Of a DNA stretch of 64,000 bases, positions 1 through 64,000 are shown one piece after another. The position numbers and the translations under genes are program-made. The notes beneath the pieces were generated by a model. The model searched no databases, had not been told where the DNA came from, and saw only the letters and a list, made by a program, of their open reading frames with translations. Each line of letters begins with the position of its first letter. The first letter of the stretch is position 1. Origin of the DNA: Eubacteriales bacterium (GTDB lineage: Bacteria > Bacillota > Clostridia > Oscillospirales > CAG-382); assembly GCA_045539625.1 (NCBI GenBank), contig JAZQFS010000042.1:171-64170 (forward strand), in the 5' to 3' direction.

Positions 1-820
1 CAACAAGTCTGATTTTCTCCACCGCAAGCTTCTTGACGGTTTCAATGGGATGCTTCATAAACAGGTCAATTGCAAGGCTTCTGTTGGGATCATCAAGAGT
101 TTCCTTTGTGCCTTGTGCAAAAGCACAGCAAACGTCTGTACCGATATTCATTTTACGTATACCTGCCTTGATTGCAGCCTTCACCTGTTCATCGGGGATT
201 CCCGAGCCGCCGTGAAGTACAAGAGGAAGTCCGCCTGTTGCTTCTCTTATTGCCTTTACTCGGTCAATATCAAGCTTGGGTGTCTTCTTATAGTGTCCGT
301 GTGCGTTACCGATAAGAACGGCAAGACAGCACACCCCTGTTCTCTTTACAAATTCAGCCGCTTCCTTGGGATCGGTATACTCTTCCATGGCATCATCGTT
401 TACGCTTCCAACGTGGCCAAGCTCTCCCTCAACCTCAACGTCAATTGCCGAGCAAATATCAACTATATGCTTGGTATTTTCTATGTTTTCTTCAAAGGGA
501 TGCACCGAGCCGTCATACATAATACCTGTTGCCCCCCATCTGAGTGCCTTCATTACTTCCTTTTCGGAAGGACCGTGGTCAAGGTGGAAGCATACGGGAA
601 CGGTAGCCTTTCTTGCAGCGGCAATTACTGCGGGGCAAAGATAGTAGCCTACCTCTTCATTAAGAAGTCTTGGATAAACCTGAATAATTACAGGAGCTCT
701 CTCCTCTTCTGCCGCTTTGATAACGCCCATTACCGTTTCTGTATTATACACATTGAATGCAGGAATGGCATATCCGCCCTTTTCCGCCATATCTATAATT
801 GTCTTAAGACTTACAAGCAT
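1..820 (-). CDS. class II (metal-dependent) ketose-bisphosphate aldolase, fructose/tagatose-bisphosphate aldolase family; C-terminus runs off the left window edge
   Basis: Minus-strand translation from ATG at 818-820 reads MLVSLKTIIDMAEKGGYAIPAFNVYN...CFHLDHGPSEK...LPLVLHGGSGIPDEQVKAAIKAGIRKMNIGTD. HLDHG and LHGGSG are hallmark class II aldolase motifs. GAGGAGG lies upstream of the ATG. It is absent from the ORF track because no stop lies in the window. The + ORF 50..853 is its antisense shadow. Confidence 0.85.
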   Translation of the reverse strand, partial: MLVSLKTIIDMAEKGGYAIPAFNVYNTETVMGVIKAAEEERAPVIIQVYPRLLNEEVGYYLCPAVIAAARKATVPVCFHLDHGPSEKEVMKALRWGATGIMYDGSVHPFEENIENTKHIVDICSAIDVEVEGELGHVGSVNDDAMEEYTDPKEAAEFVKRTGVCCLAVLIGNAHGHYKKTPKLDIDRVKAIREATGGLPLVLHGGSGIPDEQVKAAIKAGIRKMNIGTDVCCAFAQGTKETLDDPNRSLAIDLFMKHPIETVKKLAVEKIRLV

Positions 821-1881
821 GCTGTTACTGCCTCCTCAAGCTTCATAATCTGAATGTCTTCGGGCTTTGTTGCACACAGCTCATTATACTCTGCCGTGCT
901 TGTTGTTACAAGTATCTTTGCGTTAACATTCTTTGCATTTATCCAGCGGCACTGCGCTGTTTTCTTCATAACATCGGGCATATATTCTGCCATAATATAG
1001 TTTGACGCAAGCATGGTATACTGTCTGTTAAGAAGCATTTCGTTTAAAGAGCCGCAAGCAGAGAGGATATCTCTTACAGGCTGTGTTTCCTCCAAATCTC
1101 TTGCAAGAAGAGGACTGTCCTGTACGGTATATACATTTTCGCTCTTCTTGGGTGTAAGCTTTCCGTCCTTAATGAGAGAAGCAACAAATTCCGTAAAGGT
1201 CACAACCGTTGCTTTAAGGTCTATTCCCCATTCCTTATACTCTCTCTTCATTACCTTGGCATCGGCAGGGTCATAGCAAATAACCGTCTTATAGCCGTTA
1301 AGAGTTTTTGCACAGTTTTCCATAACTTGCTTTGTTTCGTTTGCCGCACCTATCATAAAGTCAAGGCTATAGCCGCTGTTAGGCTCATCACGAAGAACTG
1401 TAACCTTAACGTCTGCTTTATCCAGAAGCTCAAGTGCGCTCTTTGCACAGCCCTTCACTCTTGTATTTTCGCCGAGGAAGAAAAGTACGTCACTATCCTT
1501 CATTTCGGGAATCTTACTAAAATCTGTTTCGCCGTAGATATTGCCTTTTTCAAGTACATTCCTAACCATATCCATTATGTATTCAGGTGTCTTTCCGTCA
1601 AGTGCCGCACCCAGACGTGCTTCCTTTGTGAACATAACGGGATCCCAGCCTGTTACGCAGTCGGTCATACAGCCGCCGCAAAGGGAACATTCGTATACAT
1701 TATCAACTATATCGTCGGAGTAGTCAATTGCATCTCTTGCAACAAGAGAAAGTGACATAGCTCTTGCTCTTACCGAGTTTCTTTCAAGACCTGTTGCAAT
1801 TCCGATGGGACATACGTGGTGGCACATCCAACAGAAACGGCAGGCATCTATATGTTCTTTTGATTTTGTTGTAAACTGCAT
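811..1881 (-). CDS. (Fe-S)-binding oxidoreductase subunit, GlcF/HdrD-like, two 4Fe-4S motifs
   Basis: Two CxxCxxCxxxC(P) motifs (CRFCWMCHHVCP, CSLCGGCMTDC). It sits directly downstream of the FAD-linked oxidase and overlaps the aldolase start by 10 nt, so an operon is likely. Confidence 0.75.
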   Translation of the reverse strand: MQFTTKSKEHIDACRFCWMCHHVCPIGIATGLERNSVRARAMSLSLVARDAIDYSDDIVDNVYECSLCGGCMTDCVTGWDPVMFTKEARLGAALDGKTPEYIMDMVRNVLEKGNIYGETDFSKIPEMKDSDVLFFLGENTRVKGCAKSALELLDKADVKVTVLRDEPNSGYSLDFMIGAANETKQVMENCAKTLNGYKTVICYDPADAKVMKREYKEWGIDLKATVVTFTEFVASLIKDGKLTPKKSENVYTVQDSPLLARDLEETQPVRDILSACGSLNEMLLNRQYTMLASNYIMAEYMPDVMKKTAQCRWINAKNVNAKILVTTSTAEYNELCATKPEDIQIMKLEEAVTACL

Positions 1882-1899
1882 AATATTACCTCCCTAAAA

Positions 1900-3324
1900 T
1901 TACAGACCAAGCTTGAACGGATTCATAATTCCGTTGGGGTCAAGCTGTTTCTTGATGCCTTCGAACACCTGCATTGCAGGGCCGTACTGCTCTTTCATAA
2001 GTCTGCCAAGCTTAATACCTACGCCGTGGTGGTCATTTACAACACCGCCGTTTGCAAGTGCTGTTCTTACGCCGCAGTTCCAGATTTCCTGATGAAGTCT
2101 GAAGGCTTCGTGGGGATCCTGAGGCACGTGCTCGCCGTCAACAATAAATCTGTCGTAAATCATACAGCCCCATTCATACCAATGTGAGAAATGGGCAATA
2201 AAGCGTGCCTGCGGGAAGTTGGTTTCAATAGCTTCCTTCATCTTCCAGTAGATATTTTCAATCTTATCGTAGGGTGCGATTGTATCCATGGTACCGAAGC
2301 ACTGAGGAATATCCATCATATGACCGGGATAGAAGAAGGTAATCTTTTCCTTCCACCACTTTTCGCCGTACTCACTGCCAAGATCCTCAACGTCGTACTT
2401 TTTGAAGGTTTCAAGAAGTATCTTCATTTCAAGGTCAGCCATTTCCTTAATGCCTTCAACGGCAACATTCATAAATGCGCCCTTCTTTTCAACGCCCACT
2501 ATCTTCTTGATAAGTGTTGCGGTTTCCGCTTCATCGTAAAGACGCATAACAGACGGCTTAAACTTCTGAAGAAGCTCACGTCCCGCATTAAAGGCATCTG
2601 TCATATTATGGAACAGAAAACCTCTGAACTGACGTGACTCAGGCTGCTCGTAAATTCTCATCTGTGCCTTTGTGATAACGCCGAGAGTACCCTCGGAGCC
2701 AATGAAAATCTGATTTAAGTCAGGACCTGCTGCGTGCTTTGGTGCAGGCGAGGTTTCAATAATATCGCCGTTGGGAAGTACAACCTCCATCTGCATTACC
2801 ATATCGTCAATCTTACCGTACTTTGTACTTGATACACCGATACCTCTGTGGGCAAGGAAGCCGCCGACGGTAGAGCAAGTAAGCGAGGAAGGATAGTGCA
2901 TTGTTGCATAGCCTCTTTCATTTGCCGCCCACTCAAGATGCTTATAAATAGCACCTGTTCCCGTTTCAATATACAGAGCCTGCTCATTGAACTCGGTTAT
3001 CTCATTCATTCTCTTTGTATCAAGCACGATACCGCCGCATACGGGAAGTGCACCGCCCTGAGAGCCGCCGCCGCCACCCCATGTGGTAACGGGAAGCTTA
3101 TAATAGTTTGCAATTTTAAGCACCTTTGAGGTTTCCTCGGCATTTTTAGGTGCTACGATAAAGTCGCCCTCGGGCATTCTCAGACCTCTGTCCGCCCACA
3201 TTCTTGAGAGCCAGAAGAAGTCTACGCTGTGGGAAATTTTGTCGATTGTTCTTGTTGAACAGTTTTCTCTGCCTACCGCATCTTCAAGCTCGGTGGCAAT
3301 TACATCAAATAAAAAGTCTGTCAT
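1900..3324 (-). CDS. FAD-binding (FAD_binding_4 type) oxidase/dehydrogenase, GlcD / D-lactate dehydrogenase / alkyl-DHAP synthase superfamily
   Basis: The Gly-rich FAD motif PVTTWGGGGGSQGGALP and the C-terminal ...LDPNGIMNPFKLGL are typical of FAD-linked oxidases. It is paired with a GlcF-like Fe-S protein. Confidence 0.8.
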   Translation of the reverse strand: MTDFLFDVIATELEDAVGRENCSTRTIDKISHSVDFFWLSRMWADRGLRMPEGDFIVAPKNAEETSKVLKIANYYKLPVTTWGGGGGSQGGALPVCGGIVLDTKRMNEITEFNEQALYIETGTGAIYKHLEWAANERGYATMHYPSSLTCSTVGGFLAHRGIGVSSTKYGKIDDMVMQMEVVLPNGDIIETSPAPKHAAGPDLNQIFIGSEGTLGVITKAQMRIYEQPESRQFRGFLFHNMTDAFNAGRELLQKFKPSVMRLYDEAETATLIKKIVGVEKKGAFMNVAVEGIKEMADLEMKILLETFKKYDVEDLGSEYGEKWWKEKITFFYPGHMMDIPQCFGTMDTIAPYDKIENIYWKMKEAIETNFPQARFIAHFSHWYEWGCMIYDRFIVDGEHVPQDPHEAFRLHQEIWNCGVRTALANGGVVNDHHGVGIKLGRLMKEQYGPAMQVFEGIKKQLDPNGIMNPFKLGL

Positions 3325-3358
3325 TTCTATACCTCGTTAAAATTAATTATAAACTGTA

Positions 3359-4759
3359 TTATTCGGCAGGATCGTATTCAAGCTCGGGAACGTACTTACA
3401 GAACTCTTCCAGAGCTTCAGTCCAGTCGCCGTAAAGCTCGCTCATATGATGGATATACGGACCTTCTATAATCTTCCTTTCAAGCTTTGCCCAGTCCTTG
3501 AACTGTGCCCACATATATGTACCGAAGGTAAGCGGTCCGTCACATGTTTCAAATGAGCCGCCGAGAAGTGTATACTTACCGTTATCGCCCTGGAAGCGTG
3601 CTATTGTATAGGTACCGTCCTTTACTCTGAAGGAGGGCTTTGTATTGAACAGCTTTGGCTTTACGCCTTCTGCTCTCTGGGAATACGGGAACGGTCCGCA
3701 ATGCCACAGCAGCTCGCTGTTTTTATTCTGAGGATTTCTTACCGTAAACTCGCCGAAAAGCGGAGGTGTTTTACCGCGGGAGGCACACATAAGAAGTGCG
3801 TTTGTAATAGCTCCGTGAATATCGGATTCACAGGTAACAATATATCCCATATCGTAAAGAATACTCATTGCAAGGCAAGGATTTGCACCGAATGCAAGAG
3901 GCATTGCCGTCCAGCACTCACTTGTCATAACGCTTGCGTTGTTTTCGTCAAAGATTTCCTTATAAACATACACAAGGTTAAGCATTTTACCCAGAACCTC
4001 ATCGTCAAGTCCTGCCGTATCGTACTTTTCTTTGAGGTCTGCAATATCCTTTTTAAGCTCATCGGCGCGTGCTTCAAGGTTCTTTTTGAACTTATCGGCA
4101 ACGACAGCCATATTGATATTGTTGAGGTTTATGCCGAATTTCTGATTGAGCTCAAGCTCATTGCACATAATGCTCTTGAACTGAGGGAATCGTGTGCCCA
4201 CCTGTACAACATTGAGGTTTTTGAAATTCTTTACCATGGTAACTACAGACAAGAATTTTGCAAAGCCCTTGGCAAAAACCTCGTCCTCAACCTGACAGTT
4301 TTCAATATATGTAAAGGGTACGTTATAGCGTCTGAGTTGCTTACTGATGGCGAAAAGTCCGCACTGAGCGTCGGTATATCTCTGTCCGTTTTCCTCAAAC
4401 ACCATATCCTGAGGGCCCCACAGAAGCGTGGGAACATTCACCTTCTTTGCAATCTGTCCGCAAACCTCTTCATTACCGAAGTTACAGTTGATGATGAAGA
4501 TTGCATCAACCTTTTCGCTCTTCATATAGTCGGCAACCTTATCGGCATCTGCGTTCTTATAGACAACGCCGTATTCATTAAGCCATTCAAGGTCAACAAA
4601 CTCTGTCATCTCGTCCGCAAAGTTTTCCTTAAGGTATTTCACAAGCTTATTTTTGCTTTCAACGCCCTTGGCAGGCTCGAAAATACCCTTTCGTGTAGCA
4701 AAGTCGAAAAGATCACGCACATCCGGCACAAGTCCGATTTTTACTTTGTAATCCAACAT
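3359..4759 (-). CDS. L-fucose/L-arabinose isomerase family-like sugar isomerase (short, 466 aa)
   Basis: N-terminal KIGLVP...DAIFIINCNFG Rossmann-like part and C-terminal LLWHCGPFP...HH segment resemble the FucI/AraA-like family. This is a family-level call only, made by eye. Confidence 0.65.
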   Translation of the reverse strand: MLDYKVKIGLVPDVRDLFDFATRKGIFEPAKGVESKNKLVKYLKENFADEMTEFVDLEWLNEYGVVYKNADADKVADYMKSEKVDAIFIINCNFGNEEVCGQIAKKVNVPTLLWGPQDMVFEENGQRYTDAQCGLFAISKQLRRYNVPFTYIENCQVEDEVFAKGFAKFLSVVTMVKNFKNLNVVQVGTRFPQFKSIMCNELELNQKFGINLNNINMAVVADKFKKNLEARADELKKDIADLKEKYDTAGLDDEVLGKMLNLVYVYKEIFDENNASVMTSECWTAMPLAFGANPCLAMSILYDMGYIVTCESDIHGAITNALLMCASRGKTPPLFGEFTVRNPQNKNSELLWHCGPFPYSQRAEGVKPKLFNTKPSFRVKDGTYTIARFQGDNGKYTLLGGSFETCDGPLTFGTYMWAQFKDWAKLERKIIEGPYIHHMSELYGDWTEALEEFCKYVPELEYDPAE

Positions 4760-4871
4760 TTAAAGCACCTCTTTTTCTGAAAATAATTTTCATTTTTGCT
4801 ACTTAATCGCAAACACAGTATAACATATATAAAAATATTTTTCAATAGTTTTACGAAAGTTTTTTTCATAA

Positions 4872-4900
4872 TTGACAAATTTTACAAAATGTGATACAAT
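4872..4900 (+). promoter_or_regulatory. sigma-70-type promoter for the RpiR gene
   Basis: TTGACA (4872-4877), 17-nt spacer, TGaTACAAT extended -10 (TACAAT at 4895-4900), 33 nt upstream of the ATG at 4934. Confidence 0.5.
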
Positions 4901-4933
4901 AATAAATGAAAATTTATTCAACACGAGGTAATT

Positions 4934-5770
4934 ATGGAAAAAATCAGCCTTAAAATGAGGCTCATATACAACGAAATGAGCAAATCCGAAAAGCAGATTG
5001 CCGACTGGATAAGCGAAAACCCCGACAAAATCATATCTTTATCCATTGTAGAGCTTGCGGAAAAGTGCCGTTGCTCGGAGGCGACAATAGTACGTTTTTC
5101 AAAAAGACTGGGGCTTTCGGGCTATCAGGAATTAAAAATTTCACTTGCGGCGGAAGGAGATATTTCTCCCATCAGCAGTGAGATTTCCCAAAACGACAGT
5201 CCCTTTGACATATACTCCAAAATCTGCGGTGACATATATTTATCACTTGAGAAAACAAAAAAAGTACTTGACAGCGTCTGTCTTGACAAGGCGTGCCGTG
5301 CCATAGCAGATGCCCACAGGATTGTGGTATTCGGTCTTGGAAACTCCGCCGCAATCAGCACGGATGCCGCGCACAAGTTTTTACGTGCAGGTCTCAGCTG
5401 TGTTGCCTACAGCGACAACCATATGCAGGTTATTGCCGCCTCCCATTTATCGGCAGGCGACGTTGCTCTTGCCATTTCCCATTCAGGCTCATCAAAGGAC
5501 ATTGTTGATGCCTTAAAGCTTGCGAAGGAGCACGGTGCCGTTACCATAGCAATTACCAACGGCGGAAAATCCCCCATTCTCAAGTACACCGACATTGCTT
5601 TGTTTACCTCGGCGGACGAAACGCAGTACAACATTCTCGCCCTCAATTCAAGAATTGTTCAGCTTGCCATTATCGATGTTATTTACAACTACATTGTTCT
5701 CAGCAAATCGGACACGGCGCTTGAGTCAATCAAACAGACCGAGAGAGCGTTGATGTCGAAAAAGTATTAA
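4934..5770 (+). CDS. MurR/RpiR family transcriptional regulator (HTH_6 + SIS domain)
   Basis: N-terminal HTH (LSIVELAEKCRCSEATIVRFSKRLGLSGYQELK) and a SIS domain (VVFGLGNSAAISTDAAHKF...ISHSGSSKD). Divergent from the sugar operon. Confidence 0.85.
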   Translation: MEKISLKMRLIYNEMSKSEKQIADWISENPDKIISLSIVELAEKCRCSEATIVRFSKRLGLSGYQELKISLAAEGDISPISSEISQNDSPFDIYSKICGDIYLSLEKTKKVLDSVCLDKACRAIADAHRIVVFGLGNSAAISTDAAHKFLRAGLSCVAYSDNHMQVIAASHLSAGDVALAISHSGSSKDIVDALKLAKEHGAVTIAITNGGKSPILKYTDIALFTSADETQYNILALNSRIVQLAIIDVIYNYIVLSKSDTALESIKQTERALMSKKY

Positions 5771-5774
5771 AAAA

Positions 5775-5829
5775 GGACGATGCATCCATCGTCCCCTGCT
5801 CCACACTCATTACGGGTGTGGATTTTTTT
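5775..5829. terminator. pair of hairpins forming a bidirectional terminator between the convergent RpiR and MATE genes
   Basis: Hairpin 1 is GGACGATG-n4-CATCGTCC (5775-5794), with an A-run before it, which gives a T-run on the minus strand. Hairpin 2 is TCCACAC-n9-GTGTGGA (5800-5822), followed by TTTTTTT (5823-5829). Confidence 0.55.
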
Positions 5830-5859
5830 ATACTTAAATTTCGTGATATGCTTTTTTCA

Positions 5860-7191
5860 TCAGAACGGCGTATCCATTCCCCGTTTTTTCATAACAGCAA
5901 CACAAACAAGATGCATAACAATTACCGCAACCCATGAAATCGGCCACACATAGTACAGCATTTGCGGGCTTCTGAAGTGAGGAAGCACAAGCCACATCCA
6001 CACCACTCTCAGTCCGCATGCACCTATCAGCGAGTTTATCATCGGCACAACACTGCAGCCAATTCCTCGCAAAGCTCCTGCCAAAACGTCCATCAATCCG
6101 CAAAGAAAATAAGGCAGGCACACGCAAAGTATTCTCAGCCTTCCGAAAGCGACAGCATCAGGCGAGTCGGTAATATATATTTTAAGCAGGCTGTCCGAGA
6201 ACAGTATACAAAGTCCTCCCAGCACAAGTCCCAAAACCGTAACAAGCAGTGCCGAAATACTTACCGTCCTTTTTACTCTGTCGGGCTTCTGTGCTCCGTT
6301 ATTCTGGCTGACTCCCGTTATTGTTGCCTGTGATACGCTGTTCATTGCAACATAAACAAAGCCTTCTATATTTCCTGCCGCAGCATTTCCCGCAACCGCA
6401 ATTTCACCGAAGGAATTTACCGCCGACTGTATTACCGAGTTTGACAGGCTGAATACCGAGCTCTGAAGCCCTGCAGGAAGCCCGATTTTAACTGTTTCCT
6501 TCAGCTCCTGCTTGTGTATTTTCAGCTTGCCGAGGCACAACTTACAGGCGGTATTATTTCGAATAAGCAGTACCGTAACGGCAATTGCCGACACATAATT
6601 GGCAACGCCCGTGGCAATTGCAACGCCTGCAACATTAAGATGGAACAATATTACAAGAACAAGATTGAGCAACACATTTATTATTCCCGACAGCGACAGT
6701 ATATAAAGCGGTCTTCTGGTGTCCCCCACAGCTCTCAGAATTGATGCGCCGAAGTTATACACCATAGTTCCAGGGATTCCGAGAAAATATATTCTCATAT
6801 ACAGAACAGCTCCATCAAGCACCTTGCCTTCGGGTGTTCCCATCAGTGTCAGCATTACCTTTGAGCAGGAAATTCCGCACACAAGTGAAAAAACACCTAA
6901 AATTATGCTTAGAACCATCGCAGTATGCACCGCATTACTAACGCCTTCTTCATCACCTGCTCCGAAGCTTCTTGACACCACAACGCTTGCACCCAGCGAA
7001 AAGCCGACACAAAGGTTTACTATAAGTGCGCTGAGTGCGCCTGTCGCACCAACCGATGCCATGGCACTGCTTCCCGCAAAACGGCTGACAACAACAAGGT
7101 CTGCCGCATTATAAAGAAGCTGAAGCATATTTCCTATTATAAGCGGTATGACAAAAAGAGCAATACTTTTCAGTATTGAGCCTTGTGTCAT
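5860..7191 (-). CDS. MATE family efflux transporter
   Basis: 12-TM-like hydrophobic profile. The N-terminus MTQGSILKSIALFVIPLIIGNMLQLLYNAADLVVVSRFAG is the canonical MATE start. I prefer the ATG at 7191 (residue 31 of the track ORF 5860..7281). Confidence 0.85.
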   Translation of the reverse strand: MTQGSILKSIALFVIPLIIGNMLQLLYNAADLVVVSRFAGSSAMASVGATGALSALIVNLCVGFSLGASVVVSRSFGAGDEEGVSNAVHTAMVLSIILGVFSLVCGISCSKVMLTLMGTPEGKVLDGAVLYMRIYFLGIPGTMVYNFGASILRAVGDTRRPLYILSLSGIINVLLNLVLVILFHLNVAGVAIATGVANYVSAIAVTVLLIRNNTACKLCLGKLKIHKQELKETVKIGLPAGLQSSVFSLSNSVIQSAVNSFGEIAVAGNAAAGNIEGFVYVAMNSVSQATITGVSQNNGAQKPDRVKRTVSISALLVTVLGLVLGGLCILFSDSLLKIYITDSPDAVAFGRLRILCVCLPYFLCGLMDVLAGALRGIGCSVVPMINSLIGACGLRVVWMWLVLPHFRSPQMLYYVWPISWVAVIVMHLVCVAVMKKRGMDTPF

Positions 7192-7361
7192 ATTAATTTC
7201 GTATTTTTTGCTTTCCAAACCATTTCCTCCAAAACCATTCCGATACCTGAGAATTATAATACTTTTCGGCGCAAAATTCAAGGGTTATATGTTAATATTC
7301 CTCCACAAAAACAAAAGCACCGTCCCAGCTTTAAACAAGGACGGTGCAAAAATGTATTTGA

Positions 7362-9542
7362 TTATACGTTTTCTCCGCAGATTTCAAGAATGTCTGTTAC
7401 GAACTTCTTGCTGTTTTTATCAAGTCCGTTATAGCCGCCGTCTCTCAGTGCCTTTGCCACATCAACAACGCTTCTTGCCATAGGATCGCCGTATACTGTC
7501 TGTCCGTCATACTTTACATAAGGTCTTACCACGATAACCTCTTCATAGTTTTTCTTTGAAGGATTAATACCGTAGACAATTGCCGTAAAGTATGTATTCT
7601 TATCATCTGTTCCGAATACACGGTTTACGTTTGCTTCAAGCTTTTCGTCATAGCCGTAGTTTACGCCTGTGAGGTAGAATACATCGTTCTGCTCAAAGGT
7701 GAGGTAGTCATCAGCCTTACCGTTAAGGCGTGCACGTGTTGTTACGATATAGCCGTATTCGGTAGTTTTGCTGTCTGCCTTGATTTCGTTCTTTACGCTT
7801 GACTTAAAGCGGATACCCATAGGATCGTTTACTCTGATGGAGTTTTCGTTATAGGATACAGGCTTTATCTTATCTGACCATACTGCGTAAAGAGTCTTGC
7901 TCTCATTGATAACGGGGTTACCCTCGATTAACTCGCCGCCTGCTGTATATGACCAGCCTTCAAAGCTCAGCGTGCTGTTCTCGGTTGTGCAGGTGATTTC
8001 GGAAAGGTCAAGTGTATCGCCCTTAATCATCTTGACTGCTTCGGGAACAGTCGCCGCATTGCCTGTGGAGTCTTTAAAGGTTACGGTAACGGGTGCTTTG
8101 TAGTAAAGCTTGATGTTATCGACTACAAATGAAGCAGTTTCTCCTATAATCATCATCACATCAAATTCTGTTACCGACTTATAATCAGATACGTAATCCT
8201 TATTCCATGCATGGAAATATACCTTACCGTCAAGCACTGTTACGTAACAACTGAAGTTCTTCTGAACGTCAGGCTCCAAATCCATTGTGTCAAGACCAAC
8301 GTCCCCTGAGCCGCGAAGTCTTGCACTGGCTTGTGTCCACGCTCCTGTTGCTGTCTTGTTTGAAACAACATCATAGGTGATGTAGTATCTGCCATCAGGA
8401 TATTTGGAGCTTGCCTGAATTCCTAATCCGGGATAGTATCTTTTGCCCGCAACAGCTTCAACTTCATTTTTAGCATATACAGCACCGTCTTTAATCTCGG
8501 TTGATGTAAAGCCCGATACAAGCTTTGTTGTAGCTGCTGCAGGGAAGCCTTCGGGGATATTTACAACACCGTAGCTTGCTACAGGCTGATTAAGAGCCAT
8601 ATCATCGTCAAAGTCAAGGCTGTAAATAAGTGTGCCGTATTCTGCGTGTTCCTTTGCAACCCATACTGCTGTAAAGGTTGTATCGGAAGTGATTGCAACC
8701 TTGCCTGACAGCTTATTGCCGTCTTTATCCTGCCAGCCTGCAAAGAGCATGGTGTCGGTATTGTCAAGGTTATACTGTGAAAGGTCAAGCTTTGTTCCGC
8801 CGTTTACCGTAACACCTTCAAGTGTCTGTGCTGTATTTGATGTGCAATCAAAGGTTACGTCTTACATGGGAATATAGTAAAGCTTGATACTATCGTAAAC
8901 AAATGAAGACTTACCCTTTTCACCGATACTTGTATAAAGGTCAAGCTGTCCGAAGTTTGTGGTATTTACCTTCTGCTTATTACTTAAAAGAGTAAGCTCG
9001 TTATTTATAAATGTAAGCTCATTTGTGTATGTAACCGTAGCACCTGCCGCTGCGTCCATACCTCCGAGCCAGCTGTTATCCAAGGCAAAGGTAACATCTC
9101 TCTTACCGTCGGTACAGTTATTTGTAAAGTCAACGCTTACACGGTATTTACCTTCAGGGAATGAGCCGTTTGCATAAATTACAATTCTGGGATAGCTTGC
9201 ACTTGCTCCAACGTAAGCTGCTCCGTCCTTTATTTCATTATCCGTGAATGAGCTTTTGAGTTTAGCATCGGCAAAGCCTGCTACTTCGGTATTGACATAG
9301 CCGTAGCCCGAAACAGGTCTACGTGTTCCGTCAAGCACTGTTTCAGTTCCGTCAAAGGTGATATTATAGATAAGTGTGCCGTAATCCTCTTCCGCCGCTG
9401 TCTGTGCTTCGGGAAGAGCTGTTTGCGAAGCAGCAGTCAATTCTGCAGTTGTTGCGGCTGTACCCATCTGAACGGGCGAGGCAAATGCCGCTGTGGAAAA
9501 AATCATTGCCAGTACAAGAAGTACGCTTAAAAGTTTTTTCAT
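7362..9542 (-). pseudogene. secreted modular protein (paralog of 17149..19392) interrupted by a single in-frame TAA at 8862-8864
   Basis: Track ORFs 8862..9542 and 7362..8750 are in the same frame. The 111 nt between them are open (…IKLYYIPM*DVTFDCTSNTAQTLEGVTVNGGTKLDLSQYNLDNTDTMLFAGWQDKDG…). The joined 726 codons are collinear with the 747-aa paralog: signal peptide, beta-sandwich module ending DSIKLYY, Listeria-Bacteroides-type repeat, second module ending DNIKLYY, second repeat, conserved C-terminal domain. Confidence 0.7.
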
Positions 9543-9572
9543 GGTAGTTTTCTCCTTTAAATTATTTTTTGA

Positions 9573-9695
9573 TCATTCTTCGTCCTGTGTTGTGCCGAAA
9601 AGAGTACTTACATCAATAAGAGTATCGCTGTTATTAAGAATATCCTCTTGTGTCAGCACACAGATTTCAAGCCGGGGACTGTGATACTTTTTCAT
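9573..9695 (-). CDS. 40-aa acidic small protein, paralog of 19422..19544, function unknown
   Basis: ATG at 9695 with GGAG about 12 nt upstream, TGA at 9573-9575. Sequence: MKKYHSPRLEICVLTQEDILNNSDTLIDVSTLFGTTQDEE. It lies 30 nt upstream of the secreted-protein (pseudo)gene. Below the ORF-track length cutoff. Supported by conservation with the second copy. Confidence 0.55.
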   Translation of the reverse strand: MKKYHSPRLEICVLTQEDILNNSDTLIDVSTLFGTTQDEE

Positions 9696-9869
9696 TTTTC
9701 TTACCGTCTCCGCTTATCAAATATGAATAAAATATCTATACGATTTTATAGTACGACTTCATTAAAATAAATTCAAGAAAAGAAATATCAAAATATAGAA
9801 ATATTTTCAATCGGCTATTGAAATTTATTTTGTTTTATAGTAGTATTTTCTATGAAGGAGGCGATTTTT

Positions 9870-10853
9870 ATGAACAGTGTAAAAACAGAAAAGCCCGAAG
9901 GCTTTCAGTATTCAAAAGAACACAAAACAGGCAGTGAGCTTATGCACTACCACAAGCACATCGAAATTATTCACGCCTTTAGCAAAACCCAGCTGAAAAT
10001 CGAAAACGATCACGGAATATACGATTTAGCATCGGGCTCTTATGCCGTAATTATTGACTCGGAAATGCACCGTCTTGAAAATCCCTTTGACGGAGCTTTG
10101 GTGGAGAGCATCAGCTTCCCCGTTTCATTTATTACACTTTCGGGCGAAAGCTTTGTGAGAAGAAGCTTTATTATCCCGCGTGAAGCCTTAAAAAGCCGAG
10201 GAACGGCACAGGCTCTTCTTGACAGTCTTTTTTTAATGCTTCAGGAGCGCTCGGACATAAACGACACCTGCTCGGGACTTGTAAAAAGCCTTTGCTCTGC
10301 CGTTTACACCCTTCTTATCGATATGTACGACAACAGGCTTATCCGCTCCTCAAGAAGTACCCAGAGCACCTTTGTTCACGAGGGCAAGCACAAAAACATC
10401 AGCTTTGAAACGCTGCAGAAGTTTGACAGTATGCTTGACTACGTAAACAACAACTATTGCGACACAGGCATCAATCTTACTGTCCTGTCTGAATATTCAA
10501 GAATAAACAAGACCTTTCTGTCTACCCTGTTCCCCATTATTACGGGCAGCAATTTCACCCGGTATCTTCACAGATTAAGAATTGAGCACGCTATTGAGCT
10601 TATGTACGGCTTTAACAAAAACATCTCCGAAATTGCCTATTCCTGCGGTTTTGAAACAATCCGCTCCTTCAACAACGTATTCAAATCCGTTATGGGTATT
10701 ACGCCAACAGACTTTATAAGCACCGTCAAGAAAAAAGGCAATTCGGGCATTAACACCTCCATAGATGCTGTGGGCAGTAAAATTTTTGACCTCAAGTGGT
10801 TTACAAGTCACGAGGAAAGCGTACGGCTCTCATTTGACAAAAGCAACAATTAG
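9870..10853 (+). CDS. AraC family transcriptional regulator (ends at TAG 10851-10853; see in-frame continuation)
   Basis: C-terminal HTH_18 region (LTVLSEYSRINKTFLSTLFPIITGSNFTRYLHRLRIEHAIELMYGFNKNISEIAYSCGFETIRSFNNVFKSVMGITPTDF). AGGAGG lies 7 nt upstream of the ATG at 9870, preferred over 9852. Confidence 0.85.
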   Translation: MNSVKTEKPEGFQYSKEHKTGSELMHYHKHIEIIHAFSKTQLKIENDHGIYDLASGSYAVIIDSEMHRLENPFDGALVESISFPVSFITLSGESFVRRSFIIPREALKSRGTAQALLDSLFLMLQERSDINDTCSGLVKSLCSAVYTLLIDMYDNRLIRSSRSTQSTFVHEGKHKNISFETLQKFDSMLDYVNNNYCDTGINLTVLSEYSRINKTFLSTLFPIITGSNFTRYLHRLRIEHAIELMYGFNKNISEIAYSCGFETIRSFNNVFKSVMGITPTDFISTVKKKGNSGINTSIDAVGSKIFDLKWFTSHEESVRLSFDKSNN

Positions 10854-11252
10854 CTGCTTCTAAACAACGAAAACAGGTATGCCAATCAATGGTGCCACCT
10901 GATGCTGAGAATGTTATTCTTCCCCGGCAAAACCTATTATGTACGTTACAAGTCAAAGCTGCTTTTCAATTCCGTGGGCACTCCCTCGTCAAAAAACACA
11001 ACCCATATATCCTTCCAGTTCCGTGACAGCAAAACAAACAATATTTATCACTTTCCCGGAAAAACCGACGACACATACCTTGGCGACGGTTGGTTTGAGC
11101 ACGAAACATACTACACCGTTCCCGACTACTATGCCCCTTCGGTTATTGACTTTTTTTCAATTTTTTCAGAGCCCTTAGAGGATCTTGGCGTAAGCTTTAT
11201 TGTAAGTGACGTTGTGGTAAGGCTTGCAGATATGCAGCAATCTGAAAACTGA
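10854..11252 (+). other. in-frame continuation of the AraC ORF after TAG: carbohydrate-binding-module-like beta-sandwich segment (track ORF 10902..11252)
   Basis: Same frame as 9870..10853, with no further stop until 11252. The sequence ...WFTSHEESVRLSFDKSNN*LLLNNENRYANQWCHLMLRMLFFPGKTYYVRYKS...GDGWFEHETYYTVP...SFIVSDVVVRL follows the pattern of the terminal modules of the neighbouring secreted proteins (e.g. GNHAYKLVP..QTWTYF..FKAGTTYKVEFDL..SDGWVRHSFIFTV..MMDNFVVTV). Confidence 0.45.
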
Positions 11253-11291
11253 TTATAAAAACACCTGCCGTCAATTAAGACAAGCAGGTGT

Positions 11292-12128
11292 TTATCCTTC
11301 TGTGCTCTGTTTTCTGTAATGTGAGGGAGTCTGTCCCGTTTTCCTAAGGAATATATTACTGAAGTAATACTCATCGTAAAAGTTTAGGTTTTCCGCAATT
11401 TCTTTTACCTTAAGGCTTGTACCCAGCAAAAGCTCCTTTGCCGCTTCTATGCGTTTATCGAGATGGTAAGCATAAGGTGTTATTCCGTATTGTTTTTTGA
11501 AAATTCGTATAATCTGCGACTGGGACTTTTCGAGCAGCTTTTCAACCTCATCAAGAGAAAAATCCTCGGTTATACGCATATCAATATAGTCCTTGATTTT
11601 CACAGCATCACTTTGGGGGCTGCGTTTTGAATTATACTCATACATTTTAAAGAAAATTCTGTTGATTACCTCAAGCATCGTCACCGTGTGATCGGCCGTT
11701 GTGTCCTTGGCAAGCTCTATTATCTGCTCAAGGTCTTTTTTTATGTCAAGTCCGGGAAAATAGTGTGAGCCTGTAAGCTTATATGCCTCACAAAGCTTTT
11801 TGCACACAGGTCCTCTTATATTAACCCAATACTTTTTCCAAGGGTTTGAGGTGCTTGACCAGTAATGATGATTTTCTCCAACCTGGAGCATATAGGTATC
11901 TCCGCCGTGAGGATTATACCGTTCATTATCGGCACATATTACACCCTCGCCGCTTTCAACATATTCTATACACATTGTGAGAGAGTGATTTCTCAGAATT
12001 CTATAGCTTTCGGACGGAAATGTTATTCCGCAGGCAGATGTCCAGATAAGAGAGCGGCTCAGCTCCGTCTGTGAAATATAGTATATATCCTCAAAACCGC
12101 CTGAATCAGGATGCTTTTTAATTACCAC
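11292..12128 (-). CDS. AraC family transcriptional regulator (cupin-like N-terminus + HTH)
   Basis: C-terminal IKDYIDMRITEDFSLDEVEKLLEKSQSQIIRIFKKQYGITPYAYHLDKRIEAAKELLLGTSLKVKEIAENLNFYDEYYFSNIFLRKTGQTPSHYRK is a canonical AraC double HTH. Confidence 0.85.
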   Translation of the reverse strand: MVIKKHPDSGGFEDIYYISQTELSRSLIWTSACGITFPSESYRILRNHSLTMCIEYVESGEGVICADNERYNPHGGDTYMLQVGENHHYWSSTSNPWKKYWVNIRGPVCKKLCEAYKLTGSHYFPGLDIKKDLEQIIELAKDTTADHTVTMLEVINRIFFKMYEYNSKRSPQSDAVKIKDYIDMRITEDFSLDEVEKLLEKSQSQIIRIFKKQYGITPYAYHLDKRIEAAKELLLGTSLKVKEIAENLNFYDEYYFSNIFLRKTGQTPSHYRKQSTEG

Positions 12129-12161
12129 ACCTTCACCTTCTTTCTAACACATATTTATATA

Positions 12162-12187
12162 CACCGCCGCAAATTACTGCGGCGGTG
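12162..12187 (-). terminator. stem-loop downstream of the 1603-aa gene
   Basis: CACCGCCGC-n8-GCGGCGGTG, a 9-bp GC-rich stem, followed on the minus strand by a T/A-rich tract. Confidence 0.5.
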
Positions 12188-12301
12188 CATTTTAGTCAAG
12201 CTCAAAGCGGAACATCTTGGCAAAAAACATGAAAAATCATGAAAAGGAGAGTTATTAGCCAAGCCGCCGTAAGCTGAGACTCACTTTAATCCCGACACTT
12301 A

Positions 12302-15300
12302 TTACTCAACAACCGTTACAACAAAATTATCCATCATTGCAATGTAATTGGTAAATGTCGTTTTATCACCCTTGGGGTCAACAAATACGGTAAATTCATC
12401 TGTTTCACGTGCAGGACTTGCTTCGCTGACGGTAAAGATAAAGGAATGTCTTACCCAGCCGTCGGAGGTGTTCTGTGTCACAACCTCTTTATTAAGAGGA
12501 TGGTCTACCGAGCCTGTGACAGCACCGTTCTTCACGTCTGTATATCTGGGATTTACCTTTGCCGTAACGCCAACGCCTGCATTTCCGTCAAGGTCGGAAA
12601 TAATTCTCAGGTCAAATTCAACCTTATAGGTTGTGCCTGCCTTGAAGCCTGTTTTTGCTCTGAAGTATGTCCAGGTCTGCTTTTCTGATGCAGGAACAAG
12701 CTTATATGCGTGGTTACCGGCTCTCAAATCATCCTCAACTATTGTTACGGTTGTTGAGCCTGTTGTAAGATTTGCTCTGCTGTTTACGTCCTCGGCATCG
12801 GCGTTTTCAATAAAGAAGGGACCGCCCTCAAGACCTGCCTTTACAGCCTCTTCACGCTTTTTCTGCATTTCCTGCTCTGCTGCAAGATAATCCTTTGTTT
12901 CCTCATTGGGAGTTACTCGGATATAGTCGATTTCATAGAAGCCGCCGTAATTGCCGGGATCTATTCTTAAGGTTGTTACGTTTGTCGTCCACTTTTCGTT
13001 TTTGTTACAATCAAACCTTACGGTAACAAAGCCTTCGGCATCAGGTGTAAGAGACTTATAGGATGACCTGAAGGTTTTCTTTTCGTCAAGACCTGTTTCC
13101 GCTGTTGTTGCAAAATATACCGCCAAGCCGTCCGTTCCAAAGTCAACACCTTCCGAATACAAAGGTCTGTAACGTATCTCAATTACGTTGTAAACATCGG
13201 TGTTAATAAACACACCCTTATTGACTATCTGAGGATCATATCCTGTTTTATTATAGCTTACGGGAGTTGCGGTCAAAACATACTTTCCGTCTAAAACAGC
13301 ACCTGTTGCCGAGCTTGCAGTAAAGCCCTCGGTATCACCGGGAATGTTAAATTCAAAGCTGTTTTCAACCTTTTCCGTACTGATTACCTCGTCTTCTCTT
13401 ACAGTTACCTTAAGCTCGTACTCGTTTTCTTCAAGCTTATAGCCGAAGGTCTCGCAAAGCAGCTTAAAGGGTACTGTCACAATTCCGTCAACCTTATATA
13501 TGGGCTTTGCAACCGTTACGGTCTTTCCGTCAACAATTACCTTATCGCTGCCCACCTCAAGGTGCATTTTGCTTCCGTTATTGCCGAAAACATCAAGCGT
13601 TCCGTTTACTCTGTTATACTCGTAGTAAAGGTTAAGTCCCGAATAAAAGCCAAGCTTGGGTTCTGCTGCAATTAAGTATTCATTATCCAGCTTTTCAATA
13701 AAGTTTTTGCCAATCGGGAATTCCGTGCCGTCTACGTTAAGGGTATATGAGCCGATTTCCTTATCTGTCAAGAATTCAAAGCACTTAATATAGAATTTAC
13801 AAGCATACTGTGCAGGATCAAAGCGAACGCCTGTAATATCGCCCTTCCAGAATGTATTTTTGGTAAGATCAATGTAATAATCATGATATTCGCCGTCAGC
13901 AATTACATTGGAAAAAATTCCCTTATCGGCTGACCACGTTTCATTTGCTCTGTTTACGAAGTAAAGCTGAACCTGAGTAGGCTGTGTTGCTTCAAGCTTG
14001 ATGGAAAGGTGAAGCTTTGTTGCTTCATCGGCATTAAACAGAGCCACTCCTGTATTTACCGTTTTGATATTGCCGTCTGTGCCTGTGGTTTCACCTACAA
14101 GTGCCTTTTCCTGTTCATCAAAATAGATGTCTTTGCATTGGTTCATCTTACTCCAAGACAAGACGTCCTTCTGATTTTCAAAATTCCATATTTTAACAGG
14201 CTGATACTCAATGTCGGAACCTGCATCCTGCATAAATCTTTCACGCTTCATGGGAACGCTCTTTGCAGGATACAAATAGCCAAGTCTTGCCTTCTGGTTA
14301 TCTGTAGGCTCAACGTCAAAGTGTGCTTTATCGTCCTTACCTGCAACAGAGGAGAATACTGCACGGTTACAGTCAACATAGCCGAACTTATTGAGGTTTG
14401 AAGGCATAATATAATGTCCTTCGCCGTATTCGTTCCAGGTTGTATGGAACACCATCTTGCTTATCCAGCTATTCTCTGCCCTTTCGGCAATGAGAGGAAT
14501 ATAAGTATCCTTTGACCACTCCATAACCTCTCTGTGTGCTTCAACCGTTGCAAGAGGAGCTCTTTCCTCTGTCCAGCCTATATCATTGAAGCCAACGCCG
14601 ATTGCGGGAACAAGCGGTACACCGTTCATATTATACGCCTTCATCATAGCATCCTTCTGATACTGTGCGTCGTACGCAAATTCTCCGAAGGTATAGCTGA
14701 GAAGTCCTTCAAAGCTAAGCTCCTTTGCCTTGTTCATCATTTCTTCGGTATAGCCGTTAAAGGTAGGACAGCCAAAAAGCACAACGCCGTCATAGCCAAG
14801 GCGCTTTATATCCTCGTTCATAAAGGCTACAGCTTGCTTTGCACTCTCCATACCGCCCATATTTTTAACGAAGATATCCAGACTGTAAATGGTAATGGGT
14901 GCTCTGTTTTCAATTCTCAGGTATCTTGAATCGTTAAAGTACCATTCGCACCAATAGGGCCAAACGTAGTTATAGAAAAAGTCGGGATTGCTGTAAGTAC
15001 AGCTCTGGTTTTCCCACATAATCATCATATCCATCATATCGGAATACTTTGCGTTCATAAAGCCGTTTGTGATAGCATCCGAAAGGCGGGTATCCTTAAT
15101 AGGCTCACTGCCAAGTGCACCCAAATACCAGCAGTAATGCTGGAAGTCATAGCCGTGTTCAACAAAGAACTTGATTTCCCAGTCGGCAACTTCAGGCAGA
15201 CCTTCATCATAGTAGCCGAGAACAGGGGTGATTTCGTCATAGGGTGAAATGCAGTCCCAGCCGTAGTGAGAGCCTTCTCTCCACAGCGAGCATACGCTCA

Positions 15301-17086
15301 TACCAACAAGCCACTCGTCGTCTGTTACGGGAACAGGCTTTGCTACGTAGTCTGCGTAATCATACACATTATACAATTCAACGTCGTCAAACCAAAGCAC
15401 GTCGCTGCCGCTGTTTACGATTTCAATACCGTCAACTGCATCTGCCGAAAGGTCAACCGTTGCAAACACTTTATTATTGAGCTTGATAACAGCTTTATCC
15501 GCTTCTGTATCGCCTTCGATTCTTACCGACTGCCAGCTTCTTGCGTCAAATTCACGAAGGAGCTTGCCGTTACAGGTGAATTTCTGAGCATCAAATTCTA
15601 TCTTCAATGCATCATTTGCACCGTTTTTAAGTGCAACGTAGCCCTTACCCTGCTTTGTGGGAAGAAGAAAGGTTTCGTACACGAATTTTCCGTTGACAGG
15701 AGCAAACTTCTTGCTTGCACTGCCCGCACCGTCAAGCTTTACGCTGTTTGTATCATAATCCGAGCTCTTAATGTTTTCAACAGTAGTTTTTCCGCTTACA
15801 TTCCAGCCCCATGGCGTCTCACCCAAATTTGAATAGAAGAAGGAGTCGTTAACGTCATAGTTAACATACATCTTTGTCTTTGACGCAGTTAAAGCAAGCT
15901 TATCCTCTTTTGTTGTGGCATAGCTCATTCTTGCAAGGTCTTTTGCAGACTTATTCATGGAAAATGTACCTATATTTTTACCGTCTGCAACAACTGTCGC
16001 CTCATCTTTATCAAGGTCAAGCTCAAAATACAGCTTTTTCAGCTTTGTATATTCACTTACCGCCGTGTTTGTCGCCTGCTCTTTATCTCCAAAAGCCACA
16101 TACTTACCGTCGGTAATACACAGCTTGAACAAATCTGTTCCCTCTGAGTCGGTAAAGATAACCTCAGCTCCGTTATCCGAGCTTGCCGTAAACGCAGACT
16201 CAACCTTAACGATGCCTTTTGTCTGAACGGTTACATCTCTGTGAAGAGCTGTTCTTGCCTTATCTGATACATCGGAAATGGAGTTTGAGGTTTTTTCCTC
16301 GGTGCTTACCACCATTGTTCCCATATTCTCATATCTCCAGCCGGAGGCAACCATGGTTGTTCCTCGAACAGTTCTCACCATTGTCATATCATCAATGAGG
16401 TAAACTGCCTGTTCTCTATTGCCGTATTCCTTTAAAGTGCCCGATACTCTGTTTTCGGGAAGTGCAACTCTATTGATAATTGCGCTTGTTTCGCTTCTCT
16501 TGATTGAGTTTGTAGCATAGAAGTTACCGTAATCGTCAGAGCCGAGAACAACACCTGCACGGTAGAGCATCATAAGCTCATCATAGTAATCTTCTGTTTC
16601 TGCTACGTCGGGAATATCCTTAATATCGTTTTTAGGTGTGAAATAGCTTTCGGGCATTGCATTTGCAAAGAGAAGAGCCATTTCGTATCTCATAATATTG
16701 CGGTCATAGTTTGTGTACTGATTTTCCTCTATAAGACCGTTAGCCTTAGCATATTCGACATACATATCATACCACTTGCCGCCTGTTTTTTCGGCAATTG
16801 TCTTACCGTTATAAATGGAATGTACACATGTTGCCATTGTAATACCTTCGGCAACGGTAACATTTCCTTCGGGAACATAAAGAGTGTCGCTCTTACCGTT
16901 TACAAAACCAAGTTCATATGCACTTTTTACATCAGAAGCATACCATGCCGTGCTTTTTACATCTGCAAACTGACCGTCTGTGTAGGTATTTGTTTTGGTA
17001 AAGCCCTTTGCCTGGGAAGCGGTAACAAGTGCCGCTGCTGCAAGTGACACCGAAAGAATTGCTTTAAGCATTTTGTTCTTAATCAT
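12302..17086 (-). CDS. SLH-anchored giant surface protein with a GH99-like/WbsX-like central domain and several CBM-like beta-sandwich modules
   Basis: Signal peptide MIKNKMLKAILSVSLAAAALVTASQA; start at 17086 is preferred (AAGGAG 6 nt upstream). Three SLH-type repeats (FADVKSTAWYASDVKSAYELGFVNGKSD...). The central region (VGMSVCSLWREG...PVLGYYDEGLPEVADWEIKFFVEHGYDF...HTTWNEYGEGHYIMPS) is paralogous to the 370-aa GH99-like protein at 19704..20816. There is a copper-amine-oxidase-N-like stalk (VDGKTVTVAKPIYKVDGIVTVPFKLL) and a terminal CBM-like module. Confidence 0.85.
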   Translation of the reverse strand: MIKNKMLKAILSVSLAAAALVTASQAKGFTKTNTYTDGQFADVKSTAWYASDVKSAYELGFVNGKSDTLYVPEGNVTVAEGITMATCVHSIYNGKTIAEKTGGKWYDMYVEYAKANGLIEENQYTNYDRNIMRYEMALLFANAMPESYFTPKNDIKDIPDVAETEDYYDELMMLYRAGVVLGSDDYGNFYATNSIKRSETSAIINRVALPENRVSGTLKEYGNREQAVYLIDDMTMVRTVRGTTMVASGWRYENMGTMVVSTEEKTSNSISDVSDKARTALHRDVTVQTKGIVKVESAFTASSDNGAEVIFTDSEGTDLFKLCITDGKYVAFGDKEQATNTAVSEYTKLKKLYFELDLDKDEATVVADGKNIGTFSMNKSAKDLARMSYATTKEDKLALTASKTKMYVNYDVNDSFFYSNLGETPWGWNVSGKTTVENIKSSDYDTNSVKLDGAGSASKKFAPVNGKFVYETFLLPTKQGKGYVALKNGANDALKIEFDAQKFTCNGKLLREFDARSWQSVRIEGDTEADKAVIKLNNKVFATVDLSADAVDGIEIVNSGSDVLWFDDVELYNVYDYADYVAKPVPVTDDEWLVGMSVCSLWREGSHYGWDCISPYDEITPVLGYYDEGLPEVADWEIKFFVEHGYDFQHYCWYLGALGSEPIKDTRLSDAITNGFMNAKYSDMMDMMIMWENQSCTYSNPDFFYNYVWPYWCEWYFNDSRYLRIENRAPITIYSLDIFVKNMGGMESAKQAVAFMNEDIKRLGYDGVVLFGCPTFNGYTEEMMNKAKELSFEGLLSYTFGEFAYDAQYQKDAMMKAYNMNGVPLVPAIGVGFNDIGWTEERAPLATVEAHREVMEWSKDTYIPLIAERAENSWISKMVFHTTWNEYGEGHYIMPSNLNKFGYVDCNRAVFSSVAGKDDKAHFDVEPTDNQKARLGYLYPAKSVPMKRERFMQDAGSDIEYQPVKIWNFENQKDVLSWSKMNQCKDIYFDEQEKALVGETTGTDGNIKTVNTGVALFNADEATKLHLSIKLEATQPTQVQLYFVNRANETWSADKGIFSNVIADGEYHDYYIDLTKNTFWKGDITGVRFDPAQYACKFYIKCFEFLTDKEIGSYTLNVDGTEFPIGKNFIEKLDNEYLIAAEPKLGFYSGLNLYYEYNRVNGTLDVFGNNGSKMHLEVGSDKVIVDGKTVTVAKPIYKVDGIVTVPFKLLCETFGYKLEENEYELKVTVREDEVISTEKVENSFEFNIPGDTEGFTASSATGAVLDGKYVLTATPVSYNKTGYDPQIVNKGVFINTDVYNVIEIRYRPLYSEGVDFGTDGLAVYFATTAETGLDEKKTFRSSYKSLTPDAEGFVTVRFDCNKNEKWTTNVTTLRIDPGNYGGFYEIDYIRVTPNEETKDYLAAEQEMQKKREEAVKAGLEGGPFFIENADAEDVNSRANLTTGSTTVTIVEDDLRAGNHAYKLVPASEKQTWTYFRAKTGFKAGTTYKVEFDLRIISDLDGNAGVGVTAKVNPRYTDVKNGAVTGSVDHPLNKEVVTQNTSDGWVRHSFIFTVSEASPARETDEFTVFVDPKGDKTTFTNYIAMMDNFVVTVVE

Positions 17087-17107
17087 ATTCTTCTCCTTAT
17101 TTTGGGG

Positions 17108-17140
17108 AAGCAAGGCAGAAATTATGCTTCTGCCCTGCTT
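17108..17140 (-). promoter_or_regulatory. intercistronic stem-loop between the 747-aa and 1603-aa genes (no T-run)
   Basis: AAGCAAGGCAGAA-n7-TTCTGCCCTGCTT, a 13-bp stem with one mismatch. It fills most of the 62-nt gap between the stop at 17149 and the start at 17086. Confidence 0.35.
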
Positions 17141-17148
17141 ATTGTCTT

Positions 17149-19392
17149 TTAAAGCTCTTCGCCTGCAAGTATTTTATCTACTGCATCCTTGAAAGACTCA
17201 TATTTATCAGATGCCTTAAGTCTTTCAGCAACCTCATAAATACTTGCGGACATTGCTTCGCCGTAGGTTACATTTTCGCCAATCTTTACATAAGGTCTTA
17301 CAACGATTACGTCCTTATACATATTTGCGGGAATGTTATATACAACTGCTGTAAAGAAGGTTTCATTTTCCTTCGTTTCAAAGATTCTGTCTACCTTTTT
17401 ATCTCCTACCGTACCGTAGCTTACGCCCTGTACATAGTGTGTACCCTTTGTAAGGTTTATGTTTTCCATTGTGAAGTCTGACTTTTCAACGCCAAGAGTT
17501 GTAAGAATTGTCTGTCTTGTTACAATATAGCCGTATTCCGCAAGGTCTGCGTTTTCTCTTACAAGCTTATGAACACTTGCCTTGAAGCGAAGTCCCGAGG
17601 GATCGTCTACACGGATTGAGTTTTCGCTGTAGGAAGTGGGTGCATTGATAGGCTGATAGTAAACCTTGAAGTTATCGGCAAAAAGTCTGTAGCGTGTCTG
17701 AGTTGTACTGGCAGAAGCTACAGTGTAGCTGAAGCCCATGGCAAAAAGTGTATCCTTATCATACGCTCTGGCTGAGCCGCCGTTAAAATAAACATTACCG
17801 TCATAAACAACTATCTGCTGAGCCTGAACATAAGTGGTTTTTCCCTTTTCAAGGTCAATCTTTGAACCTGCAATATCGGCAGTCTTTGTTGTTCCGTTTG
17901 TTGTCTTTTTCGCTTTAACATAGGGTGAAACCTTTACGTATTTTACAAGGTCATTGGCTTCAACGGTAAACTCTGCATACATTGTATAAATACCGTCTGC
18001 AAAGGTCTTGGTTGTGTCAGAAAGCTGCAAAGTCATATTAGGCCATACTTCACCGTCTGCTTTTGCATTTGTATCACCGGCAGATACAAATTCGTCGTCA
18101 AGTGCCGAAATGTCCTTGAGTTCGTAGTTTGCTCTTGAAAGTCCCTGTGTTGTAAACTGAATATCGCAAGGAATTGCATTGCTGTACGCTTCGCCCTTAT
18201 AACCGCCTGAGGTTTCAAGTGTCTTATTCTGGAAATGAGTGTAATGTATACCGTGATTGAAGTGTGCGTGAAACAGAAGCTTTCCTCCTGCAGGTACTTC
18301 TGTGGGAGCATAATAGTTATCGTCCCAGATTGCGTAAAGTGTTGTATGTTCGCTCAATGTAATGGAGGTTACAACCTTACCCTTGGGTGATGTTGCCCAA
18401 CCTACAAAGCGGCTTGTGCCCACATCACTCAGCTTTGTTGCCGAAAGGTCAAGTGTTCCCTTCTGTGCCGTAAGCTTTGCGGGAAGATCTGTAACTGTTT
18501 TGCCGTTTGCATCAAATGTCACAACTGCGTGTGTGGGTGCACATTCAAGAGGCTTGTAGTACATCTGCAGATTATCAATATATACATAGGAAGTTGATGC
18601 AGCCGTAAACTTAGGAATAAAAATAAGTCCGAATTTCTTCACGGTAGAATTTGTATAAGTCTGAACTGCAGCCAATGCTCCCGAGTTATTGTAAACATAC
18701 GCCTTGCCCTCATATACAAAAACGTCCATGGACATATATGTTGCTGTGCCGTTTACTGTATCAAGATTCTTTTTGTATGCTGTGCCAAGTCCACTATCAC
18801 CGCCGTTATAAAACAGTGCGCTGTACTGAACATATTCAAGGTTTGTGTTGGGATTTACGGAAAGCTCTGCACAGATTGTGTAGTGACCGTCTGCAAAAGC
18901 ATTATTTTCACCGTCACCTGCTCTGAAGTAAAACAGAGGATAATTTTCACCTGCGGCTGTTGCCGTGTTTTTAATAGCAAGTGCATCGTCTGCAGTTGTA
19001 AAGCCTGTGTTTGAAACAGAAGCATATTCTCCCGCTGTTGCACTTTGCCAGTCAATATAAATTTTATTATTGCCGTTTGTTCCCGTAACAATTGAGGGTA
19101 CTGTGCCGTTTTCGTTAAAATCAGCACCGTATGTACCGTATTTTGTTACTGCCTGATAGTTTGCAATTGCTGCACCGTTATTATAGGGCACATCAAATAC
19201 AAGCTTACTGCCTTCGGGAATGGTGTAGCTCTCCATTGAAAGCTCTGCCTGTTCCTCACCAACCTCCGGCAAAGTCGGTACATCTACCGCTTCACTTGTT
19301 GTTTCAACCGTTCCTACCATAGTGGGTGCCGCATAGGACAGAGTTGATAAAAGCATCACTAATGCAAGAATTAAGCTAAAATTTCTTTTCAT
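17149..19392 (-). CDS. secreted modular protein (two beta-sandwich modules, Listeria-Bacteroides-type repeat, conserved C-terminal domain)
   Basis: Signal peptide MKRNFSLILALVMLLSTLSYAAP. Modules end IDNLQMYYKP and ADNFKVYYQP. Repeat: VVTFDANGKTVTDLP...FVGWATSPKGKVVTSITLSEHTTLYAIWDD. The C-terminal domain SYSENSIRVDDPSGLRFKASV...VIVVRPYVKIGENVTYGEAM is shared with 7362..9542. Confidence 0.8.
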   Translation of the reverse strand: MKRNFSLILALVMLLSTLSYAAPTMVGTVETTSEAVDVPTLPEVGEEQAELSMESYTIPEGSKLVFDVPYNNGAAIANYQAVTKYGTYGADFNENGTVPSIVTGTNGNNKIYIDWQSATAGEYASVSNTGFTTADDALAIKNTATAAGENYPLFYFRAGDGENNAFADGHYTICAELSVNPNTNLEYVQYSALFYNGGDSGLGTAYKKNLDTVNGTATYMSMDVFVYEGKAYVYNNSGALAAVQTYTNSTVKKFGLIFIPKFTAASTSYVYIDNLQMYYKPLECAPTHAVVTFDANGKTVTDLPAKLTAQKGTLDLSATKLSDVGTSRFVGWATSPKGKVVTSITLSEHTTLYAIWDDNYYAPTEVPAGGKLLFHAHFNHGIHYTHFQNKTLETSGGYKGEAYSNAIPCDIQFTTQGLSRANYELKDISALDDEFVSAGDTNAKADGEVWPNMTLQLSDTTKTFADGIYTMYAEFTVEANDLVKYVKVSPYVKAKKTTNGTTKTADIAGSKIDLEKGKTTYVQAQQIVVYDGNVYFNGGSARAYDKDTLFAMGFSYTVASASTTQTRYRLFADNFKVYYQPINAPTSYSENSIRVDDPSGLRFKASVHKLVRENADLAEYGYIVTRQTILTTLGVEKSDFTMENINLTKGTHYVQGVSYGTVGDKKVDRIFETKENETFFTAVVYNIPANMYKDVIVVRPYVKIGENVTYGEAMSASIYEVAERLKASDKYESFKDAVDKILAGEEL

Positions 19393-19421
19393 GGTTGTTT
19401 ACTCCTTTTATTCTTTATTTT

Positions 19422-19544
19422 TTAGTTTTGGGTTTCGCCAAACAATTCACTTCCGTCAATGAGAACATCGCTGCCGTTAAGAATGTCTTCAATTGTCAAA
19501 AGTACCGTCTCAACTTGGGGACTTAAATATTTTTTCTTATTCAC
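19422..19544 (-). CDS. 40-aa acidic small protein, paralog of 9573..9695, function unknown
   Basis: GTG at 19544 with AGGAAG 8 nt upstream, TAA at 19422-19424. Sequence: (M)NKKKYLSPQVETVLLTIEDILNGSDVLIDGSELFGETQN. It lies 29 nt upstream of the 747-aa gene. Same length and same position as the other copy. Confidence 0.55.
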   Translation of the reverse strand: MNKKKYLSPQVETVLLTIEDILNGSDVLIDGSELFGETQN

Positions 19545-19571
19545 AAAACCCACTTCCTTTCCTATAAGTAT

Positions 19572-19635
19572 ATATTATCATCATTTTTTGCCATCGTGAA
19601 TGGATATTGTTTGCAGCAAGATGTATATAACAGGC
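19572..19635 (-). promoter_or_regulatory. promoter plus AraC-like operator (two 16-bp direct repeats, 21-bp phasing) for the small-ORF/747-aa/1603-aa unit
   Basis: Read on the minus strand: GCCTGTTATATACATC (19635-19620), n5, GCAAACAATATCCATT (19614-19599). The second repeat overlaps the -35 TTCACG (19600-19595). A 17-nt spacer leads to the -10 TAATAT (19577-19572). Geometry is identical to the site at 20869..20932. Confidence 0.5.
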
Positions 19636-19703
19636 GTTTTAACCTTATTTTCGGACATTTTTTAAAAAATACCGATATTTTCGCCTTGCCGTATTTTCTT
19701 TCA

Positions 19704-20816
19704 TTATTCTTCGTCAAGAAAAACCTTCTTGGCAGCCTTCAAATATCCGTAGCCGTTAAGGTCATCGGGCTGGAGATAGCTTGTTTCCGTCCATTCATTC
19801 CAGCTGTTGACGGTAATAAGCGGTGCTTCAAGCTCCGGGTGATTATCAATATATTCCTTCATCATTTCAAAGCCCTTCTTTATGCTTTCGGGCTTACAGT
19901 CATGGCAGATATTATTTGAAAGCTTCTTGTATCTGGGATTTGGATCCCATCCCATTGAAATATGAGGGTAGAAGGGATGCTTTATATTCTTTTCAATATA
20001 GTCCCACTCTGCTCTTACATCTTCAAGCACCTCGTCGTAGGTTCTGTTCATGGGAATATAGTCTACAAAATTATAATGTGTTACGCCGTCAAGGTTTGCC
20101 ATATTGATAAAGTCAAAAATGGTGGTATTTTCGTCAAGCTTTCTGTCCATATAGTTATTTCTTCTTCTGATGGTAAGAAGAAGCTCAAGACCGGGATAGC
20201 CTGCCTTTACCGTTTCTTCACGGAAATACTGCAAAGCATCAAGCGTCTGCTGTACACCGCCAAGACCTCGTACAAGATTCTGCAGGTCAAAGAGAAGATA
20301 TACGGGCTTGCCGTCAATCTTATAGTAGCAAGGGTGAGAAAAATACTTCTCAATTGTACGCTTTACGATAATCTTATCGAAGGTTTCTCTGTTTACCGCA
20401 CCGTCCCATATGGGTGTATGAAGGTCAGCGGTTCTTGTATCCCACTGGCTTTCGGCGGTGTGGTTTGCCCACATGAGGAAAAACTTCATTTTATGGTTAT
20501 TTCTCGCCTTAAGGAAGCCGTTATCAAGGCACTGTTCAAGAAAAGGTCTGTTATCGTACCAATACCAGTCATATATAAACACATTGATACCGTGGCTTGT
20601 TGCCGCCTCAATTTCCATTTCCATAACATACGGATCGGCTTCGTTTACATATCCCCAAAGAGGTTTTCTCGGCCATTGATGACCGGGGAACTTTGGTTGC
20701 ATCGCCTTCACCGTCTGCCACTCACCGTAGCCCTCGGGCCAGAATATTCTGCTTCTTGGCTCATCGCCTGTGTAAGAGGGCCATATATATGCCGCTACAT
20801 CATACTTCTTTTTCAC
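19704..20816 (-). CDS. GH99-like / WbsX-family (PF14307-type) protein, cytoplasmic
   Basis: Family-typical N-terminus AAYIWPSYTGDEPRSRIFWPEGYGEWQTVKAMQPKFPGHQWPRKPLWGYVNEADPYVMEMEIEAATSHGINVFIYDWYWYD and C-terminal SWNEWTETSYLQPD. No signal peptide. GTG start with AAGGAAG RBS. Confidence 0.85.
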   Translation of the reverse strand: MKKKYDVAAYIWPSYTGDEPRSRIFWPEGYGEWQTVKAMQPKFPGHQWPRKPLWGYVNEADPYVMEMEIEAATSHGINVFIYDWYWYDNRPFLEQCLDNGFLKARNNHKMKFFLMWANHTAESQWDTRTADLHTPIWDGAVNRETFDKIIVKRTIEKYFSHPCYYKIDGKPVYLLFDLQNLVRGLGGVQQTLDALQYFREETVKAGYPGLELLLTIRRRNNYMDRKLDENTTIFDFINMANLDGVTHYNFVDYIPMNRTYDEVLEDVRAEWDYIEKNIKHPFYPHISMGWDPNPRYKKLSNNICHDCKPESIKKGFEMMKEYIDNHPELEAPLITVNSWNEWTETSYLQPDDLNGYGYLKAAKKVFLDEE

Positions 20817-20868
20817 GTGCTTTCTTCCTTTCGTCTTTCATAATCTTCCGCCATCATTTTTTATCTAT

Positions 20869-20932
20869 ATTCTATCACCAAATATTCTTTTCGTGAATGT
20901 ATAATACTTGCACTAAAATGTAGATAACTTGC
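20869..20932 (-). promoter_or_regulatory. promoter plus AraC-like operator for the GH99-like gene
   Basis: Read on the minus strand: GCAAGTTATCTACATT (20932-20917), n5, GCAAGTATTATACATT (20911-20896; 13/16 identical to the first repeat). The second repeat overlaps the -35 TTCACG (20897-20892). A 17-nt spacer leads to TGaTAGAAT, with the -10 at 20874-20869. Confidence 0.5.
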
Positions 20933-21073
20933 GTTTTTCAAAAAAATGCGCCGTTATTTCAAGCTTTTTGTCACAGTTTAGGTATAAAACACGCATCAAT
21001 GACTGCAAATCATTTTCATCAATGGGTGCTTCGGCAACTGAAAAACATACAGAAAAACAATCTTTTTTTGCAC

Positions 21074-21107
21074 AAAAAATACGCCATCGTGATAATTTTC
21101 GATGACG
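21074..21107 (-). terminator. rho-independent terminator after the MBL-fold gene
   Basis: Minus strand: CGTCATCG-n10-CGATGGCG (8-bp stem with one G-U pair), followed by TATTTTTT. Confidence 0.5.
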
Positions 21108-21122
21108 TTTCCCGATAAACTG

Positions 21123-22754
21123 TTATTTATACTGTGTTACAAGATATGTCTTGTCCTTCTTGCCGTTCATAACAACCTTGATTTTACCGTATCTTCCCGT
21201 TGTGTACATTTTACTTACATCAAAGCCGTTAACGTGGGTAAGTGCGTAGCGTGTGGTTTTAAGAAAAACGCCCTTTTCACGCATACTGGGTACAACCGCA
21301 AAGGCAGGCATACAGCTATCTATAAACTTATAGTAGCTCTGATATACAATGCCGTGGTGGGCAACCTTAAGAAGGTCACATTTAAGACGTGAGCCATACT
21401 TTTCGGCAAGGCGTTTTTCTGACTTATCGGATATATCTCCGCAAAGAAGTGCGCTGTTTTCTTTATACGTCAGCTTAAATGCCACAGAGTTTTCGTTCAT
21501 ATCAACAGCAGGCTCATCGGTTCTTACGGGATTTATCACAAGCACACTGCAGCCGCCTATATCAAATTCATCGCCGTCTGCAACACGGACGATTTTTGTA
21601 CCGTTCTTTTCTGCGTTATCTATAAGCTCATAATACTCCACAAGTCTTTGCTTTTCCGCCTCAATTACTGGCTGAGCGTTAATATCGGGTATCCACAGCT
21701 CTTTTGCGAAAACATTTTCAAGCAGCTTTGCCGCACAACCCATGTGGTCGCCGTGCGGGTGTGTTATAACAAGGCAGTCAAGCTCTTTTACACAAAGTTT
21801 TGCAAGACCGTCCTTTACTTCATCATAGCTATAGTCGCTTCCCGTATCAACAAGCATATTTTTTCCGTCGGGAAATGTTATATAAATGCAGTCCCCCACA
21901 AAGGGTGTGGGAAAAGGAGTAACCTCGGCAGGCACATCGGGGTGGCGAAGCTCAAAAAGTCTTACAACAAGCTTTCCGTCACAGTCGGCTGTTGAGAAAA
22001 ATTCCTCATCGCTTCCCGAAAGCTTGTTTTCGGGCTCACGGTGTATTGCAGGCAGGTACTCCAGGTGTGCATCTTCCGGAAGCATGGGAAACTGCCCGCC
22101 AACGCCGTTGGGATAAAAGATATTCTCATACAGCTTAAGGTACAGCTCGCCTGTGTTTTCCTTGACAATCATCTTTTCGATATATCCGCCCGAAATCTCA
22201 ATACAGGTATCCTTATCACCGCCGCCTGCGGTAATTGTAAGAATATGTCCGTCGGTCATTTTAAGGTAAGTACCGCCGAGAGCCAAGGCTGTTTTATCCT
22301 TACTTCCCGTATTTACATTGGTGCACACGATACCCGAAAAATCAAGGTCTATCTTTCCGTGTTTTTTACACCGTCCGCCGCCGAAAAATCCGTACTTTAT
22401 TGCTCCGCCCGACACCTTTATTTCAATGTCGCCAACCTCGTCCTCTATTCCGCCGCCGAAAAGGTAGCCGCCTATCATTCCGCCTTCAAGGGACAGAGAG
22501 ATTTTTTCTTCCACACTTCCCTTTTCACTTCCTCCGCAAAGAAGGTAGAGAAAGCCCGACTTCATAACAACCTCGGTTTTTTTTACGGCAATTTCCTTAC
22601 CGCCGCCGAAAACACGTCCGAATTTAAGGTCAGACGTTGAAAGCTGCTCTCCTGTTTGTGTGGAATAAACGTGGGTTTCGCCTTTTTCATTCTGTGCTAC
22701 GGTTATGGGTGTGCCGCAGGCATAGAAAACATTATCTTCCTGTAAGTAATTCAT
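21123..22754 (-). CDS. metallo-beta-lactamase-fold hydrolase (ComEC-type MBL domain) with an N-terminal Gly-rich repeat (solenoid-like) domain
   Basis: C-terminal half: LVDTGSDYSYDEVKDGL...DCLVITHPHGDHMGCAAKLL...LLKVAHHG (HxHxDH motif). The N-terminal ~210 aa contain ~20-aa repeats bounded by GG/GGG (FGGGKEI.., LCGGSEKG.., LFGGGIEDE.., FFGGGRCKK.., TAGGGDKD..). Confidence 0.8.
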   Translation of the reverse strand: MNYLQEDNVFYACGTPITVAQNEKGETHVYSTQTGEQLSTSDLKFGRVFGGGKEIAVKKTEVVMKSGFLYLLCGGSEKGSVEEKISLSLEGGMIGGYLFGGGIEDEVGDIEIKVSGGAIKYGFFGGGRCKKHGKIDLDFSGIVCTNVNTGSKDKTALALGGTYLKMTDGHILTITAGGGDKDTCIEISGGYIEKMIVKENTGELYLKLYENIFYPNGVGGQFPMLPEDAHLEYLPAIHREPENKLSGSDEEFFSTADCDGKLVVRLFELRHPDVPAEVTPFPTPFVGDCIYITFPDGKNMLVDTGSDYSYDEVKDGLAKLCVKELDCLVITHPHGDHMGCAAKLLENVFAKELWIPDINAQPVIEAEKQRLVEYYELIDNAEKNGTKIVRVADGDEFDIGGCSVLVINPVRTDEPAVDMNENSVAFKLTYKENSALLCGDISDKSEKRLAEKYGSRLKCDLLKVAHHGIVYQSYYKFIDSCMPAFAVVPSMREKGVFLKTTRYALTHVNGFDVSKMYTTGRYGKIKVVMNGKKDKTYLVTQYK

Positions 22755-22859
22755 AATGTCACCTTCTTAGGTTCATTATAGCATTTTTAGAGGTGGTTGT
22801 CAATGTACAGTGTTTTATTATAACATATATTTTGGCTGAGGTGCGATGTCAACATCATA

Positions 22860-23321
22860 CTACATCTCACCGATATTTACAATTCTCACAGACTGCCGTT
22901 TCTTTGCATATTCAAGAGTTTTCGCCGCACCTCCGAAGGAGTGTTGCACAAAGCAAACCAAAACAGCCGCATTATCTACCATATACTGATTAGCTTTGAT
23001 TATCTGCAATTGCTTAGGTGTTTTCGGCGGCATATCCGCAACAAGAATATTATCATAATCTTTATAATACTGCTCTTTACAGGTATTAATTTCCGAAGTC
23101 AGATAAGGTATGACAAGATTGAGCATCAAGGACGGGTATTTTCCTTTCAGTTCCCTTACTGCTTTTGCACAAAGCTTATCGAAAGCACCGTAATTTCCCA
23201 CCCAAAATTCGTTTATTTGTTCCGTCAAAATCAATTCTTCAACCGAAGATTTGAGGTTTTTATATATTTCATCTGTTCCGTAAAGCTTCGAGTGACCTGC
23301 AAAGCAACATATCTTTATCAT
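22860..23321 (-). CDS. SLOG-fold protein, YpsA/DUF1273-like
   Basis: MIKICCFAGHSKLYG...INEFWVGNYGAFDKLCAKAVRELKGKYPSLMLNLVIPYL...ANQYMVDNAAVLVCFVQHSFGGAAKTLEYAKK follows the pattern of the B. subtilis YpsA family (G-x-G-x-D, PF..., GG-T). Confidence 0.7.
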   Translation of the reverse strand: MIKICCFAGHSKLYGTDEIYKNLKSSVEELILTEQINEFWVGNYGAFDKLCAKAVRELKGKYPSLMLNLVIPYLTSEINTCKEQYYKDYDNILVADMPPKTPKQLQIIKANQYMVDNAAVLVCFVQHSFGGAAKTLEYAKKRQSVRIVNIGEM

Positions 23322-23477
23322 TTTTACACCTTCTTCACATTCAATAAAACACTTTACATCATTGTAAAAGCAATCTTTTTTGGTGTATTATACCACGCTT
23401 AAGTGCTATTGTCAATCAATTCTGTTGTTTTATCAACCTTACAGATTGTCGATTATACTTTGAAACAGGGGTATAAT

Positions 23478-23726
23478 ATGTATGTAGAGGTGAGGAAAGT
23501 GAAAAATGAGCATTTCGATATTTGGTTAAGCATCGGTTTAAATATTTTGCATTACAGAAAAGAGCAAGGAATGACTCAAATGCAGCTTGCAGACAAAACG
23601 GGCATAAGCAAGAATCATATGCAGAGAATCGAAACCGCCGCCTGCTCCTGCACACTTGACACGCTTATTGACATTGCCGATGCGTTGAACATTCCGCTGA
23701 AAAAGCTTTTTGAATTTAAAGACTGA
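23478..23726 (+). CDS. XRE family HTH transcriptional regulator
   Basis: LNILHYRKEQGMTQMQLADKTGISKNHMQRIETAACSCTLDTLIDIADALNIPLKKLFEF is a canonical HTH_3. The start is uncertain: ATG at 23478, or GTG at 23499 preceded by GAGGTGAGG. Confidence 0.8.
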   Translation: MYVEVRKVKNEHFDIWLSIGLNILHYRKEQGMTQMQLADKTGISKNHMQRIETAACSCTLDTLIDIADALNIPLKKLFEFKD

Positions 23727-23731
23727 TTTAA

Positions 23732-23767
23732 GTTGTCTCATTACTTTGTTTTGAGACAGCTTTTTTT
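23732..23767 (+). terminator. rho-independent terminator after the XRE gene
   Basis: GTTGTCTCA-n11-TGAGACAGC followed by TTTTTTT. Confidence 0.55.
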
Positions 23768-23852
23768 ATTGTTTTTGCACAGTTCAGAGGGCACCGATTT
23801 CTTCGTCCCTGTTTAGGGCAAAAGTAACTGTCAGCTTTCCGGCATATAAAAG

Positions 23853-23886
23853 AAAAAGCAGGTAACAGCACTTTGCCGTTACCTGC
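23853..23886 (-). terminator. rho-independent terminator after the 1856-aa gene
   Basis: Minus strand: GCAGGTAAC-n11-GTTACCTGC followed by TTTTTCTTTT, 32 nt after the TGA at 23918. Confidence 0.6.
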
Positions 23887-23917
23887 AAAAACATATTATT
23901 TTGTCACAGTTTTATAC

Positions 23918-26900
23918 TCAGCTTACCGAAAAGCTTTCATCAACGCTTTCACAAAGGGGTTTCAATGAACCAAGACTGTCAAACAGCATAATCTTATAGC
24001 TGCAAACACCCTCGGCATCAAAATTAAAGACTGCCGCCGTGTTTTGTGCCGATACGGGTTTTATCTGCATACCAATATAACTGCCGTTTTCGCCGTAAAG
24101 TGCAAGGACAGCTTGGGCATTATCCACGCCCTCGTCAAGTACGGCGTTATAAGTGCAGAAATACTGCGTTTTTACCGTCTCGCCGTTTTCGTTCACTTCT
24201 GCAACCGTCACAACGGCACTGTCAGAGGCTATCAAACCCAGCTTATTTTGGTATTCTCTGACAAGAGTCTGACTGCCCTGTGCTTTTACGTATCTTGAAT
24301 TTGCTTCAAGTGTTTTTTCTCCAAGATCAATTTCAACATAGCCCTGAGGTTTATTTGTTCCTGTCACAACTACATTTGCATCGCCACTTGCCGAAAGTGT
24401 GCCCTGTGCATCAATTTCCCCGAAGATATAGTTTCCTGCACCCAAAGTCATACAAGCGTCCTTATGGATATTCACCTTATCTGCCGTCACGAGGTATTGT
24501 CCCGAAGAAATTACGGTATTCTTATGAATATTGATTTCACGAAGCTTCATATCCCCCGTCACATTTTCAAGGCTTCTTTCAAATTCAATATAGTCAACGG
24601 TAAGTGCCGCATCAATACAGTTTGGAACAAGTCTGAAGCCTGTTATTATGCCCGTAACATCTGAAATATCAAAGGAATACTCATTCATTAATGTATCGGG
24701 AATACTCTTTGTACAGGTTATTTCTCCGTCTTTTGTTGTAAGCACAAGTGTAAGAGATGCAGGAACAACGTCAATCATGGAAATTGCAAGCTTTGTATTA
24801 AAGCAGGAGTATTTTTCAGCATCAACAAGCAGGGTGCTGTCATAGATGGAAACACCGCCCTCATAGGAGGTAACGCTTGCAATACCGTTCTGCACCTTTC
24901 CGTGGAAGCCGCCGAGAGAAATGCCCTCTGTATCGCCGTCTGTTTCAAAGTACCAGCTATCGGCATATTCCCAAACAGCGTACACTGTCACGTTTTTATC
25001 GGCAGTTACCGTCTTGACTGTCTTTTCGCTTCCCTCTTCCGTTGTCCAGCCCTTGAACTTATAGCCTGTTCTTTCGGGAACAATTGACGAGAGTGTATAT
25101 TCTCCCTTGGCATAAGCATCGCTTTCGGGAAGACCTGTAACCTCATCATCTGCACCTGCCGAGTATGAAACGGTATAGCAGGGTGTCTGTCCTGTTACGG
25201 TAAATGTTCTTTCGGCAAAAATCGTATCGTCATATGCACATACTGCCTTTACCGTCACCGTACCGTTATTTACGGGTGTGACAGTGCCGTCAGCACCGAT
25301 TGTTGCAATTCTTTCATCATCAACGCTCCAGTTAACCTTATCCGTTGCATCGTCAAGTGTTACCCTGACGGAAAGAGATGTTTCTTTGCTTATTACATCA
25401 TCGCCCAAAATTTCAATGCTGTCTGGCATATAGATATACTGAGCTTCAATTACACGGGGTATTGCCTGTCGGAGCTGTGCAAATACACGCTTTGCAATTT
25501 CGTCCATACCAAGGTCACCTGGATGGCTTCTGAACTCGATTCTTCCGTCGCCAAGAAGGTCATCATAGCCCGGATACTGAGCATATGCAAGGTAAGGATT
25601 ATACTTCCAGCCGCTATTTCCTCTGTCGTAGGTTACGCCGTCCTTTACAAGATACCTGTTATCAGGATTAACCACGCTGTAGGAGTTAATATCTCTCATA
25701 TCGGCAACGTAAAAGCCGTAAACCTTTGCGTATTCCATTGCAGCCCTTGCTCTGTTACAATCGGAAAAGCTTGTGATTATCACAACAACGGAATTTTCAG
25801 GTTTATGCTCTTTGATTTTAGCATACAGCGTATCGTAGAACAGGCACGCCACCTCATAATTATCGGTTTTTAAGTTTTCACCAAGCTGGATTGTGATAAT
25901 ATCGGGCTTTTCGGTTTCAAGGTGCTCTATTCTGTCGGCAAGTGAATTTACAATACTGTTCTTACTGTATTCCTTATCCCAGCCCTCAAAGTTTGTGGTA
26001 TCGTTTGAATCGGCAAGTCCCTTCTTCCATGCAGCCTCTGTATCGGAGCTTGCGAAAACCTCGCCTGTCACCTTTGAATTAAGCTCTGTTCTTAAGTAAT
26101 ACTGTATTCTATGGAAATAGTCAAGCTCAGGATCTGATGCCGCCATTCCTCGAAGCGGCTCATCTGCCTTCATCCATATTGAATAGTTTGGATTATAGCC
26201 GTGACGCAGGTATGAGTTACCGATACTCATAAGCTTTAAGTCATAAACCAACGTCTTTTTTCTCTGTCCCGATATTTCTATTTCAACGCTGTCGGTTGCG
26301 TTTTTATCGGCAAAAGCTGTTGCCGTTACAACAACCGTTCCGTTACCGAGAGCAGTAAGTGTAACCGTACCGTCATCGGCAATATCAAGTCTTGCAATAT
26401 TTGTATCGCTTAACGTATAGTCAACCGATTCATCTTCAAGTGCAATATTTGAAAACAGCCGAGAGGTCAGCGTTACACTGCCGCCGTCAAGTGTGATTTT
26501 ATCATCAGAGGCTGTAAGGCTCAGTGCCGCCTGCAACGGCGTTCCCTCGTTAGGGTTGGTTTTGGAAAAATACATTTCGTCCACCTCTATATTATTCATT
26601 TTCTGATAAGTTACAGGCTTTTTCACATAGTAAAAATCGCCGTCTTTTTCATCGTATACTCCGTCACTGTCAACGTCATACAGGAAGTATTCGTTGGAAA
26701 TGATTGAGCCTGTTATATTGGCAAACATCATTTTTGCGAAATATTCGCCGTTTGCACCGCTTACAAGAGGTCTTAAATCAAGGACGTAGGTTTTATAATC
26801 CGTTGTCATATAAAAGCTTTGAGACACTTTCATAGCTGCGGTATACACAGGGTTTGAGCCGAAGCCCGGGTATACGGAGATACCTCTTTCACCTGCGCTG

Positions 26901-29488
26901 TCGCTTCTTGCAACAACGCAAAGATAGGGATGGGTAGCAATAGACACCTTTTCTGAAAGTATGGATACAGGATTGCTGATGCTTCCGCTTGTATGCTTTT
27001 TCACCTTATACACGCTTTCGCCGTTGACGGTGGTTTCGGTGAGCATTGCACCTGCGGCAGAGGTAAGATCGGGTGTCTTTGCAAAGGTTGACACAATATT
27101 CACGGAAGTGCCTGTATTTGTTGTTGCAAAGCTATGGTAGCCGCCTGAAGTAAAGCCTGTATTTGAAGGATCGTTAAAATCCCATTTATATGCAACATTT
27201 TCAGATATGTCAGGCTCTTCGCTTGTTGTGTAAACATTTACAAACTCGGTATTTGTGCCCGACGTGTTGAGGTTGAAGGCAAGCATAAAGTCATCGATAT
27301 ACTTTGCACCCTCTGTAATATTGGTAAGCTCGCAAAAGCCCGTCTTTGTTCCGTCGCCGTTTGACACAAACTCCGAAATATATGCCCAGCACTTTCTGTT
27401 ATTATCAAAGCCTGTTTCCTTATCCGTTTTATAGTACACGGTTATGCAATTATCGGCGGTGCTGTCTTCGGTAATGGTTATCACAAAATACTTCTGAGTT
27501 GCAGGGGCGCTTGTATTTATAAATCTGATGCCGCCGCTTGTTGCGGTATTTTTGGTATAGGTGACCTTAAGGTTACCGTCGGTTGTAAAATCTGCTGTTG
27601 TGTGATGTACTCCGTTTGTATTTTTCATAAGGAACACATCGTTATAATAGGTTCCGAATTCAAGAGCACCCGATGTCTGTTCCAGAAAATCTATATAATA
27701 GCCGTACTTTGATTCATCAACGCCTACATAAATATCACGTGACACCGACACAGGCGAATTTTTATCGTTGCCTGTTACGGTAACGGTAGCGACACCTGTT
27801 TTTGCCTTGGCTCTGATTTTAAGAGTATTATCCGCCATGACTCTATAGGAAACAACGTCATTATCGTCCTTCACCGACCAGGTATAAGAGGTATCGTACA
27901 CACCTTCAAGCTCGCACGCAAACAATGCCTTAAGGTCTATTTCCTGCCCTGCCTTTGTAAGATATGTAACATCGTTGCTGAAGATATAGGAAGGATTGAC
28001 ATTAAGCGTGGGATAAAGCTTTGTGCCATGCACCGTTATGCCGTCGCCTGTCTGTGAAAGTGTGATTTTTTCTATACAGCCCTGCCAGCCTTCAAGCAAA
28101 GGAAGCTGAAGGAAAAAGTCACGTTTTTTTGTTTCGGCAGGAACGGTTATTTCCGCTTTTACGCTTGTTTTATCCGTCACAAAGGTAAATTCCAGCTTTC
28201 CGTCAAGCTGTGATGAATTGTCTGCCTTTACCGTAATATAATCGTAAGCAAAGGTATCAGCGGAAAATTCTGTCTGCTGTGCCGAAGCAAAATCAAGCAC
28301 ACAAGGCTCTGTTGCAACGGTGACGGTTCTTGTTAAGGTTTTCACCTCGGTATCGGCATAGCTAAACGTAATTACTGCATTACCCTGTGAAAGTGCCGTA
28401 AGAGTTGCGGTGCCGTCGGTATTTTTTTCAACACTTACAACGTCCGAATTACTGCTTGACCAGGATATTTTACTTACATCAATTTCAGGTTTGCCCGAAA
28501 GAGCCGCACTTGCTATTACGCTCTTATCTATTTTGTCAAGCTTTCCGTCAAGTTCAATATATGCTCCGTCAAAGGCATAGCTTTCCCTTGTTGCATACAG
28601 CACAATATCCTTATTATTATCTGCCGTCAAAGCAATTGAGGTAACAGGCACACCGCCCACCTCTGATGCCCAGCCTGCGTATGTAGTAAGTCCTGCAGAA
28701 ATTTCTGAGGGTGTAGAGCTTGTAAGCAGGTTTCCCTCCTCATCTGCTGCAATATAGTCTGTTTTTACTACATTCTTTCCGTCTGCACTGTAATAGGTCA
28801 CCTTATATGCAGGTGCCACAATCATATTATCAAAGTAGTACATAACATCTGCCGTATCCGAAGCCGTAGTCTGTGATGTAAACACAAGTCTGTGGCAGTA
28901 GGTACTGCTGACGGGAGAACCGGTCTGGTTAAGCGAAAGCGCATCAACTATTTTTCCGTAGCTTTGCCGGCCTTTTGTATAATCCACGGAAAAGCTCTGA
29001 ATGGAGTCGGCGGGAACCGCTCTTGCTCCCATTATCCAGAAAGCTTTCTTGTCGGTATACTTTCCTTCCTCCGACACCGCTTTATCATAATCAAAGGCGA
29101 TATACAGATGATTATGTCCTACAAGCGAGCCAAGATCTGAGCCGAAAGGAACAATCATATAAAAATAATCTGCATTCGCATCTTCGGGAAGCAGCCATCT
29201 GATAACGGTATCTTTTTCGTTATCGGGGTTCTTTACGGCTGAAAGAACACCCTTTCCCGAATCAATTTTCACTGCAAGGCTATCAAAATTTTCTCCTGTC
29301 AGCGGCTCTTTTGTGCCTGTCAGAATATTGATTCCGCGGCTGACAACGGTTTCGCCGTAAAGCTCAGAAAGGTCTGCGTTTACCTGTTCCGATGCCGTTC
29401 CTGTGTTTTCTGAAGGTACGGTAGCCGAAAACGCCGTCAAAGAAAAAATCAAACCAAGCAAAAGGAGTATGCCTAAAAGCTTTTTCAT
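23918..29488 (-). CDS. giant secreted modular protein with Ig-like (Big_2-type) domains, an SGNH/GDSL-type hydrolase domain and Listeria-Bacteroides-type repeats
   Basis: Signal peptide MKKLLGILLLLGLIFSLTAFSA. Big_2-like segments (ISWSSSNSDVVSVEKNTDGTATLTALSQGNAVITF; LSDTNIARLDIADDGTVTLTALGNGTVVVTA; WSVDDERIATIGADGTVTPVNNGTVTVKA). SGNH blocks: LKLMSIGNSYLRHG (I), IITIQLGENL (III), FRSHPGDLGMDEIAKRV (V). Repeat: YTVSYSAGADDEVTGLP...YKFKGWTTEEGSEKTVKTVTADKNVTVYAVWEY. No SLH or LPXTG motif seen. Confidence 0.85.
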   Translation of the reverse strand: MKKLLGILLLLGLIFSLTAFSATVPSENTGTASEQVNADLSELYGETVVSRGINILTGTKEPLTGENFDSLAVKIDSGKGVLSAVKNPDNEKDTVIRWLLPEDANADYFYMIVPFGSDLGSLVGHNHLYIAFDYDKAVSEEGKYTDKKAFWIMGARAVPADSIQSFSVDYTKGRQSYGKIVDALSLNQTGSPVSSTYCHRLVFTSQTTASDTADVMYYFDNMIVAPAYKVTYYSADGKNVVKTDYIAADEEGNLLTSSTPSEISAGLTTYAGWASEVGGVPVTSIALTADNNKDIVLYATRESYAFDGAYIELDGKLDKIDKSVIASAALSGKPEIDVSKISWSSSNSDVVSVEKNTDGTATLTALSQGNAVITFSYADTEVKTLTRTVTVATEPCVLDFASAQQTEFSADTFAYDYITVKADNSSQLDGKLEFTFVTDKTSVKAEITVPAETKKRDFFLQLPLLEGWQGCIEKITLSQTGDGITVHGTKLYPTLNVNPSYIFSNDVTYLTKAGQEIDLKALFACELEGVYDTSYTWSVKDDNDVVSYRVMADNTLKIRAKAKTGVATVTVTGNDKNSPVSVSRDIYVGVDESKYGYYIDFLEQTSGALEFGTYYNDVFLMKNTNGVHHTTADFTTDGNLKVTYTKNTATSGGIRFINTSAPATQKYFVITITEDSTADNCITVYYKTDKETGFDNNRKCWAYISEFVSNGDGTKTGFCELTNITEGAKYIDDFMLAFNLNTSGTNTEFVNVYTTSEEPDISENVAYKWDFNDPSNTGFTSGGYHSFATTNTGTSVNIVSTFAKTPDLTSAAGAMLTETTVNGESVYKVKKHTSGSISNPVSILSEKVSIATHPYLCVVARSDSAGERGISVYPGFGSNPVYTAAMKVSQSFYMTTDYKTYVLDLRPLVSGANGEYFAKMMFANITGSIISNEYFLYDVDSDGVYDEKDGDFYYVKKPVTYQKMNNIEVDEMYFSKTNPNEGTPLQAALSLTASDDKITLDGGSVTLTSRLFSNIALEDESVDYTLSDTNIARLDIADDGTVTLTALGNGTVVVTATAFADKNATDSVEIEISGQRKKTLVYDLKLMSIGNSYLRHGYNPNYSIWMKADEPLRGMAASDPELDYFHRIQYYLRTELNSKVTGEVFASSDTEAAWKKGLADSNDTTNFEGWDKEYSKNSIVNSLADRIEHLETEKPDIITIQLGENLKTDNYEVACLFYDTLYAKIKEHKPENSVVVIITSFSDCNRARAAMEYAKVYGFYVADMRDINSYSVVNPDNRYLVKDGVTYDRGNSGWKYNPYLAYAQYPGYDDLLGDGRIEFRSHPGDLGMDEIAKRVFAQLRQAIPRVIEAQYIYMPDSIEILGDDVISKETSLSVRVTLDDATDKVNWSVDDERIATIGADGTVTPVNNGTVTVKAVCAYDDTIFAERTFTVTGQTPCYTVSYSAGADDEVTGLPESDAYAKGEYTLSSIVPERTGYKFKGWTTEEGSEKTVKTVTADKNVTVYAVWEYADSWYFETDGDTEGISLGGFHGKVQNGIASVTSYEGGVSIYDSTLLVDAEKYSCFNTKLAISMIDVVPASLTLVLTTKDGEITCTKSIPDTLMNEYSFDISDVTGIITGFRLVPNCIDAALTVDYIEFERSLENVTGDMKLREINIHKNTVISSGQYLVTADKVNIHKDACMTLGAGNYIFGEIDAQGTLSASGDANVVVTGTNKPQGYVEIDLGEKTLEANSRYVKAQGSQTLVREYQNKLGLIASDSAVVTVAEVNENGETVKTQYFCTYNAVLDEGVDNAQAVLALYGENGSYIGMQIKPVSAQNTAAVFNFDAEGVCSYKIMLFDSLGSLKPLCESVDESFSVS

Positions 29489-29535
29489 AACAAAATCTCC
29501 ACTCTGATAATATTTGCACAGTATCTTTTATTTTA

Positions 29536-29564
29536 ATTTTACACAAATTTCTCTATTTAGTCAA
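29536..29564 (-). promoter_or_regulatory. candidate sigma-70 promoter for the 1856-aa gene
   Basis: Minus strand: TTGACT (29564-29559), 17-nt spacer, TAAAAT (29541-29536), about 48 nt upstream of the ATG at 29488. Confidence 0.4.
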
Positions 29565-29695
29565 GTAACAAAGCAACACTGTTTTTGTACAAATCAATTC
29601 TAACACAAATTACAGGACAAATCCCGCTAAAATCTATGAAGATACGGACAAAATTTGTCATAATGTTATAATTACGGCAAGACAACGGGGATTTT

Positions 29696-29921
29696 TTACG
29701 AAAAAAAGCTCTGACTCGGTTGAATCGAAGCTTTGTGTTTTATTATGTTGGAAAGTGGTGTGGCGGAGCACTTGGAGATTCTGCGGAGGATATTGCGGTA
29801 TCGGTCATAATGTCTTATTGTTCCTTCTCTCAAATTCCGATGTCTGCGGTACTCAAGGTACTTATCACAGCCTTCCTCAAAAGTGATAGCTCTGGCTTCT
29901 GACATTTGTAATTTTTTTCAT
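29696..29921 (-). pseudogene. tyrosine-recombinase (phage-integrase family) N-terminal stub, frameshifted and truncated
   Basis: ...AITFEEGCDKYLEYRRHRNLREGTIRHYDRY... matches the SAM-like N-terminal pattern of site-specific integrases and the second stub at 54132..54245. The upstream ATG (29921, MKKITN) is out of frame. No catalytic domain follows. Confidence 0.5.
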
Positions 29922-29951
29922 TTTAAAATCCCTTTCAAACAGACAAAAAAA

Positions 29952-29995
29952 GTTAGACACATCATAGGAATAAATTCCAAAATGATGTGTCCAAC
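29952..29995. terminator. long hairpin between the GGGtGRT 3' fragment and the integrase stub (left copy)
   Basis: GTTAGACACATCA-n18-TGATGTGTCCAAC, a 13-bp stem with one A-C mismatch. It is the counterpart of 54276..54318. Confidence 0.5.
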
Positions 29996-30061
29996 AAAAA
30001 AAATATACTATTTTAATGTCAAGAGATTTTAAAAAGTTGTAAAAACCTTGATATTACGTGA

Positions 30062-30420
30062 TTACTTGCTTGCTTCTTCAACCGCAACAGCCACTGCAAC
30101 TGTAGCACCAACCATGGGGTTGTTACCTGCGCCGATAAGTCCCATCATTTCTATATGAGCGGGAACGGAGGAAGAACCTGCGAACTGAGCGTCGCCGTGC
30201 ATTCTACCCATAGTATCTGTCATACCGTAGGAAGCAGGACCTGCAGCTATGTTATCGGGGTGAAGTGTACGTCCTGTACCGCCGCCGAAAAGGTAACCAC
30301 CAATCATTCCGCCTTCAAGTGAAAGGGATATTTTTTCTTCAACGCTGCCCTTTTCGTTTTGTGCCACGGTTATAGTGTACCGCAGGCGTAGAATATATTA
30401 TCTTGTTGGATGCAGTTCAT
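30062..30420 (-). pseudogene. chimeric pseudogene: 5' end of an MBL-fold gene (homolog of 21123..22754) fused to the 3' end of a GGGtGRT gene (homolog of 54407..55405)
   Basis: From ATG 30420: MNCIQQDNIFYACGT, then a 1-nt deletion (frameshift), then ..VAQNEKG|SVEEKISLSLEGGMIGGYLFGGG|TGRTLHPDNIAAGPASYG...VAVAVEEASK*. An internal deletion at NEKG|SVEEK removes ~54 codons relative to the full gene. The fusion point is CCGCCGCC (30279-30286), which is present in both parents. About 45 nt of the MBL upstream region are also duplicated. Confidence 0.75.
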
Positions 30421-30480
30421 ATCATTCACCTCGTATGATGGTATTATAGCATTTTATGGAAGGAATGTCAATTATGAGCA

Positions 30481-30512
30481 AAAAAAAGAGCAATACGTTT
30501 TTTGTATCGCTC
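30481..30512 (-). terminator. rho-independent terminator at the end of the EPS operon
   Basis: Minus strand: GAGCGATAC-n7-GTATTGCTC followed by TTTTTTT, 20 nt after the EAL gene stop (30533). Confidence 0.6.
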
Positions 30513-30532
30513 TCAGTAAACATTTCAAGTAT

Positions 30533-31453
30533 TTAATACTTCTCGATAAAAGACTCGCACTCTTCAAGAGGAAGGGGTTTAGAATAGTACCACCCCTGAA
30601 TAAAATCGCATTTAGACTTAGATACGAGGTCATTCTGTTCCTCTGTTTCAACACCTTCACAGATAACTGACAAATTAAGGTTATGGGCAAGTGCAATAAT
30701 ACCTGCGAACAGCTCCTTACCCCGCTGAGTTCCCGTTTTAAGAAGAATATCTCTGTCAATCTTAACTATATTTATGGGATAATCGCACAGATTTGCAAGA
30801 GAGGTATATCCGCTTCCAAGGTCATCAAGATAAATCTTAAATCCAAGCTCACGGCAAAGTCTGACATTTTTCTTAGCCGTTTCTCTATCCTTTTCTATTG
30901 CATCCTCTGTAATTTCAATGGCAAGCTTTGATTTATCAAAATCGTAGCTTTCTGATATAGCCTTCAGTTTATCAATACAATCTTCTTCAGAAAGTGTTAT
31001 CCGTGTAAAGTTACAGGAAATTGTAATATCCTTATACTCGGTATCCTTCCATTTTTCAAGCTGACGGCAGGCAAGGTCAAACATATAGAAATCGTGCTGA
31101 CTGATAAGTCCTGATGTTTCCATATGTCCGATATAATTACCCGGTCCCAAGATTCCCTTTTTAGGGTTATCCCATCTTGAAAGAGCTTCGGCAGAAACAA
31201 TTCTTTTTGTTTTATTATCCACAACAAACTGCAAGTACATCTTGAATTCATTGTTTCGGATTCCCTCCAAGATACTTTCTGCAGCATCGTTATCTTCGGT
31301 TTTGCCTGCATTATCGGCATTGTTCTCCTCAGACGGATTGATATTTTCAAAGCTTCTTTTTTCAATTCGTTTTATGCGAAAAAGTAACGATACGACAACA
31401 GCAGACTGCACAAAAAACACTAATATGAGTATAGTAAGAATTAACTCCTCCAT
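30533..31453 (-). CDS. membrane-anchored EAL-domain c-di-GMP phosphodiesterase
   Basis: One N-terminal TM segment. EAL signature residues are present: SAEALSRW, CNFT, EITE, DDLGSGYTSL, KIDR, EGVETEE, QGWYYSKP. Confidence 0.85.
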   Translation of the reverse strand: MEELILTILILVFFVQSAVVVSLLFRIKRIEKRSFENINPSEENNADNAGKTEDNDAAESILEGIRNNEFKMYLQFVVDNKTKRIVSAEALSRWDNPKKGILGPGNYIGHMETSGLISQHDFYMFDLACRQLEKWKDTEYKDITISCNFTRITLSEEDCIDKLKAISESYDFDKSKLAIEITEDAIEKDRETAKKNVRLCRELGFKIYLDDLGSGYTSLANLCDYPINIVKIDRDILLKTGTQRGKELFAGIIALAHNLNLSVICEGVETEEQNDLVSKSKCDFIQGWYYSKPLPLEECESFIEKY

Positions 31454-31500
31454 TTTCTGTACACCTCCAATTTTAATATATTATTTATACTTTCCAAATG

Positions 31501-32427
31501 CTATTGCTTCTTTTCTGCACTGTTTACACTGGAAGATATGATATATCTGGGTCTTCCCTTTATTTCTTCGTAAATCCGTGCAATATAGTAGCCGATTATA
31601 CCAAGACTTATCATAATTATACTACCGATAAAAATAGTGATTATGATTACCGTTGTCATACCTTCAAGTGCTCTGCCGATTATTTTATCAATCAGTGCCC
31701 ACACGCCGAAGATGACCGATATTGCAAGCATCACAACACCGAGACCCGTTACTATCTGCATTGGTGCAGTTGAAAACGAGGAAATATTGGAAACCGCATA
31801 CTTTATAAGCTTCCACGTTGACCACTTTGACTCGCCGTCAACTCGTTCTTCAACATCATATTCTACAGTAGCTGTTTTATAGCCAACCCAATAGGACAAT
31901 GCTCTGAAGAAGCCTCTTTCAGGCATACTGTTAATAACATCAACCACTTTTCTGTCAAGCAGCTTAAAGTCAGAGGAGTTTGCCATATCAAAGCCTGCCA
32001 TACGGCTGATTACAGAATAGAACATTTTTGCTGCTATTCCGTGAAGCATTTTTTCCCGTCCTCGGCTGCTTTTTATTCCCTCAACAACCTCATATCCCTG
32101 TTCCCACAGGCGGTACATCTCCACAATTTTCTTCACAGGGTGCTGAAGATCGCAGTCTATTACCACGGCACAGTCGCCTTTTACTTTGGAAAGACCTGCG
32201 GTTATGGCAGACTCTTTCCCGAAATTTCTTGAAAAATGAAGTCCCGAAACATTTTCTGCCTCTTTTGACAGTTCTGTTATCATTTCAAAGGTTTTATCCT
32301 GTGAACCGTCGTCAACAAAAATAATTTCGCAATCAATATTATTTTCCAAAAGGAGATTATGTATTTCGGAATATGCACGTTTTATACATTTTTCCTCATT
32401 ATAGGCGGGAATAATTACGGATAGCAT
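31501..32427 (-). CDS. GT2 polyprenyl-phosphate hexosyltransferase, GtrB/ArnC-like (two C-terminal TM helices)
   Basis: MLSVIIPAYNEEKCI...IIFVDDGSQDKT...VIDCDLQHP plus a C-terminal membrane hairpin, which is the GtrB-type architecture. Confidence 0.85.
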   Translation of the reverse strand: MLSVIIPAYNEEKCIKRAYSEIHNLLLENNIDCEIIFVDDGSQDKTFEMITELSKEAENVSGLHFSRNFGKESAITAGLSKVKGDCAVVIDCDLQHPVKKIVEMYRLWEQGYEVVEGIKSSRGREKMLHGIAAKMFYSVISRMAGFDMANSSDFKLLDRKVVDVINSMPERGFFRALSYWVGYKTATVEYDVEERVDGESKWSTWKLIKYAVSNISSFSTAPMQIVTGLGVVMLAISVIFGVWALIDKIIGRALEGMTTVIIITIFIGSIIMISLGIIGYYIARIYEEIKGRPRYIISSSVNSAEKKQ

Positions 32428-32436
32428 TTAATCACC

Positions 32437-33822
32437 TTACTGTTTTTCAAATAATGTTTCAAGCTTTGTGACAGGCATGGGACGGTAAAAATAATACCCC
32501 TGAAGCATATCACAGCCTGCTTCAACAACCGTTTTTCTGTGTTCCTCGGTTTCTATGCCTTCGCACAGCGTTTTAAAGCCAAGGTCATGGGCGGTGTTGA
32601 TAATATTTTTAAGAATCACAAATCCCGTTTTATTTATTGAATTCTGGGATATTGATTTATCAATTTTTACGATGTTAATGTCAAAGTCGGTAAGATCGCC
32701 AAAGCTTGTATATCCTTTGCCGAAATCGTCCAAGAGTATGCGCATGCCTTTTTCCCTCAGACGTTTAAGATTCTTTGTCATCACCGATTTTTCGTCATCA
32801 TTAAGGTCTTTATCCTCAAGAATTTCAACTGCAATACAAGAATAATCAACTCCGTATTTATCGACTATTCCCATAATACGGTCTGCAAGCTCCATATCGC
32901 AAAGAGTAAATCTTGAAAAGTTAATGGTATACACATACTTTGCACGTTTTGCTTTATCGCTTGATATCCATTTACAGTTTTTCTCAAAGATATAGTAATC
33001 GAATCTTTCATTAAGTCCCACGTTGTTAACCGCAGAAAGGAAATGCCGGGGAGACAGCACGCCTTCGGTTTCGGAGTTTAATCTTGACAAAACCTCAGCA
33101 CCTATAATCTTACCTGATTTTGCATCTATTATAGGTTGATACTCAAGAAAGAATCTGTTATTATCAATTTCGCTTTGAATATTGTTTTCAATTTTGATTT
33201 TTCTTTCAAAAGCCTTACCGCTTGTGTTATCCCACTGACAATGAAGCACGTCTTTATCCTCAGCCATACTGCAAGCCTGTTTTGCTCTTGACAGGGCGGT
33301 TTTGAAGTTAACCTCATTTGAGCTTGTGACATGGTATCCGAAGTTTACACGAACAGCATTTACTGCACCGTGTTTAACAAAGGCTTCGTTTATTTCCTCC
33401 ATACACTTATCTATGCAAGCTTCTGTTTTATCCGCCTCAAGATAGGTCAAAGCAACAAAGTTTTCACTTCCGTAAATTGATATCTCGCCGTCTGCCTTAA
33501 GGCTCAAATGGCTGAAAAGTATCTTTTTGATACGTTCATACATTCTTGATGCCTTTGATTCGGAATACAGTCTTTTCATACTGTCGAAAGAAACCGACAC
33601 ATATACAATACACCTTGTATTTCGAAGTGATGCCGCTTTCTCAAAATCGTTTTCTATTTTTCCTATACCGCAAAAGCTCTTTTCAGAAGTGCCTTTTGCA
33701 GTTTTTACGGATTTAAAAGTGAAGTACAGTCCCACAAGTCCCATTGCTATAAAAATCAAAACCAGTATAGTCAATATTACATAGGGAAATTGAAAAATCC
33801 GTGATTCAAAAAATTTCATCAT
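32437..33822 (-). CDS. membrane-anchored degenerate-GGDEF + EAL protein
   Basis: TM segment, then a GGDEF-fold region with YGSENF in place of GGDEF. The EAL domain has an EVL variant (GAEVLSRL) and intact INFS, EILED, DDFGKGYTSF, KIDK, EGIETEE and QGYYFYRP motifs. Confidence 0.8.
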   Translation of the reverse strand: MMKFFESRIFQFPYVILTILVLIFIAMGLVGLYFTFKSVKTAKGTSEKSFCGIGKIENDFEKAASLRNTRCIVYVSVSFDSMKRLYSESKASRMYERIKKILFSHLSLKADGEISIYGSENFVALTYLEADKTEACIDKCMEEINEAFVKHGAVNAVRVNFGYHVTSSNEVNFKTALSRAKQACSMAEDKDVLHCQWDNTSGKAFERKIKIENNIQSEIDNNRFFLEYQPIIDAKSGKIIGAEVLSRLNSETEGVLSPRHFLSAVNNVGLNERFDYYIFEKNCKWISSDKAKRAKYVYTINFSRFTLCDMELADRIMGIVDKYGVDYSCIAVEILEDKDLNDDEKSVMTKNLKRLREKGMRILLDDFGKGYTSFGDLTDFDINIVKIDKSISQNSINKTGFVILKNIINTAHDLGFKTLCEGIETEEHRKTVVEAGCDMLQGYYFYRPMPVTKLETLFEKQ

Positions 33823-33836
33823 TTATGCTCCCGATA

Positions 33837-34901
33837 TCAGTTTTCAAAAATTGGGAATTCATCTGTTCCCGCTGTTCTGCGAAGACCTCTTGCCTTTGCT
33901 GCGGCACAGCACTTTTCAATGTCTTTTTTTGCACTGTGCTTTCTTCTGACAATATCTCTTACAACAAACAAAGGATTGAATTTTAGCATTGCCCTTAAAA
34001 CATCCTTCTTTGATACGCCGCTTCTCTTATATTCTGCAAGAATTTCAATAAGCACATAGTTTACCGTTTCTTTATCTATTTTACCACTGCTTATTCTTTT
34101 GAACCATTTTGCAAATTCAAGATATTTTGAAACATCCGCCTTTTCTTTAAAATAAACACCGCTTATATAAAACTCTTTCATGCTCTCATCCATAGAAGAA
34201 GCAAGAGTACCATAATACTTATCCTGTATTTTAAGCACTTCGGTATGCTGTCTTTCAAGGGTTGTGCTTGTAATCTGCTTATCATGGAGGCGGTATATGA
34301 GAAGACATTCGTCAAGAATCTGCATTTTCTGTGAGTTCATTGCCATTCTTGTCCACAGTTCAAGGTCCTCGGTACAGGTAAGAGTAGTATCATAATTGTA
34401 TTTTTTCATAACCTCAGCTTTTGCAATAACACCGGGATGAAGAATGGGATTTGCCACAAAAAGCATTGCACGAACCGCTCTATCGTCGCACCGTCCGCCT
34501 GCTCCGCCTGACATATAAACTCCGTTTTTTACAGTCATAAATCTGCAGGAGGACAAAGCTACATCATTATGCTCCTCCATAAACTTAAACTGCTTTTCAA
34601 GTCTTTCGGGAAGACAGATATCATCGGCATCCATTCTTGCTATGTACTTTCCTTCAGAAAGAGAAATTGCCTTATTAAGGGATGTGGGAAGTCTTAGATT
34701 AACTTCATTATTATGTACCTTTATTCTTTCATCACTTTTGGACAGTTCACAAAGAATTTCAGCTGTAGAGTCTGTGGAGCAGTCGTTTATTATCACAAGC
34801 TCCCAGTCCTTAAAGGTCTGGTTTATGACGCTTTCTACAGCTTCTTTCAGATATGCTTCGCCGTTATATACGCTCATTATTACTGAAATTGCGGGTTTCA
34901 T
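33837..34901 (-). CDS. family 2 glycosyltransferase
   Basis: ISVIMSVYNGEAYLKEAVESVINQTFKDWELVIINDCSTDST...MDADD. Confidence 0.85.
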   Translation of the reverse strand: MKPAISVIMSVYNGEAYLKEAVESVINQTFKDWELVIINDCSTDSTAEILCELSKSDERIKVHNNEVNLRLPTSLNKAISLSEGKYIARMDADDICLPERLEKQFKFMEEHNDVALSSCRFMTVKNGVYMSGGAGGRCDDRAVRAMLFVANPILHPGVIAKAEVMKKYNYDTTLTCTEDLELWTRMAMNSQKMQILDECLLIYRLHDKQITSTTLERQHTEVLKIQDKYYGTLASSMDESMKEFYISGVYFKEKADVSKYLEFAKWFKRISSGKIDKETVNYVLIEILAEYKRSGVSKKDVLRAMLKFNPLFVVRDIVRRKHSAKKDIEKCCAAAKARGLRRTAGTDEFPIFEN

Positions 34902-34911
34902 GATGGGTGCT

Positions 34912-35931
34912 TCATCCTTTCTTGAGGACTCTTTTTATATTCTTACACATATTGAGAAAGTAAAACGCTGTTCTATAGCATTTTTTCTGCATTAAAAACA
35001 CGGTTATTTTACTTTTACGTGATATACTCTCAAATCTCGCTTTAGAGATTCTCTCTCCATGTATGGAGTTTTTGATATTTTCTTTAAGCGGCTTTATGCT
35101 TTTAAAATGGTTACCTTCTGCTGCCGATGCAAGTATTGCAAAGCACATAAAGCAGGAATAACGGCAAATTTGTTCTTCAAAATCAGGAATCACTGTGAAG
35201 TCATTTTTACCTATTTCATTTATCACGTTTTCCACAAGGAAAATCTGTTTAGTATTAAACTCCTTTGACAGTGAATCTTCTCTTACTGTATACAAATAAG
35301 TTTCTTTTTTACTGATATACACGCTTTTTGCCGCAAGATAGCAAGGCACAACACAGCAAAGGTCTTCGCCAAGAGAGATTGATTCACTGACACTAAGCTG
35401 AATTGGTGTGAGAAGTTCTCTTCTTACAGCCTTTCCCGACAAATAGTAGGAAACGTGATTCATATTCTTATCCATTAAAAGTCTCGGGAAAATATACTGC
35501 TGTATTCCCTTCTCGTCATAAAAGCCTTCTTCAAGACCGTCATTGGTGACATTTACCATTTTTTCGCCTTTTACCCATCTATATGAGAAGGATACAATAT
35601 CACATTTTGTTTCGCATATTTTATTATACGCACATTCAAGTGTATCGTTTTCTATAAGGTCATCGGAATCAAGGTTAAAAACGTATTCACCCACAGCTTC
35701 CTTTATCCCCGCTCTTCTTGCACTTGCAAGACCGCCGTTGCTCTTATGAACAACCTTTACACGGCTATCCTTTTCTTTATAGCTGTCACAGATTGCAGGA
35801 CAGTTATCGGGAGAGCCGTCATCCACAAGAACAAGTTCAAAATCTGAAAAGCTCTGTTTCAACACACTGTCAACACAAGCCTTCAAGTACTTTTCCACCT
35901 TATATACCGGAACTATTACCGAAAAAAACAT
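34912..35931 (-). CDS. family 2 glycosyltransferase
   Basis: FSVIVPVYKVEKYLKACVDSVLKQSFSDFELVLVDDGSPDN...LDSDD. Confidence 0.85.
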   Translation of the reverse strand: MFFSVIVPVYKVEKYLKACVDSVLKQSFSDFELVLVDDGSPDNCPAICDSYKEKDSRVKVVHKSNGGLASARRAGIKEAVGEYVFNLDSDDLIENDTLECAYNKICETKCDIVSFSYRWVKGEKMVNVTNDGLEEGFYDEKGIQQYIFPRLLMDKNMNHVSYYLSGKAVRRELLTPIQLSVSESISLGEDLCCVVPCYLAAKSVYISKKETYLYTVREDSLSKEFNTKQIFLVENVINEIGKNDFTVIPDFEEQICRYSCFMCFAILASAAEGNHFKSIKPLKENIKNSIHGERISKARFESISRKSKITVFLMQKKCYRTAFYFLNMCKNIKRVLKKG

Positions 35932-35940
35932 AGACTACTC

Positions 35941-37008
35941 CTATTTGCTTCTTAATTCAACCAGTAATTTCATAAGAAAATACAATCTGCACTTCATACA
36001 GTATGCAAACACTCTTTGTTTAAGCGGAAGTGTTGCAATGGGATACATTTTCAGAGCTTTTATACTTTGCTTATGGGTACAAATCTTTTTAAGCATTTTC
36101 CCTGTTTCAGAAAACTTGATACCGTTAACTTTACCGTACATTATTTCCTGTGTACAGATAACTCTGCACATAGCCTGCCAAAATCTGTTTATATAGATAC
36201 CGTATTCTTTTTCATCAATGTCGTTTTTAAAATTCTTTTCAACTTCACTCACAAAAACAAGGCTCTTTTCAAATCTATCCTGTTTACGGGATTTTGAAAT
36301 TGAATCTTCATTTCGGCAGTAATTGTAATATGCACCGTCTATTCCCGTAGCCTTACTTATATTGGAAATATAATCAATCATGAAAAGTGCATCCTCCGAA
36401 AGCATTTCACGTTCAGATTTGAAGGTTATTTTATTCTTCTTTATTATCTCAGTTCTGAAAAGATTTTTCCAGATACTCATGCCGTATTTACTGTCGTCGT
36501 CATCCCCCGGCAATGCACCTACAATACCCATTCTCAGTTTTTTCAGCATTTCGGGAGTATCAAAATGAGTATCCTTATCGAAGTAGCTTTTCCTGTCGCA
36601 GCCACCCTTTTCGCTGAACATATTTCCGTCAACAAATATTACCCCGGACATTACAAGGTCACTGTCATACTGTACTGCCTTATTATACAGAGTCTTAAAC
36701 ATACAAGGCTCTGCATAATCGTCGGAATCGCAAAAGCCGACGTATTCTCCGCTGACAAGCTCAAGTCCTGCATTACGTGCATAGCCTGCACCCTCATTCA
36801 CCTTATGTATAACCTTGATTCGGGAATCTTCCTTCGCCATTTTATTACACATTTCAAGTGAAGAATCGGTTGACGAATCATCAACAAGGATTATTTCAAT
36901 ATCACAAAGTGTCTGATTCTGCAACGAGCTTACACATCTTTCAAGATATTTTTCAGCATTGTACACGGGAACAACAATACTGACCTTAGGCTGTGACAAG
37001 TATCTCAC
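35941..37008 (-). CDS. family 2 glycosyltransferase
   Basis: VSIVVPVYNAEKYLERCVSSLQNQTLCDIEIILVDDSSTDSS...CDSDD. Confidence 0.85.
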   Translation of the reverse strand: MRYLSQPKVSIVVPVYNAEKYLERCVSSLQNQTLCDIEIILVDDSSTDSSLEMCNKMAKEDSRIKVIHKVNEGAGYARNAGLELVSGEYVGFCDSDDYAEPCMFKTLYNKAVQYDSDLVMSGVIFVDGNMFSEKGGCDRKSYFDKDTHFDTPEMLKKLRMGIVGALPGDDDDSKYGMSIWKNLFRTEIIKKNKITFKSEREMLSEDALFMIDYISNISKATGIDGAYYNYCRNEDSISKSRKQDRFEKSLVFVSEVEKNFKNDIDEKEYGIYINRFWQAMCRVICTQEIMYGKVNGIKFSETGKMLKKICTHKQSIKALKMYPIATLPLKQRVFAYCMKCRLYFLMKLLVELRSK

Positions 37009-38213
37009 CTCTTAGTTAATCTTTCATATTCCTCGAACAGAATATTGGCGTAGCTTTCTACGCTGAGAATATTATCTTTTTCGTTTTTACAGTTTTGCTC
37101 AAGGGTATTATAATAATCCTCATTTTCCAGTGTCGCTTTGATTTTTTCAGCAATTCCATGAGGTGTCGGTTCATTTACAAGAGTTCCTGTAACGCCGTCC
37201 TTCACAAGCTCTGCCATTCCTCCGCTGTTCATTGTGACAACGGGAACACCCATGGCATGTGCTTCGAGAATTGACAGCGGGCAGTTTTCATAGCATACCG
37301 ACGGAAGCAGCAGCACCTTTGCATTTCCGACAAGCTTTGTCAGTTCATCGCCGGTAAGAAATCCTGCAAGCTTTACATTGGGTATATCTTTAAGAACAGC
37401 CTCATCAGGACCGTTTCCTGCAACAACAAAGTTATATTGCGGCAAAAGCTTTGCCGTACCTGCTATATTTTCGATGCCCTTCTCCTTGGAAAGTCTGCCC
37501 ACATAAGCTATATAATCTTCCCTGTTCCGCTGTGAACCTGAAAACTTTTCTTTATTTATGAAATTATGTATTGTTTTGGTTTTACCTTTATAATACGTCT
37601 TTGAGGACAGCAGTTTATTCTCAAGAAAATTACTTGGGCACACGTACAAGTCAACTTTTTTATAAGTTTTAAGAAGTGAATAAAGCTTTGCTTCCACAAC
37701 TCCCAGTATACTTTTCACCAAAGAGCCGTGGATACATTTATTCTTGATACATCCGATATGCGAGCCCTTCAGGCACTTTTCGCAAGGGGTATTTTTATCA
37801 AAATTATAAAGAAGGTGATTGGGACAAATCATCTGATAGTCATGAACTGTCTGAACAAGAGGAACGCCCTTCTTCTTTACGCCATGAATAATTGAGGGAG
37901 TAAGCTGGAAGTTAATATTGTTCATATGGACGATATCAGGCTTAAAATCGTCTATTACCTGCATAATCTTCTTTTTTGCTTCAAAGGAATAGATAATTTT
38001 AAAGGGATAGAGAAATCTTGCAAGCCCTGTGGAATGAAAGTCCATATTTTTTGTATACAAGCCTTTGGCATTACCCACTGTATTTTTCTCATCGTACATT
38101 CCGAAAAACTGTACCTCATGCCCCATTTTCTGAAAACACTCAGCTAAGTATAACATATAGCTTTCGCTTCCGCCCCTTGGGTAGAGAAATTTATTAACCA
38201 TCAGAATTTTCAT
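37005..38213 (-). CDS. family 4 (GT-B) glycosyltransferase
   Basis: N-terminal MKILMVNKFLYPRGGSESYML and C-terminal Glycos_transf_1 pattern (LLLPSVCYENCPLSILEAHAMGVPVVT). 4-nt overlap with the next gene. Confidence 0.85.
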   Translation of the reverse strand: MKILMVNKFLYPRGGSESYMLYLAECFQKMGHEVQFFGMYDEKNTVGNAKGLYTKNMDFHSTGLARFLYPFKIIYSFEAKKKIMQVIDDFKPDIVHMNNINFQLTPSIIHGVKKKGVPLVQTVHDYQMICPNHLLYNFDKNTPCEKCLKGSHIGCIKNKCIHGSLVKSILGVVEAKLYSLLKTYKKVDLYVCPSNFLENKLLSSKTYYKGKTKTIHNFINKEKFSGSQRNREDYIAYVGRLSKEKGIENIAGTAKLLPQYNFVVAGNGPDEAVLKDIPNVKLAGFLTGDELTKLVGNAKVLLLPSVCYENCPLSILEAHAMGVPVVTMNSGGMAELVKDGVTGTLVNEPTPHGIAEKIKATLENEDYYNTLEQNCKNEKDNILSVESYANILFEEYERLTKR

Positions 38214-39529
38214 AGCAGTGCATCACTTTCCTCTTTTTGATTAGCCTTTGACACAACGCCGAATATTTTTTTCTCGTTGTGTATTACGTTATCTTCATAG
38301 GAATTTCCCATCATCAGCATTGCAAGAACGCCTGTAAGCAAGGGATAGTTCATGGTATTATCGGTTGACGATACAACTATAAGATAAACGGTAAGCATAA
38401 AGGTTATAATAGCATCATCAACTCTGCCTTTTCTGCCGAAATACCACACTCTTACCAAGGTCATTGACACAAGCCACACAATATATCCCCAAAATCCAAG
38501 GTCAATAAAGTGCTGAAGAAAGTCGTTATGCACAGATGCAACGCCCACATTCATAAAGGTATTGAGCTGATATGTGAGAAAACCGATACCGTTACCTAAA
38601 AAGCCGGGATCAAATTCATAAAACTTATCCACGGCGTTATAGATTTCTACTCGTCCGCTGGTGTTTATTCCCGCTTTTTCAAGCAGTTCAAAAGCATCCA
38701 TTTTAATAAGGGCAATATATCCGATAAGCAGTGCTATTACAACAATCGAAAAGAAAGTCACAAGTCTGCTTGCCGTTTTACCGTTATACTTTGCAACAAA
38801 CTTCAGAAAGTACCCAAATACCAAAGCCAGAACTATTGCAATCATGGCAATTCGCTTGAATGCCGACAAAAAACAAAATCCGCTGAGAGCAAGAAGTACA
38901 AAATACACTATATTTTTTCTCGGCTTATACAGCATATAAATAAGATATGCACCGAGACAAAAGGCAAGCTCGTGGATTTCCGCCTGAACGATAATATCTC
39001 CCGTAACACCTGCAAAGGTGGTTACAAGGGTGATAAATTCAGACATATAGCTTGAAAGTCCGTACCTTGCGATAACCGTCAGTATCATAAGCAGATTTGC
39101 AATAATTATTGCCAAAAGGTTATACCATATTCCTTTTTTTCCGAACACATACAGCAGTGCTCCCGATGCCAATGCAAAGGACAGCATATTTGCGTATATA
39201 AAGGAGCTTGAAAGTCCTCTTGACATAACTCCCACATCCACCGTTTCCATAAACCACACAAACAGGGATACTACCGTTGTCACAAGCAAAGGAACACTGT
39301 AAATACAGGCATCCGCAAAGGATGTGAAGCCTCTTGCAATATTGGGTTTATACAAAAACAGAAGTGTTGCCGAGCCAAAGAGAACAAGAGCAAATGCGTG
39401 GCGGAATGTGACGTGCAAGCCTATGTCTATATATTCATTGAGAAAATAATACATCATTACGGCTACTGCCACAAAATAAACCTTTTTAGCTTTTTCAACC
39501 AATTTATTCTCCAAGCATTTGCCCTCCAT
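38210..39529 (-). CDS. O-antigen ligase/polymerase family membrane protein (Wzy-like)
   Basis: About 10-12 TM segments with a larger loop in the C-terminal third. It sits between the GTs and the PCP genes. Assigned by architecture and context only. Confidence 0.65.
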   Translation of the reverse strand: MEGKCLENKLVEKAKKVYFVAVAVMMYYFLNEYIDIGLHVTFRHAFALVLFGSATLLFLYKPNIARGFTSFADACIYSVPLLVTTVVSLFVWFMETVDVGVMSRGLSSSFIYANMLSFALASGALLYVFGKKGIWYNLLAIIIANLLMILTVIARYGLSSYMSEFITLVTTFAGVTGDIIVQAEIHELAFCLGAYLIYMLYKPRKNIVYFVLLALSGFCFLSAFKRIAMIAIVLALVFGYFLKFVAKYNGKTASRLVTFFSIVVIALLIGYIALIKMDAFELLEKAGINTSGRVEIYNAVDKFYEFDPGFLGNGIGFLTYQLNTFMNVGVASVHNDFLQHFIDLGFWGYIVWLVSMTLVRVWYFGRKGRVDDAIITFMLTVYLIVVSSTDNTMNYPLLTGVLAMLMMGNSYEDNVIHNEKKIFGVVSKANQKEESDALL

Positions 39530-39550
39530 TCCCTGATTCTTGTTTATGTA

Positions 39551-41419
39551 CTATGCGTTTTTATCCCTCATATCGGAGCTATAGTTCTTTTTGTCCCGGA
39601 TTGCTTCAGAAAGCAGCTTTCGTGCCGTTTTATTTTCCTTGAAGGTTTCGGCAATACCAATCTTATACTCAATTACAACATTATCAAACTGTTCTCTTTC
39701 ATCAAGTCTCAGTCTGAACAGTCTCATTATATCTTCAACCGTGATATAATCCGAGTCTTCCGTCAGCATAACAAAGCTTCCGTTACCGTTATATATATAG
39801 TCAGTCTTGGATTTACCGTAGGTCTCTTTAAGATAACGTGTGAACATCTTTATGATTTCATCACCTGTTTCTCTTGAATACTCGGTATTGATATGTACAA
39901 GATTTGTTATATCAACTACACAGTAAACATTACCGTCATCAAGCAGCTTTTTATCCTTGGATTTCAAGTACTTATCAAGGTATGCTCTGTTATTGAGTTC
40001 CGTAAGGTGGTCAGTATAGAAGATATAGCTTATAATATCGCCTGTTCTGCCAAGCACGACTGTACCGCCGCAGCAAAGAATCATAAGGAAGAAAAATGCA
40101 ATTGCCGTATAAAGCTTTACATTTACGCTTTCTCTGATTGATGCCGACGAAAGCACAGAAATATAGCTTGCACCGAGATACTTATTATACTCATCATTGG
40201 TTTTCATGGTAATATCGTAAAGCACATTAAGTTCTGAAAGAAGGGTATCAATTCCGCTTTCTACCTCAGCTCTTTCAGCAGCATACTGATTATCGCAGAT
40301 TTCTCTGCACGTCATATTGGAATTTGCACAGATGCCGCCGCAATTACCTGTACAGCTTGTAAATGTCTCAAGAACATAATTACAGTATGCTGAATCAATT
40401 ATTGCGTGTTCTCTGCTTTCATTCAGGTCTCTCCAACTGTAAATCAGTTCGTCATAAGTAACCGTCTGATCTCCGAAATAATCCTGAACGTCTCTTTCAT
40501 GAAGATTATCAAGAATATACTCGTATGTAATATTCGTATTGCCCGATTCTCTCATTTTTGTGACATAAGCATCAATTACTTCTACAACGTCCTCAATAAT
40601 ACTTTCATCCTTTTCATTGGAAATATTATTATTGTCTATTCTGGTGGTGTAGTCAGAAACAAGCACAGGCTTATTCTTTGTAATCTGATACTTATAAATC
40701 TTTGAGAAAAGTGCCGACACTTTTACCTGTCTTAAATAATTAAAGTCATCAGCAAGCTCGGCGAATGAAAATCCGGTCTCTGTTGATCTGTAGTAATTAT
40801 TCTGGTCTATTCTCTGATACAAGGTTGCAAGAGTATTATCAATACTTGTATCTATCAGCTCAAGCATTTCAATATAATCATAGTCGTTTTTATCAAGATT
40901 ATCTATGGTATTATTTGCAGGAGCTACATTTACGTACTTCTGGCTGAACTGCTCGAAATAAACATCAAGTATTTCATCAAGTACCGTTCTTGCAAAATCA
41001 GGACCTTCTCCGCTTGTAGCAGCGAAAGACACTATGAATGTGCTTGGCTTATAAACATATTCTTCGCCTTCTTCAAGCTTTGCATCCTTTTGAGCCACCT
41101 TATCGGCATCCTCAATCGGGTATATATCAATTCGTGAGATAAGGCTGTCTACCGAATAAATACCTGTAAGTCCCATTCTGTCAACAACCTTTGACATTAC
41201 TGCCGATGACTTTATTTCATTGACATCCAGTTTTTCGCCTGTAGGTGCAAGACCTTGCTCTGCCTGAGAGTCGTTATAGTGAATAACCTCTGAGGCAATA
41301 TAGGTGTTGGATTTTGAAAGCTTGAAATATACTGCACAAGTTGCCAGAAGGCAAACAACAAAGATGACAGGCAAAAGCTTTTTTAAATATCTTAAAATCT
41401 GAAGATTTTTCATTGTCAT
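39551..41419 (-). CDS. polysaccharide co-polymerase (Wzz/PCP-like) fused to a C-terminal degenerate GGDEF domain
   Basis: Wzz-type N-terminus with TM1 (LLPVIFVVCLLATCAVYF), a ~400-aa loop, and TM2 (LYTAIAFFFLMILCCGGTVVLG). The GGDEF fold follows: TDHLTELNNRAYLDKYL...INTEYSRETGDEIIKMF...IYNGNGSFVML, with GNGSF replacing GGDEF. Confidence 0.7.
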   Translation of the reverse strand: MTMKNLQILRYLKKLLPVIFVVCLLATCAVYFKLSKSNTYIASEVIHYNDSQAEQGLAPTGEKLDVNEIKSSAVMSKVVDRMGLTGIYSVDSLISRIDIYPIEDADKVAQKDAKLEEGEEYVYKPSTFIVSFAATSGEGPDFARTVLDEILDVYFEQFSQKYVNVAPANNTIDNLDKNDYDYIEMLELIDTSIDNTLATLYQRIDQNNYYRSTETGFSFAELADDFNYLRQVKVSALFSKIYKYQITKNKPVLVSDYTTRIDNNNISNEKDESIIEDVVEVIDAYVTKMRESGNTNITYEYILDNLHERDVQDYFGDQTVTYDELIYSWRDLNESREHAIIDSAYCNYVLETFTSCTGNCGGICANSNMTCREICDNQYAAERAEVESGIDTLLSELNVLYDITMKTNDEYNKYLGASYISVLSSASIRESVNVKLYTAIAFFFLMILCCGGTVVLGRTGDIISYIFYTDHLTELNNRAYLDKYLKSKDKKLLDDGNVYCVVDITNLVHINTEYSRETGDEIIKMFTRYLKETYGKSKTDYIYNGNGSFVMLTEDSDYITVEDIMRLFRLRLDEREQFDNVVIEYKIGIAETFKENKTARKLLSEAIRDKKNYSSDMRDKNA

Positions 41420-41425
41420 CCTCCT

Positions 41426-42781
41426 TTATGCCTTCTTGGGAAATTTGCGGGATATAAGGTACAGCATTACAGACAAATATGAAATAACGGCAAACACCAC
41501 AAGTGTTTTAAGCTCGCTCATGATGGAAATTCCGTAAATACTTACTGCTATACACTGATTCATCTTATGACGTGAATACTCTCTGCCTGCAGTTATGGCT
41601 TCTTTTTCAAAATCCTTTATGCTGTCATAAATTGACTCTATCAGCAAATCTGCGGAAGATGCAATTTGTGTATCCTTATTACCTGAATATATTTTATTTA
41701 TTATCAGATTATTATCCATGATTTCTTTTTCATTGGAAGCAACATAATTACTGAAATTTGTTGCCATTACAGACAGCTCATCAATTCCGACCTTTGTTCT
41801 TCCCATGTAGTATTTTCCGGACTTGTCCCATGTAGGAACAAGAACAATACGTGTCATTTCCTCGCTGTACATTGCAATTGCTTCGTTGCAAAGTCTATAG
41901 GAAGCGTCGTTTTTCTGTCTGTCAAAATCCACATTTTTATTATGGTATGAGAGTCTGTCAACGTAGCCGTCTTCGTCTCTTACAATTCCGTTCTGCAAAA
42001 TGAGAGAACGCAAATTCTGATTTATCTGTGTTTCCTTAAACTGGTAAACCTTTCCTGCAATTGAATTAAAGGTGCTTCCGTTTGAAGTAACAAAGCTGGG
42101 ATTCTTTCCTGCCATTCCGTAAAGGTAATTGAGTACAGCCTGTGTTTCTTTTTCAAAATACAGCACTATATCCATATATTCCATTTTGGAAAAGTCAGGC
42201 TTTTCAGCATCAAGCATGAAATTATCGGTATATTTTTCGATATAATACTCTTTATAAGCTGCTGTTATAAGCTTAATTACATTTTCCGAATCAAGATGCT
42301 GAGTATCCTTTGATGCGTGATATTCAACTGCAAATTCCGTTGAAATATGGTACTGCGATTCATCTGCTACACCGCCCTGCACACAAGGATACACCACAAG
42401 ACAGCTTTTAAGCTGTTTTACCGTTACATCCTCAAGAGCACCTTTTTCTATTGCTCTTGCAACAACCTCGTCGCTTATAATTTCCGCCATATTATATCTT
42501 GTACCGTTGGAATTAAGTGCCTGTGATGCTTCGGAATAATTAAGTGCCACCACTGCATGTACCGACTTTTTCATTTCAAAGTGGTTAAACACTCCGTAGA
42601 GAACGGTTGCAACAAAGCATATAAGAATTACCCATGCGTTAAAGTATTCCGCTGTTTTAAAAATACGTGCACGTTCATTACGGTTTACATTTTTCATTCT
42701 GAAAAATATCACCGCAGCCGATGCCGCAAACAGCACACCGACAATTAAAAGAATTACTTTCTGAAGTATATCGGTAAGCAT
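41426..42781 (-). CDS. second PCP/Wzz-like membrane protein (TM - large loop - TM, no cytoplasmic domain)
   Basis: N-terminal TM (VILLIVGVLFAASAAVIFF plus a second hydrophobic segment) and C-terminal TM (LVVFAVISYLSVMLYLI). Start at 42781 is preferred (GAGAGGGGA RBS). Call is based on topology and context. Confidence 0.55.
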   Translation of the reverse strand: MLTDILQKVILLIVGVLFAASAAVIFFRMKNVNRNERARIFKTAEYFNAWVILICFVATVLYGVFNHFEMKKSVHAVVALNYSEASQALNSNGTRYNMAEIISDEVVARAIEKGALEDVTVKQLKSCLVVYPCVQGGVADESQYHISTEFAVEYHASKDTQHLDSENVIKLITAAYKEYYIEKYTDNFMLDAEKPDFSKMEYMDIVLYFEKETQAVLNYLYGMAGKNPSFVTSNGSTFNSIAGKVYQFKETQINQNLRSLILQNGIVRDEDGYVDRLSYHNKNVDFDRQKNDASYRLCNEAIAMYSEEMTRIVLVPTWDKSGKYYMGRTKVGIDELSVMATNFSNYVASNEKEIMDNNLIINKIYSGNKDTQIASSADLLIESIYDSIKDFEKEAITAGREYSRHKMNQCIAVSIYGISIMSELKTLVVFAVISYLSVMLYLISRKFPKKA

Positions 42782-42800
42782 ATTACATCCCCTCTCTAAA

Positions 42801-44048
42801 CTAAAATTTGTTAATATCAATAACAACCAATTCAGGCTGGTTATTTATACGAAGTACATTTGAATTTTCAAGTCCTCCGCTTACTATCAGAGGTTTTCCT
42901 GACGCATCGTATCTTCCGTACACAAAGCTTCCGCTTCTTTCGGGGAACAAGCCGCCTTCGTAGGTATATAAAGGTCCGAGAACCGGTACACGTACAACAC
43001 CCCCGTGTGTATGTCCGCACACCATAAGGTCACCCCAGAATTCAGGGGCAAACTCTTCAAAAATGAAAGGCTCATGTACCGCCGTTATTTTAAGATTATC
43101 GGTATCGTTATAGATATAATCTGCAAATGCTTTTTCAGAATAAGACCAGAAGCAGGAAGGATTGGAGGTTAAAACACCGTAAACATCTATCTTCATGTTT
43201 TTAACGGTAATTGTATCCTTTTCATTCTTGAGCACATTGATACCTGCTTCTTCAAGCTGCTGTTCAAAGCTATCCTCTACTTCAAGCAAAGCATTTTCAT
43301 CACGGTATGTGCTGTCAAATTCAAAATACTCATCAAGCTCTTTTTCATTAAGGGCAAAATCGTATATACCTTCTACTTCGTTATTGCCGTACACATAGTA
43401 GGACGGTGCAATCTCCGACAGTCCCTTTGCAAGAGAAACAGCATATTGGGCATCTTCCTCAACAGAGTTAACAATATCACCCGTACAGATTATTATATCC
43501 GGCTCAAGTGCCGCAACACGTTTCAAAAGCTGTTCATTATCTTTACCGTATGAGGTATTATGCAAATCCGAAAGCTGAATTACACGTATATTACTGTCAA
43601 CCTTAATACTGCTTGTGCTGTAAAAGGTTTCTCTGAAATTACGGTTACCGATATAGCTGCATATCACAACTATAACCGCAGAAGCTATGCACACAAAAAT
43701 CATACCGATAACAAAGAATTTAAATGCCCTGATGTTCTTTTTAACCTTAGGACTGAGTGCATTATAGCCGCTGACCTTTACAATTTTAATTTTCTTTCCT
43801 TCACCCATTACAGAGCAAATACAGGAAAGAATTGTTTTTTTACATTCTTTCTTAAACTTTCCGATGCTTTCACTGCCGTGATACACAACTGTGACAGTTT
43901 TTTCATCATCCGTTTCAATGTCAAAAGCATCCGCCCACGAGTCATAAAGCTCAACCGGTGCAAGCTCCTTGAAAAGCTCTTTTATCTTTTCCTGATACTT
44001 TTCCGTATTCTCTATGTTTTTTATATTATCCATAAAAATGTCCTTCAC
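42801..44048 (-). CDS. membrane-anchored calcineurin-like metallophosphoesterase with an extra ~105-aa N-terminal domain
   Basis: MPE motifs: IQLSDLHN, CTGDIVN, YGNNE, CGHTHGG. A central TM segment (FFVIGMIFVCIASAVIVVICSYI). The N-terminal domain has a DnaA-domain-I-like pattern (YDSWADAF...EKTVTVVYHGSESIGKFKKECKKTILSCICSVMGEGKKIKIV). Confidence 0.75.
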   Translation of the reverse strand: MKDIFMDNIKNIENTEKYQEKIKELFKELAPVELYDSWADAFDIETDDEKTVTVVYHGSESIGKFKKECKKTILSCICSVMGEGKKIKIVKVSGYNALSPKVKKNIRAFKFFVIGMIFVCIASAVIVVICSYIGNRNFRETFYSTSSIKVDSNIRVIQLSDLHNTSYGKDNEQLLKRVAALEPDIIICTGDIVNSVEEDAQYAVSLAKGLSEIAPSYYVYGNNEVEGIYDFALNEKELDEYFEFDSTYRDENALLEVEDSFEQQLEEAGINVLKNEKDTITVKNMKIDVYGVLTSNPSCFWSYSEKAFADYIYNDTDNLKITAVHEPFIFEEFAPEFWGDLMVCGHTHGGVVRVPVLGPLYTYEGGLFPERSGSFVYGRYDASGKPLIVSGGLENSNVLRINNQPELVVIDINKF

Positions 44049-44050
44049 TT

Positions 44051-45169
44051 TTATTTTTGATAAAGCTCAATTGTTTGCTTGGCAACATCCTGCCAGCTGT
44101 ATTTATTTAAAATGAATTCATCTGCGCCTTCACGGTATTTTTCCACAAGTGTGAAGTCTTCACACAATTGCCGCAGCTTTTGAGCAAGGTCCTCAACATT
44201 ACCTTTTTTGAAGTACATTGCCCTGTCTTCTGCAACTGCCGTGTTTTCGGGAATATCCGAACAAAGAAGTGCATTACCGTATGCAAGTGCTTCAAGCAGG
44301 CACAGTGACATTCCTTCAAGGTCTGAGGGGAGCACGTTTATATACGCATTTGAATATATTTCACAAAGTGTATCTCCCGACACAAAGCCTGTAAATATAA
44401 TATTGGGGTTATTTTTTGCTTTTTGCTTAAGGCTTTCAACATAATCGTCGGTATCACTGGTATCGCCTGCAATGACAAGCTTTTTATCTGTCTCAATGCT
44501 GTTATAGGCATCAATGAGATAATGAATTCCCTTTTCGGCGGTAAGTCTTGAAACAACGCAAATATATTCATCCTTTTTCAGTCCGAACTTTTCGGTAATT
44601 ATCTGTGCTTGCTTCTTTTCGGGACGGCTTATGCCGTTATGAATAATCGTGGTTTGGCGTCCATAGGTTTCTTCAAAGTAGTCATAAGCGGCTTTACTGA
44701 GCACTATGACCTCATCGGCGTGCTTTGCAAGTACTTTTTCACCGAATTTTATATACTTGGAAGCAAATCCTTTACCCCACTTTTCTCTCTGCCAGTCTAG
44801 TCCGTGCACGGTAGCTACGCACTTTTTACCAAAGAGTTTCGGAATCCACAGTGCCGCACAAGGACCTTCGGCATGGAAATGTACAACATCGTACTTTCTG
44901 AAGGATGCCGCTATTGCCGCAGTAAATGATGCTATCATTGCAGCAAAGCCTCGCACATTCAGTGTAGGAGCTTTTTTAATTTTTACTCCCTTATACTTTT
45001 TGTCCACCACCGTTCCAATGTATTCATTTTCAACCTTATCGCTTGATCGGTTATAGCAGGTAACATCATGTCCCATTTCAACAAGTATGGGGCAAAGCGT
45101 TGTCAGCACATTTTCAATTCCGCCGCGTCTTGACGGAACAACCTTATGCCCTATCATGGCAATTTTCAT
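44051..45169 (-). CDS. family 4 (GT-B) glycosyltransferase
   Basis: MKIAMIGHKVVPSRRGGIENVL... and C-terminal LPSDLEGMSLCLLEALAYGNALLCSD. ATG at 45169 is preferred (GGAG 8 nt upstream). Confidence 0.85.
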   Translation of the reverse strand: MKIAMIGHKVVPSRRGGIENVLTTLCPILVEMGHDVTCYNRSSDKVENEYIGTVVDKKYKGVKIKKAPTLNVRGFAAMIASFTAAIAASFRKYDVVHFHAEGPCAALWIPKLFGKKCVATVHGLDWQREKWGKGFASKYIKFGEKVLAKHADEVIVLSKAAYDYFEETYGRQTTIIHNGISRPEKKQAQIITEKFGLKKDEYICVVSRLTAEKGIHYLIDAYNSIETDKKLVIAGDTSDTDDYVESLKQKAKNNPNIIFTGFVSGDTLCEIYSNAYINVLPSDLEGMSLCLLEALAYGNALLCSDIPENTAVAEDRAMYFKKGNVEDLAQKLRQLCEDFTLVEKYREGADEFILNKYSWQDVAKQTIELYQK

Positions 45170-45190
45170 TTTAATCACTCCAAAATTCCA

Positions 45191-45871
45191 TCATCTTCCT
45201 GTAGCCGTCAGCATAACTATAGGTGTTTTAAGCATAATCTTCAGGTCATTAAGGTAGGTTCTTGTCTGTATGTATTCGATATCCATTTCAACCCACTGTT
45301 CAAAAGGAATATCGTTTCTGTTTTTGGAAATCTGCCAGGTACAGGTAAGGCCCGGTGTTACCAGAAGTCTCAGCCTCTGATAGTCGGTATAGTGCTGCAC
45401 TTCTCTTGGCAGCGGAGGTCTCGGCCCTACAAGAGTCATATCTCCTTTAAGAACATTAAAGAACTGCATAAGCTCGTCCAGCGACAGCTTTCTCAACCAC
45501 TTACCAACTCTTGTTATACGCGGGTCCTCCTTGATTTTGAACACGGGACCGTCCATTTCGTTCTGCTTTGCAAGCTCTTCAATCATCTTGTCGGCATTCT
45601 TTCTCATGGTTCTGAACTTATACATATAAAATTCCTTACCGTGACGTCCCACTCTTATCTGTTTATAAAATGGACCTGCTTTTGGGTCGTCGATAACTAT
45701 GACAATGGAAATTATAATCATCAAAGGTAGGAAAAACAGCAAAATCAAGGTTGCAAAAAAGATATCGAAAAGTCTCTTACTCATCCAAAATGTGGAATAT
45801 GATTTTTCAATGATTTTTTCCAGCTTTTCTCTTGTTCTGGCGTCAACCTTTTCCTGGTCAATATAAGGCAT
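45191..45871 (-). CDS. polyprenyl-phosphate sugar-1-phosphate transferase (bacterial sugar transferase family, priming enzyme)
   Basis: KRLFDIFFATLILLFFLPLMIIISIVIVIDD...PFYKQIRVGRHGKEFYMYKFRTM...LDELMQFFNVLKGDMTLVGPRP is the PF02397-type signature. Confidence 0.85.
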   Translation of the reverse strand: MPYIDQEKVDARTREKLEKIIEKSYSTFWMSKRLFDIFFATLILLFFLPLMIIISIVIVIDDPKAGPFYKQIRVGRHGKEFYMYKFRTMRKNADKMIEELAKQNEMDGPVFKIKEDPRITRVGKWLRKLSLDELMQFFNVLKGDMTLVGPRPPLPREVQHYTDYQRLRLLVTPGLTCTWQISKNRNDIPFEQWVEMDIEYIQTRTYLNDLKIMLKTPIVMLTATGR

Positions 45872-46740
45872 TATTCTTTAACACTTCTTTCTGATATATT
45901 TCGTACACATTCAAATTCGGTTTTCCGTCCCGAGGAAAAATAAAAATCCTTAAATACAACGTTTTTATCTGCCAACTGATATTCAAGCTTATCTATATAA
46001 CCGGGATGGAACAGAACCTCAACGTCTTTTCCTTGTTTTTCGGCAAGCTTTTCGTATTTCGGCAAAAGCTTTTTTACACGTTTTTCATCCATTTTTCCCG
46101 AAAACAGTATTCCGAAAAAGTACGCTGTTTTTATCTCATAATCTTTTGTATGCTTTTTATTGCACAGCCAAAGAAATTTCAATAGCAACTGTTTTATAAC
46201 ATTCACTGCGTTATAGGTAAAATACAGTGACTGTGTTGTAACAAAAGGCAACATCGGTTCTGCAGGTATTCTCACATAGTCCGCCTGTATTTTCTCATCC
46301 TTCAGCACTCTTACCAATGCCCTGAACACCGCAGGTATCATGTGTGTATGCTGATGGCTGTCGATGCAAAACGGAATATCTTTTGGCAAAATGCTTTGCC
46401 AATATCTGACCTGAGCCAAAATTTCTTTATACAGCTGTTCTTCAAGCTTTTTACCGCACAGGAAATTCAGCCTGAAAAGTCCTCCGAAGCGGTGCTTCAG
46501 ATTACCGTCCTTATGGGCAATCAGGTCTATTTCCTCAGGATTTGCCATGCACTTTCCTTCAACAAGATTAAGATGAAGTGAAAGTCTTACATTTTTTATT
46601 TCAGTAAGCTCCTTCAAATCAACTTCACCGAAATTTGGAAATACGCTTATTTTATTCAGTACCCCGTCACGAAGGCACTTTTTTATATTTGTCGATGTAT
46701 CTCTGCAAAGCCCGAAATCATCGGCACAGTAATAAATCAC
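45871..46740 (-). CDS. ChbG/YdjC-family carbohydrate deacetylase-like protein
   Basis: N-terminal MIYYCADDFGL and the mid-protein HQHTHM motif, at the right size for the YdjC family. Confidence 0.75.
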   Translation of the reverse strand: MIYYCADDFGLCRDTSTNIKKCLRDGVLNKISVFPNFGEVDLKELTEIKNVRLSLHLNLVEGKCMANPEEIDLIAHKDGNLKHRFGGLFRLNFLCGKKLEEQLYKEILAQVRYWQSILPKDIPFCIDSHQHTHMIPAVFRALVRVLKDEKIQADYVRIPAEPMLPFVTTQSLYFTYNAVNVIKQLLLKFLWLCNKKHTKDYEIKTAYFFGILFSGKMDEKRVKKLLPKYEKLAEKQGKDVEVLFHPGYIDKLEYQLADKNVVFKDFYFSSGRKTEFECVRNISERSVKE

Positions 46741-48308
46741 TTGTTTTCACACTCCGAGCCAAGCTTTATGACAATAACATCCTCAATTACGGCAATACAG
46801 CCTTTATCAGGCCATGTTTCCATAGTCTTAACGTCCTGTCTTTGGAGGAAGGACTTCTTTTCCTCACCGTAAACAAAGTTATAGTTCTTATCACAGTAAT
46901 CATTGAGAGCACTGCAAAGCACGCTTTGTCCCACCGTTTCATCATCGGCACGAAGTATATATCCGTCGGTGATGCCGGTAATATCGGGGGTGAGGTTTAC
47001 ACTATAGTCACGGCTGTTACTAAGCGCACCGACTACCAGAATTCTGCCGCACTCCTTTGTGCCGTCTGTCAGGTCTATACGGTCAGCAATACGCACAAGA
47101 GTGCCGTAGGACTTTTCGTAAGCCATCTGTGCTTTATGATAGCTGACATTTGCAATAACAATCTGATTTGCAACAAGCAAAGCAGATATTGCAAGCACGC
47201 ACCAGCACTTAACCGCACCTCTGTTTTCATTTGCTTCACTTCCTCTTTCATACACAAGGATAAAAAACAAATAAAACACACTGTAGCCCATAAGCATAAG
47301 GTTATGATAATCAACGCCCGCATTTACAAATGCAAGTGCCGATGCACCCCAAACAAGCATAACACCTATAACGGCAAGCAGCACAAGATTATGCGGTTTT
47401 TTATAAACCTTATTTTTTATAATGCTCTTTATGTAATATGCAAGTGTAAACAGCATGATTATGACATTAAGCACCACATACACGTTTACGCCGTCCGACA
47501 CGTCAAAAAAGCACTTAACAAAGGTTTCTTTAACGGTATAGAGTGATGCAAAAATATCAATTTCCGAAAGGGATGCCGCACTGTCAAGCCCCTGATATTC
47601 AAGAAGATTTGTTTTGCTGAGTGCAAGTACTGCTTTCATTACAACAGCATACAGAACAGCTCCTGCAAAACCCGACAGCAGTATCTGCATTGCCTTTTTG
47701 AAAAGCTTCTTAAAGGCTGCACCGCCGAACACCAGCTCATCTGTAAGGTGAAGCAAAACAAGCATTATTGTCACTGTTACATACGCCTGATATATGCCCA
47801 TGGACAGTGCAATAAGAGTTGCTGAAATCAGGTACTTCGGCTTTGGTCTTGTAAGAAAATATGCTGCCAGAACTGCAAGGAAGAATGATATACCGTATCC
47901 GTCTGCAACATAGTTATACATCATAACAGAGGTTACTGTGGGAAAGGAAACGGTAACTGCACCGATTATTGCAGCAGTTATCCTCTTTCTGACATCAAGC
48001 ATACCGCAGATGAACACAGCACCGAGAGCATGAAACACTATTGAAAGCAAACCGTTCAACAACGGCAAATCATAAAATGAACTGAAGGAGCACACAACAG
48101 GCAGAAACCATCTGCCAAGACCTATCATATTCTGGGAATCATATCTGAACACCAACGAGTCCCAGTTTGGCAGCCAGTTTGTTATTTTATAAAGATGTGC
48201 CGCAAGTCCTGTCAGCAATGCTGCAAAAAAGCACACTTTCCATTGGGGCAGGATACTTTTATTCAGTTTTTTCAATACTTTTTCAGGCAAAACTACCACT
48301 CCAGCCAT
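46737..48308 (-). CDS. GtrII-type (PF14264-like) membrane glucosyltransferase
   Basis: Polytopic membrane protein with the family-typical N-terminus (FFAALLTGLAAHLYKITNWLPNWDSLVFRYDSQNMIGLGRWFLP) and a soluble C-terminal part. Confidence 0.65.
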   Translation of the reverse strand: MAGVVVLPEKVLKKLNKSILPQWKVCFFAALLTGLAAHLYKITNWLPNWDSLVFRYDSQNMIGLGRWFLPVVCSFSSFYDLPLLNGLLSIVFHALGAVFICGMLDVRKRITAAIIGAVTVSFPTVTSVMMYNYVADGYGISFFLAVLAAYFLTRPKPKYLISATLIALSMGIYQAYVTVTIMLVLLHLTDELVFGGAAFKKLFKKAMQILLSGFAGAVLYAVVMKAVLALSKTNLLEYQGLDSAASLSEIDIFASLYTVKETFVKCFFDVSDGVNVYVVLNVIIMLFTLAYYIKSIIKNKVYKKPHNLVLLAVIGVMLVWGASALAFVNAGVDYHNLMLMGYSVFYLFFILVYERGSEANENRGAVKCWCVLAISALLVANQIVIANVSYHKAQMAYEKSYGTLVRIADRIDLTDGTKECGRILVVGALSNSRDYSVNLTPDITGITDGYILRADDETVGQSVLCSALNDYCDKNYNFVYGEEKKSFLQRQDVKTMETWPDKGCIAVIEDVIVIKLGSECENK

Positions 48309-49027
48309 TTGAATTTATGCAAAAATTTTCCGTACAGTTTATCGTACATTTTAACACCCACAATACGCTTTAAAAACAATGTGCGTTTTGATGTTTTGGA
48401 TGTCCACGAAGCACAAAAATGATGTATTGAATAGGTATTCTTTGTTATCTTTTTCTTTCCCGTATAATATTTCATAGGGCAAAGATAGTCTTCGGGAAGC
48501 ATGTGTATTCCCATAAAAACCTGATTCTGATTGGTTATATCCAAACCAAGCTTTTCCATGGTTTTGGTATTTCTGTCGGGACAGGGAGTCATATCAAAGC
48601 TTCCGTCCTCAAGGACAAAAGGGATATGGTCATAATCTGCCAAAAGTGCACCCACCAGCTCATTGCCCTTTTCACAGCCAAAGCCCAACCCCGTTGAAAT
48701 AACGCCGTTATCGTCAAAGCCCATATAGCCGGATTCTTTTACAAGCTCATCAATGGGTTTTATAATCTCAACATCTGTATCAAGGTATATTCCACCTTGG
48801 TCATAAAGTACCTTCAATCGTACGTAGTCACTGACAAATGCCCACTTTTTTGCTTCATAGGCTTGTCTTGCGTATTTATTATGACTGATGTCAAAGTTAT
48901 CCTCGTTATGGCATTCTATTTCATAATCGGGGCAATACTTCTGCCAGCTTTTTATACATTTTTGTGCAAGCGCGGGCATTTTGCCTCTACCGAACCAGCA
49001 GTAGTGTATTACCTTTGGAATACTCAT
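48293..49027 (-). CDS. family 32-type glycosyltransferase (OCH1/capsular sugar transferase, DXD)
   Basis: IPKVIHYCWFGRGKMP...WAFVSDYVRLKVLYDQGGIYLDTDVE. Confidence 0.75.
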   Translation of the reverse strand: MSIPKVIHYCWFGRGKMPALAQKCIKSWQKYCPDYEIECHNEDNFDISHNKYARQAYEAKKWAFVSDYVRLKVLYDQGGIYLDTDVEIIKPIDELVKESGYMGFDDNGVISTGLGFGCEKGNELVGALLADYDHIPFVLEDGSFDMTPCPDRNTKTMEKLGLDITNQNQVFMGIHMLPEDYLCPMKYYTGKKKITKNTYSIHHFCASWTSKTSKRTLFLKRIVGVKMYDKLYGKFLHKFKWLEW

Positions 49028-50529
49028 TTACTTTTCTTCCCCCTATAAAGCTCAAGAGCTGTTTTAAATGCTTTTCTGTTAAATACGAAATTTACAAGTA
49101 AATACAATCCCACAATCCATACGGCATTTGCCATTCCGTAAAGCAACAGCTTAAAAAACGGAGTATTACTGAAGGAGTCAACAAAGAACACCGACATAAT
49201 TACGGCAAAAACCGCTGTATTTACAAGGATTATTCTATATGTACAAAACGCACTTCTGCCCAGAATCTTTTTATTTGAGTGGTAAACCGTCACAACCGAA
49301 CGGTACACAAGTGCCGCAATTGTTCCCACAATAGCACCGCAGATACCCATATAGTAAATTGCGGCAACTGACACTGTTATATTTATAATCATTTCCCAAA
49401 GGGCGTGGCGGCGTGTCTTCTGAAAATCGCCTGAGTATTCAATAATTCCGTTTATGGGAAGTTTTGAAGCGGCAATCAAATTCATAACAACAAAAAGAAT
49501 CAGAAGAAGCGGATTTGTATACTGAGCATCCTCTATTCCGCCTGTATAAATCTGAATGAGCGGCAGAAGAAAAACTGCCATAAGAGTATAAACAATAAAG
49601 TTTGCGGTTATATAAAAGGTTTCGTAAACATTAAACAGCTTATCAAACTTTTCTCTGTCGGTATTGAACATCTGACCCAGTGCAAAGGTAAAAGAAGAAA
49701 CAACACTTGTTATAAAGTTCTGCACCTGTGAAAAGAAGATGTTATATATTGCATAAATACTTACCGCTTTAAAATCGCAGAGAACGGAAATAAGTATTAC
49801 ATCGGTATTATTGAACACCATTCCCGAAAGCTGATGCACAAGCACCGAGTTTTTCTGTGATATTGCTTGAAAATCAGGCTTTGCCTTAAGGTCCAGCCAC
49901 GTATATCTGCGTTTTGCGTAAAAATAAAGAAAGCCAAGCTGAAAAAGTGCAATAACGCAATACACAAGCTGTATGAGAACAAGGCTGTCTGTGAGAAACA
50001 GCACCAATATCTTACCTGCATTTGATGCAAGCTGTAAAAATGTTTCCGAGTTATTTATTACATATTTTCTGCCGTCAACCTCCATGAGGATTCTGTACTT
50101 TGACTGCACAAAATAGTTGAAAAGCGAAGGGATTGCATTTAATATTACCATAACAAACAGCACATTACTGTCTATTGATGTGGGAACAAAATATGCGTAC
50201 ACCACCCCAATTGCAAGGACTATTGCAGCATATATTACGCCTGTTCTTTTATAATAGGAATGGGTTGCTGAAAGAACGGCACTTGCACTTTCATAATCCT
50301 TCTCGCCTATTCTCTTATAAAGCGCCTGAGTTGTGGCAAGTCCTACGCCCGCTTCAAGAAGGCACAGGTATGTAAAAATCTGCTTTATTGTGGAAAGTAC
50401 ACCGTTTACCTCTGAGCCGAAGTTTTCAAGATACAGTCTCGGAAGCAGAAAGCTCAAGGATATGAGAACTACCTGATACACAAGTGACGATATCAGGTTA
50501 TGCTTTATTCTTGAATCCTTAAAAGCCAA
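49024..50529 (-). CDS. Wzx-type oligosaccharide flippase (MOP superfamily)
   Basis: About 12-14 TM segments. N-terminus NLISSLVYQVVLISLSFLLPRLYLENFGSEVNGV is typical of polysaccharide biosynthesis proteins. Confidence 0.75.
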   Translation of the reverse strand: MAFKDSRIKHNLISSLVYQVVLISLSFLLPRLYLENFGSEVNGVLSTIKQIFTYLCLLEAGVGLATTQALYKRIGEKDYESASAVLSATHSYYKRTGVIYAAIVLAIGVVYAYFVPTSIDSNVLFVMVILNAIPSLFNYFVQSKYRILMEVDGRKYVINNSETFLQLASNAGKILVLFLTDSLVLIQLVYCVIALFQLGFLYFYAKRRYTWLDLKAKPDFQAISQKNSVLVHQLSGMVFNNTDVILISVLCDFKAVSIYAIYNIFFSQVQNFITSVVSSFTFALGQMFNTDREKFDKLFNVYETFYITANFIVYTLMAVFLLPLIQIYTGGIEDAQYTNPLLLILFVVMNLIAASKLPINGIIEYSGDFQKTRRHALWEMIINITVSVAAIYYMGICGAIVGTIAALVYRSVVTVYHSNKKILGRSAFCTYRIILVNTAVFAVIMSVFFVDSFSNTPFFKLLLYGMANAVWIVGLYLLVNFVFNRKAFKTALELYRGKKSK

Positions 50530-50572
50530 GTTCTCACCTCCGAAAAGTACTTACTGCGTTTTACCGAAAACA

Positions 50573-51115
50573 TCACACACGGTTATCAATATATCCCTCG
50601 GTGGCATTTTCTCTTTCAATTATTCGTGCAGGATTTCCCACAACGATGCTATGGTCGGGTACATCAAAATTAACATAGGCAAGAGGTGCTATAAGAACAT
50701 CGCTGCCAATCTTTACGTTTCCCACAACAACCGCATTGGTTCCTATCCAGCAATTATCCAAAATCGTGGGAGCACCTTTTCTTTTGCCACGGTTTTCAGC
50801 ACCGATTGTAACACCTGTTCCAAGATTCACATTCTTACCCAAAACCGCATTTGGATTTATAATAACTCTTCCCGTATGTCCGATATAAAATCCTTCTCCG
50901 ATTTTTGTGCGTGCAGGAATCTGTATATGTGTCTTTGCCGAAAGGTGTCTAAGTCTCAACATATAGTAAAGCTTAAGAGGCAAAAAAGAGCATTTATTTG
51001 CCTTTCTGAACATTGCTATGTATTTAATTTCCAAGGGACGGAACACTCTTTTAAGGAAAGGCTCGCCTTTTTCACCGTAGTAGCGGTAAAGGTCTTTTTT
51101 GAAGATACTATTCAT
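50573..51115 (-). CDS. hexapeptide-repeat O-acetyltransferase (serine acetyltransferase-like)
   Basis: Left-handed beta-helix repeats (IGEGFYIGHTGRVIINPNAVLGKNVNLGTGVTIG...IGTNAVVVGNVKIGSDVLIAP). Confidence 0.8.
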   Translation of the reverse strand: MNSIFKKDLYRYYGEKGEPFLKRVFRPLEIKYIAMFRKANKCSFLPLKLYYMLRLRHLSAKTHIQIPARTKIGEGFYIGHTGRVIINPNAVLGKNVNLGTGVTIGAENRGKRKGAPTILDNCWIGTNAVVVGNVKIGSDVLIAPLAYVNFDVPDHSIVVGNPARIIERENATEGYIDNRV

Positions 51116-51124
51116 AATTCACAC

Positions 51125-51541
51125 TCATTTTTCTTTGGACTCAAGAAAAATCTTTCTTGTTACAAAATTGTACACAGGCACAATTACCATGGCAAGGAAT
51201 TTGATTACAAGGTAGTAAATCTTCGTAAAGCTTACGCCTACCCACAAAATGAATTGGTTAAGGCAAAGTCCACCGATGCTGAGAAGCACAAACAGCACAA
51301 ATTCACGAAGCTTACTTTGATTTTTGCTTTTAAACACAAAGCTCATACTTAATATGTAATTAACCACAACAGATGCAGTAAAGGAAAGTGCCGAAGCGAC
51401 AAGAACGTCAATATGCAAAAGCTCTTTCAGTGCAACAAGCACCCCTACATCCACAACTGCTGCAATAACGCCCACTACCGCAAACTTTATCAGCTGAAGA
51501 ATCACGTACAAACCCTCCGTTATTCTCTTGCGAATACCCAA
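51125..51541 (-). CDS. GtrA family membrane protein (lipid-linked sugar translocase-like)
   Basis: 138 aa, 4 TM. KFAVVGVIAAVVDVGVLVAL...SFTASVVVNYILSMSFVFKSK is the GtrA signature. Confidence 0.8.
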   Translation of the reverse strand: MGIRKRITEGLYVILQLIKFAVVGVIAAVVDVGVLVALKELLHIDVLVASALSFTASVVVNYILSMSFVFKSKNQSKLREFVLFVLLSIGGLCLNQFILWVGVSFTKIYYLVIKFLAMVIVPVYNFVTRKIFLESKEK

Positions 51542-53817
51542 AGAGTATCCTTTACATCACCGCTGTTATCATCAAGATTATGTACACTGAGAATTACTGT
51601 TTCTCCGTTTACCTTTTTATATGTAATTGACACGGCTTTACCGTCAAGCAACTGACGTTTTATTGCATCAATGTTCAGGAAAGTGGAAACTGCACGGTGA
51701 AAATCGGGATGTACATAGTCACTGATATACTTTTTCAGCACATTTGAAAAGCTTGTATCAGTTTCACCGCAGCCCAGATATGAAGGCATAAGAATTCCCT
51801 GTGCACTGTCGGTATCAAGAGACACTCTGTATATGCCGTTATAGTGTTCTTTAAGCACGGAAATCATTGTATCAATTTCTCTGATACCTGTCTTCATCTG
51901 GCTGAAATTCGTATTTGAATCATCAGAAACCGAAGGCTGTTCCTTATTCTGATAGTACAAAGCCTTTGCTTCATACATTCTTATCTCAGCTTCACGAACC
52001 ATTTCTTCGCAGTTGATATTACAGCTTCTGAAGGACATACCTATTGCAACAGTATAGCCTTTGGGTTTAAGCTGCTCTACAAAGGTCTCAATATTCTGTT
52101 TGACAACGTCATGGGATATTTTCTTTGCAAATACAAGAAATTCATCACCGCCCATGCGGTAAATGCTCTGTCCGTAGAACACTTCCTTCAAGGAGTTTGC
52201 AATAAAGATAAGCATTTCGTCACCTGCGGCGTGACCGTACTTATTATTTCTGATATGAAGCTCATTTACGTCAATATAAATGCACGAAAAATCTTCAGGA
52301 TTTTCTTCATCAAATACAAGAATATCCTTTTTATAAGCAACCCTGTTCATTGCTCCCGTAAGAGAGTCGGTTGTTGCGGCAAGTTCAGTTTTATTAAGGT
52401 GTTTCTTATTATAAATAGCAATTGAGAAGCATACTGCAACATCGCCGATAAGCTTTCTTATAAAGATGCTCTTTTTAGGGTTAATTGTACCGAGAATACT
52501 TACATGATTATTTTTATCAGAGATAATTGCAAAGGATATATCTCTGATATCATGCCCGGTAAGAAATTCGTAAAGTTCGGGATTTGTCTTTGCAAGATGT
52601 CCGTTAGGGAGAATCTGCATAAAGCCTGTCACAAGGCTGTCTGTATGCACATTTGCCGCATATCTGAACAACTCGCCTATTAAATATGTTTTTTCCTCGC
52701 CCTTTATCTCTTTTTCCTTTAACGAGGGTTTGATATAGTTATAGTACTCTCCATCGGTATCGGCGAAAAAGCAGGAACGTGCACTTGAAAATTCCTTTAT
52801 TCTCTTAAGAGCCGTATTTATATTTTCATGGTTTTGGTTAATCTCAAGGAGAAGGTGTCTTATTGAAGAAGACTCGGAATTCAACTTTGCCCTTTTCTTT
52901 TCATTCTTAAGTATAAGTTCAAGATATACAGCCATAATGAGAATAATCACTACAAAAACTATCATAACACTATATGAAATCTTATGTGTTTCCTCAAAAA
53001 CCTGTGTTTCATAACGGGCAAGCATGATTCCCCAGTCAAAATCTTCAATGGTAGAATAATGGATATACAAATCCTCACCGGTAATGATTGACTTAAATGA
53101 AGAAAATCCCTTATCGCCTTGTGCCATAGCTTCATAAGAATAGTCATCATTATAAACTCTATCCTTAAAGTCTGACAGTTCACCCGGTTTATCATCAAGG
53201 GTATCAATAACAAATTTTCCTGTTTCTTTATCATATACAAAAAGCTGTGCATTAAGCTCTTTTGCCATAGCATTATACTTTTCGCCTATAACATCAAGCT
53301 GAATTACACCGTAAAGAATTCCAACCGTTTCACCGTTTACTTTAATGGGCACAGCACTTCTGACAATATCTTTATCTGCGCCTGTAAGGTCGGGAATTCT
53401 GCCGCTTATATACTCTCCTCTTGCCGCTTCGTCTTGAAAGGAAATAATACCATTAAGATCAATTTCTCCCTTTTTGGTAACAAAAGTATTATCCGGATTA
53501 AGAATACCGATATTTGATATGAGACCTATGGGCTTGAAGGACTCAAACATAATATTATAGCTTTCCCCGTTAGTATGAAGCTTTGAGGCAAAGTTTGCCA
53601 TTGTTACAAGATTTTCTCTATCAGACTCCAGCTGCAGTTCAAGATGATCCTTAATTTGCTTTGTCTGGATGTGGAGCATCTCATAGGCATCATTTTCTGC
53701 CTTTATATAAAAAGACGTAACCATTGCCAAGAAAACGGCACATATCAATACCGTTGTAACAACGGTATAAACAATGTTATTTTGTCTTTGTTTTTTTCTT
53801 TCGTAGGTTATTGCCAA
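51520..53817 (-). CDS. sensor diguanylate cyclase: TM - Cache-like extracytoplasmic domain - TM - GAF/PAS-like - GGDEF (intact) - ~125-aa C-terminal domain of unknown function
   Basis: DSLTGAMNRVAYKKD...NNKYGHAAGDEMLIFIANSL...IYRMGGDEFLVFA (intact GGDEF; no RxxD I-site seen). Two TM segments flank a ~250-aa domain. TTG start at 53817. Confidence 0.85.
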   Translation of the reverse strand: MAITYERKKQRQNNIVYTVVTTVLICAVFLAMVTSFYIKAENDAYEMLHIQTKQIKDHLELQLESDRENLVTMANFASKLHTNGESYNIMFESFKPIGLISNIGILNPDNTFVTKKGEIDLNGIISFQDEAARGEYISGRIPDLTGADKDIVRSAVPIKVNGETVGILYGVIQLDVIGEKYNAMAKELNAQLFVYDKETGKFVIDTLDDKPGELSDFKDRVYNDDYSYEAMAQGDKGFSSFKSIITGEDLYIHYSTIEDFDWGIMLARYETQVFEETHKISYSVMIVFVVIILIMAVYLELILKNEKKRAKLNSESSSIRHLLLEINQNHENINTALKRIKEFSSARSCFFADTDGEYYNYIKPSLKEKEIKGEEKTYLIGELFRYAANVHTDSLVTGFMQILPNGHLAKTNPELYEFLTGHDIRDISFAIISDKNNHVSILGTINPKKSIFIRKLIGDVAVCFSIAIYNKKHLNKTELAATTDSLTGAMNRVAYKKDILVFDEENPEDFSCIYIDVNELHIRNNKYGHAAGDEMLIFIANSLKEVFYGQSIYRMGGDEFLVFAKKISHDVVKQNIETFVEQLKPKGYTVAIGMSFRSCNINCEEMVREAEIRMYEAKALYYQNKEQPSVSDDSNTNFSQMKTGIREIDTMISVLKEHYNGIYRVSLDTDSAQGILMPSYLGCGETDTSFSNVLKKYISDYVHPDFHRAVSTFLNIDAIKRQLLDGKAVSITYKKVNGETVILSVHNLDDNSGDVKDTLWVFARE

Positions 53818-53921
53818 CTACATACATCTTCTTTCATAGGACAGTAATTTTAACATAAAATATCATCCGTCTATACACCATTTAACATCACAAATGTACA
53901 GTCCACCTGATTTTATACTCC

Positions 53922-53950
53922 AGTATATCATATAATTACAAAAAAATCAA
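53922..53950 (-). promoter_or_regulatory. candidate promoter for the EPS operon
   Basis: Minus strand: TTGATT (53950-53945), 17-nt spacer, TATACT (53927-53922), about 105 nt upstream of the cyclase start. Confidence 0.35.
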
Positions 53951-54131
53951 TAAACAAAGAACATTTTTTTAATAAACAAACATAAAACAATAGCTATTTT
54001 TACCGTTTTTTTACAAGTTTTGAAAGGACACTATAAAAGGGTGGATCTTATACAATGACAAAAGAAAAGGACGGAATATCCGCCCAAAGTACTTTATTTA
54101 CTTGTACAAATCTGATTGATTTTATCCTGCA

Positions 54132-54245
54132 TTAATGTCTTATAGTTCCATCTCTTAAATTTCTCTGTCTGCAGTACTCCAGATACTTATCGCAACCTTC
54201 TTTGAAAGTAAGCGTTGCACCTTTCGCCATCTTAATCTTTTTCAT
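54132..54245 (-). pseudogene. tyrosine-recombinase N-terminal stub (37 codons then stop)
   Basis: MKKIKMAKGATLTFKEGCDKYLEYCRQRNLRDGTIRH* with AAGGAG RBS. Homologous to 29696..29921. No catalytic domain. Confidence 0.5.
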
Positions 54246-54275
54246 CGAAAAATTCTCCTTATATGCGAAAAAATA

Positions 54276-54318
54276 TTGGACACATCACCGTGCAAAAATA
54301 CACAAATGATGTGTCCAA
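54276..54318 (-). terminator. terminator hairpin after the GGGtGRT operon
   Basis: TTGGACACATCA-n19-TGATGTGTCCAA, a perfect 12-bp stem, followed on the minus strand by TATTTTTT. Confidence 0.55.
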
Positions 54319-54406
54319 CTCTTTTATTATTAAATTTCAGTAATCGGATTTTTTCGATGCTTTAAGGAAATTTCAAAAAGTTCCAAAAGCCTTGAAAATC
54401 AAGGAA

Positions 54407-55405
54407 TTACTTGCTTGCTTCTTCAACAGCAACAGCCACAGCAACTGTAGCACCAACCATGGGGTTGTTGCCCATGCCGATGAGACCCATCATTTCTACG
54501 TGAGCAGGAACTGAGGAAGAACCTGCGAACTGAGCGTCGCCGTGCATTCTACCCATAGTATCTGTCATACCGTAGGAAGCAGGACCTGCAGCCATGTTAT
54601 CGGGGTGAAGTGTACGTCCTGTACCGCCGCCTGATGCAACGGAGAAGTACTGCTTACCGTTTTCTGTACACCACTTCTTGTAGGTACCTGCAACGGGGTG
54701 CTGGAATCTTGTGGGGTTGGTGGAGTTACCTGTGATGGATACACCAACGTTTTCAAGTCTCATGATTGCAACGCCTTCGGGAACGCTGTCAGCACCGTAG
54801 CACTTAACGTCAGCTCTGGGACCCTTGGAGTAAGGAGTTTCAGAAATAACTGTAACTTCTTCTGTAGCAGGATCGAACTGTGTCTTAACATAGGTAAAGC
54901 CGTTGATTCTGGAAATGATGAATGCAGCGTCCTTGCCGAGACCGTTAAGAATAACCTTAAGAGGCTTTGTTCTTACCTTGTTTGCGTTGAGAGCGATTTT
55001 GATAGCGCCTTCAGCAGCAGCAAAGGATTCGTGACCTGCCAGGAAGCAGAAGCACTCTGTTTCTTCGGAGAGAAGCATCTTACCGAGGTTACCGTGACCG
55101 AGACCAACCTTTCTGTTTTCTGCAACGGAACCGTTAATACAGAAAGCCTGAAGACCGATACCGATAGCAGCAGCAGCGTCAGCAGCCTTTGTGCAACCCT
55201 TCTTGATTGCGATAGCTGCACCTACTGTGTATGCCCAAACTGCGTTTTCGAAGCAGATAGGCTGTGTTTCTCTTACGATTTTGTCGCAGTCGATGCCCTT
55301 TGCAAGGGTGATTTCCTTACATTCTTCAACGGACTTAATGCCGTATTCAGCAAGAACTGCATTGATTTTGTCAATTCTTCTTTCGTAGCTTTCAAATAAT
55401 GCCAT
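54407..55405 (-). CDS. GGGtGRT family protein (function unknown)
   Basis: Contains the eponymous motif ...VASGGGTGRTLHPDN... AAGGAGG RBS. Confidence 0.85.
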   Translation of the reverse strand: MALFESYERRIDKINAVLAEYGIKSVEECKEITLAKGIDCDKIVRETQPICFENAVWAYTVGAAIAIKKGCTKAADAAAAIGIGLQAFCINGSVAENRKVGLGHGNLGKMLLSEETECFCFLAGHESFAAAEGAIKIALNANKVRTKPLKVILNGLGKDAAFIISRINGFTYVKTQFDPATEEVTVISETPYSKGPRADVKCYGADSVPEGVAIMRLENVGVSITGNSTNPTRFQHPVAGTYKKWCTENGKQYFSVASGGGTGRTLHPDNMAAGPASYGMTDTMGRMHGDAQFAGSSSVPAHVEMMGLIGMGNNPMVGATVAVAVAVEEASK

Positions 55406-55427
55406 TGTATTTTTCCTCCTTCACTTA

Positions 55428-56120
55428 TTATTCATGACGGGGATCAATGTACTTTGCAGCATCATTGAATCTACCGTAATTGCCCTTAGCCTTTTCGTAT
55501 GCGGTGTTGGGATCGTCGCCCTTCTTGATGAAGTCTGTCATCTTGGCGAGGGATACGAATTCGTAACCGATAACCTGATCGTCTTCGTCAAGAGCCATTC
55601 TTGTTACATAGCCTTCAGCCATTTCAAGGTATCTTACGCCCTTAGCCTTTGTGCCGTACATTGTACCAACCTGGCTTCTGAGGCCCTTACCAAGGTCTTC
55701 AAGACCTGCGCCTACTGTAAGACCGTCTTCAGAGAATGCGGACTGTGAACGTCCGTAAACGATCTGGAGGAAAAGCTCACGCATTGCTGTATTGATCGCA
55801 TCGCAAACAAGGTCAGTGTTGAGAGCTTCGAGGATTGTCTTGCCCTGGAGAATTTCTGCTGCCATAGCTGCAGAGTGTGTCATACCGGAGCAACCGATTG
55901 TTTCAACGAGAGCTTCTTCGATAACGCCGTTCTTAACGTTAAGAGAAAGCTTACATGCGCCCTGCTGAGGAGCACACCAGCCGATACCGTGTGTAAAACC
56001 GGAAATGTCGGCGATTTCTTTAGCCTGTACCCACTTACCTTCTTCGGGAATGGGAGCGGGACCGTGGTTGGGACCCTTGGCTACACAGCACATATTGTTT
56101 ACTTCAGATGTGTAATTCAT
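55428..56120 (-). CDS. NifU-N/IscU-like domain protein with C-terminal extension
   Basis: Start at 56120 is preferred (AGGAAG RBS). Cys-containing scaffold-like segment: GIGWCAPQQGACKLSLNVKNGVIEEALVETIGCSGMTHSAAMAAEILQGKTILEAL. Family call made by eye. Confidence 0.65.
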   Translation of the reverse strand: MNYTSEVNNMCCVAKGPNHGPAPIPEEGKWVQAKEIADISGFTHGIGWCAPQQGACKLSLNVKNGVIEEALVETIGCSGMTHSAAMAAEILQGKTILEALNTDLVCDAINTAMRELFLQIVYGRSQSAFSEDGLTVGAGLEDLGKGLRSQVGTMYGTKAKGVRYLEMAEGYVTRMALDEDDQVIGYEFVSLAKMTDFIKKGDDPNTAYEKAKGNYGRFNDAAKYIDPRHE

Positions 56121-56269
56121 GTGTATACTTCCTTTCTGATTTTTCATGTATTTCAATTTTATTGAAAACAAATTCTTTGCTGACAATTCGTGAATTGTCC
56201 CTACATTTTTTGTTTCGCAATATCATGCGACTGTCAACCCAAGAAACGGGACGTCGAGGACGCCGTACC

Positions 56270-56842
56270 CTACTTAATGATTTCGCCCATCATGCCGGGT
56301 GTGCAGCAAGCAGCGTTGGATTCGTCTGTATCGATGTGCATTGCGGGAGCAAACTTTTCGCTTACTCTTACTACAACGTCGCCGAATACAAGGCTTCTGC
56401 CTTGGGATTCAACCTTAACGGAAACAACTTCCTTATCTGCAACTCCCCATTTTGCAGCAACATCGGGTGTTGTGTGAATGTGACGCTTTGCAGCGATAAC
56501 GCCTTCGGAAAGCTCTACCTCGCCGCAAGGACCAACCAGCTTACAAGCTCCTGAGCCTGCAATGTCGCCTGATTCTCTGATTGGAGCATTTACGCCGATG
56601 CTTCTTGCATCTGTGAGAGAAATTTCAACCTGTGATGCAGGTCTTGCAGGACCGAGAATGCTGACGCCTGCCAGCTCCTTCTTGGAACCTACTACCGTTA
56701 CTCTTTCTTCGCAAGCGAACTGACCGGGCTGTGACAAATCCTTCTTATGTGTAAGTTCGTGTCCCTTACCGAAAAGAATTTCGATGTGCTCGGCTGTGAG
56801 ATGTACGTGTCTTGCTGATGTTTCAACTAAAACCTGTGCCAT
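56270..56842 (-). CDS. pduL: phosphate propanoyltransferase (PduL-type phosphotransacylase)
   Basis: Duplicated PduL motif: VETSARHVHLTAEHIEILFG...GPARPASQVEISLTDARSIG and AAKRHIHTTPDVAAKWG...RVSEKFAPAMHIDTDESNA. Confidence 0.85.
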   Translation of the reverse strand: MAQVLVETSARHVHLTAEHIEILFGKGHELTHKKDLSQPGQFACEERVTVVGSKKELAGVSILGPARPASQVEISLTDARSIGVNAPIRESGDIAGSGACKLVGPCGEVELSEGVIAAKRHIHTTPDVAAKWGVADKEVVSVKVESQGRSLVFGDVVVRVSEKFAPAMHIDTDESNAACCTPGMMGEIIK

Positions 56843-56879
56843 TTTTCTGACTCCTTTAATATATGTTATTTATTTTTTA

Positions 56880-57257
56880 TTATTCAACAGGGTATGCAAT
56901 GGTTGTCATAAGTGCCATTTCAACTGCGCTTGTATCAAGTCTTGAATACTGTACAACAAGCTCGGTGTTTGATTCAACGAGAATTGCATAGGGTACGTCT
57001 CTTGCTATCTTTTCGCCGTGCTTTGACACCATTTTATCAAGTCTGATATGATGTGTTCTGCCTGCCTTACACTGGCTTACAAATTCGCCCTCAATCTTAT
57101 CTCTGTCCTCATAGAAAAGAGTAAGGTTAATTTCTGCATCAACGTCGCTTGTATTGATAACGCATATAGCCTCGTGGCTTACGTTCTCATTCTTTGAAAC
57201 GGAGTTGAGGAAGCAGTCAGGTATAAGCCATGTCTTTTTTCCGTATGTTTTGCCCAT
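56880..57257 (-). CDS. ASRT (sensory rhodopsin transducer-like) family small beta-sandwich protein
   Basis: MGKTYGKKTWLIPDCFL...SHEAICVINTSDVDAEINLTLFYEDRD...RTHHIRLD...VPYAILVESNTELVVQYSRLDTS...ALMTTIAYP parallels the Anabaena ASRT pattern. ATG at 57257 is preferred over GTG at 57266. Confidence 0.75.
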   Translation of the reverse strand: MGKTYGKKTWLIPDCFLNSVSKNENVSHEAICVINTSDVDAEINLTLFYEDRDKIEGEFVSQCKAGRTHHIRLDKMVSKHGEKIARDVPYAILVESNTELVVQYSRLDTSAVEMALMTTIAYPVE

Positions 57258-57311
57258 TTGTGTCACCTCTCGAAATAATTGTTAAAGATTGACATTTTTT
57301 CAACAATTTAC

Positions 57312-57340
57312 ATTATAGCACGTAATAATCAAAAAATCAA
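57312..57340 (-). promoter_or_regulatory. sigma-70 promoter for the ASRT-pduL-NifU-like-GGGtGRT operon
   Basis: Minus strand: TTGATT (57340-57335), 17-nt spacer, TATAAT (57317-57312). Confidence 0.5.
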
Positions 57341-57480
57341 GTGTTTTTTTGCTGTTTTGACACTTTCATACCAATCGCACAAAACGGCGGTGTTTTTGCC
57401 TTTATGTTTTTTTCGATTTATGCATTGAAGCACACTTTTACCGCGGACGTTTCCACTGCACACTCCCCTGCTCCATAACA

Positions 57481-57507
57481 AAAAAATCCGCTGTTTGCGG
57501 ACTTTTT
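57481..57507 (-). terminator. short terminator after 57521..57898
   Basis: Minus strand: TCCGC-AAACA-GCGGA followed by TTTTTT. The stem is only 5 bp, flanked by A and T tracts. Confidence 0.45.
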
Positions 57508-57520
57508 CATCATCAGTTCA

Positions 57521-57898
57521 TTATTTTAACAGCTCGTCTGTCAGGCGCATTATTTCAGGTGCCGCCTTTTTTCTTTCACGGGCAAGTGTTTTATTATACA
57601 AGGGATACGCAAGAATTACAAGCACAATTCCGATCATTCCCACTGCAACGCCGGGTGCAAACAGGCTGTTCTGCCACACAAGACAACAGCTCATTCCAAG
57701 CCCCAAAGCAAGTATTCCCACAATACCTGCCGCAAGAGAAAATGCCGTCGCCTTCCCGTAAACAGCCGAGTCAAGCATTTTCAGCCTCTGAAGCTTATCC
57801 TCCTCTTGGGGAATGTACTTTTTTCGTATACTTTTTATTTCCTCCTGCTGTTTTGCACTGTAAGTATAGTTAAATGAGTTATTTACATTATTCTCCAT
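57521..57898 (-). CDS. small 2-TM membrane protein, paralog of 60925..61290
   Basis: Cytoplasmic helical N-terminus (KQQEEIKSIRKKYIPQEEDKLQRLKMLD), two TM segments, and a basic C-terminal tail. Collinear with the other copy. Confidence 0.6.
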   Translation of the reverse strand: MENNVNNSFNYTYSAKQQEEIKSIRKKYIPQEEDKLQRLKMLDSAVYGKATAFSLAAGIVGILALGLGMSCCLVWQNSLFAPGVAVGMIGIVLVILAYPLYNKTLARERKKAAPEIMRLTDELLK

Positions 57899-58793
57899 TA
57901 TTCGGTCTTCTCCTCTGATTTTTTATAAGCCTTATTTTTCTGTTACTGTTGACTATCATATAAACTGCCGTCACTATTAAAAATACCGATACTGCGCCGC
58001 CGCTTAATGACAGGAACACAAGCCGTGTTTTATCTGTCAGCGTTTCACCGCCAAAGGCTGTAAGCATGGTGCTTTCAAGAGTGAGCATTGAAACACAGGC
58101 GTTTGCAAGGCTTATTGCCTTTGATGCCGAAAACACGGGGCTGTTATACTTTCTGTATCTTACAATATTCACGGTTGCCGCCGTAAACGATGTGAAGGTA
58201 TATGCCGCCATGGCTATTGCGGTAATCTGATGGTGGTTAAAGGTTCTGTTCCAATACACCATAAAGAAAACCACCGCCGACAAAATAACGTTCAGAAACA
58301 GAAATACAACAGCACACATACGGTATTTCACAAGCTCTTTATACATTCTTTGTCCCGGTTTATACTTTCTTGAATGACAGGCAAGAAAAAACCTCATTAC
58401 CGCAAGCAGAATGTAATACACCGACAGCGACAAAAACCAAAAGCTTTTATGGCGCAAGCCCAGCACCAGATGCATAAGAGCATACGCCGTATTCCATACA
58501 AAAGTTCCGTACAGCGATATTATCACACGCACTCTCGGGTCTGAAAAGTATATTTTTGCATATTTATTATTGCTTTTAAAGCTTGCGAAAAAGCGTATTA
58601 TCTCAGGTATCCTTATGCACCACACAACAAGTGTATAAAAAGATGTGGCATAAGAAACAGCCGCCGCAATGGATTTTGCGCCGAATTTTACCGAGGTATA
58701 CGCCGTCAAGGCTGCGGATATTACAAGCAACGGCACCAAAGCTTTTGTGTTCGGGTAAAGCAGAAGCTTAAGTATTTTCACTGTTTTTTTCAT
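57888..58793 (-). CDS. polytopic membrane protein, function unknown
   Basis: About 8 hydrophobic segments. Start at 58793 (MKKTVKILK) is preferred. It overlaps the kinase stop. Confidence 0.6.
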   Translation of the reverse strand: MKKTVKILKLLLYPNTKALVPLLVISAALTAYTSVKFGAKSIAAAVSYATSFYTLVVWCIRIPEIIRFFASFKSNNKYAKIYFSDPRVRVIISLYGTFVWNTAYALMHLVLGLRHKSFWFLSLSVYYILLAVMRFFLACHSRKYKPGQRMYKELVKYRMCAVVFLFLNVILSAVVFFMVYWNRTFNHHQITAIAMAAYTFTSFTAATVNIVRYRKYNSPVFSASKAISLANACVSMLTLESTMLTAFGGETLTDKTRLVFLSLSGGAVSVFLIVTAVYMIVNSNRKIRLIKNQRRRPNNGE

Positions 58794-59868
58794 ACAAGCC
58801 TCTGCCAATTCTGACGGTGAAGGTAGTGCCTGAGTTCTGCAGGCTTTCAACACCTATTTCGCCGTGTAAAATATCCACAACCTTTTTTACAAGAGCAAGT
58901 CCCAGTCCGTTACCCTGTGATGAGCGTGAAGTATCGCCCTGATAGAATTTTTCAAATATATGCTTTCCCACGTCCTCCGACATTCCGCAGCCTGTATCGG
59001 CTACCGAAACGGTTGCATGGTGCTGTGTTGCACAAAGCTTCACCGTCACCTTTCCGCCGTCGTCCGTAAACTTGAAGGCATTGGAAAACAGATTATTCCA
59101 CACAAGTGCCAACAACTCGCTGTCGGCGTTTACCGTGACGTTTTCCTCAATATCGGTTTCTATTTCAATATTCTTACTCTCCCACACATTTTCGTACTGC
59201 AAAAGGCAGGAGCAAAGCTGTTCACCCAAATCGTACAGTTGTACATTGGGATATATTTTCTGACTTTCGAGACGGTTGAGACGCAGAATATTTGTCATCA
59301 TATCCGCAAGTCTCTTTGAGCCGTCCGCCACGCCCACGGCATACTCCATTCGCTTTTCTTCGCTTAAGTTTTCCTGCATCAGCAATGTTGCATAATTACC
59401 CATCACCGACAGCGGTGTTTTCATTTCGTGAGACACATTGGAAACAAAGTCGCACCTTAAGGTTTCAACGCCCGACAGTTCCTTTGCCATTTTATTGAAG
59501 CTGTCTATGATTTTATTGAAGGTATCGTCCGCACCAAACCGTCCCAGAGGCTTTATTCTTACCGAAAAATCCCCCTGTATTATTTTCTCAGCCGCCTGCT
59601 CTATCTGCTTTACAGGTCTTTCCACGGTATACCTTCTTCTCACCGAATCGAGGACGGTAAAAACAAGGCTTAACAGTATTACATTGAGAAATGTAATCTT
59701 TGCCGCAAGGCTTATGTTTTCATCTGTCAGCGTAACATTCAAAGTATTACTGAGGATTGTTACAAAAAGCATTGTACAGCAGGTAATTACAAAAGCCACA
59801 ATCAAAAAGAATGTCATATAGTGATTAAGCCATTTCAGTGCTTTTTTTACATTTATTCTGCCCTTCAC
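58768..59868 (-). CDS. sensor histidine kinase (2 TM, HAMP, HisKA, HATPase_c)
   Basis: H-box FVSNVSHEMKTPLSV, N-box LVWNNLFSNAFKFT, G-boxes VADTGCGM and GNGLGLALV. Confidence 0.85.
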   Translation of the reverse strand: MKGRINVKKALKWLNHYMTFFLIVAFVITCCTMLFVTILSNTLNVTLTDENISLAAKITFLNVILLSLVFTVLDSVRRRYTVERPVKQIEQAAEKIIQGDFSVRIKPLGRFGADDTFNKIIDSFNKMAKELSGVETLRCDFVSNVSHEMKTPLSVMGNYATLLMQENLSEEKRMEYAVGVADGSKRLADMMTNILRLNRLESQKIYPNVQLYDLGEQLCSCLLQYENVWESKNIEIETDIEENVTVNADSELLALVWNNLFSNAFKFTDDGGKVTVKLCATQHHATVSVADTGCGMSEDVGKHIFEKFYQGDTSRSSQGNGLGLALVKKVVDILHGEIGVESLQNSGTTFTVRIGRGLYEKNSENT

Positions 59869-60536
59869 TTAATCACCGCCTTATACCCAAGTCCGTGTAC
59901 TGTTTTGATTTCAAAATCCGAGCACCCCGAAAGCTTTGAGCGCAGTTTTGTCATATAAACATCCACAGCTCTTGGTGCTGTATCGGAATCGGCATCCCAA
60001 AATTCATCCATAAGCTGTGTTCTTGTGAAGGTCTTTTTGGGATAGCTGAGGAGCTTATAAAGTATACTGAATTCACGGTTGGTAAGGGATATTTCCTCGC
60101 CGTCAAGGTATGCGGTATGCTCATCGGCGTCCATAACAAACAATCCGATTTCAAGCTTTCTGCTCTGTGCTATTTTTGCTCTTCTCAAAAGTGCCCCTAT
60201 TCTTAAAAACAGCTCATCAAGGTCAATGGGCTTTACCATATAATCGTCAACGCCTATGCGGAAGCCTCTCTGCTTTGAAGCAATATCATCACGTGCCGTC
60301 ATAAACAGTATTGGAATATCGCAATTCAGCTCACGCACCGTTCTTGCAAACTCAAAGCCGTCAATTTTTGGCATCATTATATCCGACACTATAAGGTCAA
60401 ACATATTCTCGTACATAGCATCATACGCTTCGTTTGCTCCGAGACAGCCTACCGCTTCATATCCCGAATGATTGAGAAACGAGCACACCGTTTTATTAAG
60501 TTCTTTATCGTCTTCCACAACAAGTATCTTGAACAT
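59865..60536 (-). CDS. OmpR/PhoB-type response regulator
   Basis: Receiver domain (ILVVEDD...DLIVSDIMMPKIDG...TARD) plus winged-helix domain (LTNREFSILYKLL...VDVYMTKLRSKL...IKTVHGLGYK). ATGA overlap with the kinase gene. Confidence 0.9.
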   Translation of the reverse strand: MFKILVVEDDKELNKTVCSFLNHSGYEAVGCLGANEAYDAMYENMFDLIVSDIMMPKIDGFEFARTVRELNCDIPILFMTARDDIASKQRGFRIGVDDYMVKPIDLDELFLRIGALLRRAKIAQSRKLEIGLFVMDADEHTAYLDGEEISLTNREFSILYKLLSYPKKTFTRTQLMDEFWDADSDTAPRAVDVYMTKLRSKLSGCSDFEIKTVHGLGYKAVIK

Positions 60537-60621
60537 TTCAGCCTCCGCAACATTTTTCTGTTATCTGACACCTATTATAACACCCAAATGTTTCTGTTTT
60601 GTTTAAATACTCAGTTTTTCG

Positions 60622-60652
60622 AAAAAAAATGAGCTGATTTTATTCAGCTCAT
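60622..60652 (-). terminator. rho-independent terminator after 60660..60923
   Basis: Minus strand: ATGAGCTGA-n6-TCAGCTCAT (9-bp stem) followed by TTTTTTTT. Confidence 0.6.
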
Positions 60653-60659
60653 CTTGAAA

Positions 60660-60923
60660 TTATTCGCCCTTTGCCTCTTTTATTCGCTCCTGTGCCGCTT
60701 CCATTCGCTCATTAGCCTTGGCAATCTGCTCATTTCTTTGGTTCTGCATAAGTTCGTTACGTCTTTCGGCACTGCCCATTGCCTTTGCTTCTTCCCACTG
60801 TGCCTTGGATTCTGCTTTTGCTGCCGCGAAATTTGCCTTATCAACCTTATGCTGTGCCTTTGCACTTTCCTTCATATCGGAAAACGCTTTCTCGAAAAAC
60901 TTCACAATTCCCATATTCCACAC
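60660..60923 (-). CDS. small charged coiled-coil-like protein, function unknown
   Basis: Lys/Glu/Ala-rich 87-codon ORF with its own terminator. Start is either GTG at 60923 or ATG at 60914. No recognisable family. Confidence 0.45.
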   Translation of the reverse strand: MWNMGIVKFFEKAFSDMKESAKAQHKVDKANFAAAKAESKAQWEEAKAMGSAERRNELMQNQRNEQIAKANERMEAAQERIKEAKGE

Positions 60924-60924
60924 C

Positions 60925-61290
60925 TTAACCTTTCATTATTTCGTCGCTGAGCGCCACGATTTTTCCTGCGTACTTTTGGCGGCGGCCTGTAAGAATTTTC
61001 TTATAAACGGGATAGTTTACTATTGCCATAAGCATACCCACAATTCCCACCGCAATGCCTGTTGTCATACTGTTCTGTATACCAACAGTGCTTCCGATAT
61101 CCGTCATAACAAGGCTCATTCCGCTTCCCATTACAAGAGCCGAGATGCTTCCGAACACATATGCAAAAATCTCGGCAGGTCTTCTTACAGTTCTGTCAAG
61201 CTTTTTCAGCTCATCAAGCTGTGTATTTTCCTTTTCCGTGTACTGTGTGCGGATTTTCTGTACGAGAAATTCTTTGTCGTTTTTGTTCAT
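60925..61290 (-). CDS. small 2-TM membrane protein, paralog of 57521..57898
   Basis: MNKNDKEFLVQKIRTQYTEKENTQLDELKKLD..., two TM segments, then ..YPVYKKILTGRRQKYAGKIVALSDEIMKG. ATG at 61290 is preferred (AAGAGG RBS). Confidence 0.6.
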   Translation of the reverse strand: MNKNDKEFLVQKIRTQYTEKENTQLDELKKLDRTVRRPAEIFAYVFGSISALVMGSGMSLVMTDIGSTVGIQNSMTTGIAVGIVGMLMAIVNYPVYKKILTGRRQKYAGKIVALSDEIMKG

Positions 61291-61382
61291 TGTCATTACC
61301 TCTTTCTTTATTTTACGCACACATTATATCTGCTGTTTGTTTTTGATTTTTTTGAGAAATGTTTAAGTTTTATTAAAAAGGC

Positions 61383-61413
61383 AAAAAAACACCGTCGGCA
61401 TTAACCGACGGCG
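61383..61413 (-). terminator. rho-independent terminator after 61431..62411
   Basis: Minus strand: CCGTCGG-n6-CCGACGG followed by TGTTTTTTT. Confidence 0.6.
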
Positions 61414-61430
61414 TATGTATCATAAATCAA

Positions 61431-62411
61431 TTACTGCTGCTGTACAGGATTCTGAGGCTGTACGGGAGCCTGAGGTGCCTGAGGCTGTGCAGGCTGCTGG
61501 GGTGCCTGATACTGAGGCTGTGCAGGCTGCTGATACTGAGGCTGTACGGGCTGCTGATACTGAGGCTGCACAGGCTGCTGGTACTGAGGCTGTACGGGCT
61601 GCTGGTACTGAGGCTGTACAGGCTGCTGATACTGAGGCTGTACACGAACCTTCTTTACAGGCTTGGGAAGCTTATAAAATGATGCCTTATAAAGTCCTTG
61701 GAAAATAGGAAGGAAAACAAAGCAAACAATTGTAAACAAAAGTGAAATAATGCCGAAAATTCCGCCAACAAAGGGAATACGACCTGTTGCACCTGCAAGT
61801 GCGCCGAGAATAAGTCCTGCAAAGAACACAGCTGCATTGCAAACAAGGTCTGCAAGCCACATATGAAGAATCTTGCCGTTTGTCATCTTCATAGAAATAC
61901 GAAGAGCCTCTGTAGCATTTACTTCGGGCTGTGTCATAAGCACATAGGGAACAAATTCATAAGAATAGTTCTTATATACCACAAGAACAATGGAAGCAAG
62001 GGCACACACAACCGTTACAAAAATAGCAAGAGCTGTACCCATTCCGAAGGGAAGCCATCCGAAGAGAAGGCTGATTACAAGTCCCACTACAATTGATGCA
62101 CCTATACCTGCAAGGGTCCAGATAACAGACCAAAGCTGGCGCCAAGCCATACCGCCTGCAACTCTGAAGAACTTCTTTGTTCCTTCAAAAAGCTGGTCAG
62201 CAAAAACTTCCTTGCCGTCAAGTCCATCAAGGTATACCTTAGCCATACCTGCGGTGATTACAAGTGAAAATGCTGTTCCCACAATTCCTACGGGGAAGGT
62301 TACGATTGATGCTATTGCACAGATTAAAGTGCTGAGCAGTGAAAGACCAAGAAGTCTTAAAGGCTTTTTGGCAAGAACGGAAAATGCCATAGAGTACGCT
62401 TTGATAAACAT
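61431..62411 (-). CDS. polytopic membrane protein with a C-terminal Pro/Gln/Tyr-rich repeat tail
   Basis: About 6 TM segments, then VRVQPQYQQPVQPQYQQPVQPQYQQPVQPQYQQPVQPQYQQPAQPQYQAPQQPAQPQAPQAPVQPQNPVQQQ. Confidence 0.7.
   Translation of the reverse strand: MFIKAYSMAFSVLAKKPLRLLGLSLLSTLICAIASIVTFPVGIVGTAFSLVITAGMAKVYLDGLDGKEVFADQLFEGTKKFFRVAGGMAWRQLWSVIWTLAGIGASIVVGLVISLLFGWLPFGMGTALAIFVTVVCALASIVLVVYKNYSYEFVPYVLMTQPEVNATEALRISMKMTNGKILHMWLADLVCNAAVFFAGLILGALAGATGRIPFVGGIFGIISLLFTIVCFVFLPIFQGLYKASFYKLPKPVKKVRVQPQYQQPVQPQYQQPVQPQYQQPVQPQYQQPVQPQYQQPAQPQYQAPQQPAQPQAPQAPVQPQNPVQQQ
61445..61645 (-). repeat. 24-nt coding tandem repeat (unit ACTGAGGCTGTRCRGGCTGCTGRT on the + strand; QPQYQQPV on the coding strand)
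   Basis: Five near-perfect units at 61511-61630, plus degenerate units on both sides. Confidence 0.8.
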
Positions 62412-62516
62412 AAAAATATCTCCTTAATAAATATTAGCTGTACGCTTACAATTATATTAACACACTAACACAAAAATGTCAACCGATTTTAGTTATTTTA
62501 TGACAAAATACGACAA

Positions 62517-62999
62517 TTATTTATGGTACTTCTCCCCTGCATTTATGGTAAACGCTCTGTAAATCTGCTCACACAGCATTACCCCGAAAAGTCCGTGTGC
62601 AAAGGTCATGGGCGAAAAAGAAAGCCTTAAGTCACACGCCTTCTTTACACTCTCGGAAAGTCCGTGAGACGAGCCTACGACAAAAACAATCTCGCTTCTT
62701 CCCATATTTGCCGACTTTTCAAAAAGGTCTGCAAACTGTTCGCTTGACATGGTTTTTCCTTCTACGCACATGGCAATTTTATAAGCACCTCCCGTAAGAT
62801 ACGGCAAAACAAGCTTTGCCTCCTTTTCAAGTGCTGTGTTAATTTCATTCCCAGTAGGATTATCGGGAATATTTTCGGGCTTGAGCACCTTTTCCGAAAA
62901 TTTTGCATATTTGCCGATACGTTTTATATACTCATCCATTCCACGTCTGAAATACTCATCCTTCTGCTGTCCGAAGTACAGGTAGGTTATACTAAGCAT
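62517..62999 (-). CDS. rlmH: 23S rRNA (pseudouridine1915-N3)-methyltransferase RlmH
   Basis: SPOUT-type ~160-aa protein: ...YIKRIGKYAKFSEKVLKPE...GKTMSSEQFADLF...EIVFVVGSSHGLSESVKKACDLRLSFSPMTFAHGLFGVMLCEQIYRAFTI. ATG at 62999 with AAGGAG RBS. Confidence 0.85.
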   Translation of the reverse strand: MLSITYLYFGQQKDEYFRRGMDEYIKRIGKYAKFSEKVLKPENIPDNPTGNEINTALEKEAKLVLPYLTGGAYKIAMCVEGKTMSSEQFADLFEKSANMGRSEIVFVVGSSHGLSESVKKACDLRLSFSPMTFAHGLFGVMLCEQIYRAFTINAGEKYHK

Positions 63000-63057
63000 T
63001 TTTACTCCTTTTCCCGGCTTAATGTTCAAGATAGTTCAATCTTTACATTTCCCGCTA

Positions 63058-63086
63058 TTGACTTATAATTAAAAATGTGGTAGACT
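63058..63086 (+). promoter_or_regulatory. candidate promoter for kdgK
   Basis: TTGACT (63058-63063), 17-nt spacer, TGgTAGACT (-10 at 63081-63086). Confidence 0.4.
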
Positions 63087-63215
63087 AAAAATGATATTGA
63101 GGGAAGTTTGTGTTATTTTACTGTTTTTTACATTATACCACCAAAAACAACGTAATGCAACCACCCCACAAAAAAATCATAATTTATTGCCAAAACGGCA
63201 GAAAGGGATATAAAA

Positions 63216-64000
63216 ATGAAAGCAGTATGCTTCGGCGAAATCATGTTAAGACTTACACCCAACCTTTACGACAGATTTGTGCAGACCGAAAAATTCTGTG
63301 CAAGCTTTGGCGGCGGCGAAGCCAATGTTTCCGTTTCACTTCAGAATTACGGAATTGACTCCTCCTTTGTAACAAAGCTTCCCACCCACGAAATCGGTCA
63401 GATGGCAGTTAACAGTCTTCGCAAATACGGCGTTGACACAAGCGATATAGCAAGAGGCGGCGAAAGAGTGGGAATATACTACCTTGAAAAGGGTGCTTCC
63501 GTTCGCGGATCAAAGGTTGTATATGACAGAGCTCATTCTTCAATTGCAACAGCTGCAAAGGAAGACTTCGACTGGAACGCTATCCTTGACGGTGCTGATT
63601 GGTTCCACTTTACAGGTATTACTCCCGCTCTCGGCGACAATGTTGCAGAAATTACTCTTGAAGCTTTAAAGGCTGCAAAGGAAAAGGGAATCACCGTTTC
63701 CTGCGACCTCAACTACAGAAAGAAGCTGTGGAGCAAGGAAAAGGCAAGAGAAGTTATGGCAACACTTATGCCCTATGTTGACGTTTGCATTGCCAACGAA
63801 GAGGACGCTGACGACGTATTCGGCATCAAGGCTGAGGGCACAGACGTAAATGCAGGTAAGCTCAACCACGAAGGCTACAAGAGCGTTGCAAAGCAGCTCG
63901 CCGACAGATTTGGCTTCAAGTATGTTGCAATCACTCTTCGTGAAAGCATCAGTGCCAACGACAACAACTGGGGTGCTATGCTCTACGACGGCACAGACTA
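63216..64000 (+). CDS. kdgK: 2-dehydro-3-deoxygluconokinase-type PfkB sugar kinase; 3' end beyond the window
   Basis: MKAVCFGEIMLRLTPNLYDRFVQTEKFCASFGGGEANVSVSLQNYGIDSSFVTKLPTHEIGQ...VYDRAHSSIA...DWFHFTGITPAL is the typical KdgK N-terminal pattern. The ORF is open to the window end. Confidence 0.75.
   Translation, partial: MKAVCFGEIMLRLTPNLYDRFVQTEKFCASFGGGEANVSVSLQNYGIDSSFVTKLPTHEIGQMAVNSLRKYGVDTSDIARGGERVGIYYLEKGASVRGSKVVYDRAHSSIATAAKEDFDWNAILDGADWFHFTGITPALGDNVAEITLEALKAAKEKGITVSCDLNYRKKLWSKEKAREVMATLMPYVDVCIANEEDADDVFGIKAEGTDVNAGKLNHEGYKSVAKQLADRFGFKYVAITLRESISANDNNWGAMLYDGTD

Follow-up and report, generated by a model that had tools for sequence, protein, structure and literature searches.

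A Wzy-dependent polysaccharide operon of uncultured gut Clostridia encodes candidate c-di-GMP enzymes and a degenerate GGDEF domain fused to a putative co-polymerase

Can a Wzy-dependent polysaccharide operon carry its own c-di-GMP control? The question is raised by a block of 20 genes on the minus strand (53817..30533) of the window, i.e. the whole 64,000-nucleotide stretch analysed here, which an earlier note had read as a Wzx/Wzy-type operon with enzymes and candidate receptors for c-di-GMP. All 20 ORFs are co-directional with exactly the coordinates given in that note, and neighbouring genes (g01 to g20, numbered in transcription order) are spaced by -26 to +47 nt, with several stop/start codon overlaps. 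They are predicted to form one compact transcription-unit-like block, with the following signals around it:

53922..53950, minus strand: promoter-like site 5' of g01, TTGATT-17 nt-(TG)TATACT (9/12 consensus matches plus TG extension; a consensus match only)
54069..54085, minus strand: terminator-like hairpin ending the upstream unit (GGGtGRT gene and integrase fragment), 7-bp stem with 5 GC pairs and a T-run
30486..30514, minus strand: intrinsic terminator of the operon, 11-bp stem and U-run (-14.4 kcal/mol, z = -3.5)

The promoter proposed at ~53.9 kb thus has a consensus-like counterpart, and the strong terminator claimed at 30481-30512 was recovered. Inside the 20-gene block, no convincing terminator was found, and promoter-like matches were no commoner than in shuffled sequence. 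The GC content of the locus is 0.386 (38.6%) vs 0.430 in the left and 0.437 in the right flank, so the AT-richness previously judged by eye is real. Pfam profile searches supported 17 of the 20 gene calls.

On either side of the operon lies a copy of a 0.5-kb direct repeat, together with integrase and pseudogene fragments, an arrangement that the earlier note had overlooked:

54133..54631, minus strand: proximal copy, in which the 3' end of an intact GGGtGRT gene is accompanied by a hairpin and a 37-codon integrase fragment
29808..30286, minus strand: distal copy, in which an orphan 3' fragment of GGGtGRT is accompanied by a hairpin and a frameshifted integrase fragment
30287..30480, minus strand: decayed copy of an MBL-fold gene (paralogue of 22754..21123), comprising its promoter and 5' end

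Both repeat copies share 94% identity over 226 nt, followed by 73% over 110 nt, and the decayed MBL-fold copy is fused to the GGGtGRT fragment of the distal repeat, the two meeting at the microhomology GGCGGCGG.

Most genes of the block belong to polysaccharide biosynthesis:

51125..51541, minus strand: g02, GtrA-family 4-TM protein, candidate Und-P-sugar flippase (Pfam GtrA, E=4e-25)
50573..51115, minus strand: g03, hexapeptide-repeat acetyltransferase (Pfam Hexapep)
49024..50529, minus strand: g04, predicted MOP-superfamily flippase (Wzx role) of a sequence family absent from Pfam (AF2 fold)
48293..49027, minus strand: g05, GT32-type glycosyltransferase with DXD (Pfam Gly_transf_sug)
46737..48308, minus strand: g06, GtrII-type polytopic glucosyltransferase, predicted to act outside the membrane (Glucos_trans_II, E=5e-46; at least 8 TM segments)
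45871..46740, minus strand: g07, YdjC-like carbohydrate deacetylase (Pfam YdjC)
45191..45871, minus strand: g08, small priming polyprenyl-phosphate sugar-phosphate transferase (Bac_transf, E=4e-65)
44051..45178, minus strand: g09, GT4 glycosyltransferase, DUF1972 type (Pfam)
38210..39529, minus strand: g13, Wzy-type polymerase (Wzy_C, 33.3 bits vs a cut-off of 31.7; at least 8 TM segments)
37005..38213, minus strand: g14, GT4 glycosyltransferase (Pfam)
35941..37008, minus strand: g15, soluble GT2 glycosyltransferase (Pfam)
34912..35931, minus strand: g16, soluble GT2 glycosyltransferase (Pfam)
33837..34901, minus strand: g17, soluble GT2 glycosyltransferase (Pfam)
31501..32427, minus strand: g19, GtrB-like GT2 with two C-terminal TM segments, predicted Und-P-sugar synthase (Pfam)

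This gene content predicts a Wzy-dependent pathway, in which the priming transferase g08 and six glycosyltransferases (g05, g09, g14-g17) would build the repeat unit on undecaprenyl phosphate, with g04 as flippase and g13 as Wzy polymerase, while the acetyltransferase g03 and the YdjC deacetylase g07 would modify the unit. The most conserved gene of the operon is g08 (80-97% identity). For g04, no Pfam match was obtained even at E<=10, nor any profile or PDB sequence match; its AlphaFold (AF2) model (pLDDT 79.6, pTM 0.80) matches the folds of MurJ (TM 0.64-0.68) and WzxE (TM 0.58/0.67-0.69), and on this model g04 is assigned as the flippase of the pathway. Its counterpart at distant loci is either a 507-515-aa protein without Pfam match, in one case (L084) aligning with g04 at 23% identity over 78% of its length, or a Polysacc_synt protein. 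Profile, fold and motif tests hence back the Wzx/Wzy-type chemistry proposed before. In addition, g19 (GtrB), g02 (GtrA) and g06 (GtrII) are predicted to form a complete module adding a sugar outside the membrane, a decoration system that had gone unnoticed.

Next, we considered the enzymes of c-di-GMP turnover, which lie at the two ends of the operon:

51520..53817, minus strand: g01, membrane sensor diguanylate cyclase (GGDEF, E=1e-16; weak dCache_1, 32 bits, below cut-off)
32437..33822, minus strand: g18, TM-anchored GGDEF*(GSENF)-EAL phosphodiesterase, the asterisk denoting a degenerate domain (EAL, E=2e-57)
30533..31453, minus strand: g20, TM-anchored stand-alone EAL phosphodiesterase (EAL, E=2e-59)

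The first protein comprises a TM segment, a Cache-like ectodomain, a second TM segment, ~170 aa, a GGDEF domain (RMGGDEF) and a 146-aa C-terminus, the ~170-aa stretch and the C-terminus having no domain assignment. It lacks product-inhibition I-site residues, and its cyclase motif is intact in 9/9 orthologues; g01 is predicted to be an intact cyclase, anchored in the membrane and fitted with an extracytoplasmic Cache-like sensor. Both g18 and g20 retain E(A/V)L, N, ExxE, DDxGxGY, KxD, EG(V/I)E and QG, motifs that are kept in 66 orthologues of g18 and 32 of g20; they are predicted to be membrane-anchored phosphodiesterases with intact catalytic motifs. This retention across orthologues indicates purifying selection on the cyclase and the EAL proteins as enzymes. 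Profile searches bore out the GGDEF calls for g01 and g12 and the EAL calls for g18 and g20, and thereby a cyclase at the head and phosphodiesterases at the tail of the operon; the N-terminal GGDEF* of g18 reached only a sub-threshold Pfam match (E=0.004, 17 bits) and is more simply explained as the regulatory appendage that GGDEF-EAL phosphodiesterases usually carry than as a receptor. All four c-di-GMP-related proteins (g01, g12, g18, g20) are membrane-anchored.

Between these ends lies a quartet formed by g13 and the three genes preceding it:

42801..44048, minus strand: g10, single-TM metallophosphoesterase, YaeI/LpxG-like (Pfam Metallophos)
41426..42826, minus strand: g11, PCP', TM / ~380-aa ectodomain / TM without cytoplasmic domain (paralogue of the g12 ectodomain)
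39551..41419, minus strand: g12, PCP-GGDEF* (GGDEF, E=7e-12)

The metallophosphoesterase carries GNNE in place of GNHE, and its catalytic domain is probably extracytoplasmic. The true start of g11 is probably the ATG at 42781, giving 451 aa as in its orthologues; this protein has no Pfam match, and its similarity to the g12 ectodomain (22% identity over 316 aa, E=4e-6) marks the two as distant paralogues. In g12, TM1 is followed by an alpha/beta base with long helical hairpins, TM2, a conserved G-R-x-x-D motif and a degenerate GGDEF domain (GNGSF), and its AF2 model (pLDDT 81.5) likewise shows TM1, an alpha/beta base with long helices, TM2 and a GGDEF fold. The top 50 hits of a fold search with g12 were GGDEF matches only, and the PCP call on the ectodomain is based on weak Wzz matches in relatives, topology and predicted secondary structure. 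We found no description of a PCP-GGDEF fusion in the literature.

The g12 family is large and uncharacterised (684 clusters at 50% identity); among 67 members, Pfam matched Wzz in 15 and GGDEF in 62. The GGDEF motif is degenerate in all 72 representatives aligned across it (out of 76 long ones), and its first two positions are YN in 60/72, yielding the signature YNGxGQF. In close orthologues, GGDEF* and ectodomain are similarly conserved (78% and 80%). Across 67 diverse members, G457-R458-x-x-[DE]461 is 94-97% conserved, N511 is kept in 72% and R516 in 81%; 97% have D or N at position 520. The acidic residues of GG(D/E)EF are lost, and so is the metal-binding Asp. Five residues before the GGDEF position, where the canonical I-site RxxD would lie, g12 has KSKT and g18 KADG, and the g12 family shows no conservation there. 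Furthermore, no PilZ or MshEN domain was found in the operon and no c-di-GMP riboswitch was detected. The claim that the two degenerate GGDEF domains sense c-di-GMP is therefore not supported: with neither carrying the canonical I-site, the sensing part of the module is unproven. Profile searches of the window also revealed no BY-kinase, CpsB or LCP gene; the absence of BY-kinase and LCP had been overlooked before.

Comparative genomics, suggested as a check in the earlier note, showed that the locus recurs in related species: uncultured gut Clostridia of at least 80 species retain the gene order g02-g20 (47-99% amino-acid identity), and the g12 family reaches far wider. The system is thus not a peculiarity of this genome. 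Between species, g02, g03, g06, g07, g19 and g20 are gained or lost; g19 is missing from some, and a g20 orthologue (>=60% identity) occurs in 36 of the 61 loci extending this far, while g18 has orthologues in 66 related loci. An orthologue of g01 directly heads the EPS genes in 7/12 metagenome loci. Outside the window's clade, ten relatives were sampled (g12 at 32-71% identity); all of them have the quartet of metallophosphoesterase, PCP', PCP-GGDEF* and Wzy, with g10 adjoining PCP', and none has a BY-kinase at this locus. The position of g13 after g12 is kept in every sampled locus, with L101 and L103 having a similar-sized protein without Pfam match there. Among the eight PCP-GGDEF* loci at the greatest distance (32-50% identity), seven have no cyclase or phosphodiesterase within 10 kb, so these enzymes are an add-on in some lineages and not a fixed part. 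The eighth, L100 (50% identical), has a different intact cyclase at the operon head, of a 7TM type with RYGGDEF and unlike g01, which points to independent recruitment; at L099 (71% identical), an EAL gene takes this place.

Taken together, we slightly favour the view that these genes produce a surface polysaccharide or exopolysaccharide by a Wzy-dependent pathway in an uncultured gut Clostridium, and that a dedicated c-di-GMP circuit controls the pathway locally. The proteins g10, g11, g12 and g13 would together form the core for polymerisation and export, with the cytoplasmic degenerate GGDEF of g12 occupying the place of the BY-kinase in Wzc-type co-polymerases as regulatory input. Its ligand might be c-di-GMP, with g01 making it close by and g18 and g20 degrading it, or possibly GTP. 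Through candidate contacts, namely the conserved juxtamembrane G-R-x-x-D motif and the guanine-contact residues that are retained (Asn and Asp), g12 could then gate polymerisation or chain length.

It is possible, though rather unlikely in our view, that c-di-GMP controls the polysaccharide without g12 being the sensor. GGDEF* would then be a nucleotide-blind scaffold or an oligomerisation module for GTP or another ligand that replaces the BY-kinase, and the effector would be another protein (a glycosyltransferase, cf. HfsJ/HfsK in Caulobacter, the GT2 C-terminal regions or a factor encoded elsewhere). The absent canonical I-site, the lost catalytic acidic residues and the seven distant loci without neighbouring enzymes are consistent with this, and c-di-GMP effectors of Wzy pathways can defy sequence prediction, HfsK being an acyltransferase (PMC5362036). 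However, two cyclase types were apparently recruited independently beside PCP-GGDEF* systems, the g12 family conserves the G-R-x-x-D motif as well as the guanine-contact Asn and Asp, and no other domain of the operon resembles a known c-di-GMP binder.

We regard a reverse flow of information as improbable: here, GGDEF* of g12 would pair with the GGDEF domain of g01 or dock on g18 and report the state of the polymerisation machine, with the enzymes mainly feeding a cell-wide c-di-GMP pool (motility, adhesion) instead of gating this polymer. GGDEF domains do act as dimers, all partners are membrane-anchored, g01 lacks product-inhibition residues, and g20, sometimes also g19, is dispensable in many species; yet PCP-GGDEF* at the many cyclase-free loci is left unexplained, and the heterodimers are hypothetical. 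Gaps of at most 47 nt, several overlapping stop/start codons, the lack of a convincing internal terminator and the head-cyclase and tail-EAL positions, stable across dozens of species while the proteins diverged to 50-85% identity, make it very improbable that the block is several transcripts with c-di-GMP genes parked beside a variable, horizontally moved polysaccharide cassette, even though the locus has a higher AT content than its flanks, repeats and pseudogene fragments lie on either side of it, six genes vary between species (g02, g03, g06, g07, g19, g20), and internal promoter-like matches exist, albeit at shuffled-sequence frequency.

Local c-di-GMP control, the reading we prefer, can be compared with known systems. 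GtrA-, GtrB- and GtrII-like genes as in Shigella/Salmonella serotype-conversion modules and Gram-positive Und-P-sugar decoration systems are all present (g02, g19, g06), but they are dispersed through the biosynthetic operon and lost in some species, whereas the Shigella/Salmonella Gtr module is a three-gene phage cassette. The Caulobacter holdfast (Hfs) is likewise a Wzx/Wzy-type polysaccharide, with assembly enzymes under post-translational c-di-GMP control. Hug et al. reportedly described HfsJ in 2017 as a c-di-GMP-controlled glycosyltransferase of this pathway. The acyltransferase HfsK is a c-di-GMP effector there as well (PMC5362036). The Hfs effectors are thus an acyltransferase and a glycosyltransferase, not a co-polymerase; moreover, the hfs locus has no cyclase or phosphodiesterase genes, and the envelope is Gram-negative. 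In E. coli, NfrB/DgcJ and BcsA/DgcC place a specific membrane cyclase beside a polysaccharide machine, with phosphodiesterases as sink (PMC8669469), but these are synthase-type glycosyltransferases with MshEN or PilZ sensors, whereas the present operon specifies a Wzy-dependent pathway and itself encodes the enzymes.

Listeria Pss (pssA-E) and Bacillus subtilis YdaJKLMN (YdaK) are, as here, Firmicute EPS operons encoding a degenerate-GGDEF membrane protein, which in Listeria monocytogenes (PssE) is essential and binds c-di-GMP (PMC4125290). Both are synthase-dependent with a processive GT2, in contrast to the Wzy-dependent operon described here, and only in the latter is the degenerate GGDEF fused to a PCP. 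PssE binds via a canonical RxxD I-site located five residues ahead of its degenerate motif, a site that is absent here, and in Listeria a separate operon holds the cyclase and phosphodiesterase genes, which here share the operon.

With CpsA-D-type Gram-positive loci and Gram-negative Wzc (PCP-2a), the operon has in common a priming PGT, several glycosyltransferases, a MOP flippase, a Wzy polymerase and a co-polymerase with two TM segments and a large helical domain outside the membrane. It differs from them in lacking a BY-kinase (CpsD or the Wzc C-terminus), a CpsB/Wzb phosphatase and an LCP ligase, and in having two paralogous PCP-like proteins (g11, g12), whose ectodomains of ~400 aa far exceed the CpsC ectodomain in size, and a membrane metallophosphoesterase that obligatorily accompanies Wzy. 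Like Wzc, g12 carries a cytoplasmic regulatory domain after TM2, which is a degenerate GGDEF instead of a BY-kinase; a dead cyclase domain where comparable systems have a tyrosine kinase suggests, without proving it, a new on/off switch for polymer assembly.

All 20 minus-strand open reading frames of the proposed exopolysaccharide (EPS) operon were recovered at 53817..30533, exactly the coordinates given in the earlier note, and are numbered here g01 to g20 in the order of transcription. Neighbouring genes are spaced by -26 to +47 nt, with several stop and start codons overlapping, and the following signals lie around them:

54085-54069, minus strand: terminator-like hairpin upstream of the operon
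53950-53922, minus strand: promoter-like TTGATT-17-TG-TATACT upstream of g01
30514-30486, minus strand: terminator with an 11-bp stem and a U-run downstream of the operon

The downstream terminator folds at -14.4 kcal/mol (z = -3.5 versus shuffles). The AT-richness noticed earlier by eye was borne out, with a GC content of 0.386 in the locus versus 0.430 and 0.437 in the flanks. Most of the earlier gene labels were likewise upheld by Pfam and NCBIfam, which returned GtrA, Hexapep, GT32, GtrII, YdjC, Bac_transf, Metallophos, two GT4 and three GT2 matches, along with a GGDEF domain for g12 and EAL domains for g18 and g20. A c-di-GMP riboswitch (GEMM-I/GEMM-II) in the leader was rejected, since Rfam gave no match at the gathering threshold in the whole window and none at E ≤ 1 in 53600-54500.

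Among the assembly genes, g08 encodes a polyprenyl-phosphate sugar-phosphate priming transferase (Bac_transf, E = 4e-65; TIGR03025, E = 2e-76) and g13 a Wzy-type polytopic polymerase (Wzy_C, 33.3 bits at a cut-off of 31.7) with at least eight transmembrane (TM) segments. The putative Wzx, g04, has no profile match at Pfam E ≤ 10, its family has no PDB sequence match, and its relatives are annotated as hypothetical. Its AlphaFold model (pTM 0.80) resembles MurJ (TM-score 0.64-0.68) and WzxE (0.58/0.67-0.69), and by this predicted fold g04 is a flippase of the MOP superfamily. Judged by their matches, g02 (GtrA, E = 4e-25), g06 (Glucos_trans_II, E = 5e-46) and g19, a GtrB-like GT2 with two C-terminal TM segments, form a complete predicted Gtr-type module for sugar addition outside the membrane; the earlier note had entered these three genes singly. 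Sequence and fold together establish a Wzy-dependent assembly line with a Gtr decoration module. A synthase-type mechanism (Bcs, Pel, Alg, Pga, Pss, Nfr) was rejected, since the GT2 proteins g15-g17 are soluble with zero TM segments and profile searches found neither PilZ nor MshEN among the operon genes. An interpretable profile result was obtained for 43 of the window's 49 non-shadow ORFs with 150 aa or more, none of which matched a BY-kinase, a CpsB-type phosphatase, an LCP ligase, PilZ or MshEN, and a Walker-type BY-kinase and its cognate phosphotyrosine phosphatase are absent from the 20 genes, the rest of the scanned window and ten related loci.

The operon is headed by g01, in which Pfam recognises a GGDEF domain and a weak dCache domain. 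Its cyclase residues (TDSLTGAMNR, DVNELHIRNNKYGHAAGDE, RMGGDEF) are intact and kept in 9/9 orthologues, which marks g01 as an intact diguanylate cyclase of predicted activity. Both g18 and g20 contain all EAL signatures (E(A/V)L, N, ExxE, DDxGxGY, KxD, EGxE, QG), and the catalytic signatures are kept in 66 orthologues of g18 and 32 of g20; all three proteins are membrane-anchored. This motif conservation supports well, at the level of predicted activity, that the operon both makes and breaks c-di-GMP. In g18, labelled as a degenerate GGDEF domain (GGDEF*) followed by EAL, the EAL part holds and the N-terminal GGDEF* gives only a sub-threshold match (E = 0.004). None of g01, g18 and g20 has an RxxD I-site, and for g01, g12 and g18 the presence of a canonical I-site was rejected, as RxxD is missing five residues upstream of the motif. 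The observation in the earlier note is thus confirmed, and its reading of a Wzx/Wzy operon with its own make, break and sense module is partly supported: the make and break enzymes stand by sequence and the Wzx/Wzy chemistry by profile and fold, whereas the sense component, with no canonical I-site, is only a candidate.

Two parts of g01 match no Pfam family, namely residues ~303-480 between TM2 and GGDEF and, even at E ≤ 10, a C-terminal extension of 146 aa (residues ~620-765; window 51523-51960). At the metagenome locus L087, ~0.6 kb separates the cyclase at the operon head from a short fragment of a second GGDEF-like gene upstream (10001-10489; 31% identical to g01 over 19% of its length).

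The strongest new element is the widespread, undescribed protein family of g12, together with the conserved gene quartet to which it belongs, rather than the cyclase and phosphodiesterases of the operon. The g12 protein joins a PCP-like ectodomain to a degenerate GGDEF domain (PCP-GGDEF*), and g11 (PCP') is a remote paralogue of this ectodomain without the cytoplasmic domain. Exact-sequence look-ups of g12 gave no match, and its relatives number more than 1,100. Searching with the ectodomain returned 684 clusters at 50% identity (E ≤ 1e-3; 334 at E ≤ 1e-10), in two length classes of ~600-700 aa and ~450-480 aa. Pfam GGDEF was found in 62/67 aligned family members and Pfam Wzz in 15/67 (best E = 3e-5); g12 and g11 themselves have no Wzz match, and Pfam at E ≤ 10 returned nothing for g11 or the g12 ectodomain. 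The AlphaFold model of g12 (pLDDT 81.5) consists of TM1 (6-36), an alpha/beta base with long helical hairpins (~39-430), TM2 (434-468) and a GGDEF fold, and topology and predicted secondary structure fit the PCP layout. The top 50 matches listed in a fold search with full-length g12 were all GGDEF and none PCP, and a PDB sequence search with the family returned only GGDEF domains. As modelled, the layout of g12 is that of Wzc with a dead cyclase in place of the kinase. Our literature search, of incomplete coverage, found no description of a PCP-GGDEF or Wzz-GGDEF fusion, a c-di-GMP-binding Wzc or the quartet, and a prior description may exist. The ectodomain of g12 also carries a cysteine-rich insert, CxGxCxxxCxxSxxTC (residues ~355-375; window ~40295-40357), which occurs only in the closer subfamily and is missing in more distant members.

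Of 76 long representatives, 72 aligned across the GGDEF motif; every one of these 72 has a degenerate motif, and 60 have YN at the first two positions, giving the family signature YNGxGQF. The canonical I-site position reads KSKT in g12 and KADG in g18, and across the g12 family neither this position nor the metal-binding Asp is conserved. Directly after TM2, G457-R458-x-x-[DE]461 (window ~40037-40051) is conserved at 94-97% across 67 diverse members. This element is RxxD-like and lies outside the canonical I-site; it may be a nucleotide contact or just a feature of the membrane anchor. Further conserved positions in the 67 members are N477-R478, D482, N511, R516, D520, Y543-N544 and R600. In a profile alignment with solved cyclases, N511 and D520 align with the substrate-contact Asn/Asp of the D..N..GH..GD block, which we equate with the residues N335 and D344 that contact guanine in PleD. 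In close g12 orthologues GGDEF* is conserved like the ectodomain (78% versus 80%), which indicates that the domain is functional, though not as a cyclase.

A scan of species-representative genomes with a 9-sequence alignment yielded 228 relatives of g12, of which the best 80 were examined. These 80 come from uncultured Clostridia MAGs of goat, sheep, deer, buffalo, chicken and human gut, labelled Oscillospiraceae, Acutalibacteraceae, Congzhengia, Ca. Aphodoplasma and others. When the 20 proteins were compared with these loci by tblastn, the order g02..g20 was kept at 47-99% identity; g18 orthologues were present in 66 related loci and g20 (at least 60% identity) in 36/61 loci extending far enough, and g19, g06/g07 and g02/g03 were sometimes missing. 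In most loci the 10-kb flank ends short of g01; a separate metagenome scan with g01 gave 12 loci, in 7 of which its orthologue (59-71% identity) was directly followed by g02, g03, g04 and so on. From the conserved gene order and these g01-headed loci, we conclude that the operon is a stable unit of a family-level clade and not a curiosity of a single genome. Given this recurrence in at least 80 species, strain-specific island cargo was rejected as the main story.

Copies of a ~0.5-kb direct repeat lie on both sides of the operon (54631-54133 and 30286-29808). The first part of the repeat is the final 226 nt of a GGGtGRT-family gene, beginning precisely with the codons of the GGGTGRT motif (94% between copies), and the rest a conserved hairpin and the ~37 first codons of a phage-type integrase (73%). 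Adjoining the distal copy is the decayed remnant of an MBL-fold gene (30287-30480, versus 22445-22860), whose intact paralogue lies at 22754..21123. The remnant covers the promoter (a perfect TG-extended TTGACA-17-TATAAT) and some 60 codons of the 5' end, frameshifted; a GGCGGCGG microhomology links it to the GGGtGRT fragment, creating a chimeric ORF (30367..30062). This distal junction is common only to the sister genome L004, and another species has a different gene downstream of the operon. Tested as an integrase island, the segment shows direct repeats and a 5-point GC drop, and both integrase copies are short, truncated fragments. The repeat, 94% and then 73% identical, resembles the footprint of a single crossover more than an att site, and the 24.3-kb segment looks like a single-crossover or illegitimate-recombination footprint, which the lower GC content of the operon fits. 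The stretch just past the 3' end of the operon encodes giant surface proteins:

within 12302-29488: 1856-aa protein with Big_2 and Listeria-Bacteroides repeats
within 12302-29488: 1603-aa protein with SLH and a WbsX-like domain
within 12302-29488: 747-aa protein of no family
within 12302-29488: 370-aa WbsX-type glycosyltransferase

The entire neighbourhood serves the cell surface. On the other side, a 24-nt unit is tandemly repeated six times, in a 72-nt register (61467-61658), within an ORF without Pfam family (61431..62411).

Outside the clade of the window, ten loci at 32-71% identity were sampled, including a cultured Lacrimispora and an Acetatifactor MAG. The quartet of a metallophosphoesterase with a single TM segment (g10), PCP' of ~450-467 aa (g11), PCP-GGDEF* (g12) and Wzy (g13) was kept in 10/10 of them, although in L101 and L103 the protein after PCP-GGDEF* is of Wzy-like size without a Pfam match, and in L104 a GT4 domain precedes the phosphoesterase within one fused protein. 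A priming transferase (PGT), a GT4 and two or three GT2 genes adjoin the quartet in most of the ten, and none contains a BY-kinase. The phosphoesterase always precedes PCP' (g10, L084-L086, L099-L104), and in every one examined the catalytic domain is preceded by a basic stretch and a single TM segment, which by the positive-inside rule probably places this domain outside the cell. A PDB sequence search with g10 gave no match; GNNE replaces GNHE in the window's clade, and an optional cytoplasmic domain of ~100 aa at the N-terminus could be assigned to no family (no Pfam match at E ≤ 10 for the N-terminus of g10). Five relatives (L084, L085, L086, L100, L102) also carry genes for a PP-binding protein, an AMP-binding ligase and Acyl_transf_3, and several of them heptose-type GHMP kinase, NTP-transferase and SIS genes and WecG, which hints that loci of the g12 family may make acylated, wall-associated glycopolymers.

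Enzymes of c-di-GMP metabolism occurred in 2/10 sampled loci, as an EAL gene at the head of L099 (71% identity) and as a different intact cyclase of the 7TM type (RYGGDEF) at the head of L100 (50% identity). L100 is one of the eight most distant loci, and in the remaining seven no c-di-GMP enzyme lies within 10 kb. It follows from the ten loci that PCP-GGDEF* is a generic part of this kind of machine and that operon-encoded cyclases and phosphodiesterases are lineage-specific add-ons, recruited at least twice and with different architectures. Such repeated recruitment argues for functional coupling to c-di-GMP, without proving g12 to be the sensor. On balance, we favour an operon with local c-di-GMP gating. 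In this mechanism, the Cache-like ectodomain of g01 would sense an external cue and raise c-di-GMP locally; the cytoplasmic domain of g12 would read c-di-GMP or GTP and alter a g11/g12/g13 complex, so that polymerisation starts or is tuned; and g18 and g20 would reset the system. Outside the membrane, g10 might act on a pyrophosphate-linked intermediate.

That g12 specifically is a c-di-GMP effector is a tentative proposal, somewhat less likely than not. The broader claim that PCP-GGDEF* constitutes a new class of second-messenger effector, a co-polymerase gated by c-di-GMP or GTP at the non-canonical G-R-x-x-D and a degenerate A-site, we regard as doubtful. Control by c-di-GMP could be real and run through another effector, with GGDEF* as a scaffold; the missing I-site and the seven distant loci free of c-di-GMP enzymes agree with this, the repeated recruitment of cyclases and the conserved G-R-x-x-D and Asn/Asp pair sit less easily with it, and we consider it unlikely. 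Signalling in the reverse direction, from g12 to the cyclase or the phosphodiesterases, fits the membrane anchoring of all partners and would leave g12 without such partners in the seven distant loci; we think it quite improbable. The sometimes missing genes are what a locus without functional unity would show, the order kept across the clade is not, and the absence of any functional unit seems the most remote of these readings.

If gating through g12 is true, PCP-GGDEF* would functionally replace the phosphorylation cycle of BY-kinases and, with PCP' and an extracytoplasmic metallophosphoesterase, would represent an unrecognised type of Wzy-dependent assembly and export core that is widespread in gut Clostridia. 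The switching of Wzy polymerases and co-polymerases and the setting of chain length are poorly understood, and to our knowledge tyrosine phosphorylation is their only established cytoplasmic input. The family of degenerate-GGDEF co-polymerases, which in some lineages shares its operon with a sensor cyclase and two phosphodiesterases, offers a concrete and testable route by which a nucleotide messenger may act directly on Wzy-dependent assembly. It abounds in the uncultured gut Clostridia of ruminants, poultry and humans, whose surface glycans shape host and phage interactions, and cultured relatives (Lacrimispora, genus Congzhengia) make experiments feasible.

Compared with known systems, the architecture is the same as in CpsC/CpsD and Wzc systems, but here the kinase is replaced. 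Degenerate-GGDEF receptors are encoded in Firmicute EPS operons by Listeria PssE and Bacillus YdaK (PMC4125290); these are of the synthase type and I-site-dependent, whereas the system described here is Wzy-type and without an I-site. Among the closest analogues are the local c-di-GMP module NfrB/DgcJ of E. coli (PMC8669469) and the Caulobacter holdfast, a pathway of the Wzy type whose c-di-GMP effectors act post-translationally (PMC5362036).
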